A stretch of 38,292 bases of DNA, from NCBI GenBank assembly GCA_946183335.1, contig CAMGZN010000001.1, forward strand, positions 1-38,292, read 5' to 3'. This stretch comes from an uncultured Bacillales bacterium. Its GTDB lineage: Bacteria; Bacillota_I; Bacilli_A; RFN20; CAG-826. Below, in pieces: positions 1-38,292 of this stretch. Each line of letters opens with the position of its first letter. The stretch's first letter is position 1. Under the pieces are notes generated by a model. That model saw nothing but the letters and a program-made list of their open reading frames with translations. It had not been told where the DNA came from and did no database searches. The position numbers and the translations under genes were made by a program.

Positions 1-1198
1 TAATAACAATGCCTCGTTTGGATGCTAATCCGATGCCAGCAAAGTAGGCTAAAGGAACCGAAATAACAATGGCGCAAGGACATGCAACAACAAGGATTGC
101 TAAGCCACGATAAATGCCTTCAGACCATTGTCCTGAAATAATACCTGTAAGTAGTGCAAACAAGATCCCAATGACAAAGACGGTTGGTGTATAAATACGT
201 GCAAACCTTGTAATGAATTTCTCAGCTTTAGCTTTGTGTTCTCCAGATGATTGAACCAGTTCAATAATCTTGGAAATTGTTGAATCAGCGAACACTTTAT
301 TAACACAAACAGTAATTGATCCACTTCTTAGAATAGAGCCACTCAAAACGTTGGATCCTTCCACGACATCAACCGGCATTGGCTCACCTGTTAACGAGGA
401 CATATCTAAGGTTCCTTGGCCATCAATAATTACACCATCCGCTGGAACGATTTCACCAACGTGAACAATGATATTATCATCGACTTTTAAAGTTTCCGGC
501 TTAACTTGGCTAACTTTACCATTCACAATCAAATTCGCGGTATCAGCACGCAAATCAATTGCATTTGAAATAGCATTTTTGGATTTGCCAGTCGCGATAT
601 GTTCAAAAAGCTCACCAACTTGATAGAGAGCAACAACCATGACCCCATCCATCATATCGATTGGGAATCCGGCTCCTTGTAAAACACCTAAATTAATTAG
701 AACAGAAAGGGCGAAAACACCTAAACACGAAATCGTTAACAAAAGATTCATATCAATTGGATTTCGTAAGTGAATAATGTTTTGAATGACCTTCCAGACT
801 ATGTCATAAACAACGATTCCAGCCGCAACTGCATGGAGTGCGAACGACACCCATGAAAATTCCTCTCCATAGATAATCATTGCGATGATAACAAGCACCG
901 CTGCCGCAACGATTCTTCCTAAAGTTATCCAGAATTTGCGGTTAAAAATGGAATATTTTTGTTTTGAGCCTTTATTAATTCTTTCAATTCTTAAAGGATC
1001 ATCTTCAATCTTTTTGATCTCGTTTTTTAAGTCTTCAACAGGCATCTCATCTTCGCGATAAACGATATACATACGTTCATTTGCAAAGTCGATTGTTGCT
1101 TGTTGAACAAACTCTTGTTTATTTAAATATCTTTCTACTTTAGAGGCACAGTTAGGACAATCAAATCCTGAACAATGATAAACAACTTTTTTACTCAT
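1..1198 (-). CDS. Heavy-metal (Cd/Zn/Co-type) translocating P1B-type ATPase, N-terminal ~399 codons; the 3' end lies beyond the left window edge
   Basis: Absent from the ORF track because it runs off the edge. My minus-strand translation from ATG 1198 gives MSKKVVYHCSGFDCPNCASKVERYL (HMA-like CxxC metal-binding domain), DMSSLTGEPMPV (actuator TGE motif) and LVVACPCAIVISVP (CPC transport motif). The start is 1 nt after the stop of the upstream ArsR-family gene. Confidence 0.9.
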   Translation of the reverse strand, partial: MSKKVVYHCSGFDCPNCASKVERYLNKQEFVQQATIDFANERMYIVYREDEMPVEDLKNEIKKIEDDPLRIERINKGSKQKYSIFNRKFWITLGRIVAAAVLVIIAMIIYGEEFSWVSFALHAVAAGIVVYDIVWKVIQNIIHLRNPIDMNLLLTISCLGVFALSVLINLGVLQGAGFPIDMMDGVMVVALYQVGELFEHIATGKSKNAISNAIDLRADTANLIVNGKVSQVKPETLKVDDNIIVHVGEIVPADGVIIDGQGTLDMSSLTGEPMPVDVVEGSNVLSGSILRSGSITVCVNKVFADSTISKIIELVQSSGEHKAKAEKFITRFARIYTPTVFVIGILFALLTGIISGQWSEGIYRGLAILVVACPCAIVISVPLAYFAGIGLASKRGIVI

Positions 1199-1199
1199 T

Positions 1200-1547
1200 T
1201 TATAATTCCTCCACATGTTCCACTGCCACATTTAAAAGTTGTTTAACGTGGCAATCAGACAAAGAATAGTAAACCTTTTGTCCTTCTTTACGAGTACGAA
1301 CAAGATTAGCTCGTCTTAAAACAATTAATTGATGTGAGACTAGTGATTGAGATTCACTAACTTCATTTACAATGTCACCAACGCATTTCTCAATCATACA
1401 TGAATGACAAGTACATTCAGAACAATTCTGCTTTCCGCACTCGCACATGCATTTTTCATCATTAAGTAAAGATAAAAGAATTTTTAACCGAGTTGGATCA
1501 GACATAATCTTGAAGATTTTTGATACATCGTTAACTTTGTTAGACAT
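1200..1547 (-). CDS. ArsR/SmtB-family metal-sensing transcriptional repressor with a Cys-rich insertion
   Basis: PTRLKILLSLL ... SQSLVSHQLIVLRRANLVRTRKEGQKVYYSL is the ArsR winged HTH. I moved the start to ATG 1547 (GGAGG 13 nt upstream), because the ORF-track start at 1592 falls inside the predicted promoter spacer. It is co-oriented with and adjacent to the P1B ATPase. Confidence 0.85.
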   Translation of the reverse strand: MSNKVNDVSKIFKIMSDPTRLKILLSLLNDEKCMCECGKQNCSECTCHSCMIEKCVGDIVNEVSESQSLVSHQLIVLRRANLVRTRKEGQKVYYSLSDCHVKQLLNVAVEHVEEL

Positions 1548-1571
1548 AACCGGATTAATTCCTCCGTGTAT

Positions 1572-1600
1572 ATTATATGAATGTCCGTTCATATATTCAA
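1572..1600 (-). promoter_or_regulatory. Sigma-A-type promoter with an embedded palindromic ArsR-type operator
   Basis: The minus strand reads TTGAAT-17 nt-TATAAT (-35 at 1595-1600, -10 at 1572-1577). The spacer carries TATATGAA-N6-TTCATATA (1574-1595), a TGAA/TTCA-type inverted repeat as used by ArsR/SmtB repressors. Confidence 0.7.
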
Positions 1601-1601
1601 G

Positions 1602-1629
1602 TAAAATAAAAGGATTCCGTTAAGAATCC
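1602..1629 (-). terminator. Rho-independent terminator downstream of nusG
   Basis: The minus strand reads GGATTC-ttaacg-GAATCC followed by TTTTATTTT. Confidence 0.65.
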
Positions 1630-1646
1630 AATTATTTAAGAATTTC

Positions 1647-2198
1647 TTAGATCTTATCGATTTCAGAGAAATCGACATCAACTGGAGTAGCACGTCCGAA
1701 GAAGATTGTTTCGATACGGCAAGCACCTGTTGTTTTATCAATAGAGAGAATCTTACCTTCGGTACCTTCAAGTGGTCCACGAATAACTTTAACATTGTCA
1801 CCAACGTTATAACGATCATACATGGAGCTATCGACCATACCCATTCTTTTAAGAACTGGTTCGATTTCTTCACGGCTAACTGGAGTTGGTTTTTGACCAC
1901 CACCAGCAGATCCAGCAATACCTGTAACACCCGGTGTGTTACGAACAACATACCAAGAGTTGTCAGTCATAATCATTTCCACAAAGATGTTTCCTGGAAA
2001 AAGATTTTTCATTTTTGTTTTGCCAGTTGGCATTCCATCCTTAAGGACAGGAACTTCTTGTTCAGCAACCAAGACATTAAAAATGTAGTCTTGGAGATTC
2101 ATTGTTTGAATACGTTTTCTTAAGTTATCAGCAACTTTGTTTTCGTGTTGGGAATAAGTTGTGACAATGTACCAACGCTTTTCACCTAATTGAGCCAT
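1647..2198 (-). CDS. nusG: Transcription termination/antitermination factor NusG
   Basis: RWYIVTTYSQHENKV NGN domain and a C-terminal KOW (GDNVKVIRGPLEGTEGKILSID). AGGAG lies 9 nt upstream. Sits in the conserved secE-nusG position. Confidence 0.95.
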   Translation of the reverse strand: MAQLGEKRWYIVTTYSQHENKVADNLRKRIQTMNLQDYIFNVLVAEQEVPVLKDGMPTGKTKMKNLFPGNIFVEMIMTDNSWYVVRNTPGVTGIAGSAGGGQKPTPVSREEIEPVLKRMGMVDSSMYDRYNVGDNVKVIRGPLEGTEGKILSIDKTTGACRIETIFFGRATPVDVDFSEIDKI

Positions 2199-2212
2199 CG
2201 TAATAGTCTCCT

Positions 2213-2446
2213 TTATTTAATCAAGCGGATGGCGCCTTCAGCAGCATCTTTAGCACCACCACCAAAAATTTCTTTCAGTTCACCAATTAATGAACCCGAG
2301 GCTAAGTCTTCAATTGATAAAATCAATGCGCAGAAAACACAAATCACAATTGTGGTGATTAATGCTGGCATGAAGACGTCTTTCTTTGGCCAACGAACAC
2401 GTTTGCCTTCTTTAATGACTTCTTGAGTATATTTTTTGACACCCAT
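2213..2446 (-). CDS. secE: Preprotein translocase subunit SecE
   Basis: Small protein with KEGKRVRWPKKDV followed by one TM helix. AGGAGG RBS. Lies between rpmG and nusG. Confidence 0.85.
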   Translation of the reverse strand: MGVKKYTQEVIKEGKRVRWPKKDVFMPALITTIVICVFCALILSIEDLASGSLIGELKEIFGGGAKDAAEGAIRLIK

Positions 2447-2456
2447 ATAAGCCTCC

Positions 2457-2603
2457 TTACTTACTTTCCTTATGTAACGTCATCTTGTTACATGTTGGAC
2501 AGTACTTCTTGATTTCAAGACGTTTTGTTTCGCCTTCTTTCTTTGTTGTCGTGTAATTTCTCGACAGACATTCGGGGCAAATTAAAATAACTTTCTTTCT
2601 CAT
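2457..2603 (-). CDS. rpmG: 50S ribosomal protein L33
   Basis: Not in the ORF track (48 aa). My translation is [48 protein letters not shown], with CxxC...CxxC and the typical L33 length and position upstream of secE. Confidence 0.9.
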
Positions 2604-2635
2604 AAAACGTTATCCTATTAACATCTTGCTGGACT

Positions 2636-2665
2636 ATTTTACTCTTTCACGAATTAAAAAGTCAA
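2636..2665 (-). promoter_or_regulatory. Candidate promoter for rpmG-secE-nusG
   Basis: The minus strand reads TTGACT-18 nt-TAAAAT (-35 at 2660-2665, -10 at 2636-2641), about 33 nt upstream of the rpmG ATG. Confidence 0.5.
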
Positions 2666-2675
2666 TAATGACTTA

Positions 2676-2792
2676 TTATTCGTCACTTTCTACTGGAGTG
2701 AGCATTTCGAATGGAGCGCCACAAACTGGGCAAACCTCTCCTTCTTCCACCTCAACTTCTTGACCGCAAATTTGACAAACATACTTTTTCAT
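2676..2792 (-). CDS. 38-aa rubredoxin-knuckle/zinc-ribbon protein (hypothetical)
   Basis: Not in the ORF track. My translation is MKKYVCQICGQEVEVEEGEVCPVCGAPFEMLTPVESDE, with CxxCG...CPxCG knuckles. AAGGAG RBS (aaaggagaccaactATG). Lies immediately downstream of the Mrp gene. Confidence 0.55.
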   Translation of the reverse strand: MKKYVCQICGQEVEVEEGEVCPVCGAPFEMLTPVESDE

Positions 2793-2804
2793 AGTTGGTC
2801 TCCT

Positions 2805-3632
2805 TTATTTTTTATATTCTTCAACACGATGAACTAGTTCATCGAGAACGTCTGTTTCGTACTCCTCAATTTCGCCTTTATCAACCTTGGATGAGAGTTC
2901 AGGATCAATTGGAATCTCAGCTAAAACTTCCAAACCGTGACGTTTAACTTCTTCTTCATATTTCCCGTTTCCGAAAACACGAATCTTTTCATCACATTTC
3001 GGACATTTCACATAAGCCATATTCATTGCTACGCCTAAAATATCGACGTACATCATCTTCGCCATATTGATAGATTTCGCCACCACCATACTAACAAGTT
3101 CTTGTGGGCTAGAAACGATGATAATTCCATCAATTGGATAGCTTTGGAAAACAGTTAATGGAACATCGCCTGTTCCAGGTGGCATGTCGATTAATAAGTA
3201 ATCAACATCTCCATAAATTACATCTGTATAAAGTTGTTGAACAAAACCAGCGATAAGTGGTCCTCTCCAACAAATTGGGTCCTCAGCATTTTCAAGTAAG
3301 GCATTAGCAGACATGATTTTCACACCATGTTTTGAGATTAATGGATAGAGTCCAGATTCGTCTTGAGGGGCAAGTTTTCCCTTCAGGCCAAACGCCTGTG
3401 GAATGCTTGGGCCCGTGACATCTGCGTCAATAATCGCAACTTTGTGTCCACGTCTATTTAATGCGCTTGCTAAAAGAGAAGTGACAAGGCTTTTTCCAAC
3501 GCCACCTTTTCCAGAAATCACCGCAAAAGTCTTACGAAATGACGAAAACTCGTGTGGTCTTAGTTTTTCAATTTTGCGTTCCTCACAGTTATTAACTGAG
3601 CAACTTGAGCAATCGTGATTGCAATCCGCCAT
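2805..3632 (-). CDS. Mrp/ApbC/NBP35-family Fe-S cluster carrier ATPase
   Basis: Deviant Walker A (ISGKGGVGKS), an N-terminal Cys cluster (CNHDCSSCSVNNC), an internal CPKC, and GGAGG 10 nt upstream. Confidence 0.85.
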   Translation of the reverse strand: MADCNHDCSSCSVNNCEERKIEKLRPHEFSSFRKTFAVISGKGGVGKSLVTSLLASALNRRGHKVAIIDADVTGPSIPQAFGLKGKLAPQDESGLYPLISKHGVKIMSANALLENAEDPICWRGPLIAGFVQQLYTDVIYGDVDYLLIDMPPGTGDVPLTVFQSYPIDGIIIVSSPQELVSMVVAKSINMAKMMYVDILGVAMNMAYVKCPKCDEKIRVFGNGKYEEEVKRHGLEVLAEIPIDPELSSKVDKGEIEEYETDVLDELVHRVEEYKK

Positions 3633-3694
3633 ATGAGATAAACCTCCGATTTAGGTGCTTATATTATCTCATACTTAATAAAATTAAAAAACAA

Positions 3695-4282
3695 CTAATC
3701 CAGTTTGTTTAAACTTGATAGCAGTTTTTTATTTTTGCGTTGGGAGAGAATTCTCCTTCTTACGGTAGAAAGAGATACATTAAGAAGAGCCGCTATCTCT
3801 CTTAATGAGTAACCCATTCCACGATAGTAAAGGATTGTTTTATCAAGTGGGGTGAGTTCATAGATCGTACTTTCTGGTGAAGAGATAACGCCATCAAACT
3901 CAACTAATTTCTGGTCGTCATGTCCAATCACCTCGTGAATGGAAACTCCATTTTCAAGAACTTGATCCAAACTATTCGAAAAATAAAGCGGGTCTCGTGT
4001 TCCGATAACCCGCCTTACTGCATCGATTGTTCGTGTTTTCGCTATTCGATGCAAATAGTACTTAAATGAACCCCTGTTTGAATCAAATGTTTTGATCGCA
4101 TAAGTGAAGATCTCATTGTATAAATCCTCACAATCATCCCATGATACATTTTGAATCCCATATCCATCGAACAGGTACATCATGAATTTAATTGTTTCTT
4201 CCATATATAAGAAGAAGTATTTTTGCGTCATCTCAAGTTGACGCTGTGAAAAAAGGCCACTACTGCCTTTTCTTATTGACAT
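3695..4282 (-). CDS. Sigma-70-family sigma factor, SigH-like by position
   Basis: Region-4 HTH (YSLREIAALLNVSLSTVRRRI) and a region-2-like FKYYLHRIAKTRTIDAVRR. It occupies the slot sigH holds in the Bacillus cysS-...-sigH-rpmG-secE-nusG cluster. The sequence is divergent. Confidence 0.65.
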   Translation of the reverse strand: MSIRKGSSGLFSQRQLEMTQKYFFLYMEETIKFMMYLFDGYGIQNVSWDDCEDLYNEIFTYAIKTFDSNRGSFKYYLHRIAKTRTIDAVRRVIGTRDPLYFSNSLDQVLENGVSIHEVIGHDDQKLVEFDGVISSPESTIYELTPLDKTILYYRGMGYSLREIAALLNVSLSTVRRRILSQRKNKKLLSSLNKLD

Positions 4283-4295
4283 ATAACTGTCCTCC

Positions 4296-5042
4296 TTATT
4301 TACTGGAGGATCTAATATTACTTAGTAATATACCTGTCGCCACGGAAACGTTGAGCGAATTTACGTGACCAAGCATTGGGATTTTAACGACGAAATCCGA
4401 GTTCTCTAAAACAAGTCTGGAAATACCGTTTCCTTCGGAACCAACAATTAAAGCCGTTGGTCCATCGTACTTAACTTTGTCATAGTCAAGCTTAGCTGAT
4501 CCGTCGGAGGCATAAATCCAAAATCCATTGGACTTAAGCACCCGGATCGCATTGGAAACGTTACTTACCTGGCAAATCTTTACATGGTCGATAGCACCAG
4601 TCGAAACCTTAACAACCGTCATGTTGATTTGCACTTGATTACGATTTTTTAAGATAATTCCATCCACACCAAAAGCATCACACGAACGTATGATTGCCCC
4701 CAGATTGTGTGGATCTTCAATTTCATCAAGGATTAGAATGAGCGGTTGCTTCTTTCCTTGGCATCCATTGATAATTTCATCTAAGGTAGCGTACTGATAA
4801 TCTTGCACTAGAGCTATAACACCCTGATGATTGCCATTCCTTGATAAACTGGCTAGGACAGATTGCTCAACAAACTCGATTGGCAAATTATTGTCGCGAG
4901 CAAGCTTCAGGAGTGACTCGTCTTGGAAGCCTTTTTGCACAAGAAGCTTATTGGCTTTCTTGGCTTCAATGCTACTTCTGACAGGGATCCTCCCGTAAAT
5001 CAAGTTTGCGTTACTTTTTGGCGACGCTGTCCCATATTTCAT
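4296..5042 (-). CDS. rlmB: SpoU/TrmH-family 23S rRNA 2'-O-methyltransferase (RlmB/YacO-like)
   Basis: SpoU motifs LILDEIEDPHNLGAIIRS, LIVGSEGNGIS and IPMLGHVNSLNVSVATGILL. Lies downstream of cysS, as in Bacillus. Confidence 0.85.
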   Translation of the reverse strand: MKYGTASPKSNANLIYGRIPVRSSIEAKKANKLLVQKGFQDESLLKLARDNNLPIEFVEQSVLASLSRNGNHQGVIALVQDYQYATLDEIINGCQGKKQPLILILDEIEDPHNLGAIIRSCDAFGVDGIILKNRNQVQINMTVVKVSTGAIDHVKICQVSNVSNAIRVLKSNGFWIYASDGSAKLDYDKVKYDGPTALIVGSEGNGISRLVLENSDFVVKIPMLGHVNSLNVSVATGILLSNIRSSSK

Positions 5043-5045
5043 TGT

Positions 5046-6389
5046 TTATAAAATTCCCTTCTCGATTAAAGTCTTTCGAAGGGCATCAGATTCTTCGAAT
5101 TTTTTCTCAGTTTTGAGCGCTAAATATTTGGCATAAATTTCTTTATCTTCAGCACTTAAAACTGGGTATTTAATATCTAAACCAAATACATCCAAAATGT
5201 CGCGAATATTTGCGAAAATTACCAGCAATTTTTGGATATCTTTTGGATTTTTACGTAATTCAATATTTGCGTTTTTGAGTTCTTCATATAAACAAGTAAA
5301 CCCATTAGAAGTATTGAAATCTTCACTCAGTGCAGAAAGGAATTTTTCAATGTTTCCTTTGGCCTTACTGAGGTCTTCTCCTGCGAGCTGAAGAGCGACA
5401 GCAACTTGCTTATAAGTTTGGCTAATTTTTAAGAGTTCATTTTTCGCTGATGCAACAGTTTCTTCAGTGAATTGAACTGGAGCACGGTAATGAGCGGAAA
5501 GAATTAATAAACGAAGAAGATTTGGCCCAAATTCTTTTAAAGCGTCTTTTGCTAAAACAACATTGCCTAAAGATTTGGACATCTTTTCGTTTCCAAAATT
5601 AACAAAGCCGTTGTGCATCCAAACATTGGCGATTCGATGACCATCATGTGCCTTTGCTTGAGCAATTTCGTTTTCATGATGCGGGAACTTAAGATCAAAT
5701 CCACCGCCATGAACATCAATCATTCCACCAAAGATGGAATTAATCATGACGCAGCATTCAGTATGCCATCCCGGACGACCTTTTCCCCAAGGAGAATCCC
5801 ATTGAATACCAACGTTCGTTTTCTTCCATAAGACAAAGTCTAATGGAGATTCTTTCTTACTGTTTTCCTCGATACGAGCACCAACAACTAAATCGTCAAC
5901 ATTGATGTTTTGAAGTTCTCCATAGTTCTCAATAGAACTAATACGGAAGAAAACATCTCCGTCAACTTCATAAGCGGCACCTTTTTTAACAAGCTCATCA
6001 ATATAATTGATAATTTGAGACATGTACTCGGTTACCTTTGGATTTTGATAATGAGGTTTAACATTAAGTTGTTTTAAAACATCTTTATAAGCAGCGATAT
6101 AACGCTCAGAAATAACTTTTTCTGGAACACCTTCTTGTTGAGCTTTATTGATGATTTTATCATCAACATCAGTAAAGTTTGATACGAGTTTTACATCATA
6201 ACCGACCTTTTCAAGGAAACGCCTAAAAGTATCGAAAACAATCACGGGGCGAATGTTTCCAACGTGAGCATCTCCATAAACAGTTGGTCCACAACAATAC
6301 ATTGAAATTTCGCCCGCTTTAATTGGGCGTAAAATTTCTTCGCTATTTGTTAAAGAATTAAAAACTTTGATTTCCATAATTGTATTCAT
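5046..6389 (-). CDS. cysS: Cysteine--tRNA ligase
   Basis: HIGH-type HVGN and KMSKS motifs, CGPTVY, and the WHTEC Zn site. An alternative start at ATG 6377 (MEIKVFNSLT) is possible. Neither start has a strong SD. Confidence 0.93.
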   Translation of the reverse strand: MNTIMEIKVFNSLTNSEEILRPIKAGEISMYCCGPTVYGDAHVGNIRPVIVFDTFRRFLEKVGYDVKLVSNFTDVDDKIINKAQQEGVPEKVISERYIAAYKDVLKQLNVKPHYQNPKVTEYMSQIINYIDELVKKGAAYEVDGDVFFRISSIENYGELQNINVDDLVVGARIEENSKKESPLDFVLWKKTNVGIQWDSPWGKGRPGWHTECCVMINSIFGGMIDVHGGGFDLKFPHHENEIAQAKAHDGHRIANVWMHNGFVNFGNEKMSKSLGNVVLAKDALKEFGPNLLRLLILSAHYRAPVQFTEETVASAKNELLKISQTYKQVAVALQLAGEDLSKAKGNIEKFLSALSEDFNTSNGFTCLYEELKNANIELRKNPKDIQKLLVIFANIRDILDVFGLDIKYPVLSAEDKEIYAKYLALKTEKKFEESDALRKTLIEKGIL

Positions 6390-6406
6390 TGTAGCATAAA
6401 TCCGAA

Positions 6407-7618
6407 CTATTCAGATTTATGAGTTTTTAAATATTGTTCCGCCATACCACCGACGGATGTTTCACGATAGTTCTTAGACATATCAAGTCCTGTACGAAGC
6501 ATTGTTTCTACAATGCTATCGAATGATACTTCGTGAGTATCGCTAGCATATTCAGCTAAACGACAAGAGGTAATCGCTCTTTGTGCCGCAACCGCATTTC
6601 TTTCGATACATGGGATTTGAACGTAGCCTAAAACTGGGTCGCAGGTGGAACCTAAGGAGTGTTCCATCGCAACTTCGGCGGCGCATTCAATTGTTTCTAA
6701 ATCAAGGCCTTTGAGATAAGCGAAAGCAGCAGCTGTCATTGAGCATGCTGAACCAATCTCGGCTTGACATCCAGCAACAGCACCAGAAATGGATCCGTTT
6801 TGCTTAATGACGTTGCCAATAACACCAGCAACTGCTAAAGCGTTAACCATTTTTTCGACTGAATTATGGTAATTATCGTAGCAATAACGCATTACTGCTG
6901 GAAGTGTGCCAGCTGCACCACAAGTTGGAGCAGTCACAACGAGATTGCCACTAGCGTTTTCTTCGCCAGTTGCAAAAGCATAAGCAATGATTAGGCGATA
7001 TGAACGAGCAATGCTTGTTTCACTTTCCGCTTTCGGCGTCAAAAACGAACGAGCGCGACGTTTGACGTGGAGTGGTCCAGGAAGTTCTCCTTCTTTACGT
7101 AAACCAGCATCAATTGTATCCATCATTTGGTTGAAAACTTTTTCTAAATATTTAAAGATTTCTTCACCTTCATAATGACGAACATAATCGACTAAATCCC
7201 ACCCATTTTCACCGCAAATCTTGGATATTTCAGCAAAATCCTTCTCTGGATAAACCTCTTCTTCATACTCTTCGACTTCACCTTCAATTTGGATTGCTCC
7301 ACCACCGGTTGAGATGACTTTTTTCTCGAGTGAACGACCATCACCAAAATGAAGAACAAACTTCATTGTGTTTGGATGTTCAACTGGCGTTTTAATATCG
7401 AAGTGAATTGCACAATCAACAGGTGCCAATGTTTGTTGAATTGTTTTATCAGTTAAGTGGCCACGGCCAGTTAACGCAAAAGAGCCATAAAGATAGACAT
7501 CATAACTCACAACATCAGGATAATTTTTACGAAAATACTTCGCTGCACGGTAAGGCGCAATCGAGTGTGATGAGCTTGGTCCATAACCAATACGATATAA
7601 ATATCTCAGAGATTTCAT
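6407..7618 (-). CDS. sdaA: L-serine ammonia-lyase (Fe-S dependent, single-chain form)
   Basis: The N-terminal YRIGYGPSSSHS matches the E. coli SdaA-type N-terminus (GIGPSSSHT). The C-terminal domain carries conserved Cys (TAPTCGAAG, GCQAEIG). Confidence 0.85.
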   Translation of the reverse strand: MKSLRYLYRIGYGPSSSHSIAPYRAAKYFRKNYPDVVSYDVYLYGSFALTGRGHLTDKTIQQTLAPVDCAIHFDIKTPVEHPNTMKFVLHFGDGRSLEKKVISTGGGAIQIEGEVEEYEEEVYPEKDFAEISKICGENGWDLVDYVRHYEGEEIFKYLEKVFNQMMDTIDAGLRKEGELPGPLHVKRRARSFLTPKAESETSIARSYRLIIAYAFATGEENASGNLVVTAPTCGAAGTLPAVMRYCYDNYHNSVEKMVNALAVAGVIGNVIKQNGSISGAVAGCQAEIGSACSMTAAAFAYLKGLDLETIECAAEVAMEHSLGSTCDPVLGYVQIPCIERNAVAAQRAITSCRLAEYASDTHEVSFDSIVETMLRTGLDMSKNYRETSVGGMAEQYLKTHKSE

Positions 7619-7627
7619 AGCGAGAGC

Positions 7628-7636
7628 ATTATAACA
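7628..7636 (-). promoter_or_regulatory. Extended -10 element (TGTTATAAT) 9 nt upstream of the sdaA ATG
   Basis: The minus strand reads TGTTATAAT-gctctcgct-ATG. There is no Shine-Dalgarno, so the geometry implies a near-leaderless transcript. Confidence 0.5.
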
Positions 7637-7639
7637 TTT

Positions 7640-7678
7640 ATTTTTAAAAATAAAAGCGAGTTCGATGGAGAACTCGCT
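7640..7678 (-). terminator. Rho-independent terminator ending the long catabolic operon
   Basis: The minus strand reads AGCGAGTT-ctccatcg-AACTCGCT followed by TTTTATTTTT, 22 nt after the ygeW-like stop. Confidence 0.75.
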
Positions 7679-7700
7679 AGTATTTATGTTTTGGAGCTAA

Positions 7701-8711
7701 TTAACGGCGATCGCTTGGGAGCTTATCGTGAACAAATAATGCCATAACTGCTTTAGCAGTGTGGATTCTGTTCTCGGCTTCTTGATAAACCACCGATTGT
7801 GGTCCGTCGATAACCTCATCAACAACTTCGTTAACACGGTCGGCTGGAAGGGCGTGCATGTAACGGCATGTTGGTTTGGCTAAAGCCATTTTTTCTGGTG
7901 TACACTTCCATGCTTTCAGAGCAAGTAAGGCATCATCGACAACTGTGGTTGATTGGTTGGTGACCCAAGAACCCCAGTTCTTTGGGAAGACGACATCAGC
8001 ATCTTTATAAGCGGCATCCATGTCGTGAGTAATGGTTAATGAACCACCATTTTCAGCGGCATTTTTGCGGGCTTTTTCGATAACCCAGTCTGGTAAATCG
8101 TAACCTTCTGGATAAGCTAAGGTAACATCAATACCATAGCGTGGGAATAAGAGAACTTGAGAAACTGGAACTGAAATTGGTTTCTTGTGAGTTGTGGCCA
8201 TCGCCCAAATAACAGAAACTTTTAAGTTCTTGGTTTTTCCAAATTCATCTTCAATTGTCATTAAGTCCGCTAGAGCTTGCATTGGGTGATATAAATCACA
8301 TTGTAAGTTAATGATTGGGACTGTGGACCATTTAGCCATTTCGCGGATGTATTTGTTTCCTAAGCCCCAGTTACAATAACGGCAAGCGATCATGTGACCA
8401 AAGCTTGAAAGAATAACCGCGGTATCCTTGGCAGATTCACCATGAGCAATTTGCATCATGGATGTATCAAGGAATGTGGCGTGTCCGCCAAGTTGAGCCA
8501 TACCACTTTCGAAAGAGTTACGAGTTCTTGTTGATTGTTCAAAGAACATTAAGAAACCTGTTTTTCCTTCTAACCATGGGGTCTTTTCATTGGCGTAGAA
8601 TGCATCTTTAAAGTCATGAGAGACTTTGAGCATGTAGTCGATTTCTTCTTTAGTAAAATCTTCTAAAGTAATGAGATGTCGACCGGCAAATCTTGGTGCA
8701 ATTTTTTCCAT
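7701..8711 (-). CDS. ygeW: YgeW-type carbamoyltransferase (ATCase/OTCase superfamily)
   Basis: STRTR, QIAHGES, NLQCDLYHPMQALADL, DVTLAYPEGYDL, KDADVVFPKNW and YMHALPAD. These are the blocks I recall from E. coli YgeW, not from canonical OTC. AGGAG RBS. Confidence 0.85.
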   Translation of the reverse strand: MEKIAPRFAGRHLITLEDFTKEEIDYMLKVSHDFKDAFYANEKTPWLEGKTGFLMFFEQSTRTRNSFESGMAQLGGHATFLDTSMMQIAHGESAKDTAVILSSFGHMIACRYCNWGLGNKYIREMAKWSTVPIINLQCDLYHPMQALADLMTIEDEFGKTKNLKVSVIWAMATTHKKPISVPVSQVLLFPRYGIDVTLAYPEGYDLPDWVIEKARKNAAENGGSLTITHDMDAAYKDADVVFPKNWGSWVTNQSTTVVDDALLALKAWKCTPEKMALAKPTCRYMHALPADRVNEVVDEVIDGPQSVVYQEAENRIHTAKAVMALFVHDKLPSDRR

Positions 8712-8722
8712 TTTAAATCTCC

Positions 8723-9943
8723 TTATTTTTGCTTAGCGAGGTTTTCAAGGTAAAGACCTGGAATTGTCGCATAGAGAGCTGCACACACGACTAAGTCGTG
8801 TTTTCTGGTCTTTTCATTTGGGGCATGAGCTTCTTTTTCGTCGCCTGGACCAAAGCCAACGCAAGGAATACCAAAGCGTCCCATAATGGAAACACCATTA
8901 GTAGAGAATGTCCACTTATCAATGACTGGAGCTTTCTTGAAGAGTCCTTCATAACCTTGTTTTAAGGATTGAACATAAATGGATTCTTCTGGAATAACCC
9001 AGGTTGGGAAGTAACATTCTTGTTTATAAACAAGACCAGTATAAGCTGGACGTTCATAATCATACATTGAAACTTCAGCTTTCGCACGTTTCACACTTGG
9101 TAAATTTTCAATTTCCGCAATAGAAGTCTTATCGTTTTCTCCGACTGTTAAACGGCGGTCGAGAGAAATCCAGCAGCCATCAGCGACAGCACAACGGCTT
9201 GGAGACTTGTGGAAGATTTGGGAAATTGTGACTGTTCCTTTACCGAGGAATGGGTCATAGGCTAAACCAGTTTCATTGAGTTTTTCAATGTCTTTAATGA
9301 TGTCAGCCATTTTATAAATGGCGTTATCACCACGTTCTGGTGCACTACCATGGCAAGAGATACCACGAACGTTGACTTTGATTTCCATACGTCCACGGTG
9401 TCCACGATAGATTTGGCAGCTTGTTGGTTCAGTAGAAACAACAAATTCTGGTTTAATCTTGTCTTGCTCAATGATGTACTTCCAGCAAAGACCATCACAG
9501 TCTTCTTCTTGGACAGTACCGGTCACGAGTAAGGTGAAGTCATCTTCAAGGCCAAGATCTTTAATGATCTTACCAGCATAAACCATTGAGGCCATACCAC
9601 CTTCTTGGTCACTTGTTCCACGACCACCGATATAAGTTTCATCTTCGAAACCTTCATATGGATCAAATTTCCAGTTTTTAATTTCTCCGATACCGACTGT
9701 ATCGATGTGGGCATCCATGGCGATTAAGTGCTTACCATGGCCAATGTAACCTAAGACGTTGCCCATTGGGTCAATGTCGACTTTGTCGAAACCGACTTTG
9801 AGCATTTCTTCTTTAATACGAAGAACGACTTCTTTTTCGCCACATGACTCAGATGGAATCTTAACCATGTCGCGAAGGAATTTGGTCATATCTTTTTGAT
9901 ATGATTCGGCTTTTTTAAGGATTTCTTCAAATGAAACTTTCAT
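8723..9943 (-). CDS. ygeY: YgeY-type M20-family metallo-amidohydrolase (decarbamoylase/peptidase-like)
   Basis: Long near-identical blocks to E. coli YgeY as I recall it: [69 protein letters not shown] and [11 protein letters not shown]. Confidence 0.9.
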
Positions 9944-11313
9944 TATTTAATTTCCTTTCCGCGCATTTCTTTAATCTTCTTATCGTATTCGAAGACTTTG
10001 TTATATTCATTTTCCCAGAATTCTGGTTTTCTCATCGCGTCGAGGTATTCTTGTTTGTAACCGAATTTTAACCAGTCACGTTCTTTTTGCTTAAAGAGTT
10101 TTTCTTTGGCTTCTTTACCACGAGTATCTAACACATAACTTGTGTCAGCTCCCATAAAGACGTCATTGAACCAACGGTCTAAAACGTTATCAGTCACTTC
10201 AAGTTCACGTTCGTGTAGGTTTTCAATAACTGATGGATAGCGGTCGAATGAATCTGTAGCGATAGTCACAACGTTATCATCTGGTCCAAGTTTGAGGTAT
10301 TTTGCCATTTTGATGGCACCTAAGATGTTACAAATACCGGAAACACCGAAGAGGTTTTCCATTTCCTTAGCAACTTTGGCTGGAACACCATGTTTTTCAA
10401 GGATATTCGCACCTTCATGGATCACAGCTAAACCACGGACACAATCATCATCAATGATTTGAGTGATAAAGTCTGTTGTTAAAGCGTTATGAATGAGGGT
10501 AATCATCTTATCGCCGATACCTTCAATACGGTGCTGTCCTAAACCACCATTGGTGAGTGTTGAACATTCATGTGGTTCAAGAGCAACAACCTTACATTCT
10601 GGGAAGACTTTCTTAATTTGATCACCAGCAGCTAATGTACCAGCGGAACCAGGCGCTGAACAGAAACATGCGACACGACCATTACCAATACCTTTGACAG
10701 CTTCGACACAGGAATTACCTGTAACGTGTCTATGGAAACGATAGTTTGGTAAGAGTTCGAATTGAGCAAGAGTTCTGTTTTTTGGATTCTTCTTTAATTC
10801 GTAAGTTCTTTCGAGAGTAAGAATAACGTCTGATTCGGAACCTGGAGTTAAATCGAGTTTGGCTCCGTATTTTGAAATACGTTCATATCTTTCTTTCGAC
10901 ATGTTGTCTGGCATGATAACGATGGCGTCATACTTCATTAAGTTTGTAATGTAGCTAACACCGATACCGAAGTTGCCAGTTGATGGTCCAAGAATTGTGT
11001 GTTTTCCTGGAATAATTTCCCCATCCACACAACCTTCCATAAGTGTGGCATAAGCTGGACCCACTTTGTGGGAACCAGATGGGAAGTTCTTACCAAATAA
11101 GACAACGATGTTGGCGTCAACACCAGTTAAGGCTTTTGGTAAGACGATTTTGTTAACCTCATCTTTTTCGTTTTTCCAAGTAATGTTGAAGAGGTTAATT
11201 GGATCAAGTTCATTTTCTTTGATCGCTTTGAGTGCCTTAGCTCTCACTTCTGGGTCTTGGTGTGATGGATTAAGCATCTCATCATACGTTGGCCCAAACG
11301 GAATTTTTGACAT
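9943..11313 (-). CDS. PLP-dependent fold-type II enzyme (Trp-synthase-beta/cysteine-synthase superfamily; OrtB-like size)
   Basis: [12 protein letters not shown] (candidate PLP-lysine motif of the TGSHK type), [12 protein letters not shown] and SAPGSAGT (phosphate-binding loop). 456 aa. TAATG-fused to ygeY. Confidence 0.65.
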
Positions 11314-11314
11314 A

Positions 11315-12559
11315 CTAAATAGCTCCTTTTTCTTTCAAAAATTTATCCAATTCTTCAAGGTTTGGTTTCATCGGTTCAGGCATGGATACCGCCTTTTGAC
11401 CGTTGACTGGATCTTTTAGACCATTACCAGTCACAATGGTTGTCACAGTTTCACCAGGTTTAATAATTCCTTGTTGCACTGCTTTCTTAATGCCGGCTAT
11501 TGCAGCCACGCCAGCTGGTTCACCGAAGATGCCTTCGGTTCTTCCAAGTAGCGACATGGCTTTAATAATATCACTGTCTGGTACTGAAATCCAAGCCCCA
11601 TGCGATAATTTTATCGCATTTTGTGCTTTTACTGGGTTTCTTGGGATTCCGACAGCAATCGAATCGGCAATGGTGTTTTCATCAGCTTCTTTGAGTGGTT
11701 CGCCAGTCTCAGAAGCAATCACAAATGGAGCACATCCAGTTGATTGAACACCAAGGATTTTTGGAACTTTTTTAATCAAACCTAACTTAAAAAACTCCGC
11801 AAAACCCTTATAAACGCCACCAACTGTGCATCCGTCACCAACAGATACAGCGACCCAATCAGTTGGTTCAAAGTTCAGCTGTTCAGCAATTTCCATTGAG
11901 ACAGTTTTCTTTCCTTCGACCATGAATGGGTTGATAGCAGCATTACGGTTGTACCATCCGTATTTATCGATCGCGGCTTTAGAGAGTTGAAAAGCGGCTT
12001 TGTAGTCGCCATCAACTTTAACTAAAGTAGCGCCGTATAAACAAATTTGAGTTGCTTTACCAATTGGAGCACGTTTTGGAACAAAGATAACTGCGTTTAA
12101 TCCCATATGTGCCGCTTGGCAAGCACAGCTAGAGGCAGCGTTGCCTGTTGAAGAACACGCAATTGTTTTTGCGCCTGCTTCAATAGCTTTTAAAACAGCT
12201 ACTCCGCTAGCTCTATCTTTAGATGAACCACTTGGATTTAATCCGTCGTCTTTGACGTAGAGTTCTTTTACGCCAAGTTCTTTTTCAAGACGACGGGCTC
12301 GATAAAGTGGGGTCCATCCGACTCGTAACATTTCATCAATGTGGTCTTCTTGAATGCCCATAATTGGAGCATAACGCCACATCGAGTAGTTACGATTCTT
12401 TTCAAAATATTCACGGGTTAAAACTTTCTTTAATGCGTCGTAATCATAAACAACATCAAGAATGCCTTTTTCACCACAATGTGGACAAGTAAGAGAAACT
12501 TCTCCTTCTTTAAATTCGGCTCCACAAAGTGTGCATTTATAACCTTTAATGTAACTCAT
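11315..12559 (-). CDS. Threonine-synthase-family PLP enzyme with an N-terminal zinc ribbon
   Basis: CTLCG...CPHCG ribbon, NPSGSSKDR (PLP-lysine motif), SSTGNAASS and TGNGLKD. Specificity is unknown. Confidence 0.7.
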   Translation of the reverse strand: MSYIKGYKCTLCGAEFKEGEVSLTCPHCGEKGILDVVYDYDALKKVLTREYFEKNRNYSMWRYAPIMGIQEDHIDEMLRVGWTPLYRARRLEKELGVKELYVKDDGLNPSGSSKDRASGVAVLKAIEAGAKTIACSSTGNAASSCACQAAHMGLNAVIFVPKRAPIGKATQICLYGATLVKVDGDYKAAFQLSKAAIDKYGWYNRNAAINPFMVEGKKTVSMEIAEQLNFEPTDWVAVSVGDGCTVGGVYKGFAEFFKLGLIKKVPKILGVQSTGCAPFVIASETGEPLKEADENTIADSIAVGIPRNPVKAQNAIKLSHGAWISVPDSDIIKAMSLLGRTEGIFGEPAGVAAIAGIKKAVQQGIIKPGETVTTIVTGNGLKDPVNGQKAVSMPEPMKPNLEELDKFLKEKGAI

Positions 12560-13413
12560 TGTTTTGCACCTCCAACAATGTCGTCAATGAACTTATTAAA
12601 GATGTTCATCGCAACTGTTTGACGATATTCTTTATTACTTCTTTGGTCATCAATTGGAGCGATAATTTGTGCAAAATCACCAGCAATTTGTGGTTGTTTT
12701 GCTTTTAACTCTTCTAGTGTAAGACCAACAACTTTTGCTTCAAGTTCTTTGCTTCTTGCGGGACGAATTGAGACAGAACCAAAGCAACAAGCGAACTTGG
12801 TAACAACGTTCTTTTTCACTTCGTAATAACCAGCAAAGGAAATCTTGGAAATCGAGTCAGCTCGGCGTGAACCAACCTTAAACCAAAGTTCGCCAGTGTA
12901 TTCAATTTTTGGGAAAATAATTTCAGTAATTAATTCATTTGGATGACGATCGATTTTACGAACGCCAAGAACAAAATCTTTAGCATCGACTAAGCGAACT
13001 CCATCAACTGATTCAAGTTTCACTTTTGCATCAAGAAGAGCATCGATGACAATCGTGTCACCGGCTGGAGATGCATTAGCAATATTTCCCACTAGTGTGC
13101 AGAAATGACGAATATTTGTTGAAGCAACTTCACTAATCGCTTTTCTAAGTAAAGAAGGACAAAGTTTATGGTGTTCAATTTCATGCATTGTTGCGATTGC
13201 ACCAATGTGAACACCGTCTTTGTCTTCGTAGATATTTGCTAGTTCCTTAATATGTGAAACATATAAAACATCTTTATCAAATAAAGGAGCATAACCGGCA
13301 ACATTCTTTTTGATAACCATCATGTCGCTTCCACCGGCAACAATGTAGGCATCATGGTTAGCTAAAAAGTCGAGAGCTTCTTTTTTGGTATAAGCAATTT
13401 TCTTTTCTACCAT
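12556..13413 (-). CDS. Molybdenum hydroxylase (xanthine dehydrogenase family) FAD-binding subunit, set 1
   Basis: CO-dehydrogenase-flavoprotein-type N-terminus (YIVAGGSDMMV, TLVGNIANASPAGD). Overlaps the upstream 2Fe-2S subunit gene by 7 nt. Confidence 0.8.
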   Translation of the reverse strand: MVEKKIAYTKKEALDFLANHDAYIVAGGSDMMVIKKNVAGYAPLFDKDVLYVSHIKELANIYEDKDGVHIGAIATMHEIEHHKLCPSLLRKAISEVASTNIRHFCTLVGNIANASPAGDTIVIDALLDAKVKLESVDGVRLVDAKDFVLGVRKIDRHPNELITEIIFPKIEYTGELWFKVGSRRADSISKISFAGYYEVKKNVVTKFACCFGSVSIRPARSKELEAKVVGLTLEELKAKQPQIAGDFAQIIAPIDDQRSNKEYRQTVAMNIFNKFIDDIVGGAKQ

Positions 13414-13880
13414 AATCCAGCTCCTTTCTTACTGGCAATTTCCACCGCTTGAACAATAGCTTGATAGCCAGTGCAGCGGCATAAGTTACCACTCATATGA
13501 GCTCGAATCTCTTCCTCTGTTGGGTGAGGATTGTGAGATAAGAGTGATTGTGCAGCAATAATCATTCCTGGAGAGCAGAAGCCACATTGGGACCCACCAA
13601 CTTCAGCAAATGCTTTTTGTAAAACATCAAATTGTTTGGTTTCTTTGAAGCCTTCAATAGTAACAATCTCGTGACCTTCAACGTTGGCTAATGGAAGCAA
13701 GCAGCTATTCACCGAATAACCATCCATTAAAACAACACAGGCTCCACAAGAACCTTCGCCACAGCCTTCTTTAACTCCTTTTAAAGAGAAGTGATCACGG
13801 AGGACGTCGATTAAGCGCATACTTGGATCAAGCTCAACAGCAACATCTTTGCCGTTTAATTTAAACTTAACGCTTGTCAT
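13407..13880 (-). CDS. Molybdenum hydroxylase [2Fe-2S] subunit, set 1
   Basis: CGEGSCGACVV plus QCGFCSPG and NLCRCTGY, the two 2Fe-2S motifs of the XdhC/CoxS type. GGAGGTG RBS. Confidence 0.9.
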   Translation of the reverse strand: MTSVKFKLNGKDVAVELDPSMRLIDVLRDHFSLKGVKEGCGEGSCGACVVLMDGYSVNSCLLPLANVEGHEIVTIEGFKETKQFDVLQKAFAEVGGSQCGFCSPGMIIAAQSLLSHNPHPTEEEIRAHMSGNLCRCTGYQAIVQAVEIASKKGAGLW

Positions 13881-15966
13881 TGTTAATCACCTCCATGATG
13901 TATTCTGGTGTGGCTGGAATCTTATTCACTTTGTGACCGATTGCTTGTTCGATTGCAAGTGCAATCGCTGGAGCTCCACCAACAAGAGTTAATTCGCCCA
14001 TTCCTTTGGCGCCGTTAGCACCATAAATAAATGGGTTATCAATAAATGCTGTCTCCATTGGAGGAGCGTCTTCAAATGTTGGAATAATGTAGTCGGTTAA
14101 TGAACGATTACGGAATTTACCATCTTTAATTCCCATGTGCTCGAGATAACCGTAACCTAAACCTTGGAGTAATCCTCCATCAGCTTGGCCAACAGCAATA
14201 CGTTCATCAACAACTCGGCCAACATCGTAAGTTGACCAGCAATGATCAACTTTAATTTGGTAGGTTACTGGATCAAATGAGACTTCAACAACGTTGACAC
14301 CCCAAGAATAAGATGGGTAGGCATCGCCTTGCATTGTATCTTCATCCCAGTGGATATAACTTGGTCCGACATAACCTTCAACATGTTCTTGTCGAACTCC
14401 ACTCTTCCAGATTTTCTTTAATTGTTTAGCGCCTTTTTCCATGAGAAAACCAACAATAATAATTGTTCTTGAAGCCGCGGTTGGTCCGGAGTCAGGAGTA
14501 TGATCAGTATCAGCTGCTTCCATTGTGCATTGTTCAGCTGGTAAACCAAGTGTGTTTGACACAATACGTGCTAAGGTTGTACGGTTTCCTTGACCAAAGT
14601 CAGCACTTGAAGCATAAACATGGACATGATCATTCTCATCCTTAACGAGTTTGACTTTACCATTAATGATTGTTGATTCGCCTGAACCAGTAAATCCACA
14701 TCCGTGAAGGAATAAGGACATACCGATTCCTTTGTTAGATCCTGGTTTAGCGTACTCAACGACTTTACGTTTGTAGTCGGACATTTCCATGGCTTTGTCT
14801 AATAATTGAGGAAGAATAATTGGGTCATGGAACTTACCAGAATTTGTTGTGATATCTCCTTGTTTTGCAAGGTATTTCATTCTTAACTGTAATGGATCAA
14901 CTCCAAGTTCTTTAGCGACATGATGAATAAACATTTCCATCGCAAAGATTGTTTGTGGAGAGCCAAATCCACGGAACGCAGCAGTCGGAACGGTGTTTGT
15001 GCAATAAACATCACCAACCACATCTAAGTTTTCAAACACGTATGCGTTACAAGATGCAATAAGAGCACGTGATAAGACAACTCCAGAGCAGCCTTTGTAG
15101 GCACCACCATTAAGTTTGACACGAATCCTTAAACCAAGAATCTCGTTGTTCTTACCAATAAACGCTTCATATGTCGAAACTGATGGGTGACGTTTTGTTG
15201 TATAAGCAATATCTTCAAAACGCTCATAGCACATTTTTACTGGGCGATGAATTTTATTAACCGCCACAGCAAGTTGTGAACCAGTTAAGCTTGGATAGTG
15301 TTCTTTACCGCCAAATGCTCCACCAACAGCAGGTTGTTTCACACGAACTTTTTCTGGAGCAATACCAAGAGCTCGGGCAACAGCCTTTCTAATATAGAAC
15401 GGACATTGCATCGAACCAGTTAAATAGAACTTATCATCTTCATCTATATAACAGAGAATGCCTTGTGGTTCAATGTAGGCTTGTTCTTGATAACCAGTCT
15501 CATAAGTTTCTTTAATTGTTTTAACAGCGTTTTTCTCAGCCTTAGAAAAATCACCTTTTGTAAATTCTTTATGAATATACGAATTCACAAGATCGAAAAC
15601 TGGTTTTTCTTCTTCGTAAATAACCGAGATTTGACGGCATAATTTGTGCAAAACCTCTTTATTTTCTCCAACAAACAAACCAATCGATTCACCGACATAA
15701 TGAACTTCTTTGTCAGCAAAAATTGGCCAATCGGAGAAGATAATATTAACAACGTTTTCACCAGGAATATCTTTTGCTGAAATCCAATAATAACCTTTTG
15801 GAAGTTCAGGCAATTTGATTTCCTTTATCTTTCCTTTAGCAATTGTTGATCTCACGGTTTCAGCATAAAGCATTCCTGGTAACTCAAAGTCATCAGTGAA
15901 CTTTGCTTCTCCGCGAATCTTTTCGGGGAAGTCAATTTTTGGTGTACTTGACTTATAAAATTCCAT
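13867..15966 (-). CDS. Molybdenum hydroxylase molybdopterin-binding large subunit, set 1 (699 aa)
   Basis: Xanthine dehydrogenase/aldehyde oxidase family blocks: a/b-hammerhead N-terminus, VGGAFGGKE, AFRGFGSPQ and GMGELTLVGGAPAIA. Confidence 0.88.
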   Translation of the reverse strand: MEFYKSSTPKIDFPEKIRGEAKFTDDFELPGMLYAETVRSTIAKGKIKEIKLPELPKGYYWISAKDIPGENVVNIIFSDWPIFADKEVHYVGESIGLFVGENKEVLHKLCRQISVIYEEEKPVFDLVNSYIHKEFTKGDFSKAEKNAVKTIKETYETGYQEQAYIEPQGILCYIDEDDKFYLTGSMQCPFYIRKAVARALGIAPEKVRVKQPAVGGAFGGKEHYPSLTGSQLAVAVNKIHRPVKMCYERFEDIAYTTKRHPSVSTYEAFIGKNNEILGLRIRVKLNGGAYKGCSGVVLSRALIASCNAYVFENLDVVGDVYCTNTVPTAAFRGFGSPQTIFAMEMFIHHVAKELGVDPLQLRMKYLAKQGDITTNSGKFHDPIILPQLLDKAMEMSDYKRKVVEYAKPGSNKGIGMSLFLHGCGFTGSGESTIINGKVKLVKDENDHVHVYASSADFGQGNRTTLARIVSNTLGLPAEQCTMEAADTDHTPDSGPTAASRTIIIVGFLMEKGAKQLKKIWKSGVRQEHVEGYVGPSYIHWDEDTMQGDAYPSYSWGVNVVEVSFDPVTYQIKVDHCWSTYDVGRVVDERIAVGQADGGLLQGLGYGYLEHMGIKDGKFRNRSLTDYIIPTFEDAPPMETAFIDNPFIYGANGAKGMGELTLVGGAPAIALAIEQAIGHKVNKIPATPEYIMEVINNDKR

Positions 15967-17063
15967 TATTCTTCCACCTTTGTATATGTGAGAGCTTTAA
16001 CTGGACACTTGGAAACACAAAGACCACAGCGGAAACATTTCTCACTGTTGAATTTTGGTTTTCCATCCATCTCAATTGCGAAGTATGGACAAACTCTAGA
16101 ACATGTTCCACAACCTGTACATTTAGCTGCATCAAGTTTTGGAGTGTCTCCCATTCCATACATGGCATGATTTTCTAATTGAGTATCAATAACTTCTTGG
16201 ACTGATTTAAATCCATACTTTTCAAGAGCTGCTGGAAGGTCAGCAATAATCTTGGCATAAAGTTCTTTTCCTCTAAGCATCGCTGCCGAGAGCATTTGAA
16301 CACCGCTAGCGCCAGCGAGAAGGAATTCAATAACGTCGCTAGCTGAAGCAATTCCACCAACACCAATCACAGTCAGTGATGGTTCAGCTTGTTTAATTGT
16401 ATAAACAGTTGCTAGAGCAATGTTCTTAATATAAGGTCCACTGGTCCAAGCAAAACCTTTAGCGTTACCATAGATAATGCTACGGGAAGCAATGTCAATT
16501 TTCATTGAAGGACCAAGGGAGTTAACCGCCACAACACCATTAGCACCATTAGCTTTGATTGTGTGAGCAAAGCCTTCTGGATCTGGCATGTGAGCACTAA
16601 TTTTCATATAGAATGGTTTCTTGGTGTGTTTACGAATTGTGGCAACAGTTTCACCAAGCGCATTTAAGTCGTTTCCAACGTAGTGAGTAGAAACTTCAAA
16701 TGCATCAGCAAATTTATCAAGAAGAGGAATTAAAACTTCCATATCTTCTTTGGTATAACCAACTGAAATGATAAGAGGTTTACCAACTGACTTCTTTTTG
16801 TAATATGGTAAGAACTCATTAAGCCACTTTTCCTTAGTGTATTCAGTCCATAATTCACAGTTCATGATGTAATCACGATCACCATAAATGCATGGGTGCG
16901 GGATGTGGGCATCCTTTGTTGAGATTGTTTTTGAGACAATCGCACCAAGTCCAGCGACTTGTTCTAACCAGAGCATTTTCTCGGCGTCACCAACAAGTGG
17001 GCCGGCAGCTGGCATGAGTGGGTTTTCTAATTTTAACCCATCAAATTTTGTTGAAATATCCAT
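15966..17063 (-). CDS. Dihydroorotate/dihydropyrimidine dehydrogenase-family flavoprotein with C-terminal 2x[4Fe-4S] ferredoxin domain (PreA-like)
   Basis: N-terminal LKLENPLMPAAGP DHOD/DPD fold, GVGGIASASDV, and C-terminal CTGCGTCSRVCP and CFRCGLCVSKCP. I moved the start to ATG 17063 (AGGAGG 8 nt upstream), 2 nt after the ssnA-like stop. Confidence 0.8.
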   Translation of the reverse strand: MDISTKFDGLKLENPLMPAAGPLVGDAEKMLWLEQVAGLGAIVSKTISTKDAHIPHPCIYGDRDYIMNCELWTEYTKEKWLNEFLPYYKKKSVGKPLIISVGYTKEDMEVLIPLLDKFADAFEVSTHYVGNDLNALGETVATIRKHTKKPFYMKISAHMPDPEGFAHTIKANGANGVVAVNSLGPSMKIDIASRSIIYGNAKGFAWTSGPYIKNIALATVYTIKQAEPSLTVIGVGGIASASDVIEFLLAGASGVQMLSAAMLRGKELYAKIIADLPAALEKYGFKSVQEVIDTQLENHAMYGMGDTPKLDAAKCTGCGTCSRVCPYFAIEMDGKPKFNSEKCFRCGLCVSKCPVKALTYTKVEE

Positions 17064-17065
17064 CG

Positions 17066-18355
17066 TTATTCCTCCTTCACTTTGGACCATAAATTACTCG
17101 CGAATTTGCGAGCTTCAATAACTTCATTAATGAGCTTTTTGCTGGTAATTTTGTAATCTTTGACACGTTTTGTACCAGCGGTATAAACATCGCTTGGTTT
17201 TAAAGCTGGGAATAAGCCGTAGAAAAGATGACCTAGTGCATTAGATGCATCCATTTTTGTAAATGGAGTGTACTTCACACGCATAAAGTCTGCTTCATAA
17301 CCATTCTCAAATTTTCCAAGTTTTAAGCCTAAGCGATCTCCGACATATTTATAAGAGTTCTCAATCATTTGATGAACGTCTCCAAGGCCAATACCTAAAG
17401 GAGATTCGCTCTTCAAATGACCAGTATAAAGAACGTTGTTATATTCGTTAGCCATGTTAGAACTTAAACCATCGTTTCCAACCATAACTGGAATGCCATA
17501 ATCTAAATATTTGCGAACATTTGGAAGACCAACAGCATTATTCATATTGGATGTTGTGTTAACAACCATATAGCAGCCTCTATCCTTAATAATTTGTAGT
17601 TCCTCATCATTAAGATGAACTCCGTGAACAATTAAGGAATTTGGCACAAGTAAACCAAAGTCATCAAATCGTTTAATGATTGGCTTTTTGTATTTTTCTA
17701 TTGAATCTAATTCATCATCAAGTGCCTCGGCAACGTGAACATGTAGAGGAACTCCGTTTTGTGCTCTAGCAACTCTTTTAAGTGTTGAATTTGATAGCGA
17801 CATCGAGGCATGTAATCCAAATAATCCTTCACCTGGATAACGTTTGGCAAAGCTTTTGTTTTCTTTAATACAATCGCTAATGTTATAACGATCACTTGTT
17901 TCAAAACAGAAGATTCCATGCATTTTTAGTGGTCCGACAAAAGCCTTTCTTAAAGACTTCAAAGAACCAATAATCTCTCCGGATGCATGGTGGTCAATAA
18001 CTGATGTTACACCATTTAAAAGGAATTCTTCGCCAGCGCAAATTGCAGAATAGTAAGTTTCTTGGTTAACAAGTTTTGCATCAATCTTCCACCACATTTG
18101 ATCCAAGATTTGTTGGAAGTTTTTCGGATTAAACGGTAAAGCAAGACCTCTAGCAAAAATCGAATAGATGTGAGCGTGGGCACACACAAATGTTGGAAGC
18201 AGTAAATCGCCTTTATAATCTTCGACTGATTGATATTCGCCTTTTGGGAATTCGCTCATTGGGCCACATTTCACGACTTTGTCATCAAAAAGTAGATAAC
18301 CGCATTCAATGTAGTTTTTGTAGTCATAAATTCGAGCATTAATAATTGCTTTCAT
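17066..18355 (-). CDS. ssnA: SsnA-type amidohydrolase (cyclic amidohydrolase/aminohydrolase superfamily)
   Basis: HxH metal motif (VCAHAH), HVHVAE and VGNDG. The length and N-terminus resemble SsnA/chlorohydrolase-type enzymes. TAATG-fused to the hydantoinase gene. Confidence 0.75.
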   Translation of the reverse strand: MKAIINARIYDYKNYIECGYLLFDDKVVKCGPMSEFPKGEYQSVEDYKGDLLLPTFVCAHAHIYSIFARGLALPFNPKNFQQILDQMWWKIDAKLVNQETYYSAICAGEEFLLNGVTSVIDHHASGEIIGSLKSLRKAFVGPLKMHGIFCFETSDRYNISDCIKENKSFAKRYPGEGLFGLHASMSLSNSTLKRVARAQNGVPLHVHVAEALDDELDSIEKYKKPIIKRFDDFGLLVPNSLIVHGVHLNDEELQIIKDRGCYMVVNTTSNMNNAVGLPNVRKYLDYGIPVMVGNDGLSSNMANEYNNVLYTGHLKSESPLGIGLGDVHQMIENSYKYVGDRLGLKLGKFENGYEADFMRVKYTPFTKMDASNALGHLFYGLFPALKPSDVYTAGTKRVKDYKITSKKLINEVIEARKFASNLWSKVKEE

Positions 18356-19662
18356 TATTTAACCTCCCCACAATTTAAGTTCTTTCCCTGATGTGGAACA
18401 ATTTTTCGATTTTTTAATACAAATTGTCCACGGATAAGGACTGTTTCAAATTCACCAGAACCAAGAATTCCATCATAAATGGAGTAATCACAAGTTCCGT
18501 GATTTTCCTTTTCAAAATAGTCTTCTTTTTCTAAAAACACCGACAAATCTGCGTCCATTCCAACTTTGATTTCTCCTTTGGTTGGGAAATCTTGGATTTT
18601 TGCAGAATTTAGTGACATTTTGTCGATGATTTCATCTCCAAAACGTCGATACATTGTTGAGAAAGAATGTTCAATTCCTCCAACACCAAGAGGGAATCCT
18701 TTTAAAGTTGGATAATCCTTGTCTTTCTTCATAAATGAACAATGGTCGGTACCGATTGTTTCGACATCCTTATAGTAAGCAGTTAAAAGTTGTCTTTCTC
18801 GTTCACCTCTTAGTGGAGGGGCAAACGTAAATAGTTTTCCATTCTTGCCTTCTAAAACAGAGTTATTAAAGATGAAATATTGCGGACAGCTTTCAACAAA
18901 GAAATTCTTATTGAGAATGTCTGAAAACTGTTCTTTTAGAGCTTTTAATGTTTCACCACTTGAGCAATGAACCATGTAGAAGTTTCCGCCAGTCTCACGA
19001 ACCATCTTTGCAAGCTTTAAGGCTTCACTAGTTTCACTCATTGATGGACGGGAAACTGGTAAATCCTTAAATGTATATTCATCACGTAAATCAATTAGAT
19101 CATCGTTTTCAATATGTGCTTCGATTAAGACGTTATACTTCTTGGAAAGTTTAAGAAGTTCTTCAATATCTTTCTCATAAGTACGTCTTCCAGTGTCACT
19201 ATAAGTTGTGAACAACTTAATTGTTCTCATTCCAAGCTTAACAACGGTTTTGACGTACTCTTCTAAATCTCCGTTTGGCATTTTGATGCAAGCGTGCATG
19301 TGATAATCAACGATACACTTCTTCGCGAGTTCAAGACGTTCATAGAACGACTTTTCTAAATCTTTCGCATTACTTGTTGGATCAAGGAAATCAACAATTG
19401 TGGTTACACCGCCATAGGCAGCACAAACGGAACCAGTATAAAAGTCATCCACGGAAGTTAATCGACCGCAATTGAGTTCAAAATGAACATGTGGATCAAT
19501 TAATCCTGGTAGGACTTTTTTACCACTAGCATCAAGCACTTCTTTGGCTGCCGGTTCATCTTTTCCTATATAGGAAATTTTCTCACCTAAAACAGCCACA
19601 TTGACTTTCTGCCACTTGTGGTTAAACCAAACTAATCCGTTTTTAACCAGTAGATCATTCAT
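18355..19662 (-). CDS. hyuA: Hydantoinase/dihydropyrimidinase-family cyclic amidohydrolase (HyuA/YgeZ-like)
   Basis: GLIDPHVHF, IKLFTTY (candidate carboxylated Lys), EAHIEN and GTDHC. Confidence 0.8.
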   Translation of the reverse strand: MNDLLVKNGLVWFNHKWQKVNVAVLGEKISYIGKDEPAAKEVLDASGKKVLPGLIDPHVHFELNCGRLTSVDDFYTGSVCAAYGGVTTIVDFLDPTSNAKDLEKSFYERLELAKKCIVDYHMHACIKMPNGDLEEYVKTVVKLGMRTIKLFTTYSDTGRRTYEKDIEELLKLSKKYNVLIEAHIENDDLIDLRDEYTFKDLPVSRPSMSETSEALKLAKMVRETGGNFYMVHCSSGETLKALKEQFSDILNKNFFVESCPQYFIFNNSVLEGKNGKLFTFAPPLRGERERQLLTAYYKDVETIGTDHCSFMKKDKDYPTLKGFPLGVGGIEHSFSTMYRRFGDEIIDKMSLNSAKIQDFPTKGEIKVGMDADLSVFLEKEDYFEKENHGTCDYSIYDGILGSGEFETVLIRGQFVLKNRKIVPHQGKNLNCGEVK

Positions 19663-21977
19663 TATTTCTTTTCTTTAACCGCCTTAAAGATTGCTTCTGG
19701 AGTAATTGGCAAGTGATGGACTCTTACGCCAAACGCGTTATAAACAGCGTTACATAAAACAGCTGGTGGAGTATCAATACCAATTTCACCAACAGATTTC
19801 GCACCAAATGGTCCTGTTGGTTCATATGAATCAGCAAACTCGGTGACTAGTTCACCAATCTCGTGACGAGTTGGAATATGATAAACATCAAAGTTTGTTG
19901 TTAATAATTTACCTTTGTCATTATAAATGACTTCTTCAGATGAGGCCATACCATAGCCTTGGGCAATACCGCCTTCAACTTGGCCTTTGGCGAGCATTGG
20001 GTTAATCGTGGTACCACAGTCAGTAACTGTCACATACTTAATCATCTTGTACTCGAAAGTTTCAGTATCAAATTCAAATTCTCCAAAGGCCGCCATAAAT
20101 GGAGGTGGAGAAACATGGCCATGGAAGCTCTCCGTCACGGCAATTTGACGGGTGTCTTGGTTATAAAGACGATTGGTAGCTAAATCTTCTAAGGAAAGAG
20201 ATTTTTCACCAGATGTAAATATCTTACCGTCAAATTCGACGCTTCCCACTTTCACATTCATGTACTCTGCAGCTTCGCGAACAAGACGATCTCTCATCTT
20301 TTGAGCCGCATTCCATGCGGCATTACCACTAACATAGGTTGTGGAGGAAGCATAAGCACCACAGTCGTATGGAGTTAAGTCAGTATCAGACGAATAGATA
20401 ATGACTTTGTCAACCGTTGTGCCAAGTTCTTCAGCAACGATTTGGGAAATCATTGTGTCAGAACCTTGTCCAATATCTGTCGCACCAACAGTGACCATGT
20501 AAGAACCACCGTCGTTAAGTTTAATCGTACAGGAACCCATGTCTAAGAATGGAATTCCGGAACCTTGCATAGCAATCGCACAGCCAACGGCACGAACTTT
20601 GTGTGGTCCAACTTCTTTTCTTGGCCACTTCTTGTCCCATTCGATGAGTTCACGACCGCGCTTAATGCAATAAGGAAGCTTGCAGCTTTCCATAATCATC
20701 GCAGTACCTTCAGTACCTTCACCCATAATTTCAAAGATTGGGGAAGTTTCTTTTTCCTTCATTGAGTTAATCTCGCGAAATTTGATTGGATCCATGCCAA
20801 TCTTTTCAGCGAGTTCATCCATGATGGATTCAACGGCATAATTGCCTTGAATCGCACCATAACCACGATATGCACCAGCAGAGACGTGGTTCGTATAAAC
20901 AACTTGTCCACCGAATTTAACAGCCTTTGCTTTGTTGTACAAAGGTAAAACCTTTGAACCAACAATCATAAAAACAGTCAGAGCGTGCTCGCCATAGGCG
21001 CCTGTGTCACTTAAAGCACGGCAATCAATCGCTTGAATGACGCCATCTTTATTCGCACCAACTCGCAGTGTGATACGCATCGGGTGACGTGTATATGTAG
21101 AGCCAAATACCTCTTCACGGGTGAAGACGCATTTACTTGGCTTCTTTGTTCTTAATGTAACTAACGCACAAAACATTTCTCCATGGAAAGCTTGTTTTCC
21201 ACCAAAACCACCGCCAACGCGTGGTTTAACAACACGAATCTTTTCCACTGGAAGACCTATTGTCTTTGACATAATTCTTCTCATGTGGAATGGGGTTTGT
21301 GTTGTGGAGTAAATGACTAAACGGTTATGTTCGTCAAGACGAGCATTACATGTATGAGGCTCGATCATCGCGTGGGCTTGAGCCTGAGAATAAAATGTGT
21401 CTTCGACAACATATTCACATTTCTTTAATTCTTCTTCGACGTTTCCAACTTCCATCTCATAGGAGGCAGCAACGTTCTTCTTTGGATCAAAACCAATTGG
21501 GAACATTTCGTGAATCCCATCTTCTGGGTGGATGACAGATTTATTTTCAAAGGCTTGTTCAAAGTCGAGAACAGGTTCTAAGACTTCGTAATCAACTTTG
21601 ATTTTCTTCATTGCTTGAAGAGCAACTTCTTCACTAACGGCAGCTACTGCAGCGACTTCATCTCCAACATAACGAGCATATTCATCAAAGATGAACTTAT
21701 CGTGTGGAGATGGTTCTGGATAACCTTGTCCAGCACGTGTAAAGGAGACGTGTGGAACGTTGTCTTTTGTTAAGATACAAGCGACTCCAGGAACTTTTTC
21801 AGCTTCACTGACGTCGATCGATTTAATGCGGGCAAAAGCGTGTGGGCTTCTAAGAAGCTTCACAATTAAGGAGTTTTGATCAGCAAGGTCATCAGTATAG
21901 TATGAACGACCTTGCATGAGGCCTTTGCCATCAACACTTGGAGTAATGTTGTTAACAACACGGAAATTCTTTTTCAT
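19662..21977 (-). CDS. Molybdenum hydroxylase molybdopterin-binding large subunit, set 2 (771 aa; XdhD Mo-domain-like)
   Basis: VGGGFGGKQ, AYRGYGAIQ and KSVGEIGIDTPPAV. TAATG fusions at both ends. Confidence 0.88.
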   Translation of the reverse strand: MKKNFRVVNNITPSVDGKGLMQGRSYYTDDLADQNSLIVKLLRSPHAFARIKSIDVSEAEKVPGVACILTKDNVPHVSFTRAGQGYPEPSPHDKFIFDEYARYVGDEVAAVAAVSEEVALQAMKKIKVDYEVLEPVLDFEQAFENKSVIHPEDGIHEMFPIGFDPKKNVAASYEMEVGNVEEELKKCEYVVEDTFYSQAQAHAMIEPHTCNARLDEHNRLVIYSTTQTPFHMRRIMSKTIGLPVEKIRVVKPRVGGGFGGKQAFHGEMFCALVTLRTKKPSKCVFTREEVFGSTYTRHPMRITLRVGANKDGVIQAIDCRALSDTGAYGEHALTVFMIVGSKVLPLYNKAKAVKFGGQVVYTNHVSAGAYRGYGAIQGNYAVESIMDELAEKIGMDPIKFREINSMKEKETSPIFEIMGEGTEGTAMIMESCKLPYCIKRGRELIEWDKKWPRKEVGPHKVRAVGCAIAMQGSGIPFLDMGSCTIKLNDGGSYMVTVGATDIGQGSDTMISQIVAEELGTTVDKVIIYSSDTDLTPYDCGAYASSTTYVSGNAAWNAAQKMRDRLVREAAEYMNVKVGSVEFDGKIFTSGEKSLSLEDLATNRLYNQDTRQIAVTESFHGHVSPPPFMAAFGEFEFDTETFEYKMIKYVTVTDCGTTINPMLAKGQVEGGIAQGYGMASSEEVIYNDKGKLLTTNFDVYHIPTRHEIGELVTEFADSYEPTGPFGAKSVGEIGIDTPPAVLCNAVYNAFGVRVHHLPITPEAIFKAVKEKK

Positions 21978-22429
21978 TATTTCTTACCTCCAAGATATTT
22001 TTCAACAGCGTTGCCTTGGCTTTGTAAACCAGTGCAACGGCAGAGGTTACCAACCAAGTAATCATCAATTTCTTCACGAGTTGGGTGTGGGTTTTCTTCT
22101 TTTAAGGCGTGAACAACAAGCGCAAGTGCTGCTGAGCAGTATCCACATTGGTCGGCGCCTTCTTTAGCAAAATATTCGGAAAGCTCACCAGCTTCTTCTT
22201 GAATAGATTCGACAGTCATTACTTTTTTTCCTTCGATTGAAGCTGTTAAAACAGAACAAGATAGAGTTGGTTTTCCATTAACTAGAACTGTACAAGCTCC
22301 GCAAGCGGAGGCATTGCAACCTTTCTTGACCGATTTCACCCCATTGTTACGAAGTGAATCAAGGAGGTATTCTCCTGGTTGAATGTGATAAATCACATCT
22401 AGTCCATTTAAATTAAATTTGACTTCCAT
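21977..22429 (-). CDS. Molybdenum hydroxylase [2Fe-2S] subunit, set 2
   Basis: CNASACGACTV, QCGYCSAA and NLCRCTG. Confidence 0.88.
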   Translation of the reverse strand: MEVKFNLNGLDVIYHIQPGEYLLDSLRNNGVKSVKKGCNASACGACTVLVNGKPTLSCSVLTASIEGKKVMTVESIQEEAGELSEYFAKEGADQCGYCSAALALVVHALKEENPHPTREEIDDYLVGNLCRCTGLQSQGNAVEKYLGGKK

Positions 22430-23206
22430 TTATTTAACCTCCTCTAAACCACGTTTTAAGTAAACACGAGCTAAGTGAGAACGATATTCACTCTTAGCGG
22501 ACATTGAGTCGCCTATTTTAAGTTCTTGCATAGCAAGTTCAACAGCCTTCTCAATGTCTTTTCCACCTTCGTTAAGGTATTTCATCGCACCTTCGCAAAC
22601 ATAAGCGACTAATGGACGAGAACCAACAACAACTTTGTATTCTTTCGCTTTGGTAACACAGACATTTAAGATTGGATAATCAAGAGCGGTCATCTTCACT
22701 TTTTTAAAGAAAGATTTCGCTCCGCTCTTATAAATTCTAATTTCAGTTAAAATGCCATCGGCAAAGCCTGGTTTCTTAACATATTCATCTAAAGAAACAA
22801 CTGCCTCTGGATAGAAAACTAAATCAACTTTAAAACCAAGAAGGGCAGTAATGACATCTGAGAAACCATATTTTCCGTAAACGGAACCGCCAATTGTAGC
22901 ACAGTTTCTAAACGCTGGTCCCATGATTTGATGAACAGCCTCAGAGAGAACTCCACCACCTATCTTTTTGATGATTGGCGATGTTTCAAACTCTCTTTGA
23001 GTGACCATTGCGCCAACAGAGACATACTCTTTTTCTTCCTTGATTTGGTCTAAACCAAGTCGAGAAAGATCAATGAGTTTATCAACTTCACCATTGCCTT
23101 TCTTTAACCATAAACCACCACCAAGAACTTTGTTCTTAAGCGATGCTTTTTTGAGGGAGTAAGCTTCCTCTAATGAAGCTGCACGAACATATTCATTTAC
23201 TTTCAT
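22430..23206 (-). CDS. Molybdenum hydroxylase FAD-binding subunit, set 2 (YgfM-like size, 258 aa)
   Basis: FAD_binding_5-type N-terminus (KVLGGGLWLKKG, CATIGGSV). Abuts the 2Fe-2S gene with no gap. Confidence 0.75.
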   Translation of the reverse strand: MKVNEYVRAASLEEAYSLKKASLKNKVLGGGLWLKKGNGEVDKLIDLSRLGLDQIKEEKEYVSVGAMVTQREFETSPIIKKIGGGVLSEAVHQIMGPAFRNCATIGGSVYGKYGFSDVITALLGFKVDLVFYPEAVVSLDEYVKKPGFADGILTEIRIYKSGAKSFFKKVKMTALDYPILNVCVTKAKEYKVVVGSRPLVAYVCEGAMKYLNEGGKDIEKAVELAMQELKIGDSMSAKSEYRSHLARVYLKRGLEEVK

Positions 23207-23208
23207 GT

Positions 23209-23778
23209 TTACTTCCTTTCTAAAAGTTCACAGAACTTGTGATAATCACGAATCGTATCAATATCGAGACAAATAAATGGATCGTCAACAGGAACACGAA
23301 CTTTTTCCGATTCATATTTTTCTAAAAACTCATGCATGTTTGAGTTAATTGATGATTGTTTAATTTCATCCAAATATTGAGCAGACAAAAATAATGGGTG
23401 TCCATCATGTCCTTCAAATGTTGGAACGCGAATGCTTCCTGGAGCTCTTAAAAGAGCTTGATATGTGTCCTTGGAAACATTTGGTATGTCTCCAGGAATT
23501 AAAAGAATGTCTTCATTATGAGCCTCGGCAATTCCGGCTTTCATAGATGAGAACATTCCACAAGCAAAGTATTCATTAAAAACGATGTCGACATTGAGTG
23601 TTTTTAATACTGGCTCAAGTTCGTCGTGGTATCGACCAGTCACCACAACAATGCGGTCAACAAAAGGACGCATCGCTTCAATCGTGTAAGAGATAAGTGG
23701 TCGATGATTGATTTCTAGTAATAACTTATTGAGTTTGGCCCGGCTGGAATAACCGCCTGCAAGAATAATTCCTAGCAT
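23209..23778 (-). CDS. MobA/MocA-family molybdenum cofactor nucleotidyltransferase (YgfJ-like)
   Basis: MLGIILAGGYSSR nucleotide-binding start and PGDIP. I moved the start to ATG 23778, because the ORF-track N-terminal extension overlaps the predicted promoter. No clear SD. Confidence 0.75.
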   Translation of the reverse strand: MLGIILAGGYSSRAKLNKLLLEINHRPLISYTIEAMRPFVDRIVVVTGRYHDELEPVLKTLNVDIVFNEYFACGMFSSMKAGIAEAHNEDILLIPGDIPNVSKDTYQALLRAPGSIRVPTFEGHDGHPLFLSAQYLDEIKQSSINSNMHEFLEKYESEKVRVPVDDPFICLDIDTIRDYHKFCELLERK

Positions 23779-23803
23779 ACAATATTTCCAAAATATATAT
23801 AAT

Positions 23804-23832
23804 ATTTTACACGAGCGAACACTTGTAGGCAA
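23804..23832 (-). promoter_or_regulatory. Sigma-A-type promoter of the long catabolic operon
   Basis: The minus strand reads TTGCCT-17 nt-TAAAAT (-35 at 23827-23832, -10 at 23804-23809). The spacer contains GTTCGCTCGTG (ACACGAGCGAAC on the plus strand), i.e. CGAA-type half-sites. Confidence 0.6.
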
Positions 23833-23858
23833 GCGAGCACGCCACATTAACCTTGAAT

Positions 23859-23889
23859 GTATAAAATATATGCGTGTTTTGCTGAAGAT
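23859..23889. promoter_or_regulatory. Shared regulatory block, copy A (GTATAAAATAT-atg-CGTGTTTTGCTG-a-AGAT)
   Basis: 27 identical positions with 29866-29894. It lies 26 nt upstream of the -35 of the minus-strand operon promoter and inside the divergent carbamate kinase promoter region. Confidence 0.55.
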
Positions 23890-23925
23890 TTTGTATAATA
23901 GTTGGGTACGAAAGAGGTAGAAAAA

Positions 23926-24843
23926 ATGTCACGTTATGTTGTCTCTTTAGGTGGCAATGCATTAGGCAACAATGCCGAAGAGCAAAAGGCTCTTCTTAAA
24001 GGTGTTGCAAAAAGCATTGTGCACTTAATTAAATTAGGAAATGAAGTTGTTATCGTCCACGGAAATGGACCACAAGTAGGCATGATTAATCTTGCTTTTA
24101 CTGAATCGACTTCTGCGCCAGATATGCCATTCCCAGAGTGTGGTGCAATGAGCCAAGGTTACATTGGATTCCATATTCAAAATGCCATTCAAAATGCATT
24201 AAAGGATGAAGGAATTCAAAGAAACGTTGCCACTGTTGTCACACAAGTGCTCGTTGATAAGGATGATCCACTTTTCAAATCTCCATCAAAACCAGTTGGA
24301 GCATTCTATAGCGAAGAAGAAGCAAAGAAAATTGCTGCTGAAAAAGGTTATACGATGAAAGAAGATGCTGGTCGTGGTTGGAGGAGAGTTGTTGCTTCGC
24401 CACTTCCAATTGATGTTGTTGAAAAAGAATCCATTTCTCGTCTTGTTAAAGCAGGAGATGTTGTTATCTGTGCTGGCGGAGGTGGAATTCCAGTAATTAA
24501 AAATGGCAATCACTTAGAAGGTATCGCCGCAGTTATCGACAAAGACTATGCATCCGCAAAAGTTGCTGCTCTTGTTGACGCTGATTATCTTGTTATTTTA
24601 ACCGCCGTCGATAACGTTTATATCAACTTCCGTAAACCAGACGAAAAGAAACTCGAAAATGTTTCTAAGGCTCAAATGGAAGAGTATTTGAAAACAGATT
24701 ATTTTGCTAAAGGAAGCATGTATCCAAAGGTTAATGCCTGTATTAAATTCCTTAACGAAAAGCCTGGTAAAACCGCGATTATTTCATCCTTAGAAAAAGC
24801 AAATTTAGCTGTTGAATTAAAAGCAGGAACAATCATTAAATAA
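23926..24843 (+). CDS. Carbamate kinase (YqeA/ArcC family)
   Basis: SLGGNALG, VHGNGPQVG, EDAGRGWRRVVASP, GGGGIPV and IDKDYASA. I moved the start to ATG 23926 (AAGAGG RBS). The TTG at 23902 is unlikely. Confidence 0.92.
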   Translation: MSRYVVSLGGNALGNNAEEQKALLKGVAKSIVHLIKLGNEVVIVHGNGPQVGMINLAFTESTSAPDMPFPECGAMSQGYIGFHIQNAIQNALKDEGIQRNVATVVTQVLVDKDDPLFKSPSKPVGAFYSEEEAKKIAAEKGYTMKEDAGRGWRRVVASPLPIDVVEKESISRLVKAGDVVICAGGGGIPVIKNGNHLEGIAAVIDKDYASAKVAALVDADYLVILTAVDNVYINFRKPDEKKLENVSKAQMEEYLKTDYFAKGSMYPKVNACIKFLNEKPGKTAIISSLEKANLAVELKAGTIIK

Positions 24844-24865
24844 CCGAGAATTGCTGGTTATTTCA

Positions 24866-24900
24866 CAAAAAAAGCTGACTTTTGACGGTCAGCTTTTTTG
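24866..24900. terminator. Bidirectional rho-independent terminator between convergent carbamate kinase and serA
   Basis: AAAAAAAGCTGAC-ttttgacg-GTCAGCTTTTTT, with an A-tract and a T-tract flanking a 7-bp GC-containing stem. Confidence 0.8.
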
Positions 24901-24914
24901 ATTGAAATTTTTAA

Positions 24915-26051
24915 TTAAATAACGCGAACTCTCTTTACGCCGGCAATCGCTTTTAAGGCAGCTTCATCAACCTTGCCTTTAACTTCGGCTAAGGTTGCTC
25001 CGAAAGCACCTTTTACGCCACAAACTAATTTTGCAGCATCGGCTTTAGAGATGACTTCTTTAACTGCTTTTTCAGCTTCGGCTTCATAAAGAACGACAAC
25101 ACGTGTACCTTCTTTTTTACCCAAATCGAGTCGTGGATAGTTCACAGAATTAATGATGTTTCCGTTTTCTACATAATCAACGACTTGTTTAGCGGCCATC
25201 ATCGCACAGTTATCTTCGGCTTCTTCAGTTGAAGCGCCTAAGTGAGAAATAGCAACGACTCCATCCATATTAGCGGTTTTGTAATTTGGGAAGTCGGTAA
25301 CGTATTTACGGACCTTACCAGAAGCGATGGCTTCTTTTAAGTCATCATCATTAACAATTGCATCACGAGCACAGTTAACAATAATAACGCCATCTTTCAT
25401 TTTGGCAAATGCTTCTTTGTTAAGCATTCCGCGTGTTGCGTCTAATAAAGGAACGTGAATGGAAATATAATCAGCGCGAGCATACATTTCATCATAAGAA
25501 ACAATTTCCATATCGCTTGGGAAAAGATGTTTATTTCTTTCAATTGTATCTTTACTTGGCTCAACACCAATAACGTGCATGCCAAGTCCACCAGCGGCTT
25601 GAGCAACTAATGCGCCAATCGCGCCACAACCAATAACACCAAGGGTTTTACCAAGAATTTCAGTTCCAGCAAAAGCACCTTTCGCTTTTTCCATTGATTT
25701 ATTAATCAATTCATCACCTTTATTTTCTTTCACCCATTCCATGGATCCACGGATATCACGGGCAGCAAGAAGCATAGCGGCGATTGTTAATTCTTTAACG
25801 GCGTTAGCATTGGCGCCTGGTGTATTAAAAACAACAACACCAGCTTTGGCGTATGGTTCAAGAGGAATATTATTCACACCAGCACCTGCACGAGCAACCG
25901 CTAAAACATTTTCTGGAAGAACAGTTTCAAGCATGTTCGCACTACGAACAAGAATTGCTGTTGCTTCATTAACATCTTCGGTAATGGAATAAGAACTTGG
26001 TAAGACCTTTAAACCAACTGGAGAGATTTTGTTTAAACAAAGTACCTTCAT
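24915..26051 (-). CDS. serA: D-3-phosphoglycerate dehydrogenase
   Basis: 2-hydroxyacid dehydrogenase fold with GVIGCGAIGALVA (GxGxxG), catalytic-region HLGAST, and a short C-terminal regulatory-type domain. TAATG-fused to serC. Confidence 0.85.
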   Translation of the reverse strand: MKVLCLNKISPVGLKVLPSSYSITEDVNEATAILVRSANMLETVLPENVLAVARAGAGVNNIPLEPYAKAGVVVFNTPGANANAVKELTIAAMLLAARDIRGSMEWVKENKGDELINKSMEKAKGAFAGTEILGKTLGVIGCGAIGALVAQAAGGLGMHVIGVEPSKDTIERNKHLFPSDMEIVSYDEMYARADYISIHVPLLDATRGMLNKEAFAKMKDGVIIVNCARDAIVNDDDLKEAIASGKVRKYVTDFPNYKTANMDGVVAISHLGASTEEAEDNCAMMAAKQVVDYVENGNIINSVNYPRLDLGKKEGTRVVVLYEAEAEKAVKEVISKADAAKLVCGVKGAFGATLAEVKGKVDEAALKAIAGVKRVRVI

Positions 26052-27133
26052 TATTTATGAGCCTCTTCAAATTCTTTCATGTATTTGACAAGTGCTTCAA
26101 CACCAGCAATTGGCATGGCGTTATATAAAGAAGCACGAAGTCCACCAGTAGAACGGTGACCTTTGAGGTTTGTGAAGCGATATTTCTTTGCTCCTTCAAG
26201 GAATTCAGCATCAAGTTCATCGCTTGGTGTACGGAATGTTACGTTCATTAATGAACGTGAATCTTTATCCACGTATGGTTTGAAGAACTTGCTTGAATCA
26301 AGATAGTCATAAAGAATCTTGGCTTTCTTTTCGTTGTTTGCTTTACGTGCTGCAAGTCCACCTTCTTTAAGTAACCATTTGAAGACTAATCCACAAATGT
26401 AGATACCATAGGTTGGTGGGGTATTGTACATCGAACCATTTTCAGCATGGAGACGATAATCTAAATATGCTGGAAGAGGTTGTCTTGGTGTTCGAGCAAG
26501 TAAATCATCGCGAATAATGCAGATGGTAACACCAGCTGGTCCAACGTTCTTTTGGGCACCAGCATAGATCATGCCAAATTTCTTCACATCAATTGGTTCA
26601 CTTAAGAAGCATGAAGACATATCACAGATTAATGGAACGTTTCCGGTTTCTGGATATTCTTTGAATTTTGATCCATAGATGGTGTTGTTATCACACATAT
26701 AGACATAGTCTGCTTCTGGATCAAACTTAATTGATTTAACATCCGGAATCTTTTTAAATCCGTTTTCTTCACCGGAAGCAACGACGTTGACTTCACCATA
26801 GATTTTGGCATCTTTAATGGCTTTCTTTGTCCAGACGCCTGTGTTAATTAAATCGATTTTTCCTTTGACCATGAAGTTCATTGGAATCATCGCAAATCCG
26901 AGGGTAGCACCACCCTGCATAAATAGAACTTTATAGTTCTCTGGAATGCCAATTAACTTTCTTAAATCTGCTTCAGCTTCATCAATGATGCCTTGGTAGA
27001 CTTTGGAACGGTGTGACATTTCCATGACCGACATGCCTGAATCATGATAATCAAGCATTTCCGCAGCAGCGGTCTTGAGGACTTCCTCAGGAAGCATTGC
27101 TGGTCCAGCGGAGAAGTTGTAAATTCGACTCAT
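26051..27133 (-). CDS. serC: Phosphoserine aminotransferase
   Basis: YNFSAGPAMLP N-terminus, YAGAQKNVGPAGVT (PLP lysine) and the typical 360-aa length. Confidence 0.92.
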   Translation of the reverse strand: MSRIYNFSAGPAMLPEEVLKTAAAEMLDYHDSGMSVMEMSHRSKVYQGIIDEAEADLRKLIGIPENYKVLFMQGGATLGFAMIPMNFMVKGKIDLINTGVWTKKAIKDAKIYGEVNVVASGEENGFKKIPDVKSIKFDPEADYVYMCDNNTIYGSKFKEYPETGNVPLICDMSSCFLSEPIDVKKFGMIYAGAQKNVGPAGVTICIIRDDLLARTPRQPLPAYLDYRLHAENGSMYNTPPTYGIYICGLVFKWLLKEGGLAARKANNEKKAKILYDYLDSSKFFKPYVDKDSRSLMNVTFRTPSDELDAEFLEGAKKYRFTNLKGHRSTGGLRASLYNAMPIAGVEALVKYMKEFEEAHK

Positions 27134-27150
27134 TTAAGACTCCTTTTCTG

Positions 27151-28368
27151 TTATTTAATTCTCTTTGATTCGAGATAATAACGTTTTTCTGTTGCGTGTC
27201 CCATTGAGAATGCTTTTCGTGGGAGCACTTCATCCTTCGCGATATAAGCGAAGATATCACCTTTGGTGAGCGCTGGCATAATAATTGCCACACTACCTGG
27301 ATGTTTTTTAGCCACTTCTAATGTTTGGTCTTCATCATGGATATAATCCACGGATGCATCTTTGTGACTCTTTAAGTATTCATCAACATAGGTTTGAACA
27401 ATCTTGTATGCTTCTGGTCCGACTTTTGGAATGGAGAGTTCAATTTTTCCATCTTTGGTTGAGTACGCATAAGATTTGTTCTCACCTTTCAAGACTTCTT
27501 TAAGGCCTTTTAGGAAATCGTCTTTGACATTAAACACAACACGGTGAATTGGTTCAAAGATTAAACCTTCATCATAGATGTTTAACGCTTCAACTAGAGC
27601 ATATCGACCTGGGTGGTTCTTGCGTTCCTCTTCTGAAAGATGAACTTTGACTTTATCCCAGTGTGCTTTTGCAGTAGCTAAAGAATGGTTTCCATCACCA
27701 ACAATGAAAAGTAATCCGTTATTGTTTTCTTTTAGAAGATCTTCAAATTGTTTGATGATTTTTTGGGTATCCTTAATCTTGTATCCTTTGAGATGTCCAC
27801 CGTCTTCATTGAGCTCAAAATCATAGACTTTCTCGAGTTCATCTCGATGCTCATAGAGCGGCTCAATAATTTGACGTTTTGGGTCATCATAAAGGAAGAG
27901 GATGTGTGGAAGTTCGACTGGAGCGTTTTCTCTAATTTTTAATCTAGGAGGAATACGTTCCACAATAGTGGCTTCACTAGCGCGAATGAGAGATTTCACA
28001 CCTTTCTCGTATGTGTAATCTTCTAAATCAATCGCGATCATTAAACCTAATCTACGATCAACCACATTTGTTTTACGATCGACCAAAATAAAGCATTCGC
28101 CTTGGTCGACTAAAACATTCTCATCAAGATATTTTTGAATTGTTTCATTGATTTTATCAATGTACGCTTTTTCATCTACCTTGCCTAAATAGGCTTCTGG
28201 AAACATCATACGTAAGGTTGATGGTTGGTCGCCAACTAACTTTTCGACTCTCTCCCAGTAGTCTAATTGTGATGTGAATTGATCGCAGGCAATAACTGCC
28301 CAAGCGGTCATGTTTACACCTTTTTTAGGTAGAAGAATATGTGGGGCTTTAATAGTCGTAAACGACAT
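27151..28368 (-). CDS. Conserved protein of unknown function, DUF1015-like
   Basis: About 405 aa with VIACDQFTS and IVGDGNHSLATAK (compare the ADGHHR-type motif I associate with DUF1015). The ATG at 28368 overlaps the gdhA stop as TAATG. The TTG at 28374 is rejected. Confidence 0.5.
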   Translation of the reverse strand: MSFTTIKAPHILLPKKGVNMTAWAVIACDQFTSQLDYWERVEKLVGDQPSTLRMMFPEAYLGKVDEKAYIDKINETIQKYLDENVLVDQGECFILVDRKTNVVDRRLGLMIAIDLEDYTYEKGVKSLIRASEATIVERIPPRLKIRENAPVELPHILFLYDDPKRQIIEPLYEHRDELEKVYDFELNEDGGHLKGYKIKDTQKIIKQFEDLLKENNNGLLFIVGDGNHSLATAKAHWDKVKVHLSEEERKNHPGRYALVEALNIYDEGLIFEPIHRVVFNVKDDFLKGLKEVLKGENKSYAYSTKDGKIELSIPKVGPEAYKIVQTYVDEYLKSHKDASVDYIHDEDQTLEVAKKHPGSVAIIMPALTKGDIFAYIAKDEVLPRKAFSMGHATEKRYYLESKRIK

Positions 28369-29714
28369 TAACAAACTCCTTGAGCAATCATGGCATCCAT
28401 GACTTTTTCAAAACCAACAATATTCGCACCTAGAGCAATATTTGTTGGTTGTCCATATTTAACAGCTGTATCGTGACACTTTTTGAAGATGTCTTTCATA
28501 ATTTGTTTTAGGCGAGCATCCACTTCTTCGAATGTCCAAGATAAGTGGATAGCGTTTTGGCTCATTTCTAAGCCAGAAACAGCAACGCCTCCAGCGTTAG
28601 ATGCTTTTCCTGGAGCGAAGAGCACACCATTGCTATTGAAGTAACGAATAGCTTCAACGTCACACGGCATATTAGCACCTTCGACTAACATGAAGCAGCC
28701 ATTCTTCTTAAGAAGTTTGGCATCTTCTTCATGAATTTCTCCTTGTGTTGCGCATGGAAGAGCGATATCACATGGAACTGACCACATACCGTGTGGGCCA
28801 GCGTGCCATTCAACACCTTTGTGATCAGCGGCATAGTCTTTTGAGAACATACCTTTTTGTTTAGCTTTCTGACAAATGTATGGAACGTCTAATCCATTTG
28901 GGTCGTAGACGTAACCTTCAATGTCGGACATAGCGACTAATTTAGCGCCAAGTTCAGCAGCTTTCGCAGCAGCCATACCGCCAACTTTACCAGAACCAGA
29001 AATGATAACTTTCATTCCTTTAATTGTGGTCTTCTTATATTCACGGAGCATTTCCTCTACAAAGTAGAGAAGTCCATAACCAGTGGCTTCTGGACGGCCT
29101 AAGGAACCACCATAGCTCATGCCCTTACCAGTAAATACACCAGTAAATTCATCACGGAGTTTCTTGTAGTAGCCAAACATATAGCCAATTTCACGAGCAC
29201 CGAAACCTAAGTCTCCAGCTGGAACGTCGGTGTTTGGACCAATGTGTCGATATAATTCAGACATCATCGATTGACAGAAACGCATAACTTCGCCATCACT
29301 CTTACCGCGTGGGTCGAAGTCGGCGCCACCTTTACCGCCACCCATTGGGAGACCGGTTAAGGAGTTTTTAAATGTTTGTTCAAATCCTAAGAATTTGAGA
29401 ATGGAGAGGTTGACGGACTTGTCAAATCTCATACCACCTTTGTAAGGACCAATTGCAGAGTTAAATTCGACGCGATAACCTGTGTTAACTCTAATTTTTC
29501 CCTTATCGTCAACCCAAGGCACACGCATCGTGACGATTCTCTCTGGAACTGTAATACGTTCAAGAATGGAGAACTTTTCAATACGTGGATCTTTGTCGAC
29601 AACGAAATCCATTGAGTCGAAGAATTCTTCAACGGCAGAAATGAATTCCTTTTGACCTTTGTTCTTCGCTTTGATTTCACGGAGAACTCTGTTTAGGTAT
29701 TTGCTTTTGTACAT
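28368..29714 (-). CDS. gdhA: Glutamate dehydrogenase (NADP-type hexameric family)
   Basis: KGGMRF, LPMGGGKGGADFDPRGKS and GSGKVG Rossmann motif. AGGAGG lies 11 nt upstream. Confidence 0.93.
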   Translation of the reverse strand: MYKSKYLNRVLREIKAKNKGQKEFISAVEEFFDSMDFVVDKDPRIEKFSILERITVPERIVTMRVPWVDDKGKIRVNTGYRVEFNSAIGPYKGGMRFDKSVNLSILKFLGFEQTFKNSLTGLPMGGGKGGADFDPRGKSDGEVMRFCQSMMSELYRHIGPNTDVPAGDLGFGAREIGYMFGYYKKLRDEFTGVFTGKGMSYGGSLGRPEATGYGLLYFVEEMLREYKKTTIKGMKVIISGSGKVGGMAAAKAAELGAKLVAMSDIEGYVYDPNGLDVPYICQKAKQKGMFSKDYAADHKGVEWHAGPHGMWSVPCDIALPCATQGEIHEEDAKLLKKNGCFMLVEGANMPCDVEAIRYFNSNGVLFAPGKASNAGGVAVSGLEMSQNAIHLSWTFEEVDARLKQIMKDIFKKCHDTAVKYGQPTNIALGANIVGFEKVMDAMIAQGVC

Positions 29715-29819
29715 TGCTTTAATTACCTCCTAAAGCGCAAAAAGAAAAAACACCCACTTTTTCGTGTTTTTATCAATTTGCTACAGATACAGCTTTGCAA
29801 TTCATTGTTCAGCATATAA

Positions 29820-29848
29820 ATTTTAAAACTTATTTTATAAATAAACAA
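29820..29848 (-). promoter_or_regulatory. Candidate gdhA operon promoter
   Basis: The minus strand reads TTGTTT-17 nt-TAAAAT (-35 at 29843-29848, -10 at 29820-29825). It has the same -10 hexamer as the purine-operon promoter. The leader is about 100 nt. Confidence 0.45.
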
Positions 29849-29894
29849 ACACACGAAGTTTCTCCGTATAAAATATTCGTGTTTTGCTGGAGAT
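29847..29894. promoter_or_regulatory. PurBox-like inverted repeat plus shared regulatory block, copy B
   Basis: AAACACACGAA (29847-29857), then 18 nt, then TTCGTGTTTT (29876-29885). The right arm is part of GTATAAAATAT-t-CGTGTTTTGCTG-g-AGAT (29866-29894), which matches 23859-23889. A third TTCGTGTTTTT lies at 29761-29771. Confidence 0.5.
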
Positions 29895-30034
29895 ATTGAC
29901 TAAAAATTGAATTCAAAAATGGTCAAAAATTAAACATCGAAAATTATAAAAAATGGCGGCAAATGGCCCCAAAACATAAAAAAGTTTCAAAAATATTCCC
30001 ACTTTTCCTTCAAAATGAGAAAAATTGAGAAAAT

Positions 30035-30062
30035 AAAAAATTGGCCATTTTGATTTTGCCAA
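30035..30062 (-). terminator. Weak candidate terminator after the phosphopantetheinyl transferase gene
   Basis: The minus strand reads TTGGC-12 nt loop-GCCAA-TTTTTT. The stem is only 5 bp. Confidence 0.35.
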
Positions 30063-30090
30063 CTTTTGTTATAAAAATTACCAGCAAATA

Positions 30091-30690
30091 TTAATCTTTT
30101 TGATAAACAACGCTCATCACGAAATCATTCAAGAAGCAACTCTCAACCACACATTCCGGATGTTCCTTAATGGCGCTCAAACTTTCATCAACTTCAATAG
30201 ATTTCAGGGATTCGTTTAATCCTTTCCCAATCATTTTTAAATAGCTTTCTTTAACCGTCCAATACGACAAAAAGACCATGTCTGGATGCGAGGATGATTT
30301 GATATTTTCAATTTCAGATGGCAAAAAGAACTTCTCAGCAATCTCAATTTTGGTTTTGCGGATCTTTTCAATGTCACATCCGATTAGATGACGAGATGCA
30401 ACAACCAAAACAACTTCATCAGAATGCGCAATTGAAAAATGGAGCGGACTATTGCCAAAACTCCAGTGTCCGTTTTCATCCTCAACTACCTTTTCATATT
30501 CCTCCAAAGCGTTGAGTTCTTTTAAACATTCTTCTAAAAGAAGAGTTGCGACTAATGACTGCTTCTGTCTATTACGGTCTTTGAACTTTAAAATGTGTTC
30601 TTGTCTGGCCTTCGGAAGATATGAAAGATTCTCATCAAAGTTTTCTTCGGTAATTTTATATATCTTTCCAATCTTTAGCGAGTAGTTCAT
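30091..30690 (-). CDS. Sfp-type 4'-phosphopantetheinyl transferase
   Basis: FSIAHSDEVVLVV, IGCDIEKI (Mg-binding D.E) and YWTVKESYLKMIGKG (W/KEA motif). Confidence 0.85.
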   Translation of the reverse strand: MNYSLKIGKIYKITEENFDENLSYLPKARQEHILKFKDRNRQKQSLVATLLLEECLKELNALEEYEKVVEDENGHWSFGNSPLHFSIAHSDEVVLVVASRHLIGCDIEKIRKTKIEIAEKFFLPSEIENIKSSSHPDMVFLSYWTVKESYLKMIGKGLNESLKSIEVDESLSAIKEHPECVVESCFLNDFVMSVVYQKD

Positions 30691-30700
30691 TTTCTAAATT

Positions 30701-30732
30701 ATTATATAAATAAAGATAAAAATAAGTATAAT
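30701..30732. promoter_or_regulatory. Back-to-back -10 hexamers for two divergent, apparently leaderless genes
   Basis: Minus strand: TATAAT (30701-30706), 10 nt, then ATG 30690. Plus strand: TATAAT (30727-30732), 9 nt, then ATG 30742. Neither gene has a Shine-Dalgarno. Confidence 0.45.
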
Positions 30733-30741
30733 TATTTTGCG

Positions 30742-31302
30742 ATGGACAAGGATAAACTTTATCAACACGATCCAGAACCACAGGAATGGGATGTTGACCA
30801 ATCCCTTTTTGATCACACTCCAGTCAAACAAGGTGAAAACTCTGTCAAGTATCTTTACGACCACAATCAAAAGAACTATCAAGCAGAGAACTATGATGAT
30901 TTGTACAACAACTCTCAAAATGTTCATCATACAAAATCACGAGATACCAAGAAAACTGCGGCTGGATTAACCACCGCTATAACATTAATTGTTGCGTCTG
31001 TGGTTGGTGTTGTGACGATTACCAATCCATTAACATCTCGTCCAAGAATTCAAAACGACTCATACTCATTCGAAAACAATGTTTTGAAGATTGATTTGGA
31101 AATCTCTAATCGAATTGGATACGATTGTGATCTCGTCTTATATAAAGACGGAGATGAAATTAATCGTGAATCAGTGAAAAACAAAGCAACTTACACGAAC
31201 GAATACCAAATCGTTGAATCTGGACGTTATGAATTAAAGTTCATCTCAACCAATAACATTGATTACAAAAATAGCGTGTCGTTATACACGTTTGATTGCT
31301 AA
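30742..31302 (+). CDS. Hypothetical single-pass membrane protein
   Basis: N-terminal roughly 70 aa rich in D/N/Q/Y, one TM helix (GLTTAITLIVASVVGVVTI), and a roughly 90-aa beta-rich C-terminal domain. I recognise no motif. Its stop lies 14 nt before the MscS-like start. Confidence 0.6.
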   Translation: MDKDKLYQHDPEPQEWDVDQSLFDHTPVKQGENSVKYLYDHNQKNYQAENYDDLYNNSQNVHHTKSRDTKKTAAGLTTAITLIVASVVGVVTITNPLTSRPRIQNDSYSFENNVLKIDLEISNRIGYDCDLVLYKDGDEINRESVKNKATYTNEYQIVESGRYELKFISTNNIDYKNSVSLYTFDC

Positions 31303-31316
31303 AGGAGGAAGACAAA

Positions 31317-32363
31317 ATGGCTAAAAAACTTCAAAAACCAAGCACATGGTGGAATTCGCAATCACCAAAACAAAGAAAGTATTTTATTATCGCGTTAATT
31401 TTCTCGATCATTATTCTTGCTTTATCTTGCTTTGTACTTAGTACAAAAGAACTTGGTTTAACCAATATTTCTAATTACCTATTCGGTGAAGACAAATCTG
31501 GGTGGGTTTGGTTTGGAAACGTGCTCGCTGCTGGTGGAATTGTTTGGGTAGAAATCATTGCAATTGTTGCACTCGCATTTATGGTTGCGTTCATTATTAA
31601 CCTAATCATCGGATTAATCACCTGGCGCGGAAAAAGAAGTAAAACAATTGGCTCTCTAATTAAATCTTTAATTAAATACGCAATTACAATTGTTGCTCTT
31701 GGCTTCATCTTAAGAGTCTGTGGAGTGGATGTCGCTTCAATCGTAGCTGGAATCGGAATTATCACATTAATCATTGGCCTTGGTTGCCAATCGTTAATTA
31801 ACGATATTGTTAGCGGAGTATTCCTCGTTTTTGATGATTTCTTTGATGTTGGAGACGTCGTCGTTATCGATGGTTTCCGTGGAACAGTTACTGAAATCGG
31901 ACTTAGAAGTACCAAACTCATGGACTGGGCCGGAAACATCAAAGGTGTCAATAACTCTCAAATTACTACTGTCACAAATCTTTCTAGAGAAGCTACATCA
32001 ATTGTGACTAATTTTGTTATTGATCGTAATGAAGACCTTGAACACGTTGAGGCTGTTATCGCTGCCAACTTAGCCAAGATTGAAAAGAAAGTTCCAAAGA
32101 TTATCGGAAAAATTTCCTATATTGGAGTTTCTAATCTAAAAGAAAACGGAATTGAATTAGCCTTCTCTATGTCCTGTGACGAAAATGATCGTTACCAAGT
32201 TAATCGTGATATGAACCGCGAATTATTACTCATTATGAGAGAGAACAATATTAAGGTTCCGTTCAATGTACTTGCTGTTTATGACGAACCAGAAAAGGCT
32301 GGAAAGAAAGCTTCTGATGAAGAAAAAGAAGAAGCCGATAAACTAATTAAAAAGAATCGTTAA
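31317..32363 (+). CDS. MscS-family mechanosensitive ion channel
   Basis: Multiple TM helices, then GDVVVIDGFRGTVTEIGLRSTKL (MscS beta-domain signature). I moved the start to ATG 31317 (AGGAGG 8 nt upstream). Confidence 0.8.
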   Translation: MAKKLQKPSTWWNSQSPKQRKYFIIALIFSIIILALSCFVLSTKELGLTNISNYLFGEDKSGWVWFGNVLAAGGIVWVEIIAIVALAFMVAFIINLIIGLITWRGKRSKTIGSLIKSLIKYAITIVALGFILRVCGVDVASIVAGIGIITLIIGLGCQSLINDIVSGVFLVFDDFFDVGDVVVIDGFRGTVTEIGLRSTKLMDWAGNIKGVNNSQITTVTNLSREATSIVTNFVIDRNEDLEHVEAVIAANLAKIEKKVPKIIGKISYIGVSNLKENGIELAFSMSCDENDRYQVNRDMNRELLLIMRENNIKVPFNVLAVYDEPEKAGKKASDEEKEEADKLIKKNR

Positions 32364-32372
32364 TTTTTAAAA

Positions 32373-32420
32373 AGAACCGAAAATTGCTGGTAAAAACGTT
32401 GCAAAACTCGGTTCTTTTTT
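32373..32420 (+). terminator. Terminator-like hairpin after the MscS gene
   Basis: AGAACCGA (32373-32380) pairs with TCGGTTCT (32408-32415), followed by TTTTT. The 27-nt loop is unusually large and contains AATTGCTGGTA. Confidence 0.55.
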
Positions 32421-32495
32421 AATATTTACTCGCTATAATGCGAGACAACGTTTTTCAAATAAAATTAAATTCTTAAATGTATACTTTTCAACAAG

Positions 32496-32504
32496 TGATA
32501 TAAT
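32496..32504 (+). promoter_or_regulatory. Extended -10 promoter element (TGATATAAT) for the lipoprotein gene
   Basis: TGnTATAAT lies 28 nt upstream of ATG 32533, with an AAAGGAAAC SD in between. Confidence 0.5.
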
Positions 32505-32532
32505 TGCTTGTAAAGAAAGGAAACATGTAAAC

Positions 32533-33261
32533 ATGAAAAAATCCAAATTACTTATGCTTTTGCCAGCTTTCTTACTCGTTGGATGCGCGAAATCATTAAC
32601 CGCTGAAGAAGCTCAAGCTGTTGCAAAAGCCATCAACGAAAAGCGTGCTGCTGAACCAATCGAAGAATTCAGTATGGAAGTTTATTCCAAGTACGTTGGT
32701 ATGGGAGAAGACGGTGAAGAGACTGCAAAATATGAATTCAATGCTCCACAAGTTTACTTCCACACATACGAATCAGAAGACAGTGAAGAGCACTGGGCAT
32801 ACGCCAAAGATGGTAAGTACTACATCGTCAGCTACGAAAAAGATGGCGAAGAAGAAACAAAAAATTACTACGAATTTGGCGAAGAAGCCAAGGCTCAATT
32901 CGATTCCATGATTGCTTACACCAAACAAGGAGTCAAAGCCGAATTTGACGCATACGCTGTTGTTGATATTGATGCTCTTAAAAACGAGTATGCCAAAGGC
33001 GTTGATGCTGAAGTCAAATACAGCAGCAAAGGCGATGGCCAATTAACAGCCGAAATCGAATGGTCTGGCGAAGTCGAAGGTGCTTCAGGTAGTATTAAGG
33101 CTAAAGCTGTCTATGAAGATTACAAGCCAGCAGAAATGTCTGTTGAAACAGAATCTTCCTACATGGGAGAAAAGATGGAAATGAAATTATCTGCCAAGTT
33201 TGGCTATTCAGTTTCTCCATCCTATCCATCACTCGATTCTAGTTGGACAAAACTTAACTAA
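32533..33261 (+). CDS. Acidic lipoprotein of unknown function
   Basis: MKKSKLLMLLPAFLLVGC is a signal peptide with a lipobox. The mature part is rich in E/D/K/Y. Confidence 0.75.
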   Translation: MKKSKLLMLLPAFLLVGCAKSLTAEEAQAVAKAINEKRAAEPIEEFSMEVYSKYVGMGEDGEETAKYEFNAPQVYFHTYESEDSEEHWAYAKDGKYYIVSYEKDGEEETKNYYEFGEEAKAQFDSMIAYTKQGVKAEFDAYAVVDIDALKNEYAKGVDAEVKYSSKGDGQLTAEIEWSGEVEGASGSIKAKAVYEDYKPAEMSVETESSYMGEKMEMKLSAKFGYSVSPSYPSLDSSWTKLN

Positions 33262-33281
33262 TAAGTAATTACCTTTCTAAA

Positions 33282-33310
33282 ACTAGTCCTTTAATGGGCT
33301 AGTTTTTTTA
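33282..33310 (+). terminator. Rho-independent terminator after the lipoprotein gene
   Basis: ACTAGTCC-tttaat-GGGCTAGT (one mismatch or bulge) followed by TTTTTTTATTTTTT. Confidence 0.65.
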
Positions 33311-33390
33311 TTTTTTATATATTTCTTAACTCAAAAGATATCTTCTCTCTTTCTTTTATAAGAAATGGAGTGTATATTTATAGAGTTATT

Positions 33391-34698
33391 ATGATAGCAA
33401 AAACAAGAAAAATTCATGATGCAATGGAAACAGTCGGTGCGCTTCAAGCCATTAGATATGTTGATCCAGAATTCATTTATTTAGCAGTCACAAATGCTCG
33501 TTGTGCCACTGCCGATGTTTTTGTTAAACCTGGCGATCATGTTGATTGCTGCCAAGTTGTTGGAATGAGACACGGTCCATTCTTTGAACAACCGATTCAT
33601 AGCACAGTCTCTGGAACTTTTGTTGGTATTGAAAAACACTACCACCGCAACGGAAAACTTGTTGATTATCTAAAGATTGAAAACGATAAGAAAGAAACAT
33701 ACGCTAAAGAAGTTAAGCAAAGAACTCCAGAGGAAATTGCAAAACTAACTAAACAAGACATGACTGCAATCATTAAGAATTGTGCTGTCGTCGGCTTAGG
33801 TGGTTCTTCATTCCCAACTTATATTAAATTCCAAACAGATAAACCAATTCACACCATTTTGGTTAATGGTATTGAATGCGAACCATTCATTAATGCGGAC
33901 CACCGCTTATTAATGGAGTATCCATACCGTCTTTTAGACGGAATTAAATATGTGATGCAGGCTTTTAACTGCAAACACGCCAAGATTTGTATCAAATCAA
34001 AGTACAAAGATATTAAAGAAGTTTATGATCAAGTTCTCAAAGAGAAAGCTTATGAGAATTCCGGTATTGAACTCTGCTTAGTTGGAAACTACTACCCACA
34101 AGGTTGGGAAGTAGAAATGATTAAAAATGCTGAAGGCATTCAACTTGCCCCAGGAGAGCTTCCAGCTAATCGCGGAATCATCAACTTCAATGTTTCAACT
34201 ATTGTTGGTATTTACAAAGCCATTAAATACAACATGCCAGTCATTAAGCGTTTTATCACAATTAGTGGAGACGGCATTAAATCCCCAAAGAACTTTAGAG
34301 TTCGCTGTGGAACCTCAATTAAAGAACTTATTCCACAGTGTGGAGGTTACACTGATGAAGAAACCGAAAAAGTCTTTATTCTAGGTGGACCAATGATGGG
34401 GGCGTCAGTCCCAAGTGATGATGTTATTATCACTAAAACAGTCACATCAATACTTGTATTGAATAAACGTAATTATCAAGAAGAACCATGTGTCAGATGT
34501 GGCTCATGTGTTCTTTCTTGCCCAGTTCATCTTGAACCAGTTCAAATCATGAATGCTGTTAAAGCACTTGATAAAGAACGCATTAAAAAACTAAATCCAC
34601 TTCGTTGTATCGAATGTGGTCTTTGTACATACTCATGTACATCGAAAATCCAAGTGACTGACTATGTCAGGAGGGCGAAATTATTCGCGAAAATGTAA
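33391..34698 (+). CDS. rnfC: Rnf electron-transport complex subunit C
   Basis: VVGLGGSSFPTYIKF (NADH/FMN-site GxGGxxFP), two ferredoxin motifs (CVRCGSCVLSCP and CIECGLCTYSC). The start is uncertain (ATG 33391 or GTG 33370). Confidence 0.88.
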   Translation: MIAKTRKIHDAMETVGALQAIRYVDPEFIYLAVTNARCATADVFVKPGDHVDCCQVVGMRHGPFFEQPIHSTVSGTFVGIEKHYHRNGKLVDYLKIENDKKETYAKEVKQRTPEEIAKLTKQDMTAIIKNCAVVGLGGSSFPTYIKFQTDKPIHTILVNGIECEPFINADHRLLMEYPYRLLDGIKYVMQAFNCKHAKICIKSKYKDIKEVYDQVLKEKAYENSGIELCLVGNYYPQGWEVEMIKNAEGIQLAPGELPANRGIINFNVSTIVGIYKAIKYNMPVIKRFITISGDGIKSPKNFRVRCGTSIKELIPQCGGYTDEETEKVFILGGPMMGASVPSDDVIITKTVTSILVLNKRNYQEEPCVRCGSCVLSCPVHLEPVQIMNAVKALDKERIKKLNPLRCIECGLCTYSCTSKIQVTDYVRRAKLFAKM

Positions 34699-35822
34699 TG
34701 ACAATCGTTAAGGAAAGCGCGCCACACTTACGAAGAAAAGCTTCTGTCACTAGAATGATGGTTGATGTTTTAATCGCGCTTTTCCCAACACTTGTTTTTG
34801 CCTTTGTTGTGTTCCCTTTGAATACTCTTTGGATCTTCTTAATCTCCATGGCAAGTATGAATGCTTGTGAATTCATTTATGTCGGATTAAGAAACATGAT
34901 GCCAAAGAGTGGAGAGAAACATTCCTTTAAGGAAAAGTTTATCTACGCCTACAAAGGCAAATACCATTTATCAAACTTCCTCACCGCATCAATCAGTGCA
35001 ATTATCTTTACTTTAATCCTTCCACCAGGAGCACCACTTTATGCCGTTCTTATTGGAGCAGTTGTTGGAATTACTTTAGGCAAACTTGTTTTTGGTGGAT
35101 TAGGCAGCAATATTTTTAACCCAGCAGCGGTTGGTATGGTCTTTGCAAAGCTTTGCTTTGGCGGACAATATGTTACCCTTCAAAGTTGGTACTACACCAT
35201 CCCAAAGGTTGATGGTGTCGCCGCCGGTACAGCTTTAGCCGAAGTTAACGGAGGGGCTTTAAGCAACCTTGGACATTATCCATTACTCAATCTTTTCTTA
35301 GGACAAATTCCTGGCACACTTGGTGAAGTCTTCAAGATTACGATTATCCTAGGATTAGTTTATTTATTGATCCGCCGTTCTGTTGATTATCGAATTGTCG
35401 TTTCTTACTTAGGAACATTTACTTTATTAATGCTTATTGCTGGATTAACTGTCCATGGCTTAAATAACTCAGTTAACCCATTCCACTTCACCGCATATAT
35501 GCTTCTTTCTGGAGGCGTATTGTTTGGCGCAACATTTATGTTAACTGATCCGGTGACGTCGCCAATTAACCCACCAAGTCGATGGATCTATGGCATAGTT
35601 GCCGCAGTCTTTACGGTGTTTATTCGTTTATTTGCCGCCCTTCCAGAAGGTGTTGGTTTCTCAATCTTAATTGCCAATATGGTTGCAGTCTTCTTAGACC
35701 ACTACGAATGGAGTAATCCACGTTATACATGGAAGAAGTTCTTAGCAATGGGACTGATTGTTGTCTTGTCTGCTTTGACGGTCTTCCTCGTCTTACAGTT
35801 TGGAGGTGTCTATCATGGCTAA
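34698..35822 (+). CDS. rnfD: Rnf complex subunit D
   Basis: Polytopic NqrB/RnfD family with SNIFNPAAVG and MLTDPVTSP. TAATG-fused to rnfC. Confidence 0.9.
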   Translation: MTIVKESAPHLRRKASVTRMMVDVLIALFPTLVFAFVVFPLNTLWIFLISMASMNACEFIYVGLRNMMPKSGEKHSFKEKFIYAYKGKYHLSNFLTASISAIIFTLILPPGAPLYAVLIGAVVGITLGKLVFGGLGSNIFNPAAVGMVFAKLCFGGQYVTLQSWYYTIPKVDGVAAGTALAEVNGGALSNLGHYPLLNLFLGQIPGTLGEVFKITIILGLVYLLIRRSVDYRIVVSYLGTFTLLMLIAGLTVHGLNNSVNPFHFTAYMLLSGGVLFGATFMLTDPVTSPINPPSRWIYGIVAAVFTVFIRLFAALPEGVGFSILIANMVAVFLDHYEWSNPRYTWKKFLAMGLIVVLSALTVFLVLQFGGVYHG

Positions 35823-36348
35823 TACCAAACGTTACGTAATAACAGCGATTACTCTTGGTTTAATCTGCGCAGCTAGTGGAGCTTTAATTGGTGTCACAAA
35901 CGCCATTACTGCAAAACGAATTGACCAAAACGAAAAAGACAATATTCAACGTGGTTTTGCAGAAATTTACGGTCAAAACCCGGTTGTTTCTGATCCAAAG
36001 CCAATTGAAGGAAAGGATTATACAAATCAAGTTTATACAGTCGAAATTGAAGGTGTCGAAGGTGTGCAATATGCCTTTAGAGCTGATGGTTCAAACATGT
36101 ATGGAAAGATTTCTATGCTTGTTGGTTTTGATAGCCTTAATCAATTTAAAGGAATGTCAATCATTGCTAATACTCAAACATATGCTTCGACATTGAACCA
36201 AAACTACATCGACAAAATTAAGACCGCTGAAAACAAAAGTGAAAAGATTGAAGACGTAAAGTGCGGAGCGACTTATGGCGCGACTTTAATTCGTGACATG
36301 ATTCATGAAGCACAAGAGGTCGCAAAACAAATAAATCCAAAGGAATAA
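35815..36348 (+). CDS. rnfG: Rnf complex subunit G (FMN-binding)
   Basis: N-terminal TM anchor and an FMN-attachment-type motif (KCGATYGAT). I moved the start to ATG 35815 (GGAGG 8 nt upstream), overlapping the rnfD stop. Confidence 0.85.
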   Translation: MANTKRYVITAITLGLICAASGALIGVTNAITAKRIDQNEKDNIQRGFAEIYGQNPVVSDPKPIEGKDYTNQVYTVEIEGVEGVQYAFRADGSNMYGKISMLVGFDSLNQFKGMSIIANTQTYASTLNQNYIDKIKTAENKSEKIEDVKCGATYGATLIRDMIHEAQEVAKQINPKE

Positions 36349-36349
36349 T

Positions 36350-37090
36350 ATGAAAAGAGAGAAAGGACAGACGAAGAAAAATTTCCTGAAAGGAATCATT
36401 CAGGAAAACCCATTACTTGTTTCAATTCTTGGAACATGTCCTGCTTTAGCGACGACAAAATCGCTTGAAGCAGCAATTGGTATGGGTATTCTTTTCACAA
36501 TCGTTTTGCTTTGCTCTAACGTCCTTGTTTCCTTACTGAGAAAACTTATTCCTGATGAAATCAGGACTCCAGCATATATCGTTATCATCGCGACCTTTGT
36601 CACGATGGTTAAGATGTTTGCGAATGCGTTCCTTCCAGAACTTTATTCAACACTAGGTGTCTTTATTTCACTTATTGTTGTTAACTGTATCGTTTTAGGA
36701 AGAGCAGAAGCTTATGCTTCAAAGAACACCGTCTTCGATTCGTTTATCGATGGCTTAGGTATGGGCGTTGGTTACACGATGGCCCTTTGCATAATGGCGT
36801 TCTTTAGAGAACTAATCGGAACAGGTGGATTTACCTTCGGACAAATCTTCACCTTCATTCCATATACAGCACTAATCATTCCTGGAGCAGAGAATTTTAA
36901 GATTTCCGTGTTCCAGAATCCGGCTGGAGCGTTTATCGTCTTTGGTTTAATTCTTGCAGTCATGGCGTTCTATAAAAATAGAAAAGCCGAGATGAAAGCT
37001 TGGGAAATAAAACAAGCCAAACTTAAAGCCGCAGAAGATGCCAAGAAGAAACTCGAGGCACAAAAAGCTAATGTAGGAGGACAACAATAA
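36350..37090 (+). CDS. rnfE: Rnf complex subunit E
   Basis: NPLLVSILGTCPALATT and VVNCIVLGRAEAYA are NqrD/RnfE signatures. It has an unusual K/A/E-rich C-terminal tail. Confidence 0.9.
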   Translation: MKREKGQTKKNFLKGIIQENPLLVSILGTCPALATTKSLEAAIGMGILFTIVLLCSNVLVSLLRKLIPDEIRTPAYIVIIATFVTMVKMFANAFLPELYSTLGVFISLIVVNCIVLGRAEAYASKNTVFDSFIDGLGMGVGYTMALCIMAFFRELIGTGGFTFGQIFTFIPYTALIIPGAENFKISVFQNPAGAFIVFGLILAVMAFYKNRKAEMKAWEIKQAKLKAAEDAKKKLEAQKANVGGQQ

Positions 37091-37683
37091 TGAGCGATTT
37101 TGTTACCTTCATTTTAGCGATTATCTCTGCAATGTTAATTGATAACGTTGTCCTTTCAAGATTCTATGGAATCTGCCCATTCCTTGGTGTTTCCAAGAAG
37201 GTTAAATCCTCACTTGGTATGGGAATTGCTGTAGTTTTTGTTATTTTAGTCGCAACTTGCGTCTGCTGGCCACTATACACTTATATCCTTGAACCGGCTG
37301 GTATTCCGTTCATGGATACAGTTGCCTATATTTTAGTCATCGCTTCACTTGTTCAACTCGTTGGTCTCTTCATTAAGAAGTATTCACCGTCGTTATATAA
37401 ATCACTTGGTATTTACTTGCCACTAATTACGACAAACTGTGCTGTGCTTGGTGTTGTTCAAACAAACACTGACACCGGCTTAAGATTTATTGATGCTCTA
37501 GCTAATGGCTTAGGAACATCAATTGGGTTCTTAGTCATTATCGTCGTCTTTAGTTGTATCCGCACCAGACTTGAAAGTGCGAATACACCAAAAGCATTTA
37601 AGGGTCTTCCAATTGCCCTGATTACTGCCGCCATTATGGCGATTGCTTTAATGGGCCTACAAGGATTATTCGCGGGGATTTAG
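37090..37683 (+). CDS. rnfA: Rnf complex subunit A
   Basis: DNVVLSRFYGICPFLGVS and ITTNCAVLGV are NqrE/RnfA signatures. TAATG-fused to rnfE. Confidence 0.9.
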   Translation: MSDFVTFILAIISAMLIDNVVLSRFYGICPFLGVSKKVKSSLGMGIAVVFVILVATCVCWPLYTYILEPAGIPFMDTVAYILVIASLVQLVGLFIKKYSPSLYKSLGIYLPLITTNCAVLGVVQTNTDTGLRFIDALANGLGTSIGFLVIIVVFSCIRTRLESANTPKAFKGLPIALITAAIMAIALMGLQGLFAGI

Positions 37684-37685
37684 TT

Positions 37686-37910
37686 ATGACACAAACTGAG
37701 TATTTAATCGTCGCTATCATTATCCTTGTTGTCCTTGCGGTAACATTTATTGTTTCTTTCGTTCTCTATAAGAGAACACCGAAACCAAAAGGTTGCGAAG
37801 ACATCGAAATTAGCGAAGAAAAGTGCGCTGGTTGTAATAACGAATCTTGTGCTTTCTATAAAGAAAAAGATTCGATCGAGGTTTTAAAAAACAAAAAGGA
37901 GGAAAAGTAA
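37686..37910 (+). CDS. Small membrane-anchored Cys-rich protein (hypothetical) between rnfA and rnfB
   Basis: One N-terminal TM helix, then GCEDIEISEEKCAGCNNESC (4 Cys) and a K/E-rich tail. Gaps to its neighbours are 2 nt and 1 nt. Coding status is inferred from position and the TM-plus-Cys architecture only. Confidence 0.55.
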   Translation: MTQTEYLIVAIIILVVLAVTFIVSFVLYKRTPKPKGCEDIEISEEKCAGCNNESCAFYKEKDSIEVLKNKKEEK

Positions 37911-37911
37911 G

Positions 37912-38232
37912 ATGGATGCAATATGGATTGCTGTATTAATTCTACTTGGCTTAGGTCTCCTTTTAGGTCTTGGTCTTGCGATTGCCGAGAAGATTCTACA
38001 TGTCAAAGAAGATGAGCGTATTGATGAAGTCGCTAAACGTCTTCCAAATTATAACTGTGGATCTTGTGGTTATGCTGGATGTAAAGGTTTGGCTGAAGCC
38101 ATCGTTAAAGGCGAAGAAGAAAACTTAAAGAAATGTAAACCTGGCAAAGAAGAACAAAACTTCAAGCCAATTATTGAATACCTGGATCAACATCCAAATG
38201 AAGACGGATCAAAGGTTAAAGTTCATTTATAA
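37912..38232 (+). CDS. rnfB: Short RnfB-like subunit (TM anchor plus a single CxxCx4C...C cluster domain, no ferredoxin domains)
   Basis: N-terminal TM (IAVLILLGLGLLLGLGLAIA) and NCGSCGYAGCKGLAEAIV...C, which matches the RnfB N-terminal Fe-S domain. It is only 106 aa and has no CxxCxxCxxxCP motif. Confidence 0.7.
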   Translation: MDAIWIAVLILLGLGLLLGLGLAIAEKILHVKEDERIDEVAKRLPNYNCGSCGYAGCKGLAEAIVKGEEENLKKCKPGKEEQNFKPIIEYLDQHPNEDGSKVKVHL

Positions 38233-38292
38233 TGAAAAGATTGATCCTTCCATTATTATTTTCACTTTGTTTGTGTTCGTGCGCAGAACCTA
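38232..38292 (+). CDS. Start of a lipoprotein gene (partial; candidate ApbE-type flavin transferase by context only)
   Basis: The ATG overlaps the rnfB stop (TAATG). MKRLILPLLFSLCLCSCAEP is a signal peptide with a lipobox. The identity beyond the signal peptide is not visible. Confidence 0.5.
   Translation, partial: MKRLILPLLFSLCLCSCAEP

Follow-up and report, generated by a model that had tools for sequence, protein, structure and literature searches.

The genome of an uncultured rumen bacterium of the lineage CAG-826 contains, within the 38,292-nucleotide stretch of DNA analysed here (the window), an operon of 14 genes and a divergently transcribed carbamate kinase gene whose products probably degrade purines anaerobically to a C3 compound by a route of the 2,8-dioxopurine ('reductive uric acid') kind. 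Judged from sequence, the locus is a variant of the Escherichia coli ygeW–xdhD purine/urate system, a reading that had been proposed before and that our analyses support in part. Such a bacterium would break down purines and uric acid without oxygen and with a yield of ATP, the usual last enzyme being swapped for a pair of PLP enzymes. The predicted kinship with the E. coli neighbourhood is borne out by BLAST, with each of the E. coli proteins named in the original prediction finding a match at 27–72% identity (YgeY 72%, YqeA 52%, XdhD 36%, YgeW 36%).

The pathway itself was reconstituted in 2025 by two studies, in the order urate, 2,8-dioxopurine, reduction, SsnA, HyuA and 2,3-diureidopropionate, followed by YgeW (with YqeA) and YgeY to give 2,3-diaminopropionate, and by YgeX to give pyruvate (PMC12507026; bioRxiv 10.1101/2025.04.24.650524). 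The earlier statement that most individual steps are biochemically unassigned is thus outdated, and the order of chemistry then proposed is near to the one since demonstrated. The enzyme activities have been demonstrated in E. coli, C. difficile and C. sporogenes, and we infer that they hold in the CAG-826 organism as well. Hypoxanthine and xanthine would be converted to urate by an XDH-like enzyme (Mo699 with [2Fe-2S] subunit 2 and FAD subunit 2), the 6-oxo group of urate would be removed by an XdhD-like enzyme (Mo771 with [2Fe-2S] subunit 1 and FAD subunit 1), and the resulting 2,8-dioxopurine would be dearomatised by a UacX-type FMN/Fe-S protein, the presumed 2,8-dioxopurine reductase. The six-membered, reduced pyrimidine ring would presumably be opened by the SsnA-like protein and the hydantoin ring by the HyuA-like protein, yielding 2,3-diureidopropionate. 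One ureido group of this compound is presumably phosphorolysed to carbamoyl phosphate by a short YgeW-like carbamoyltransferase, and the carbamate kinase would use carbamoyl phosphate to form ATP, in support of the ATP link suggested originally; the remaining ureido group would be hydrolysed by YgeY to leave 2,3-diaminopropionate, as established for this enzyme (PMC12507026). Finally, a ThrC-like and a CysK-like PLP enzyme (PLP456) would replace YgeX and convert diaminopropionate to pyruvate, directly or via serine. The features of the locus are as follows.

23926–24843, plus strand: carbamate kinase, 305 aa, divergent (TIGR00746, 386 bits vs cut-off 358)
23804–23832, minus strand: candidate sigma-70-type promoter, TTGCCT-17-TAAAAT (consensus scan, 9/12, divergent intergenic region)
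23209–23778, minus strand: MobA/MocA-like nucleotidyltransferase, 189 aa from ATG 23778 (PF12804, 121 bits)
22430–23206, minus strand: FAD-binding subunit 1, 258 aa, YgfM/XdhB-like partner of Mo771 (PF00941 + PF03450)
21977–22429, minus strand: [2Fe-2S] subunit 1, 150 aa (PF01799 + PF00111; 41% identity to XdhC)
19662–21977, minus strand: molybdopterin subunit Mo771, XdhD-like (36% identity to XdhD vs 32% to XdhA)
18355–19662, minus strand: HyuA-like cyclic amidohydrolase, 435 aa (top NCBIfam match D-hydantoinase, 226 bits vs cut-off 393)
17066–18355, minus strand: SsnA-like amidohydrolase, 429 aa (SsnA models clearly top, 319 and 296 bits)
15966–17063, minus strand: UacX-type reductase (PF01180, FMN DHO_dh, plus C-terminal 2x[4Fe-4S] Fer4 domains)
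13867–15966, minus strand: molybdopterin subunit Mo699, XDH-like (bovine XDH top solved relative, 206 bits)
13407–13880, minus strand: [2Fe-2S] subunit 2, 157 aa (PF01799 + PF00111; 42% identity to XdhC)
12556–13413, minus strand: FAD-binding subunit 2, 285 aa (PF00941 + PF03450; 27% identity to XdhB)
11315–12559, minus strand: ThrC-like PLP enzyme, 414 aa, N-terminal 4-Cys ribbon (PALP, 261 bits)
9943–11313, minus strand: PLP456, cysteine-synthase-fold PLP enzyme, 456 aa (PALP, 76 bits)
8723–9943, minus strand: YgeY M20 hydrolase, 406 aa (TIGR03526, 691 bits vs cut-off 321.5)
7701–8711, minus strand: 'minimal YgeW' carbamoyltransferase, 336 aa (OTCace_N + OTCace)
7655–7678, minus strand: intrinsic terminator of the operon, 9-bp stem with 5 G-C pairs, then T-run, TTTTATTTTT
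6407–7618, minus strand: Fe-S L-serine dehydratase, separate transcript just downstream (TIGR00720, 352 bits vs cut-off 345)

The ORF listing gave 14 ORFs running in the same direction on the minus strand from 23847 to 7701, and the Pfam search found strong matches for all 14. The first gene more plausibly starts at ATG 23778 (MLGIILAGG...) than at the longest-ORF start 23847, since the long ORF matches Pfam only from residue 26 onwards and contains the proposed promoter; the predicted extent of the 14 genes is 23778–7701. The junctions measure 2, 0, -1, -1, -1, -25, -1, -14, -7, -4, +1, -1 and +11 nt. When the reductase is started at an alternative ATG (17063) with GGAGG as its ribosome-binding site, the overlap of -25 becomes +2, so that every junction falls into the range of 0–14 nt claimed previously. 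TAATG fusions number exactly five, again as claimed ([2Fe-2S] subunit 1/Mo771, Mo771/HyuA-like, HyuA-like/SsnA-like, reductase/Mo699 and PLP456/YgeY), and the predicted clean terminator and divergent carbamate kinase are both in place, the latter probably starting at ATG 23926 (ribosome-binding site AAGAGG) rather than at TTG 23902. The predicted promoter is present as a site, but the claim was too strong: it matches the consensus at nine of 12 positions, and the region shows no excess of promoter-like sites (32 observed vs 44.7 expected from shuffles), so it is plausible as the operon promoter by position alone.

Both of the predicted Mo-hydroxylase systems are present, accompanied by a MocA-like protein (31% identity to E. 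coli MocA by BLAST; 123 bits, below the MocA equivalog cut-off of 186) whose product is presumed to be the molybdopterin cytosine dinucleotide cofactor. Mo771 and XdhD have in common a specific insertion with Glu606 (GEG motif) that is absent from XdhA and Mo699, and FAD subunit 1 is 28% identical to YgfM over 159 aa. The residue following GGxFGGK is Glu in Mo699, presumably equivalent to Glu802 of bovine XDH, and Gln in XdhA, XdhD and Mo771. Mo771 is a candidate urate 6-dehydroxylase (2,8-dioxopurine dehydrogenase) and Mo699, whose type adjoins the reductase in all related loci, a candidate xanthine/hypoxanthine dehydrogenase. This division of steps is uncertain: in most related loci the Mo699 type is the sole Mo enzyme beside the reductase, and the 'XdhD' of C. 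difficile, 25.6% identical to E. coli XdhD, likewise owes its name to gene proximity. Among solved structures, Mo771 comes closest to 4-hydroxybenzoyl-CoA reductase, a reductive dehydroxylase (319 bits), and to nicotinate dehydrogenase (191 + 135 bits).

Several components of the E. coli system are exchanged as modules. The PreA-like reductase, initially taken as a sign of a partly different route, is no such sign: it has no FAD/NAD(P)H module and agrees in architecture with the published UacX, a PF01180 protein without the FAD module that substitutes for YgfK in C. difficile (PMC12507026). Among 80 related loci, UacX occurs in 52 and YgfK in eight, never together, and in Izemoplasma sp. B36 YgfK sits exactly in the UacX slot of an otherwise syntenic operon. 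Likewise, the short carbamoyltransferase is found in 61 of these loci and true YgeW in six, with no locus having both. The short protein keeps the YgeW motifs QIAHGE, NLQCDxxHP, PEGYDL, PK[NS]W and H[AC]LPAD and is missing four YgeW insertions; at 194 bits vs the YgeW cut-off of 453 (and 261 vs 281 for OTC), it is not the YgeW by model threshold that it had been called. The HyuA-like protein (27% identity to E. coli HyuA) keeps all metal ligands (HxH, Lys, His, His, Asp), and the SsnA-like protein (30% identity to E. coli SsnA) shares with its counterpart the motifs SVIDHHAS, CFETxDR and SNMNNxVG, with both SsnA models below their cut-offs (444 and 455) and the next family at 109 bits; the two are divergent lineages, each scoring under its family cut-off.

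YgeX is the diaminopropionate ammonia-lyase. Neither the window nor any of the 80 related loci contains an ortholog of it, and a conserved two-gene PLP module occupies its place in hundreds of species, a substitution that is apparently undescribed. GTDB species with PLP456 relatives number at least 522; among the 80 closest loci, identity is 73–99% across lineages, and in all 72 that could be evaluated the ThrC-like gene is adjacent or close. In six MAGs the neighbours of the pair are YgeW (63–66% identity to the E. coli protein), YqeA and YgeY, joined by HyuA, SsnA and YgfK wherever the fetched flanks extend to them, and PLP456 stands between YgeW and YgeY, i.e. in the position of E. coli ygeX. 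The extra PLP enzymes noticed originally are this module. PLP456 has the CysK fold by Foldseek (CysK model 134 bits vs cut-off 351), extended by 60 aa at the N-terminus and 90 aa at the C-terminus and with an insertion of 12 aa. The ThrC-like protein retains the PLP lysine, but four positions at which four solved threonine synthases all agree (T88, S155, R160 and N188 in Thermus numbering, which we take to form the phosphate site) are replaced by A, A, M/L and D, respectively. Since these replacements occur in all 73 family members examined, the family is not threonine synthase. The module may strip nitrogen from diaminopropionate, possibly via serine.

Some observations count against this explanation. 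The ThrC-like protein does not have D120 and D189, the catalytic aspartates of DpaL, and the SsnA-like, HyuA-like and MocA-like proteins and the carbamoyltransferase fall below curated family cut-offs. BLAST of every window ORF of 100 aa or more against the E. coli proteins confirmed the predicted absence of YgeX, YgfK, YqeB and YqeC from the window, which also lacks SelD and any transporter for purines or urate; the missing YqeB, YqeC, SelD and transporters weigh against a purine route. A YgeX gene may be present elsewhere in the genome, outside the window. Nor need the pair be dedicated to purine catabolism, since in two loci (L077 and L087) it occurs alone amid housekeeping genes.

The purine route, including the PLP pair, remains the reading we favour. 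An adenine deaminase gene is inserted into the operon in Izemoplasma-type loci, and YqeB-like (XdhC_CoxI) and NTPase_1 genes stand at the operon head in other related loci. Cultured relatives up-regulate a cluster made up of corresponding genes, strain zrk29 doing so on DNA+RNA (PMC10470597). The Fe-S L-serine dehydratase is possibly tied to the end product of the pathway: its gene adjoins the operon in the rumen clade, and in an independent case, a Clostridia MAG (L079), SdaAB, SdaAA and SHMT genes lie between those for PLP456 and the ThrC-like protein.

The original prediction placed this locus with the E. coli ygeW-to-xdhD neighbourhood and held most steps of that system to be biochemically unassigned. 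The latter view is out of date, as the pathway of this neighbourhood was reconstituted in two 2025 studies (PMC12507026; bioRxiv 10.1101/2025.04.24.650524; commentary PMC12990295). In the reconstituted pathway, urate is reduced to 2,8-dioxopurine by XdhD-YgfM or by XdhAC of C. sporogenes, 2,8-dioxopurine is dearomatised by YgfK (in C. difficile by UacX), and SsnA together with HyuA opens both rings to give 2,3-diureidopropionate; one ureido group is then phosphorolysed by YgeW, YqeA using the carbamoyl phosphate to form ATP, and the other is hydrolysed by YgeY to leave 2,3-diaminopropionate, which YgeX converts to pyruvate and ammonia (PMC12507026; bioRxiv 10.1101/2025.04.24.650524). In C. difficile, the ureido group phosphorolysed elsewhere by YgeW is instead hydrolysed by UacY (PMC12507026).

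The backbone of the pathway is already known, and the locus as a whole belongs to this known system. Searching ORF by ORF with BLAST, we found the expected matches for YgeY, YqeA, XdhD, YgeW, SsnA and HyuA, and the predicted absence of YgeX, YgfK, YqeB and YqeC from the window was borne out by BLAST against the E. coli proteins; the selenium-cofactor genes YqeB, YqeC and SelD were sought across the 38 kb and none was found. The locus is a genuine and seemingly complete operon for purine/urate catabolism of the 2,8-dioxopurine type and, at the same time, a mosaic of interchangeable modules.

Features of the operon
7655-7678, hairpin and T-run, terminator
7701-8711, minus strand, short carbamoyltransferase (336 aa)
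9943-11313, minus strand, CysK-like protein PLP456 (456 aa)
11315-12559, minus strand, ThrC-like protein (414 aa)
13867-15966, minus strand, molybdenum enzyme Mo699
15966-17063, minus strand, UacX-type reductase
19662-21977, minus strand, molybdenum enzyme Mo771
23804-23832, promoter-like element
from 23926, plus strand, probable start of the carbamate kinase

Table. Amino acid identity of window proteins to E. coli proteins.
YgeY; YgeY; 72%
Carbamate kinase; YqeA; 52%
Mo771; XdhD 36%, XdhA 32%
Carbamoyltransferase; YgeW; 36%
SsnA-like; SsnA; 30%
HyuA-like; HyuA; 27%
Mo699; XdhA and XdhD; about 25% each

Table. Steps proposed to be served by different enzymes in E. coli and in the locus.
Reductase step; E. 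coli YgfK; locus UacX type; published
Carbamoyltransferase step; E. coli YgeW; locus 'minimal YgeW'; apparently undescribed
Last step; E. coli YgeX; locus PLP pair; apparently undescribed

Like the system of E. coli and C. sporogenes, the locus combines a Mo hydroxylase having Fe-S and FAD partners with SsnA-like and HyuA-like amidohydrolases predicted to open the rings, a carbamoyltransferase and carbamate kinase for ATP, YgeY, a MocA-type cofactor gene and a general logic leading to a C3 unit. It differs in having a UacX-type reductase and no YgfK, in the XdhD homologue being split from its Fe-S domain, in the addition of a second, XDH-like enzyme within the operon, in the presence of a ThrC-like and CysK-like pair and no YgeX, and in the lack of a local YqeB/YqeC. 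The variant known from C. difficile likewise replaces YgfK with the PydA-like FMN/Fe-S protein UacX, there probably with ferredoxin as electron donor. However, that variant employs hydrolysis by UacY, has neither carbamoyltransferase nor carbamate kinase and keeps YgeX (PMC12507026), whereas in the present locus the carbamoyltransferase and kinase that yield ATP are retained, and neither UacY nor YgeX is found.

The ORF listing and the Pfam search, with a strong match for each of 14 co-directional ORFs on the minus strand (23847 to 7701), agree with the 14-gene operon originally proposed. Successive junctions measure 2, 0, -1, -1, -1, -25, -1, -14, -7, -4, +1, -1 and +11 nt; five of them are TAATG stop/start fusions, the very number predicted, and most are equipped with GGAGG-type ribosome-binding sites. 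The predicted range of 0-14 nt for gaps and overlaps holds for every junction but the sole 25-nt overlap, which is removed if the reductase starts at an alternative ATG at 17063, with GGAGG 7 nt upstream. The start assigned to the first gene (ATG 23778, MLGIILAGG...) is indeed better than that of the longest ORF, the operon is closed by the predicted terminator (7655-7678), in which a T-run follows a G+C-rich hairpin of 9 bp, and the carbamate kinase is divergent as proposed, with ATG 23926 as its probable start. The promoter claim survives in part: the element TTGCCT-17-TAAAAT is present at 23832-23804, but it is a 9/12 match only, and the region shows no enrichment of promoter-like sites (32, with 44.7 expected), so the operon promoter is not callable from sequence alone. 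Rfam and tRNA scans detected no leader RNAs, and a repeat search for operators in the divergent control region gave AT-rich chance matches only.

Search patterns specific to the N-terminus of PLP456 were run on 185,579 species-representative genomes and matched at least 599 stretches, 522 of which encode a relative; the CysK-like family is thereby represented in at least 522 of these genomes. The nearest genome record (L002), 99% identical, is that of a 'Bacilli bacterium' MAG from goat reticulum, and the best 80 loci belong to 'Erysipelotrichaceae'/Bacilli MAGs of rumen and gut and to Izemoplasmatales, Acholeplasmataceae and other Bacillota. The majority of the 80 have a common gene order, namely HyuA-like, SsnA-like, reductase, Mo699, FeS, FAD, ThrC-like, PLP456, YgeY and carbamoyltransferase.

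Family calls were made by the curated NCBIfam cut-offs. YgeY passes TIGR03526 (691 bits versus a cut-off of 321.5) and the carbamate kinase passes TIGR00746 (386 versus 358). The SsnA-like protein has the SsnA models as its top matches, but its scores of 319 and 296 bits are below their cut-offs of 444 and 455; SsnA-specific motifs are conserved in it, and its gene is translationally coupled to that of the reductase. The HyuA-like protein, in which all metal ligands are conserved, reaches 226 bits with the D-hydantoinase model (cut-off 393), and the MocA-like protein also stays below its cut-off (123 versus 186).

In the alignment with YgeW (396 aa), four insertions and both terminal extensions of that protein are missing from the carbamoyltransferase, which is 336 aa long. 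The carbamoyltransferase falls below the YgeW models (NF005538, 194 bits versus 453; TIGR03316, 183 versus 500) and also below the OTC model (TIGR00658, 261 versus 281). On the other hand, it has in common with YgeW the specific motifs QIAHGE, NLQCDxxHP, KPxSVP, PEGYDL, PK[NS]W and H[AC]LPAD, and at the position of DxxxSMG, the ornithine-binding motif of OTC, it reads FPKNWGSW. The protein, 'YgeW-type' in the original prediction, probably works like YgeW, though by the thresholds it is no member of the family. Short carbamoyltransferases occur in 61 loci and true YgeW in six, never together, and this 'minimal YgeW' is apparently undescribed. The arginine deiminase pathway, with its catabolic OTC and carbamate kinase, similarly proceeds from ureido phosphorolysis through carbamoyl phosphate and carbamate kinase to substrate-level phosphorylation, but the locus has no arginine deiminase, and its carbamoyltransferase bears PKNWGSW (PKSWAPY in YgeW), not DxxxSMG.

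The reductase consists of a DHO_dh FMN domain (PF01180) with 2x[4Fe-4S] and no FAD module, in 365-374 aa, and is of the UacX type, being matched to C. difficile UacX (Q181U4) by its published architecture (PMC12507026). In Izemoplasma sp. B36 (L057), the reductase slot of an otherwise syntenic operon is occupied by YgfK, 41% identical to the E. coli protein, and this natural swap is the strongest evidence for the equivalence of the two reductases. The UacX type is found in 52 of the 80 loci and YgfK in eight, never together.

As for the two molybdenum enzymes, Mo771 and XdhD share an insertion bearing Glu606 that is missing from Mo699, and at the position that we take to be Glu802 of bovine XDH, Mo771 and XdhD have Gln and Mo699 has Glu. 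Glu606 of XdhD has been proposed to orient urate (Li et al.). The closest solved relatives of Mo771 are 4-hydroxybenzoyl-CoA reductase, a reductive dehydroxylase, and nicotinate dehydrogenase, with which DOPDH groups in a preprint from the Dodd laboratory; the best solved relative of Mo699 is bovine XDH. Because of the insertion, the residue at the Glu802 position and these solved relatives, we lean towards Mo771 being the urate 6-dehydroxylase and Mo699 the xanthine dehydrogenase. As a caveat to this assignment, most related loci have no Mo enzyme beside the reductase other than the Mo699 type, among them operons headed by XdhC_CoxI (YqeB-like) and NTPase_1, and the 'XdhD' of C. difficile, 25.6% identical to that of E. 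coli, was assigned by proximity. As the operon holds both enzymes, the pathway inference is independent of which does which. Four related loci (L082-L084, 340-1636; L048, 390-1631) have XdhC_CoxI and NTPase_1 in place of the MocA, Mo771 and Mo771 partner genes (FAD1, FeS1) of the window; since the same operon position is held by either set, the selenium/maturation module appears to alternate with the second Mo enzyme as the 'head' of the operon.

Some of these features would also suit an operon whose substrate is not urate, degraded via 2,8-dioxopurine, but another N-heterocycle such as a pyrimidine, a different oxopurine isomer or nicotinate: the reductase is of PydA/DHODH type, the best model for the HyuA-like protein is dihydropyrimidinase, the SsnA-like and HyuA-like proteins and the carbamoyltransferase are below family cut-offs, and the best solved relative of Mo771 is 4-hydroxybenzoyl-CoA reductase. 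We nevertheless regard this as highly improbable, as YgeY, at 72% identity to its E. coli counterpart, points to late intermediates in common, YgfK (41-50% identical to that of E. coli) turns up in the reductase slot, Mo699 is XDH-like, the carbamoyltransferase carries YgeW-specific motifs, and an adenine deaminase is encoded within sister operons. This 575-aa deaminase lies between the FAD subunit and the ThrC-like protein in the Izemoplasma-type operons (L065, 7032-8756, and likewise L057 and L069); the 38-kb window encodes neither a purine deaminase nor a purine/urate permease.

A purine role is also supported, independently, by published data on Izemoplasmatales, whose XDH loci were reported beside purine deaminases (Wasmund et al., PMC8289736). 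Cultured Izemoplasma-like strains have up-regulated clusters with matching gene lists, the likeness being one of product lists (PMC8397711, PMC10470597). A cluster of H. nucleasis zrk29, comparable by product list, was induced by DNA and RNA (PMC10470597), and cluster G4Z02_01105-01195 of strain zrk13, by product list a probable orthologue, was up-regulated by 100 mM thiosulfate and not tied to purine catabolism by the authors (PMC8397711). The thiosulfate response might reflect a need of the CysK-like enzyme for a sulfur nucleophile, the sulfuration of a cofactor or an effect on redox state, among other possibilities.

The last step appears to be the new part of the locus. No YgeX orthologue exists among the ORFs of the window or in the 80 related loci. 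Within this set, YgeX 'matches' are confined to the ThrC-like ORFs, with identities of 21-30%, and the DpaL model gives 61 bits (cut-off 276) on the best candidate of the window. What we find instead is the PLP pair, the gene for the ThrC-like protein directly adjoining that for PLP456 in 66 of 72 evaluable loci and lying near it in the remaining six. In six Bacillota MAGs of another layout (L054, L056, L064, L070, L071 and L081), the pair is set among YgeW (63-66% identical to E. coli) and YgeY (69-71%), in five of them also with YqeA (50-54%), and, where the fetched flanks reach, with HyuA (39-40%), SsnA (32-36%), YgfK (41-50%; replaced by a UacX-type reductase in L081), MocA and YqeB. PLP456 sits between YgeW and YgeY in these MAGs, which is the place of ygeX in E. 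coli, and this position in canonical clusters is the decisive observation for the pair standing in for YgeX. PLP456 is also the most conserved protein of the cluster, its counterpart in the Izemoplasma-type locus L065, for example, being 74% identical, versus 42-67% for the others.

Both members of the pair are, like YgeX/DpaL, PLP proteins of fold-type II, and they occupy the ygeX position in the cluster; they differ from it in being two proteins for one, in an identity of 21-27% over partial alignments and in the non-conservation of Asp120 and Asp189 (when K77, D120 and D189 of DpaL were sought in the ThrC-like protein by alignment, the lysine alone aligned). With the ThrC and CysK/OASS families the pair shares the folds, PLP lysines and carboxylate-binding loops, and the ThrC-like protein has the Zn-ribbon N-terminus of some ThrC subfamilies. 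An AlphaFold2 model of PLP456, computed from a shallow alignment, has a pLDDT of 66, with residues 79-189 below 50, and Foldseek retrieved with it CysK and beta-cyanoalanine synthase folds only, which is uninformative on the substrate.

One might argue that the two proteins are an ordinary biosynthetic threonine synthase and cysteine synthase riding in the operon, with the real YgeX encoded elsewhere. Indeed, the ThrC-like protein scores above the cut-off of the broad thrC model (TIGR00260, 211 bits versus 167), the PLP456 family is named 'cysteine synthase' in sources, the pair is found apart from purine genes in some genomes, and the search for YgeX in the source organism spans the 38-kb window; in locus L077, the pair stands alone amid housekeeping genes. 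We consider this reading very improbable, however. T88, S155, R160 and N188, invariant in four solved ThrCs and presumably forming the site for the phosphate of the substrate O-phosphohomoserine, have given way to A, A, M/L and D in 73 of 73 ThrC-like members, and by this measure the protein is not a threonine synthase. The ThrC-like partner in a Caldilineaceae genome (L087), 42% identical, also has A, M and D at T88, R160 and N188, with Gly and not Ala at S155. PLP456 keeps the CysK lysine, carboxylate loop (STGN) and Gln, but its scores (cysK, 134 bits versus 351; cysM, 85 versus 394; SbnA, 60 versus 350) and its extensions of 60 aa at the N-terminus and 90 aa at the C-terminus, with a further 12-aa insertion, indicate that it is not a cysteine synthase; in its wider family (full-length relatives at 29-45% identity), no named NCBIfam model scores above cut-off. 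Finally, the pair is together in 72 of 72 loci and set among YgeW, YqeA and YgeY in unrelated layouts complete but for YgeX, whereas biosynthetic thrC and cysK would have no reason to move as a pair.

The pair is in the place of YgeX, and YgeY, which forms diaminopropionate, is missing from few loci (present in 70 of 73); the simplest explanation would be that the two PLP proteins dispose of 2,3-diaminopropionate. Since the intermediates of the pathway are proposed to be D (R)-configured (PMC12990295) and YgeX acts on both isomers (PMC12507026), one of the two partners may racemise or be D-specific. Serine enzymes recur by the module: an Fe-S L-serine dehydratase (6407-7618) directly follows the operon terminator in the rumen clade, an unrelated Clostridia MAG (L079) has SdaAB, SdaAA and SHMT between the two PLP genes (4516-6164, 9454-10749), and glycine-cleavage genes lie downstream of the module in L065. 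Such neighbours may hint at a serine intermediate, and their recurrence suggests a route via serine, in which a beta-replacement by the CysK-like enzyme would be followed by deamination; the thiosulfate response of the zrk13 cluster leaves room for a sulfur nucleophile. We put forward as a tentative possibility, short of a probable one, that the ThrC-like and CysK-like proteins make up an unrecognised two-enzyme end of anaerobic purine catabolism, in which (probably D-) 2,3-diaminopropionate or a ureido precursor would be turned into L-serine or cysteine and not straight into pyruvate. If true, the breakdown of purines would supply the metabolism of serine, one-carbon units or sulfur amino acids in rumen Bacilli and Izemoplasmatales, which are genome-reduced feeders on nucleic acids, and in some Clostridia and Chloroflexota, and two new PLP enzyme activities would be defined.

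A reading in which the pair diverts the C3 unit into an amino acid and is no simple replacement of YgeX seems to us rather unlikely. In one version, the CysK-like enzyme would produce serine or cysteine by putting water or sulfide in place of the beta-amino or beta-ureido group, and the ThrC-like protein would racemise the D-intermediate or deaminate the product; purine carbon and nitrogen would then feed serine, one-carbon or cysteine metabolism, pyruvate arising only via L-serine dehydratase. This would fit the serine enzymes by the module in independent layouts (the rumen clade and L079) and the glycine-cleavage genes in L065, the CysK carboxylate loop, Gln and Lys of PLP456, which are typical of beta-replacement enzymes, and the presence among its solved relatives of Fusobacterium Fn1055, which we take to be an enzyme making serine from cysteine. 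The zrk13 cluster is, moreover, thiosulfate-induced, and the proposed D (R) configuration (PMC12990295) would explain the need for a second enzyme. Nevertheless, no serine enzyme is near in most loci, the serine dehydratase of the window lies beyond the terminator amid housekeeping genes, and the residues do not tell replacement from elimination.

Converging on the carbamate kinase is a four-gene unit on the minus strand (24915-29714) that encodes an NADP-type glutamate dehydrogenase, a DUF1015 protein (407 aa, with no NCBIfam match), SerC and a SerA-like 2-hydroxyacid dehydrogenase (378 aa); no SerB is visible, and DUF1015 is at a place where one might look for a phosphoserine phosphatase. 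A link of this unit to the purine operon was considered and dropped. The candidate was an energy-conserving side route from diaminopropionate and Pi via O-phosphoserine to 3-phosphoglycerate, using the adjacent SerC, SerA-like protein and GdhA; it was rejected because the related loci show no such association in independent layouts, the ThrC-like protein has lost the ThrC-invariant positions (presumably the phosphate site), and the thermodynamics look unfavourable.

In the context of purine catabolism, the pair is not mentioned in the two 2025 papers, the 2022 preprints or the other literature searched, and its occurrence in place of YgeX is apparently undescribed. For 'YgeX' in gene neighbourhoods, the sole criterion of Li et al. 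was Pfam PF00291, which the pair would satisfy; the same authors reported for Chloroflexota clusters a luciferase-family type of reductase, and in Litorilinea a relative of PLP456 adjoins a luciferase-family gene. In routine annotation the two genes bear the names 'threonine synthase' and 'cysteine synthase', and a transcriptome study of Izemoplasma took them as amino-acid metabolism (PMC8397711). Since YgeX/DpaL is the marker by which genomes are scored in published surveys of uricolytic bacteria, lineages with the PLP-pair variant are likely undercounted in gut, rumen and sediment metagenomes, and the pair provides a correction to marker-gene surveys that require YgeX. The last step, presumably depending on two uncharacterised PLP enzymes, is a concrete target for enzymology, and engineered urate-degrading probiotics might make use of two parts of the locus, the compact carbamoyltransferase and the reductase, which is NAD(P)H-independent.

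A cysteinyl-tRNA synthetase and a SpoU-type methylase are neighbours of the PLP pair, at a distance of no more than a few kb, in the window (5046-6389 and 4296-5042) and also in the Caldilineaceae locus L087 (2832-5005), which is probably a coincidence involving a conserved housekeeping pair. At the other end of the window (33370-38292, plus strand) lies an operon for an Rnf-type ferredoxin:NAD+ oxidoreductase (RnfC, D, probable G, E, A and the start of B), which continues past the window end; Rnf could supply or re-oxidise ferredoxin perhaps used by the UacX-type reductase and the FAD/Fe-S Mo enzymes.

Follow-up and report, generated by a model that had tools for sequence, protein, structure and literature searches.

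The reductive (2,8-dioxopurine) pathway of urate degradation was worked out only in 2025 (PMC12507026; bioRxiv 10.1101/2025.04.24.650524), and it is in use for surveying and engineering urate-degrading gut bacteria. In Escherichia coli, the cluster is xdhD-ygfM-ygfK-ssnA-hyuA-ygeW-yqeA-ygeY-ygeX, and Clostridioides difficile has a UacX/UacY variant (PMC12507026; bioRxiv 10.1101/2025.04.24.650524). In the published pathway, the M20 hydrolase YgeY cleaves the remaining ureido group to yield 2,3-diaminopropionate (DAP), and the diaminopropionate ammonia-lyase YgeX/DpaL is the usual last enzyme (PMC12507026; bioRxiv 10.1101/2025.04.24.650524). The order of ureido cleavage is disputed in the literature, and the stereochemistry of the pathway is likewise unsettled.

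A variant reductive urate operon in a rumen bacterium

We analyzed a stretch of 38,292 nt (hereafter, the window) from an uncultured rumen bacterium of the Bacillales. Its minus strand carries a 14-gene operon that runs from position 23847 down to 7701 and is a variant of the reductive urate pathway for anaerobic urate/purine degradation. The operon starts with a first Mo-hydroxylase set (19662-23847), comprising MocA (23209-23847), a YgfM-like FAD subunit (22430-23206; 28% identical to YgfM), a 2Fe-2S subunit (21977-22429), and a Mo subunit (19662-21977) with 36% identity to XdhD across 802 aa. It is followed by two amidohydrolases putatively assigned to ring opening, which resemble those of the known cluster but are only 27 to 30% identical to their counterparts and score under the family cutoffs. 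The hydantoinase/dihydropyrimidinase-like protein (18355-19662) reaches 226 bits with the D-hydantoinase model TIGR02033 (cutoff, 393) and is 27% identical to E. coli HyuA; the SsnA-like protein (17066-18355) reaches 319 bits with NF005540 (cutoff, 444) and is 30% identical to E. coli SsnA. The YgfK counterpart is a UacX-like reductase (15966-17090) composed of PF01180 (DHO_dh fold) and two 4Fe-4S clusters (Fer4). This is the UacX architecture, from which the reductase role was assigned (PMC12507026). In contrast to the known cluster, the operon encodes a second Mo-hydroxylase (12556-15966), with Mo (13867-15966), 2Fe-2S (13407-13880), and FAD (12556-13413) subunits; it is this second set that is conserved together with the gene pair described below in other phyla.

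The YgeY orthologue (8723-9943) scores 691 bits with TIGR03526 (cutoff, 321.5) and shares 72% identity with the E. coli protein; given this likeness, its product is expected to be the same (DAP). The last gene (7701-8711) encodes a carbamoyltransferase of 336 aa, the YgeW counterpart, with OTCace_N and OTCace domains. It had been called ygeW in a preliminary description of the window, but while YgeW of the known cluster is knotted, the protein encoded here is short and OTCase-like. It is 36% identical to YgeW and scores 183 to 194 with the YgeW models (cutoffs, 453 to 500) and 260.8 with the OTC model (cutoff, 280.85). A canonical YgeW identity was therefore rejected. The YqeA counterpart, a carbamate kinase (TIGR00746, 386 bits; cutoff, 358) that is 52% identical to YqeA, is encoded on the plus strand (23902-24843), divergently from the operon. 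A terminator-like hairpin with a T-run (7678-7655, minus strand) lies 3' of the carbamoyltransferase stop codon. Directly behind this operon end, as noted previously, starts a gene for a single-chain Fe-S L-serine dehydratase (6407-7618, minus strand, with its start at 7618; TIGR00720, 352 bits; cutoff, 345).

Two PLP genes in the place of ygeX

The known cluster has YgeX adjoining YgeY; the window lacks YgeX and has two other PLP enzymes in this slot. Both are fold-type II enzymes, encoded on the minus strand between the second Mo-hydroxylase FAD subunit and YgeY: PLP2 (11315-12559; 414 aa; PF00291, 261 bits) and PLP1 (9943-11313; 456 aa; PF00291, 76 bits). Their positions agreed with the preliminary description, and the motifs quoted there (an 11-letter motif in PLP1, NPSGSSKDR, and CxxC...CxxC) were present in the translations. 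The claim that the two enzymes are unrelated does not strictly hold, since both belong to fold type II. The junction sequences matched the proposed translational coupling: the FAD subunit gene and PLP2 overlap by 4 nt (ATGA, 12556-12559), PLP2 and PLP1 are separated by a 1-nt gap at 11314 (TAG-T-ATG), and the stop and start codons of PLP1 and ygeY overlap by 1 nt (TAATG at 9943).

The previously noted absence of YgeX from the window was confirmed by profile scores and by tblastn. No window ORF of at least 100 aa scored as DpaL. PLP1 reached only 23.8 bits with NF006058 (cutoff, 276) and 21.6 bits with TIGR03528 (cutoff, 532), and PLP2 reached 60.8 bits with NF006058. When the window was searched in all frames with YgeX from E. 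coli and Desulfitobacterium, only the PLP2 region was matched, with 26% identity. The lysine motif of E. coli YgeX is RFGLNAFKMLGG, in agreement with the preliminary description. The FGLNAFK motif and equivalents of Asp120 and Asp189, which reportedly have roles in DpaL, were absent from PLP2 in the alignment with YgeX: D120 is opposite Thr138, and D189 lies within an insertion absent from PLP2. No description of two PLP enzymes in the place of YgeX was found in the literature searched.

PLP2 and PLP1 as divergent relatives of ThrC and CysK

The likeness of the 414-aa protein to threonine synthase (ThrC) was borne out. PLP2 scores above the cutoff of TIGR00260 (thrC; 210.7 versus 167.1), it matches the PDB ThrC structure 2zsj (E = 6.5e-63), and the top Foldseek matches of its AF2 model (pLDDT 79) are ThrC structures (TM ~0.8). 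It is 32 to 36% identical to ThrC over the aligned region and shares with it the fold, the GSxKDR lysine motif (GSSKDR, with the catalytic residue K114), and the S-T-G-N loop. It differs from ThrC by its N-terminal Zn ribbon (C9xxC12...C25xxC28), its purine-operon setting, and replaced pocket positions. Furthermore, the closest specific ThrC model, NF006050, gave 275 (cutoff, 303), and all other ThrC models also stayed under their cutoffs.

Five positions (Thermus thermophilus numbering) are invariant in four solved ThrCs (PDB 1UIM/1V7C, 2ZSJ, 2D1F, and 6CGQ) and replaced in 72 to 73 of 73 PLP2 orthologues. T88 is replaced by A (73/73), N154 by A or C, S155 by A (72/73), R160 by L or M (73/73), and N188 by D (73/73); in PLP2, the residues concerned are A141, A207, A208, M213, and D242. 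In addition, R/K242 of ThrC is replaced by A or S in the family. We take T88, N154, S155, R160, and N188 to form the O-phosphohomoserine phosphate pocket of ThrC, which reportedly binds the phosphate through these residues. In PLP2, these positions are hydrophobic with an invariant Asp, and the pocket would suit a cationic amino or a neutral ureido group. Judged by these residues, the name threonine synthase, which public annotation gives to close relatives, is wrong for PLP2.

The 456-aa protein had been likened to the tryptophan synthase beta subunit and OrtB. This TrpB-like identity was rejected: no TrpB or OrtB family was among the 20 NCBIfam matches of PLP1 (E of at most 0.001), and its 60 best PDB matches consisted entirely of CysK and CBS proteins, TrpB being absent. 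CysK was matched in the PDB at ~1e-29, and the Foldseek matches were CysK/CAS, for a structure model that is poor in the active-site domain (pLDDT <50, residues 78 to 187). On sequence grounds, PLP1 is a CysK/CBS/beta-cyanoalanine-synthase-type enzyme with extra segments at the N terminus (residues ~1 to 60) and C terminus (~370 to 456). With CysK, CAS, Fn1055, and DcsD it shares the fold, the catalytic Lys (K83, in GSHKVG), the Asn loop (S111-T-G-N-F), the Gly-rich phosphate loop, and a Ser facing the pyridine N, which we presume from the alignment to be the corresponding CysK residues. At K83, S111-T-G-N114, G222-S-A-G-T226, and S325, conservation among 81 orthologues is 97% or higher, as it is at 192 of the 456 residues overall. 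In contrast to the CysK family (~310 aa), PLP1 has conserved extensions at both ends, and its family shows 66 to 99% identity across phyla and a purine-cluster setting. Its scores are far under the cutoffs for cysK (134 versus 351), cysKM (132.6 versus 344), and cysM (85 versus 394).

The gene pair and YgeX at the locus level

For comparison, we used the best 80 species-level loci anchored on PLP1, inspected over 10 kb on each side, and 80 metagenome loci anchored on YgeX. The PLP1 loci span Bacillota, Mycoplasmatota, and Acidobacteriota (Bacilli, Izemoplasmatales, Acholeplasmataceae, Peptococcaceae, Moorella, Negativicutes, and Acidobacteriota). PLP2 was present in 72 of them and adjacent to PLP1 in 63; in six loci, it was not within 10 kb of PLP1. 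YgeY occurred in 64 loci, carbamoyltransferase genes in 61, and Mo-hydroxylase genes in 58, and an M20 gene adjoined PLP1 in 53. The clusters also encoded adenine deaminase in 26 loci and guanine deaminase in 20. In contrast, YgeX was detected in only 2 of the 80 PLP1 loci. Conversely, PLP1 and PLP2 were found in none of the 80 YgeX-anchored loci, in 39 of which YgeX adjoins YgeY. The short carbamoyltransferase type showed the same distribution (58/80 PLP1 loci versus 0/80 YgeX loci). PLP1/PLP2 and YgeX are thus almost completely mutually exclusive at the locus level; since 10 kb per side was inspected, a dpaL gene may be located in other parts of these genomes.

The pair fills the YgeX slot not only in clusters with the short carbamoyltransferase but also in YgeW-type (L022, L030, and L043) and UacY-type clusters (L034, L070, L074, L082, and L083). 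A PLP pair in place of DpaL is common to many other anaerobe species, and in genomes chosen as species representatives, a pattern scan matched at least 600 stretches.

The separation from YgeX held except in two loci. In L050 (Desulfitobacterium), PLP2, PLP1, and RidA are encoded in one cluster with a true YgeX (51% identical, with the K77, D120, and D189 motifs kept), and in L051 (Desulfosporosinus), PLP1 and YgeX share a cluster. The relationship is therefore not a clean either/or, and the functions of the PLP enzymes and YgeX need not be identical. RidA, which quenches 2-aminoacrylate, is also encoded in L034, where YgeX is lacking and the RidA gene immediately precedes PLP2.

Possible roles of PLP1 and PLP2

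The window shares with the known cluster an XdhD-related Mo-hydroxylase, the YgfM-like FAD subunit, the UacX-type reductase, SsnA-like and hydantoinase-like amidohydrolases, carbamoyltransferase plus carbamate kinase, and YgeY, next to which the pair stands in the YgeX position. We give even chances to the explanation that the cotranscribed PLP1 and PLP2 represent a non-orthologous displacement of YgeX/DpaL in the urate operon. DpaL (TIGR03528) and the pair have in common fold type II, the slot adjoining YgeY, and presumably the substrate pool, but DpaL is one gene, while the window has two that score far under the DpaL cutoffs. In such a pathway, the Mo-hydroxylases would act first and the UacX-type reductase second. 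The SsnA-like and hydantoinase-like proteins would then open the ring to give 2,3-diureidopropionate, the short carbamoyltransferase would work with carbamate kinase to yield ATP, and YgeY would release DAP. PLP1 and PLP2 would jointly turn DAP into a central metabolite and ammonia, the product being pyruvate, formed directly by beta-elimination or via serine.

PLP1 is more conserved than PLP2, usually abuts YgeY, and has a CysK-type, aminoacrylate-forming scaffold; it would probably catalyze beta-elimination or beta-replacement. PLP2 may take the other enantiomer or isomer, or may invert C2. DpaL is D/L-promiscuous, and two stereospecific enzymes could together do the job that it does alone. 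For DAP deamination, one enzyme would suffice, which counts against a displacement by two.

A somewhat unlikely alternative is that PLP1 and PLP2 are accessory, adding a step that YgeX clusters do not need, while DAP is deaminated by a dpaL product encoded elsewhere or by another enzyme. They might convert DAP or albizziin to serine, glycine, or cysteine to be assimilated, racemize an intermediate, or detoxify a side product. Such a role is suggested by the presence of PLP1, with or without PLP2, beside true YgeX in L050 and L051, and by serine hydroxymethyltransferase (SHMT), whose gene is embedded in the L051 cluster and stands first in those of L052 and L053. CysK-family enzymes typically catalyze beta-replacement, and Fn1055, a Foldseek match of PLP1, presumably makes serine from cysteine. 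Both in the window and in five related loci, the L-serine dehydratase gene borders directly on the operon. These 6 of the 80 PLP1 loci are, however, all from rumen Bacilli and all contain cysS, with rlmB in 4 of the 6, and because only close relatives with cysS/rlmB are concerned, the neighborhood may be plain synteny. The dehydratase is a possible downstream partner, but its membership in the cluster is doubtful. An accessory function is further opposed by the 78 PLP1 loci without YgeX despite YgeY and carbamoyltransferase, as well as by the lack of the pair in all YgeX loci, since an add-on would have no reason to be excluded from YgeX clusters. Moreover, the pair holds the same position adjoining YgeY or an M20 paralogue.

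In the preliminary description, the terminal chemistry was proposed to differ from that of DpaL. We consider it unlikely that PLP1 and PLP2 are two new activities ending the purine pathway by such chemistry; the pair may carry out the same net reaction. A different ending could, for example, be a stereo-convergent route in which the L-form is the substrate of one enzyme and its partner either accepts the D-form or inverts C2. Alternatively, water could replace the 3-amino or 3-ureido group to give serine, for serine dehydratase or SHMT. If non-DpaL chemistry were true, C3 would join metabolism in the form of serine or glycine plus C1, not directly as pyruvate, and, as the pattern scan suggests, this entry may hold for hundreds of anaerobe species from the environment and the rumen.

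It is improbable that the substrate of the pair is not free DAP but a mono-ureido intermediate from an earlier step. PLP2 could, for instance, bind albizziin (2-amino-3-ureidopropionate) in the altered pocket and eliminate urea or carbamate, or epimerize it before YgeY acts. Albizziin has a ureido chain of roughly the same length as the side chain of phosphohomoserine, and the presumed phosphate pocket has become neutral in PLP2, with its invariant Asp probably being a typical ureido ligand. The disputed order of ureido cleavage and the covariation of the carbamoyltransferase type with the pair also fit this possibility. On the other hand, YgeY remains ~70% identical to the E. coli protein, and it is retained together with carbamoyltransferase and carbamate kinase; removal of both ureido groups thus appears to follow the usual course. 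Furthermore, urease is absent from the clusters.

Very improbable is a role in cofactor maturation, in which the pair would supply sulfur or selenium to the Mo-hydroxylases, e.g., by way of an intermediate of the cysteine or selenocysteine type. Sulfide and selenide are handled by enzymes of the CysK type, and in Moorella-type loci and L034, XdhA-like and YqeC-like genes are found in the vicinity of PLP1. However, YgeX-type clusters need the same cofactors and lack the pair (0/80), the pair tracks YgeY and carbamoyltransferase rather than maturation genes, and the window contains no yqeB, yqeC, or selD.

Finally, that ordinary housekeeping thrC and cysK genes chance to sit in the operon is hardly credible despite the TIGR00260 score and the public annotation of relatives as "threonine synthase" (PLP2) and "cysteine synthase" (PLP1), since the replaced ThrC positions, the low cysK score and two extra segments of PLP1, and the locking of both genes into purine clusters across phyla support the view that neither is an ordinary orthologue.

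Consequences for surveys of urate degraders

Li et al. (Fig. 3g) scored as "YgeX" any PF00291 protein near SsnA (PMC12507026). Surveys of this kind would count the widespread PLP1/PLP2 variant as YgeX positive, while those demanding a YgeX orthologue would miss it. Two uncharacterized families, annotated as threonine or cysteine synthase or as generic PLP-dependent enzymes, gain candidate substrates, namely DAP or its ureido precursors, and the two-enzyme solution may relate to the unsettled stereochemistry of the pathway.

A more distant PLP1 relative (35 to 37% identical) was found in Cloacimonadota in the same kind of cluster, together with a PLP2-like gene that has the same residue signature as PLP2.

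A UacX-type urate operon without YgeX

The anaerobic urate pathway was defined by two 2025 papers (PMC12507026; bioRxiv 10.1101/2025.04.24.650524; commentary, PMC12990295). According to these papers, urate is reduced to 2,8-dioxopurine by XdhD/YgfM, dearomatization is performed by YgfK or the clostridial UacX (PF01180), and ring opening by SsnA and HyuA leads to 2,3-diureidopropionate. One ureido group is then removed by YgeW (with the carbamate kinase YqeA and ATP yield) or UacY, the other is removed by YgeY, and YgeX (DpaL) converts the resulting 2,3-diaminopropionate to pyruvate and ammonia (PMC12507026; bioRxiv 10.1101/2025.04.24.650524). In ygeX mutants of C. sporogenes and E. coli, 2,3-diaminopropionate accumulates (Liu et al.; bioRxiv 10.1101/2025.04.24.650524).

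On the minus strand of the window, 14 ORFs occupy positions 23847 to 7701, and neighboring ORFs overlap or are separated by no more than 11 nt. The first genes are those for MocA and for the FAD, 2Fe-2S, and 771-aa Mo subunits of one Mo-hydroxylase. Two amidohydrolase genes (hydantoinase-like, then SsnA-like) come next, followed by the gene for a reductase with a DHO_dh fold and two 4Fe-4S clusters and by those for another Mo-hydroxylase (699-aa Mo, 2Fe-2S, and FAD subunits). The last four genes encode the pyridoxal phosphate (PLP) enzymes PLP2 (414 aa; 11315-12559) and PLP1 (456 aa; 9943-11313), YgeY, and a 336-aa carbamoyltransferase. A carbamate kinase gene (23902-24843) is divergent from the operon. 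The E. coli K-12 proteins (locus L004) served as the reference for identities, which were 72% for YgeY, 52% for the carbamate kinase and YqeA, 36% for the first Mo subunit and XdhD, 36% for the carbamoyltransferase and YgeW, 30% for the SsnA-like protein and SsnA, and 27% for the hydantoinase-like protein and HyuA.

The absence of YgeX noted in the preliminary description held for the entire window: DpaL was detected neither in any ORF nor, by tblastn, in any frame. From the gene content and the E. coli identities, we therefore conclude that the operon is a UacX-type variant of the anaerobic urate pathway in which one defining part, YgeX, is missing. All three previously described junctions were confirmed to the nucleotide: the ATGA at 12556-12559, the single-nucleotide gap at 11314, and the TAATG at 9943. 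A hairpin with a T-run (7678-7655, minus strand) follows the carbamoyltransferase gene, and the single-chain L-serine dehydratase gene was indeed located directly beyond the operon end, starting at 7618, past this hairpin. RidA, SHMT, UacY, and purine deaminases were also looked for in the window, and none was found.

Both Mo-hydroxylase sets are complete (12556-15966 and 19662-23206, minus strand). The 771-aa enzyme is XdhD/YgfM-like and was present only in rumen Bacilli loci; the 699-aa enzyme belongs to the set that in other phyla is conserved alongside the PLP pair. Directly upstream is a gdhA-DUF1015-serC-PGDH-like operon (24915-29714, minus strand), which contains glutamate dehydrogenase and phosphoserine pathway genes and whose end is convergent with the carbamate kinase gene. 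Furthermore, Rnf-type genes for RnfC-like, RnfD-like, and two Rnf-Nqr membrane subunits are located at 33370-37683 (plus strand); they could be a source of reduced ferredoxin for the UacX-type reductase and the hydroxylases.

PLP1 resembles cysteine synthases and PLP2 threonine synthases

Judged by its sequence, PLP1 represents an uncharacterized family of long CysK-type enzymes. It reached 134 bits on the cysK model (cut-off, 351) and less on CysM, CBS, and SbnA, and the nearest structures in PDB sequence and Foldseek searches were cysteine synthases and beta-cyanoalanine synthase. TrpB and OrtB models were not among the NCBIfam matches, so the initial TrpB/OrtB-like label was not borne out. 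The PALP domain is flanked by approximately 60 residues on the N-terminal side and 90 on the C-terminal side. Among 81 orthologues, 192 of the 456 positions were conserved at ≥97%, including K83, the S-T-G-N loop, the G-S-A-G-T loop, S325, and many residues of both extensions. The structure model has low confidence at residues 78-187, and its catalytic small domain is too poor for residue-level reading.

Only 121 clusters of a 1.84-billion-protein representative library matched at E ≤1e-30, and the names of the relatives in the source databases were all generic. The PLP1 gene of the window is 99% identical to that of a goat-reticulum "Bacilli bacterium" metagenome-assembled genome (L005). The search for Rosetta-stone gene fusions was uninformative, since the long representatives similar to PLP1 were a duplicated CysK, an ABC-ATPase chimera, and plain PALP proteins. 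Proteins of the family with 37 to 40% identity (P0273, P0259, and P0434) were detected in the anaerobic metamonads Carpediemonas membranifera and Aduncisulcus paluster, which suggests lateral transfer into eukaryotes.

PLP2 appears to be a threonine synthase derivative that is itself no threonine synthase. Its best models were ThrC models (NF006050, 275 bits, cut-off 303; TIGR00260, 210.7 bits, cut-off 167.1), it matched the ThrC structure 2zsj with an E value of 6.5e-63, and close relatives carry the public name "threonine synthase." The AlphaFold model (pLDDT 79; pTM 0.85) matched ThrC structures first, followed by the cysteate synthase CapA2, threonine deaminases, and serine racemases. Four solved ThrCs, each from a different phylum, were aligned with 73 PLP2 orthologues of other genomes. 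The PLP2 family retains the lysine motif and the S-T-G-N loop. In T. thermophilus numbering, T88 is replaced by Ala (73/73), S155 by Ala (72/73), R160 by Leu or Met (73/73), N188 by Asp (73/73), N154 by Ala or Cys, R/K242 by Ala or Ser, and F134 by Tyr, and the loop GNAGN reads GDGC[T/S]. T88, N154, S155, R160, and N188, which are invariant in all four ThrCs, are thus remodeled in PLP2, and this signature is shared by a distant homologue from Cloacimonadota. We take these five residues to be those that hold the phosphate of O-phosphohomoserine in T. thermophilus ThrC, as in structures with a substrate analogue. If this is right, the PLP2 pocket would have shifted from anion binding to hydrophobic with one carboxylate, and an amino or ureido group would fit. 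No residue of PLP2 corresponds to D120 or D189 of DpaL. The reading of PLP2 and PLP1 as housekeeping ThrC and CysK was rejected on the basis of active-site residues, HMM cut-offs, and genomic context.

The PLP pair and YgeX largely exclude each other at the locus level

A pattern scan with a seven-sequence PLP1 alignment, using one genome per GTDB species, yielded at least 600 matching stretches. The best 80 (66 to 99% identical) were from rumen Bacilli, Erysipelotrichaceae, Izemoplasmatales, Acholeplasmataceae, Peptococcaceae, Desulfitobacterium, Desulfosporosinus, Moorella, Symbiobacterium, Negativicutes, and Acidobacteriota. ORFs up to 10 kb on either side were assigned labels from BLAST comparisons with the proteins of the window and of E. 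coli. Within this distance, PLP2 was found at 72 of these 80 loci (adjoining PLP1 at 63), YgeY with ≥55% identity at 64, a carbamoyltransferase at 61, a Mo-hydroxylase at 58, and UacX at 47; an M20 gene adjoined PLP1 at 53. YgeX was present at 2 of the 80. In the reverse test, none of 80 metagenome loci anchored on YgeX contained PLP1 (≥50% identity) or PLP2 (≥45% identity), while YgeX adjoined a YgeY-family gene in 39 of them. This distribution is the pattern expected if the PLP pair displaced YgeX nonorthologously.

The pair also occupies the YgeX slot in UacY-type clusters (L034, L070, L074, L082, and L083; order, PLP2, Amidohydro_3, YgeY-family paralogue, PLP1) and in clusters with canonical YgeW (L022, L030, and L043). 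A Cloacimonadota relative of PLP1 (35 to 37% identical) is clustered with YgeY, carbamate kinase, two Mo-hydroxylases, a PLP2-like gene, and a YgfK-like gene whose call exceeds the locus end. This cluster (L086) additionally has three tandem OTCase-like paralogues (3317-6866) beside YgeY and carbamate kinase. The PLP1 clusters also contain genes for adenine deaminase (in 26 loci) and for a CDA-type guanine deaminase (in 20), which confirms purine catabolism and agrees with a report of "xanthine-degradation loci" in Izemoplasmatales (PMC8289736).

The carbamoyltransferase of the window (7701-8711, minus strand) is OTCase-like and below all curated cut-offs. This short type covaries with the PLP pair: it accounted for 58 of the 61 carbamoyltransferase-containing loci among the best 80 PLP1 loci (the other three had canonical YgeW), in contrast to 0/80 YgeX-anchored loci, where only canonical YgeW was found. 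The ureido group that it cleaves may be a different one. Outside any purine cluster, a 45%-identical PLP1 relative in L085 (8644-11395) is paired with a divergently oriented gene for a PRK08197-type "threonine synthase" (575 bits), and thus the pairing of long CysK-like and ThrC-like genes recurs in another context.

In the literature searched, we found no mention of PLP1 or PLP2 as enzymes of the urate pathway. Li et al. counted PF00291 proteins encoded within 15 genes of SsnA as "YgeX" (PMC12507026), a criterion by which YgeX is indistinguishable from PLP1 or PLP2. We regard the operon as a variant of the known purine pathway that includes two uncharacterized enzyme subfamilies.

Possible roles of PLP1 and PLP2

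Probably, the PLP pair works at the pathway end on a C3 diamino or ureido acid provided by the carbamoyltransferase and YgeY. How the two enzymes share this task can be proposed tentatively. In the preferred scheme, PLP1 would catalyze beta-elimination or beta-replacement, and PLP2 would either invert C2 or process the remaining enantiomer or isomer. Together they would stand in for the unusual D/L-promiscuity of DpaL, for which Bisht et al. reportedly described a two-base mechanism in 2012. DpaL is reported to be equally active on both isomers (PMC12507026). RidA directly upstream of PLP2 in L034 (7040-7429), a locus without YgeX, argues for an aminoacrylate-releasing enzyme.

Two loci in which PLP1 occurs together with YgeX complicate this picture. 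L050 (Desulfitobacterium) has the order SsnA-PLP2-PLP1-RidA-YgeX-regulator-YgeY-carbamoyltransferase-YqeA-HyuA, and L051 (Desulfosporosinus) has PLP1-RidA-YgeX, with no PLP2 in the locus stretch examined. YgeX of both loci keeps the DpaL motifs. RidA (Ribonuc_L-PSP) lies between PLP1 and YgeX at 11564-11941 in L050 and 11479-11904 in L051. Six of the best 80 loci had PLP1 without PLP2 within 10 kb.

Alternatively, the pair could form an accessory serine-forming branch. SHMT genes in PLP1 purine clusters of three Bacillota genomes (inside L051, 18806-20062; first gene in L052, 2577-3812, and in L053, 64-1368), together with the adjoining L-serine dehydratase, hint at serine as an intermediate. 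The dehydratase gene is 3' of the operon in the window and five close relatives, always with cysS and usually with rlmB, and its adjacency may be simple synteny; since it recurs in near relatives only, together with these genes, we left it out as a pathway member. Another alternative is that the pair acts on albizziin (2-amino-3-ureidopropionate). Cofactor maturation is the third alternative to the proposed role at the pathway end.

Finally, in L041 (Peptococcaceae, without PLP2), a gene of the Asp/Glu/hydantoin racemase superfamily (Amdase family; 11399-12070) directly follows PLP1, a single case.

Follow-up and report, generated by a model that had tools for sequence, protein, structure and literature searches.

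A stand-alone UacX-type flavoprotein as the probable 2,8-dioxopurine reductase of a purine cluster without YgfK in an uncultured Bacillales bacterium

Introduction

Which enzyme reduces the purine ring in a gene cluster that lacks YgfK? This question is raised by the window analyzed here, a stretch of 38,292 nucleotides in which a PreA-like reading frame is found among genes for purine breakdown. Gut bacteria remove urate through the anaerobic 2,8-dioxopurine pathway, which was not elucidated until 2025: YgfK reduces 2,8-dioxopurine, after which SsnA and HyuA open the rings (Li et al., 2025, Life Metab, PMC12507026; Liu et al., 2025). A PydA/PreA-like substitute for YgfK has already been named "UacX" (Li et al., 2025). 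As the name is used there, it denotes a PF01180 (DHO_dh) protein near SsnA, with an FMN site and without an FAD/NAD(P)H domain, that replaces YgfK. The C. difficile member (PF01180; UniProt Q181U4) has been proposed to act at the dioxopurine-reducing step with a low-potential donor, and the main text describes an assay method for UacX without a UacX result (Li et al., 2025).

The first-pass annotation of this locus had proposed that the six-membered ring of an oxopurine is reduced in the way a pyrimidine is, before being opened, and that a PreA-like enzyme stands in for YgfK. The former agrees with the 2025 results for YgfK, SsnA and HyuA as reported in those papers, the latter with the proposal made for C. 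difficile UacX (Li et al., 2025). The main inference has thus been in print since 2025 and, as the idea of a substitute is no longer new, the value of the present locus is confirmatory and incremental. Here, we argue that the reading frame most probably encodes a 2,8-dioxopurine reductase, a stand-alone FMN half of a dihydropyrimidine dehydrogenase (DPD)-like enzyme that is wired via its own two [4Fe-4S] clusters, the substrate and the electron donor being the inferred parts of this assignment.

The UacX-type reading frame and its fold

The longest open reading frame spans 15966–17090 on the minus strand (374 aa). The true start is likely the second ATG at 17063 (15966–17063, 365 aa), as GGAGG lies 7 nt upstream, the stop codon of the SsnA-like gene (TAA) occupies 17068–17066, and the listed homologues, mostly 357–366 aa long, have the Met of 17063 as their first residue. 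Pfam identifies a DHO_dh domain at residues 13–289 (E 1.1e-28) and two Fer4 stretches as the only domains, with no FAD/NAD(P)H-binding domain. The two CxxCxxCxxxCP motifs, CTGCGTCSRVCP and CFRCGLCVSKCP, are both C-terminal and belong to one ferredoxin domain (8 Cys). The AlphaFold2 model (pLDDT 94.8) consists of a single barrel and a small Fe-S domain. The PreA-like architecture noted earlier, in which two [4Fe-4S] motifs follow an FMN barrel, is therefore confirmed by the domains, the Cys motifs and the fold. In Foldseek, the model matches pig DPD best (E 2e-26, TMq 0.81–0.83), followed by L. lactis DHODB.

Given a DHO_dh domain with the E-value above beside an SsnA-like gene, the lack of an FAD/NAD(P)H domain, and no YgfK found in the source genome (81% complete), we refer to the protein as UacX-type.

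Organization of the purine cluster

The features below are on the minus strand unless stated otherwise. As first annotated, the UacX-type gene is placed between a Mo-hydroxylase (set 1) and the SsnA/HyuA amidohydrolases: it overlaps the Mo subunit gene (13867–15966) through a TAATG at 15966, and the SsnA-like gene stops 2 nt ahead of its start. The SsnA-like amidohydrolase (17066–18355) is 30% identical to E. coli SsnA and scores 318.9 bits with NF005540, under the cut-off of 444. The HyuA-like cyclic amidohydrolase of the hydantoinase/dihydropyrimidinase type (18355–19662) is 27% identical to E. coli HyuA and scores 225.7 bits with TIGR02033, under the cut-off of 393. An M20 hydrolase had also been assigned to the interval 15966–19662, but this enzyme, YgeY (691 bits, 72% identity to E. 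coli YgeY), is encoded outside it, at 8723–9943.

Two Mo-hydroxylases flank this group. Set 2 (19662–23206; Mo subunit 19662–21977, 2Fe-2S subunit 21977–22429, FAD subunit 22430–23206) has a Mo subunit with 36–37% identity to E. coli XdhD that contains the XdhD-specific Glu-containing insertion, and this one insertion suggests that set 2 is likely the urate/2,8-dioxopurine enzyme. The Mo subunit of set 1 (12556–15966; Mo 13867–15966, 2Fe-2S 13407–13880, FAD 12556–13413) is divergent, with ~25% identity to XdhA and to XdhD alike. Further along, a ThrC-like (11315–12559) and a CysK-like (9943–11313, 456 aa) PLP enzyme are conserved in the cluster; YgeX is absent from it, and the ThrC-like enzyme, next to the CysK-like one, is a candidate replacement. 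A carbamoyltransferase of the OTC type (7701–8711; 36% identity to E. coli YgeW) reaches the cut-off of neither the OTC nor the YgeW model, and a carbamate kinase on the plus strand (23902–24843; 53% identity to E. coli YqeA) is over its cut-off with 386 bits. A MocA-like molybdenum cofactor cytidylyltransferase is encoded at 23209–23847.

In the pathway that we propose, the XdhD-like enzyme of set 2 would dehydroxylate urate to 2,8-dioxopurine, the UacX-type reductase would put two electrons into the dioxopurine ring, and the SsnA-like and HyuA-like amidohydrolases would then open the two rings. The ureido groups may be removed by the carbamoyltransferase with carbamate kinase, and by the YgeY hydrolase.

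Compared by description, the C. difficile UacX is similar: it too is a PF01180 barrel without an FAD/NAD(P)H module, its gene has SsnA/HyuA and a Mo-hydroxylase as neighbors, and YgfK is missing from the cluster (Li et al., 2025). The C. difficile cluster, as described there, differs in having an XdhD without an FAD subunit, UacY instead of YgeW/YqeA, and a retained YgeX, whereas in the present cluster both Mo enzymes have FAD subunits, a carbamoyltransferase and a carbamate kinase are encoded, and YgeX is missing.

Contigs from RNA libraries (four runs, 92–95% identical) span the junction of the UacX-type and Mo genes, a hint of expression, with DNA carry-over another possible source; at about 19.1–22 kb the cluster is partly without such contig cover in three runs.

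Relationship to YgfK

No YgfK is encoded in the window, in line with the earlier observation of a PreA-like protein at a locus without it, and none was found in the source genome (81% complete). A YgfK over the cut-off was found in 0/26 genomes of the same family and in 4/299 of the phylum. A Fe-S flavoprotein of 969 aa on contig C3 (21080–23989) was considered as a hidden YgfK and rejected: only its GltD-like part aligns (29% identity over YgfK residues 457–934), it scores 273 bits with TIGR03315 against a cut-off of 835, and Pfam has no match for its N-terminal ~390 residues. The only YgfK-like matches in the source genome are limited to the GltD part.

YgfK had been regarded as a PreT/GltD-like protein. 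This is correct for its GltD/PreT-like part, but its N-terminal ~400 residues form a barrel that is homologous to the UacX-type protein. BLASTP aligns the latter with residues 54–306 of E. coli YgfK at E 8e-6, and E. coli PreA with the YgfK N-domain at E 0.16. With hhalign, a five-sequence profile of the YgfK N-domain scored 96.6% (E 6e-10) against 24 relatives of the UacX-type protein, 91.6–96.2% against three size-matched sets of four sequences, and 5.2% against four PreA-type barrels. The UacX-type and YgfK barrels share the motifs PAAGP, KT, PCI, N-x-E-W and SVGY, and an S-T before a short loop. Overall, the UacX-type barrel is far closer to PreA-type barrels (hhalign E 1e-58) than to the YgfK N-domain, and at E 1e-10 the protein does not match TIGR03315.

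The idea that different lineages recruited complementary halves of a DPD-like reductase is thus wrong: since YgfK carries a homologous barrel of its own, it comprises both halves and the UacX-type protein the catalytic half only. On sequence comparison, the latter is the stand-alone counterpart of the YgfK catalytic domain and not a borrowed pyrimidine enzyme. YgfK of E. coli and C. sporogenes (DOPOR, NADPH:2,8-dioxopurine oxidoreductase) resembles it in the proposed pathway step, in the adjoining SsnA, and in a homologous N-terminal barrel with motifs missing in PreA. They differ in that YgfK has ~1000 aa with a GltD/PreT-like Fer4_20 and FAD/NAD(P)H module, which the UacX-type protein of 365 aa lacks.

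An unlikely alternative is that the enzyme reduces another purine-derived ring (urate, xanthine, 6,8-dioxopurine, or a partly opened intermediate such as 5-ureidouracil) and feeds the same amidohydrolases. The two Mo-hydroxylases flanking the gene would fit this, as would the active-site loop, which reads S-T-H-Y in the UacX-type protein and S-T-L-H-G-C in YgfK. However, the barrel contains YgfK-specific motifs, the gene for the XdhD-like enzyme, which has the Glu insertion, lies two genes away and, in a 2025 report, purified YgfK consumed 2,8-dioxopurine only, of three xanthine isomers.

Comparison with PreA and dihydropyrimidine dehydrogenase

The reading of the UacX-type protein as a 2,8-dioxopurine reductase has to be weighed against that of a second catalytic subunit of dihydropyrimidine dehydrogenase, acting on uracil/thymine. 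The domain order is that of PreA and of pig DPD domains IV–V, an FMN barrel followed by two [4Fe-4S] clusters; the identity to PreA is 27–28%, and the hhalign score given above is with PreA-type barrels. The substrate-side barrel residues N68, E70, N181, S208 and G209 (365-aa numbering) are invariant with respect to PreA. Yet with the PreA model NF006183 the protein reaches 120.3 bits, under the cut-off of 335, compared with 626.1 for the PreA that the genome encodes on contig C3. In PreA and DPD the Cys in the N-x-S-C-P active-site loop is catalytic. This mobile, Cys-bearing loop reads NFSCP/NLSCP in E. coli PreA and in the genome's own PreA. In the UacX-type protein it is missing, its place being taken by a loop 11 residues shorter, E-V-S-T-H-Y-V-G, of which the S, H and Y of E-V-S-T-H-Y are invariant among 19 orthologues; in the 365-aa numbering, its S-T-H-Y corresponds to S125, T126, H127 and Y128. 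By its sequence, the UacX-type protein is not a PreA equivalog. In metagenomes, UacX-type proteins can be recognized, and kept apart from PreA and DHOD, by the short S-T-H-Y loop, the lack of a Cys loop, and N-x-E-L-W.

A second pyrimidine enzyme would draw electrons from a PreT in trans, or from ferredoxin like PydAc of Clostridium chromiireducens, a DPD-type FMN enzyme without an FAD domain that takes its electrons from reduced ferredoxin or methyl viologen (PMC7332683). PydAc is thus a precedent for a ferredoxin-driven DPD and resembles the UacX-type protein in lacking the FAD domain, but with 16 Cys and four clusters in two ferredoxin domains, and with a gene located in a pyrimidine cluster (PMC7332683), it contrasts with the single ferredoxin domain and the purine cluster found here. 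As for PreT, no PreT-like (Fer4_20 + FAD/NAD) gene adjoins the UacX-type gene or occurs elsewhere in the window; the genome does have a true PreT/PreA pair, on contig C3. Four related genomes (G102, G345, G372, and G321; 95–98% complete) contain the UacX-type gene and no Fer4_20 protein, which shows that a PreT partner is not required. The suggestion that a PreT/YgfK-like partner might be encoded elsewhere in the genome therefore holds as far as the PreT beside the true PreA is concerned, but not as to its being needed. As the UacX-type gene is, moreover, strictly linked to SsnA and Mo-hydroxylases and not to a Pyd cluster, a pyrimidine-reducing role is very unlikely.

Electron supply

For the 2,8-dioxopurine reductase that we favor, the Fe-S domain would be fed by a low-potential donor and not by an NAD(P)H/FAD module, whether fused to it or supplied by a partner. 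PFOR and Rnf are present as possible electron sources. No small ferredoxin was found in the genus, where Fer4 occurs only in ORFs of at least 314 aa (G000, G337, G363), nor was a free flavodoxin found, the flavodoxin domain being confined to ORFs ~440 aa long. That no such free carriers were found in these roughly 1-Mb Mollicutes-like genomes led us to consider direct transfer from the translationally coupled Mo set 1, that is, a carrier-free purine:purine dismutation within one assembly, along Mo, 2x[2Fe-2S], FAD, 2x[4Fe-4S] and FMN. We regard this as a long shot. If true, dioxopurine ring reduction would be paid for with the electrons that hypoxanthine/xanthine gives up on oxidation to urate, and hypoxanthine fermentation would be redox-neutral, with 4 electrons released and 4 consumed. 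A complex prediction with the FAD and 2Fe-2S subunits of set 1 and the UacX-type protein (19-row alignment each) gave a score of 0.00, which is uninformative either way on binding.

The Rnf complex genes in the window (33370–38232, plus strand) comprise RnfC, RnfD, likely RnfG, RnfE, RnfA and the start of RnfB, and are context for ferredoxin/NAD redox balance only.

Conservation and distribution

The gene neighborhood is well conserved. Of 43 genome loci with a UacX-type gene, 42 have an SsnA-like gene and 39 a Mo subunit, and the order SsnA-UacX-Mo-FeS-FAD, checked in 18 of the 43, is kept in every one of these. Metagenomes were scanned with a pattern from 9 sequences, a 56-sequence alignment being too diverse for a pattern; the loci considered are the best 80 of 554 and were partly retrieved via the STHY motif, so the sample is biased. 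Among these best 80, the SsnA-like gene is directly upstream in 43/55 loci with at least 1300 nt of upstream sequence (31/32 at an identity of at least 55%, 3/8 at 43–55%, and 9/15 at 30–43%), and the SsnA-UacX gene pair was seen down to 36% identity.

The same loci bear on the possibility that the protein is a diaphorase-like electron-transfer subunit of Mo set 1, exchanging electrons with a carrier without reducing a ring. The TAATG overlap with the Mo gene, the lack of a free ferredoxin in the genus, and a Mo subunit directly downstream in 27 of 31 informative close metagenome loci (best 80 of 554) are in its favor. In more distant relatives, however, SsnA is retained upstream and the Mo subunit is directly downstream in 0/6 and 0/16 informative loci (again from the best 80 of 554), and the invariant substrate-side residues of the barrel also speak for ring reduction, which makes a purely electron-transferring role highly improbable.

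A class-1B-like dihydroorotate dehydrogenase of pyrimidine synthesis can be dismissed for practical purposes: although DHOD models and L. lactis DHODB are the best NCBIfam and PDB sequence matches, the scores (147.8 bits with TIGR01037, cut-off 270; 148.7 with NF005574, cut-off 269) are too low, a Thr aligns with the catalytic Cys of DHODB, OMP decarboxylase was found in 0/5 genomes, four of them 96–98% complete, and the gene occurs in only 22/101 genomes of the family.

A search of 10 representative clusters for a C. difficile member returned none; members from Chordicoccus, Hadarchaea, Armatimonadota and Undinarchaeales were present there. The best 120 homologues listed are all at least 66% identical and come from Bacilli/Acholeplasma-type MAGs; the sources of homologues include rumen, goat, sheep and horse MAGs, as well as Acholeplasmataceae, Izemoplasma and Mariniplasma. 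For the ring-reducing step, the UacX variant is the standard form throughout a tiny-genome, Mollicutes-like lineage of gut and sediment bacteria. DNA runs of ruminant gut metagenomes contain a fraction of 0.20–0.45 of the words sampled.

The UacX-Type Reductase and Its Relation to YgfK

The E. coli and C. sporogenes form of the purine cluster was solved by two papers in 2025 (10.1101/2025.04.24.650524; 10.1101/2025.05.19.654654 = PMC12507026). Liu et al. (bioRxiv 10.1101/2025.04.24.650524) report that 2,8-dioxopurine is made from urate by the Mo enzyme XdhAC and identify YgfK as an NADPH:2,8-dioxopurine oxidoreductase. In the work of Li et al. (bioRxiv 10.1101/2025.05.19.654654; Life Metab, PMC12507026), YgfK together with SsnA turns 2,8-dioxopurine into ureidomethyl-hydantoin. 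As a substitute for YgfK the latter authors name UacX, a member of PF01180 that has an FMN site, lacks an FAD domain and is likely driven by ferredoxin (PMC12507026); their main text gives the method of a UacX assay, the result being absent from it. Since these findings amount to essentially the mechanism proposed in the first-pass annotation (a purine ring that is reduced and then opened, with a PreA-like enzyme replacing YgfK), its main inference was correct and is already in print.

The source genome comprises 835 kb in 80 contigs and is rated 81% complete, the window being contig C1. The longest reading frame of the reductase is 15966-17090 (minus strand, 374 aa). Its start codon is likely the second ATG, at 17063, because a GGAGG lies 7 nt 5' of it, the TAA of the preceding gene ends at 17066, and the homologues listed are mostly 357-366 aa long with the Met of this ATG as first residue. 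The PreA architecture recognized in the first pass is real: Pfam places DHO_dh at residues 13-289 together with two 4Fe-4S stretches, and the translation holds two CxxCxxCxxxCP motifs. The structure prediction that had been called for, an AlphaFold2 model from a 56-sequence alignment (pLDDT 94.8), gave a DPD-type fold, with pig dihydropyrimidine dehydrogenase (DPD) as first Foldseek match (E 2e-26, TMq 0.81-0.83), followed by L. lactis DHODB.

The reductase scores 148 bits against curated DHOD models (cut-offs 269-270) and 120 bits against the curated PreA model (cut-off 335), and so passes neither. That OMP decarboxylase was found in none of the five genomes searched speaks against a part for it in making pyrimidines. 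The true PreA of the genome (626 bits) is encoded on contig C3, adjoining a PreT-like gene. In alignment, the reductase is 27-28% identical to this PreA and that of E. coli, and barrel residues N68, E70, N181, S208 and G209 are invariant between it and both. DPD, PreA and DHODB have their catalytic cysteine in an N-x-S-C-P loop. This loop is replaced in the reductase by E-V-S-T-H-Y-V-G, 11 residues shorter, of which S, H and Y are invariant in 19 orthologues. Because it is a PF01180 protein with no FAD module, in an SsnA neighborhood and with YgfK absent, the predicted protein can be classed as a UacX by the working criteria of Li et al. The locus is a further example of this kind, and in its lineage UacX is apparently the rule. 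The same architecture, with an E-L-S-T-H-Y loop and 38-39% identity, is seen in P0128, P0130 and P0132 (source labels Hadarchaeaceae, Armatimonadota, Undinarchaeales).

BLASTP aligned the reductase to residues 54-306 of E. coli YgfK at E 8e-6, and E. coli PreA to YgfK 1-450 at E 0.16. With hhalign, the 56-sequence reductase family alignment matched YgfK 1-450 at 91% (E 1e-6). A YgfK N-domain profile of five sequences (E. coli and four Bacilli) matched 24 reductase relatives at 96.6% (E 6e-10), three 4-sequence subsets at 94.3, 91.6 and 96.2%, eight architecture-mates without the S-T-H-Y loop at 63.8% and four PreA-type barrels at 5.2%. The motifs PAAGP, KT, PCI, N-x-E-W, SVGY and S-T are common to YgfK and the reductase family in the alignment and lacking in PreA; overall, the reductase barrel is much nearer to PreA (E 1e-58) than to YgfK. 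The suggestion that two lineages had recruited complementary halves of a reductase fails on the BLASTP and hhalign comparisons, which indicate that YgfK is itself a UacX-like barrel fused to a GltD/PreT-like module, in agreement with the structural model of Li et al. (PMC12507026). The lineage of this genome carries the catalytic half alone.

YgfK is indeed missing at the locus, and exceeded the cut-off in none of 26 same-family genomes and, across the phylum, in 4 of 299. The reductase gene occurs in 22, and a Fer4_20 protein (PreT/GltD/YgfK-type) in 63, of 101 family genomes. The proposed search for a PreT/YgfK-like partner elsewhere in the genome did yield the PreT-like gene beside the true PreA on C3, but such a partner is not needed, given that four genomes with the reductase have no Fer4_20 protein (G102, G345 and G372, 96-98% complete; G321, 95%). 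C3 also encodes a 969-aa Fe-S flavoprotein between HypA-like and HypB-like genes (21080-23989; 12895-15804, minus strand, in locus L007), its GltD-like core being 29% identical to YgfK 457-934 and its N-terminal ~390 residues without Pfam match; Fer4_20 ORFs of similar size (~950-990 aa) recur in many family genomes.

Organization and Conservation of the Cluster

A single, tightly packed minus-strand cluster occupies ~6.4-23.8 kb of the window. In it, the FAD (22430-23206), 2Fe-2S (21977-22429) and Mo (19662-21977) subunits of the Mo-hydroxylase Mo set 2 are followed by a HyuA-like (hydantoinase-like) and then an SsnA-like amidohydrolase gene. As first described, the reductase lies between these two amidohydrolase genes and the Mo subunit of Mo set 1 (13867-15966), with which it shares a TAATG overlap. 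Downstream are the 2Fe-2S (13407-13880) and FAD (12556-13413) subunits of this second Mo-hydroxylase, two PLP enzymes (one ThrC-like, one CysK-like), YgeY (M20; 8723-9943, 72% identity to E. coli YgeY) and an OTC-type carbamoyltransferase (36% identity to YgeW). The M20 hydrolase of the first-pass annotation thus exists in the cluster, as YgeY, but outside the range 15966..19662 to which it had been assigned. The cluster also contains a MocA-like gene; a carbamate kinase (53% identity to YqeA) is on the opposite strand, and Rnf genes lie at 33370-38232.

Searching species-representative genomes for close relatives of the reductase gave 43 loci, labeled by record title as rumen, goat, sheep and horse MAGs (Bacilli or Erysipelotrichaceae), Acholeplasmataceae, Mariniplasma and Izemoplasma. 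An SsnA-like gene is present at 42 of these and the Mo subunit at 39, the misses being short or cut loci; the order SsnA-UacX-Mo-FeS-FAD held at all 18 of the 43 that were checked. A metagenome scan, in which the best 80 of 554 matches were kept, was partly seeded with the S-T-H-Y motif and is therefore a biased sample. Among these 80, the SsnA-like gene lies immediately 5' at 43 of the 55 loci whose 5' flank reaches 1300 nt or more (31/32 at identities of at least 55%, 3/8 at 43-55% and 9/15 at 30-43%, with SsnA elsewhere in the locus, by the strict rule, at three further loci of the middle band), and the Mo subunit is seen immediately 3' at 27/31 loci of the closest identity band but at 0/6 and 0/16 in the two lower ones. 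RNA-library contigs (four libraries, four coded studies) that are 92-95% identical to the window bridge the Mo gene-reductase junction, and two of the four sets also bridge the SsnA-like junction; coming from relatives, and with DNA carry-over possible, they are a weak hint of expression.

Substrate Supply and Electron Donor

Mo set 2 is likely the urate/2,8-dioxopurine enzyme, judging from its 36-37% identity to E. coli XdhD and from an insertion that the two share. This insertion, which neither Mo set 1 nor E. coli XdhA has, contains the Glu (E606) singled out by Li et al. (PMC12507026). The C. difficile "XdhD" beside UacX is only ~25% identical to E. coli XdhD (PMC12507026), and Mo set 1 here stands at a similar figure.

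PFOR is present in the genome. Fer4 occurs solely in ORFs of at least 314 aa in the source genome and two 96%-complete genomes of its genus, and flavodoxin domains only in ORFs of ~440 aa, so the donor that the literature proposes, a ferredoxin, was not identified here; in the same family, a different genus does have Fer4 ORFs of 73-122 aa, in two genomes. The source genome and its relatives G337 and G363, in which OMP decarboxylase, small ferredoxin and small flavodoxin were not found, are very small (~1.0-1.2 Mb), yet keep two Mo-hydroxylases, PFOR and Rnf.

The Last Pathway Step and Flanking Genes

YgeX (diaminopropionate ammonia-lyase) is not encoded in the cluster, and tblastn with E. coli YgeX gave no match in the genome. 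The DpaL model exceeded its cut-off in none of five genomes, its best weak match being the ThrC-like gene of the cluster. This gene is present at 38 of the 43 genome loci, and the ThrC-like and CysK-like enzymes are conserved in the cluster; among the 80 metagenome loci (of 554 matches), 27 have a ThrC-like gene, two a true YgeX (L091, L130) and none both. Threonine synthesis is an unlikely role for the ThrC-like enzyme, as homoserine kinase was over cut-off in none of five genomes. The PLP pair (9943-12559 of the window, minus strand) looks like a non-orthologous replacement of YgeX in the last step of the pathway.

Just upstream of the purine cluster are genes for a SerA-like protein, SerC, a DUF1015 protein and glutamate dehydrogenase (24915-29714, minus strand), and an L-serine dehydratase (6407-7618) lies at its downstream end; this arrangement hints that, in the closest relatives only, the pathway is linked to a serine/pyruvate node. 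The carbamoyltransferase (7701-8711, minus strand) is 94-100% identical across gut-lineage loci, its neighbors only 45-90%, and at locus L023 it reaches 96%, where the reductase stands at 73% and the FAD subunit at 46%, an unusually strong conservation for a single operon gene.
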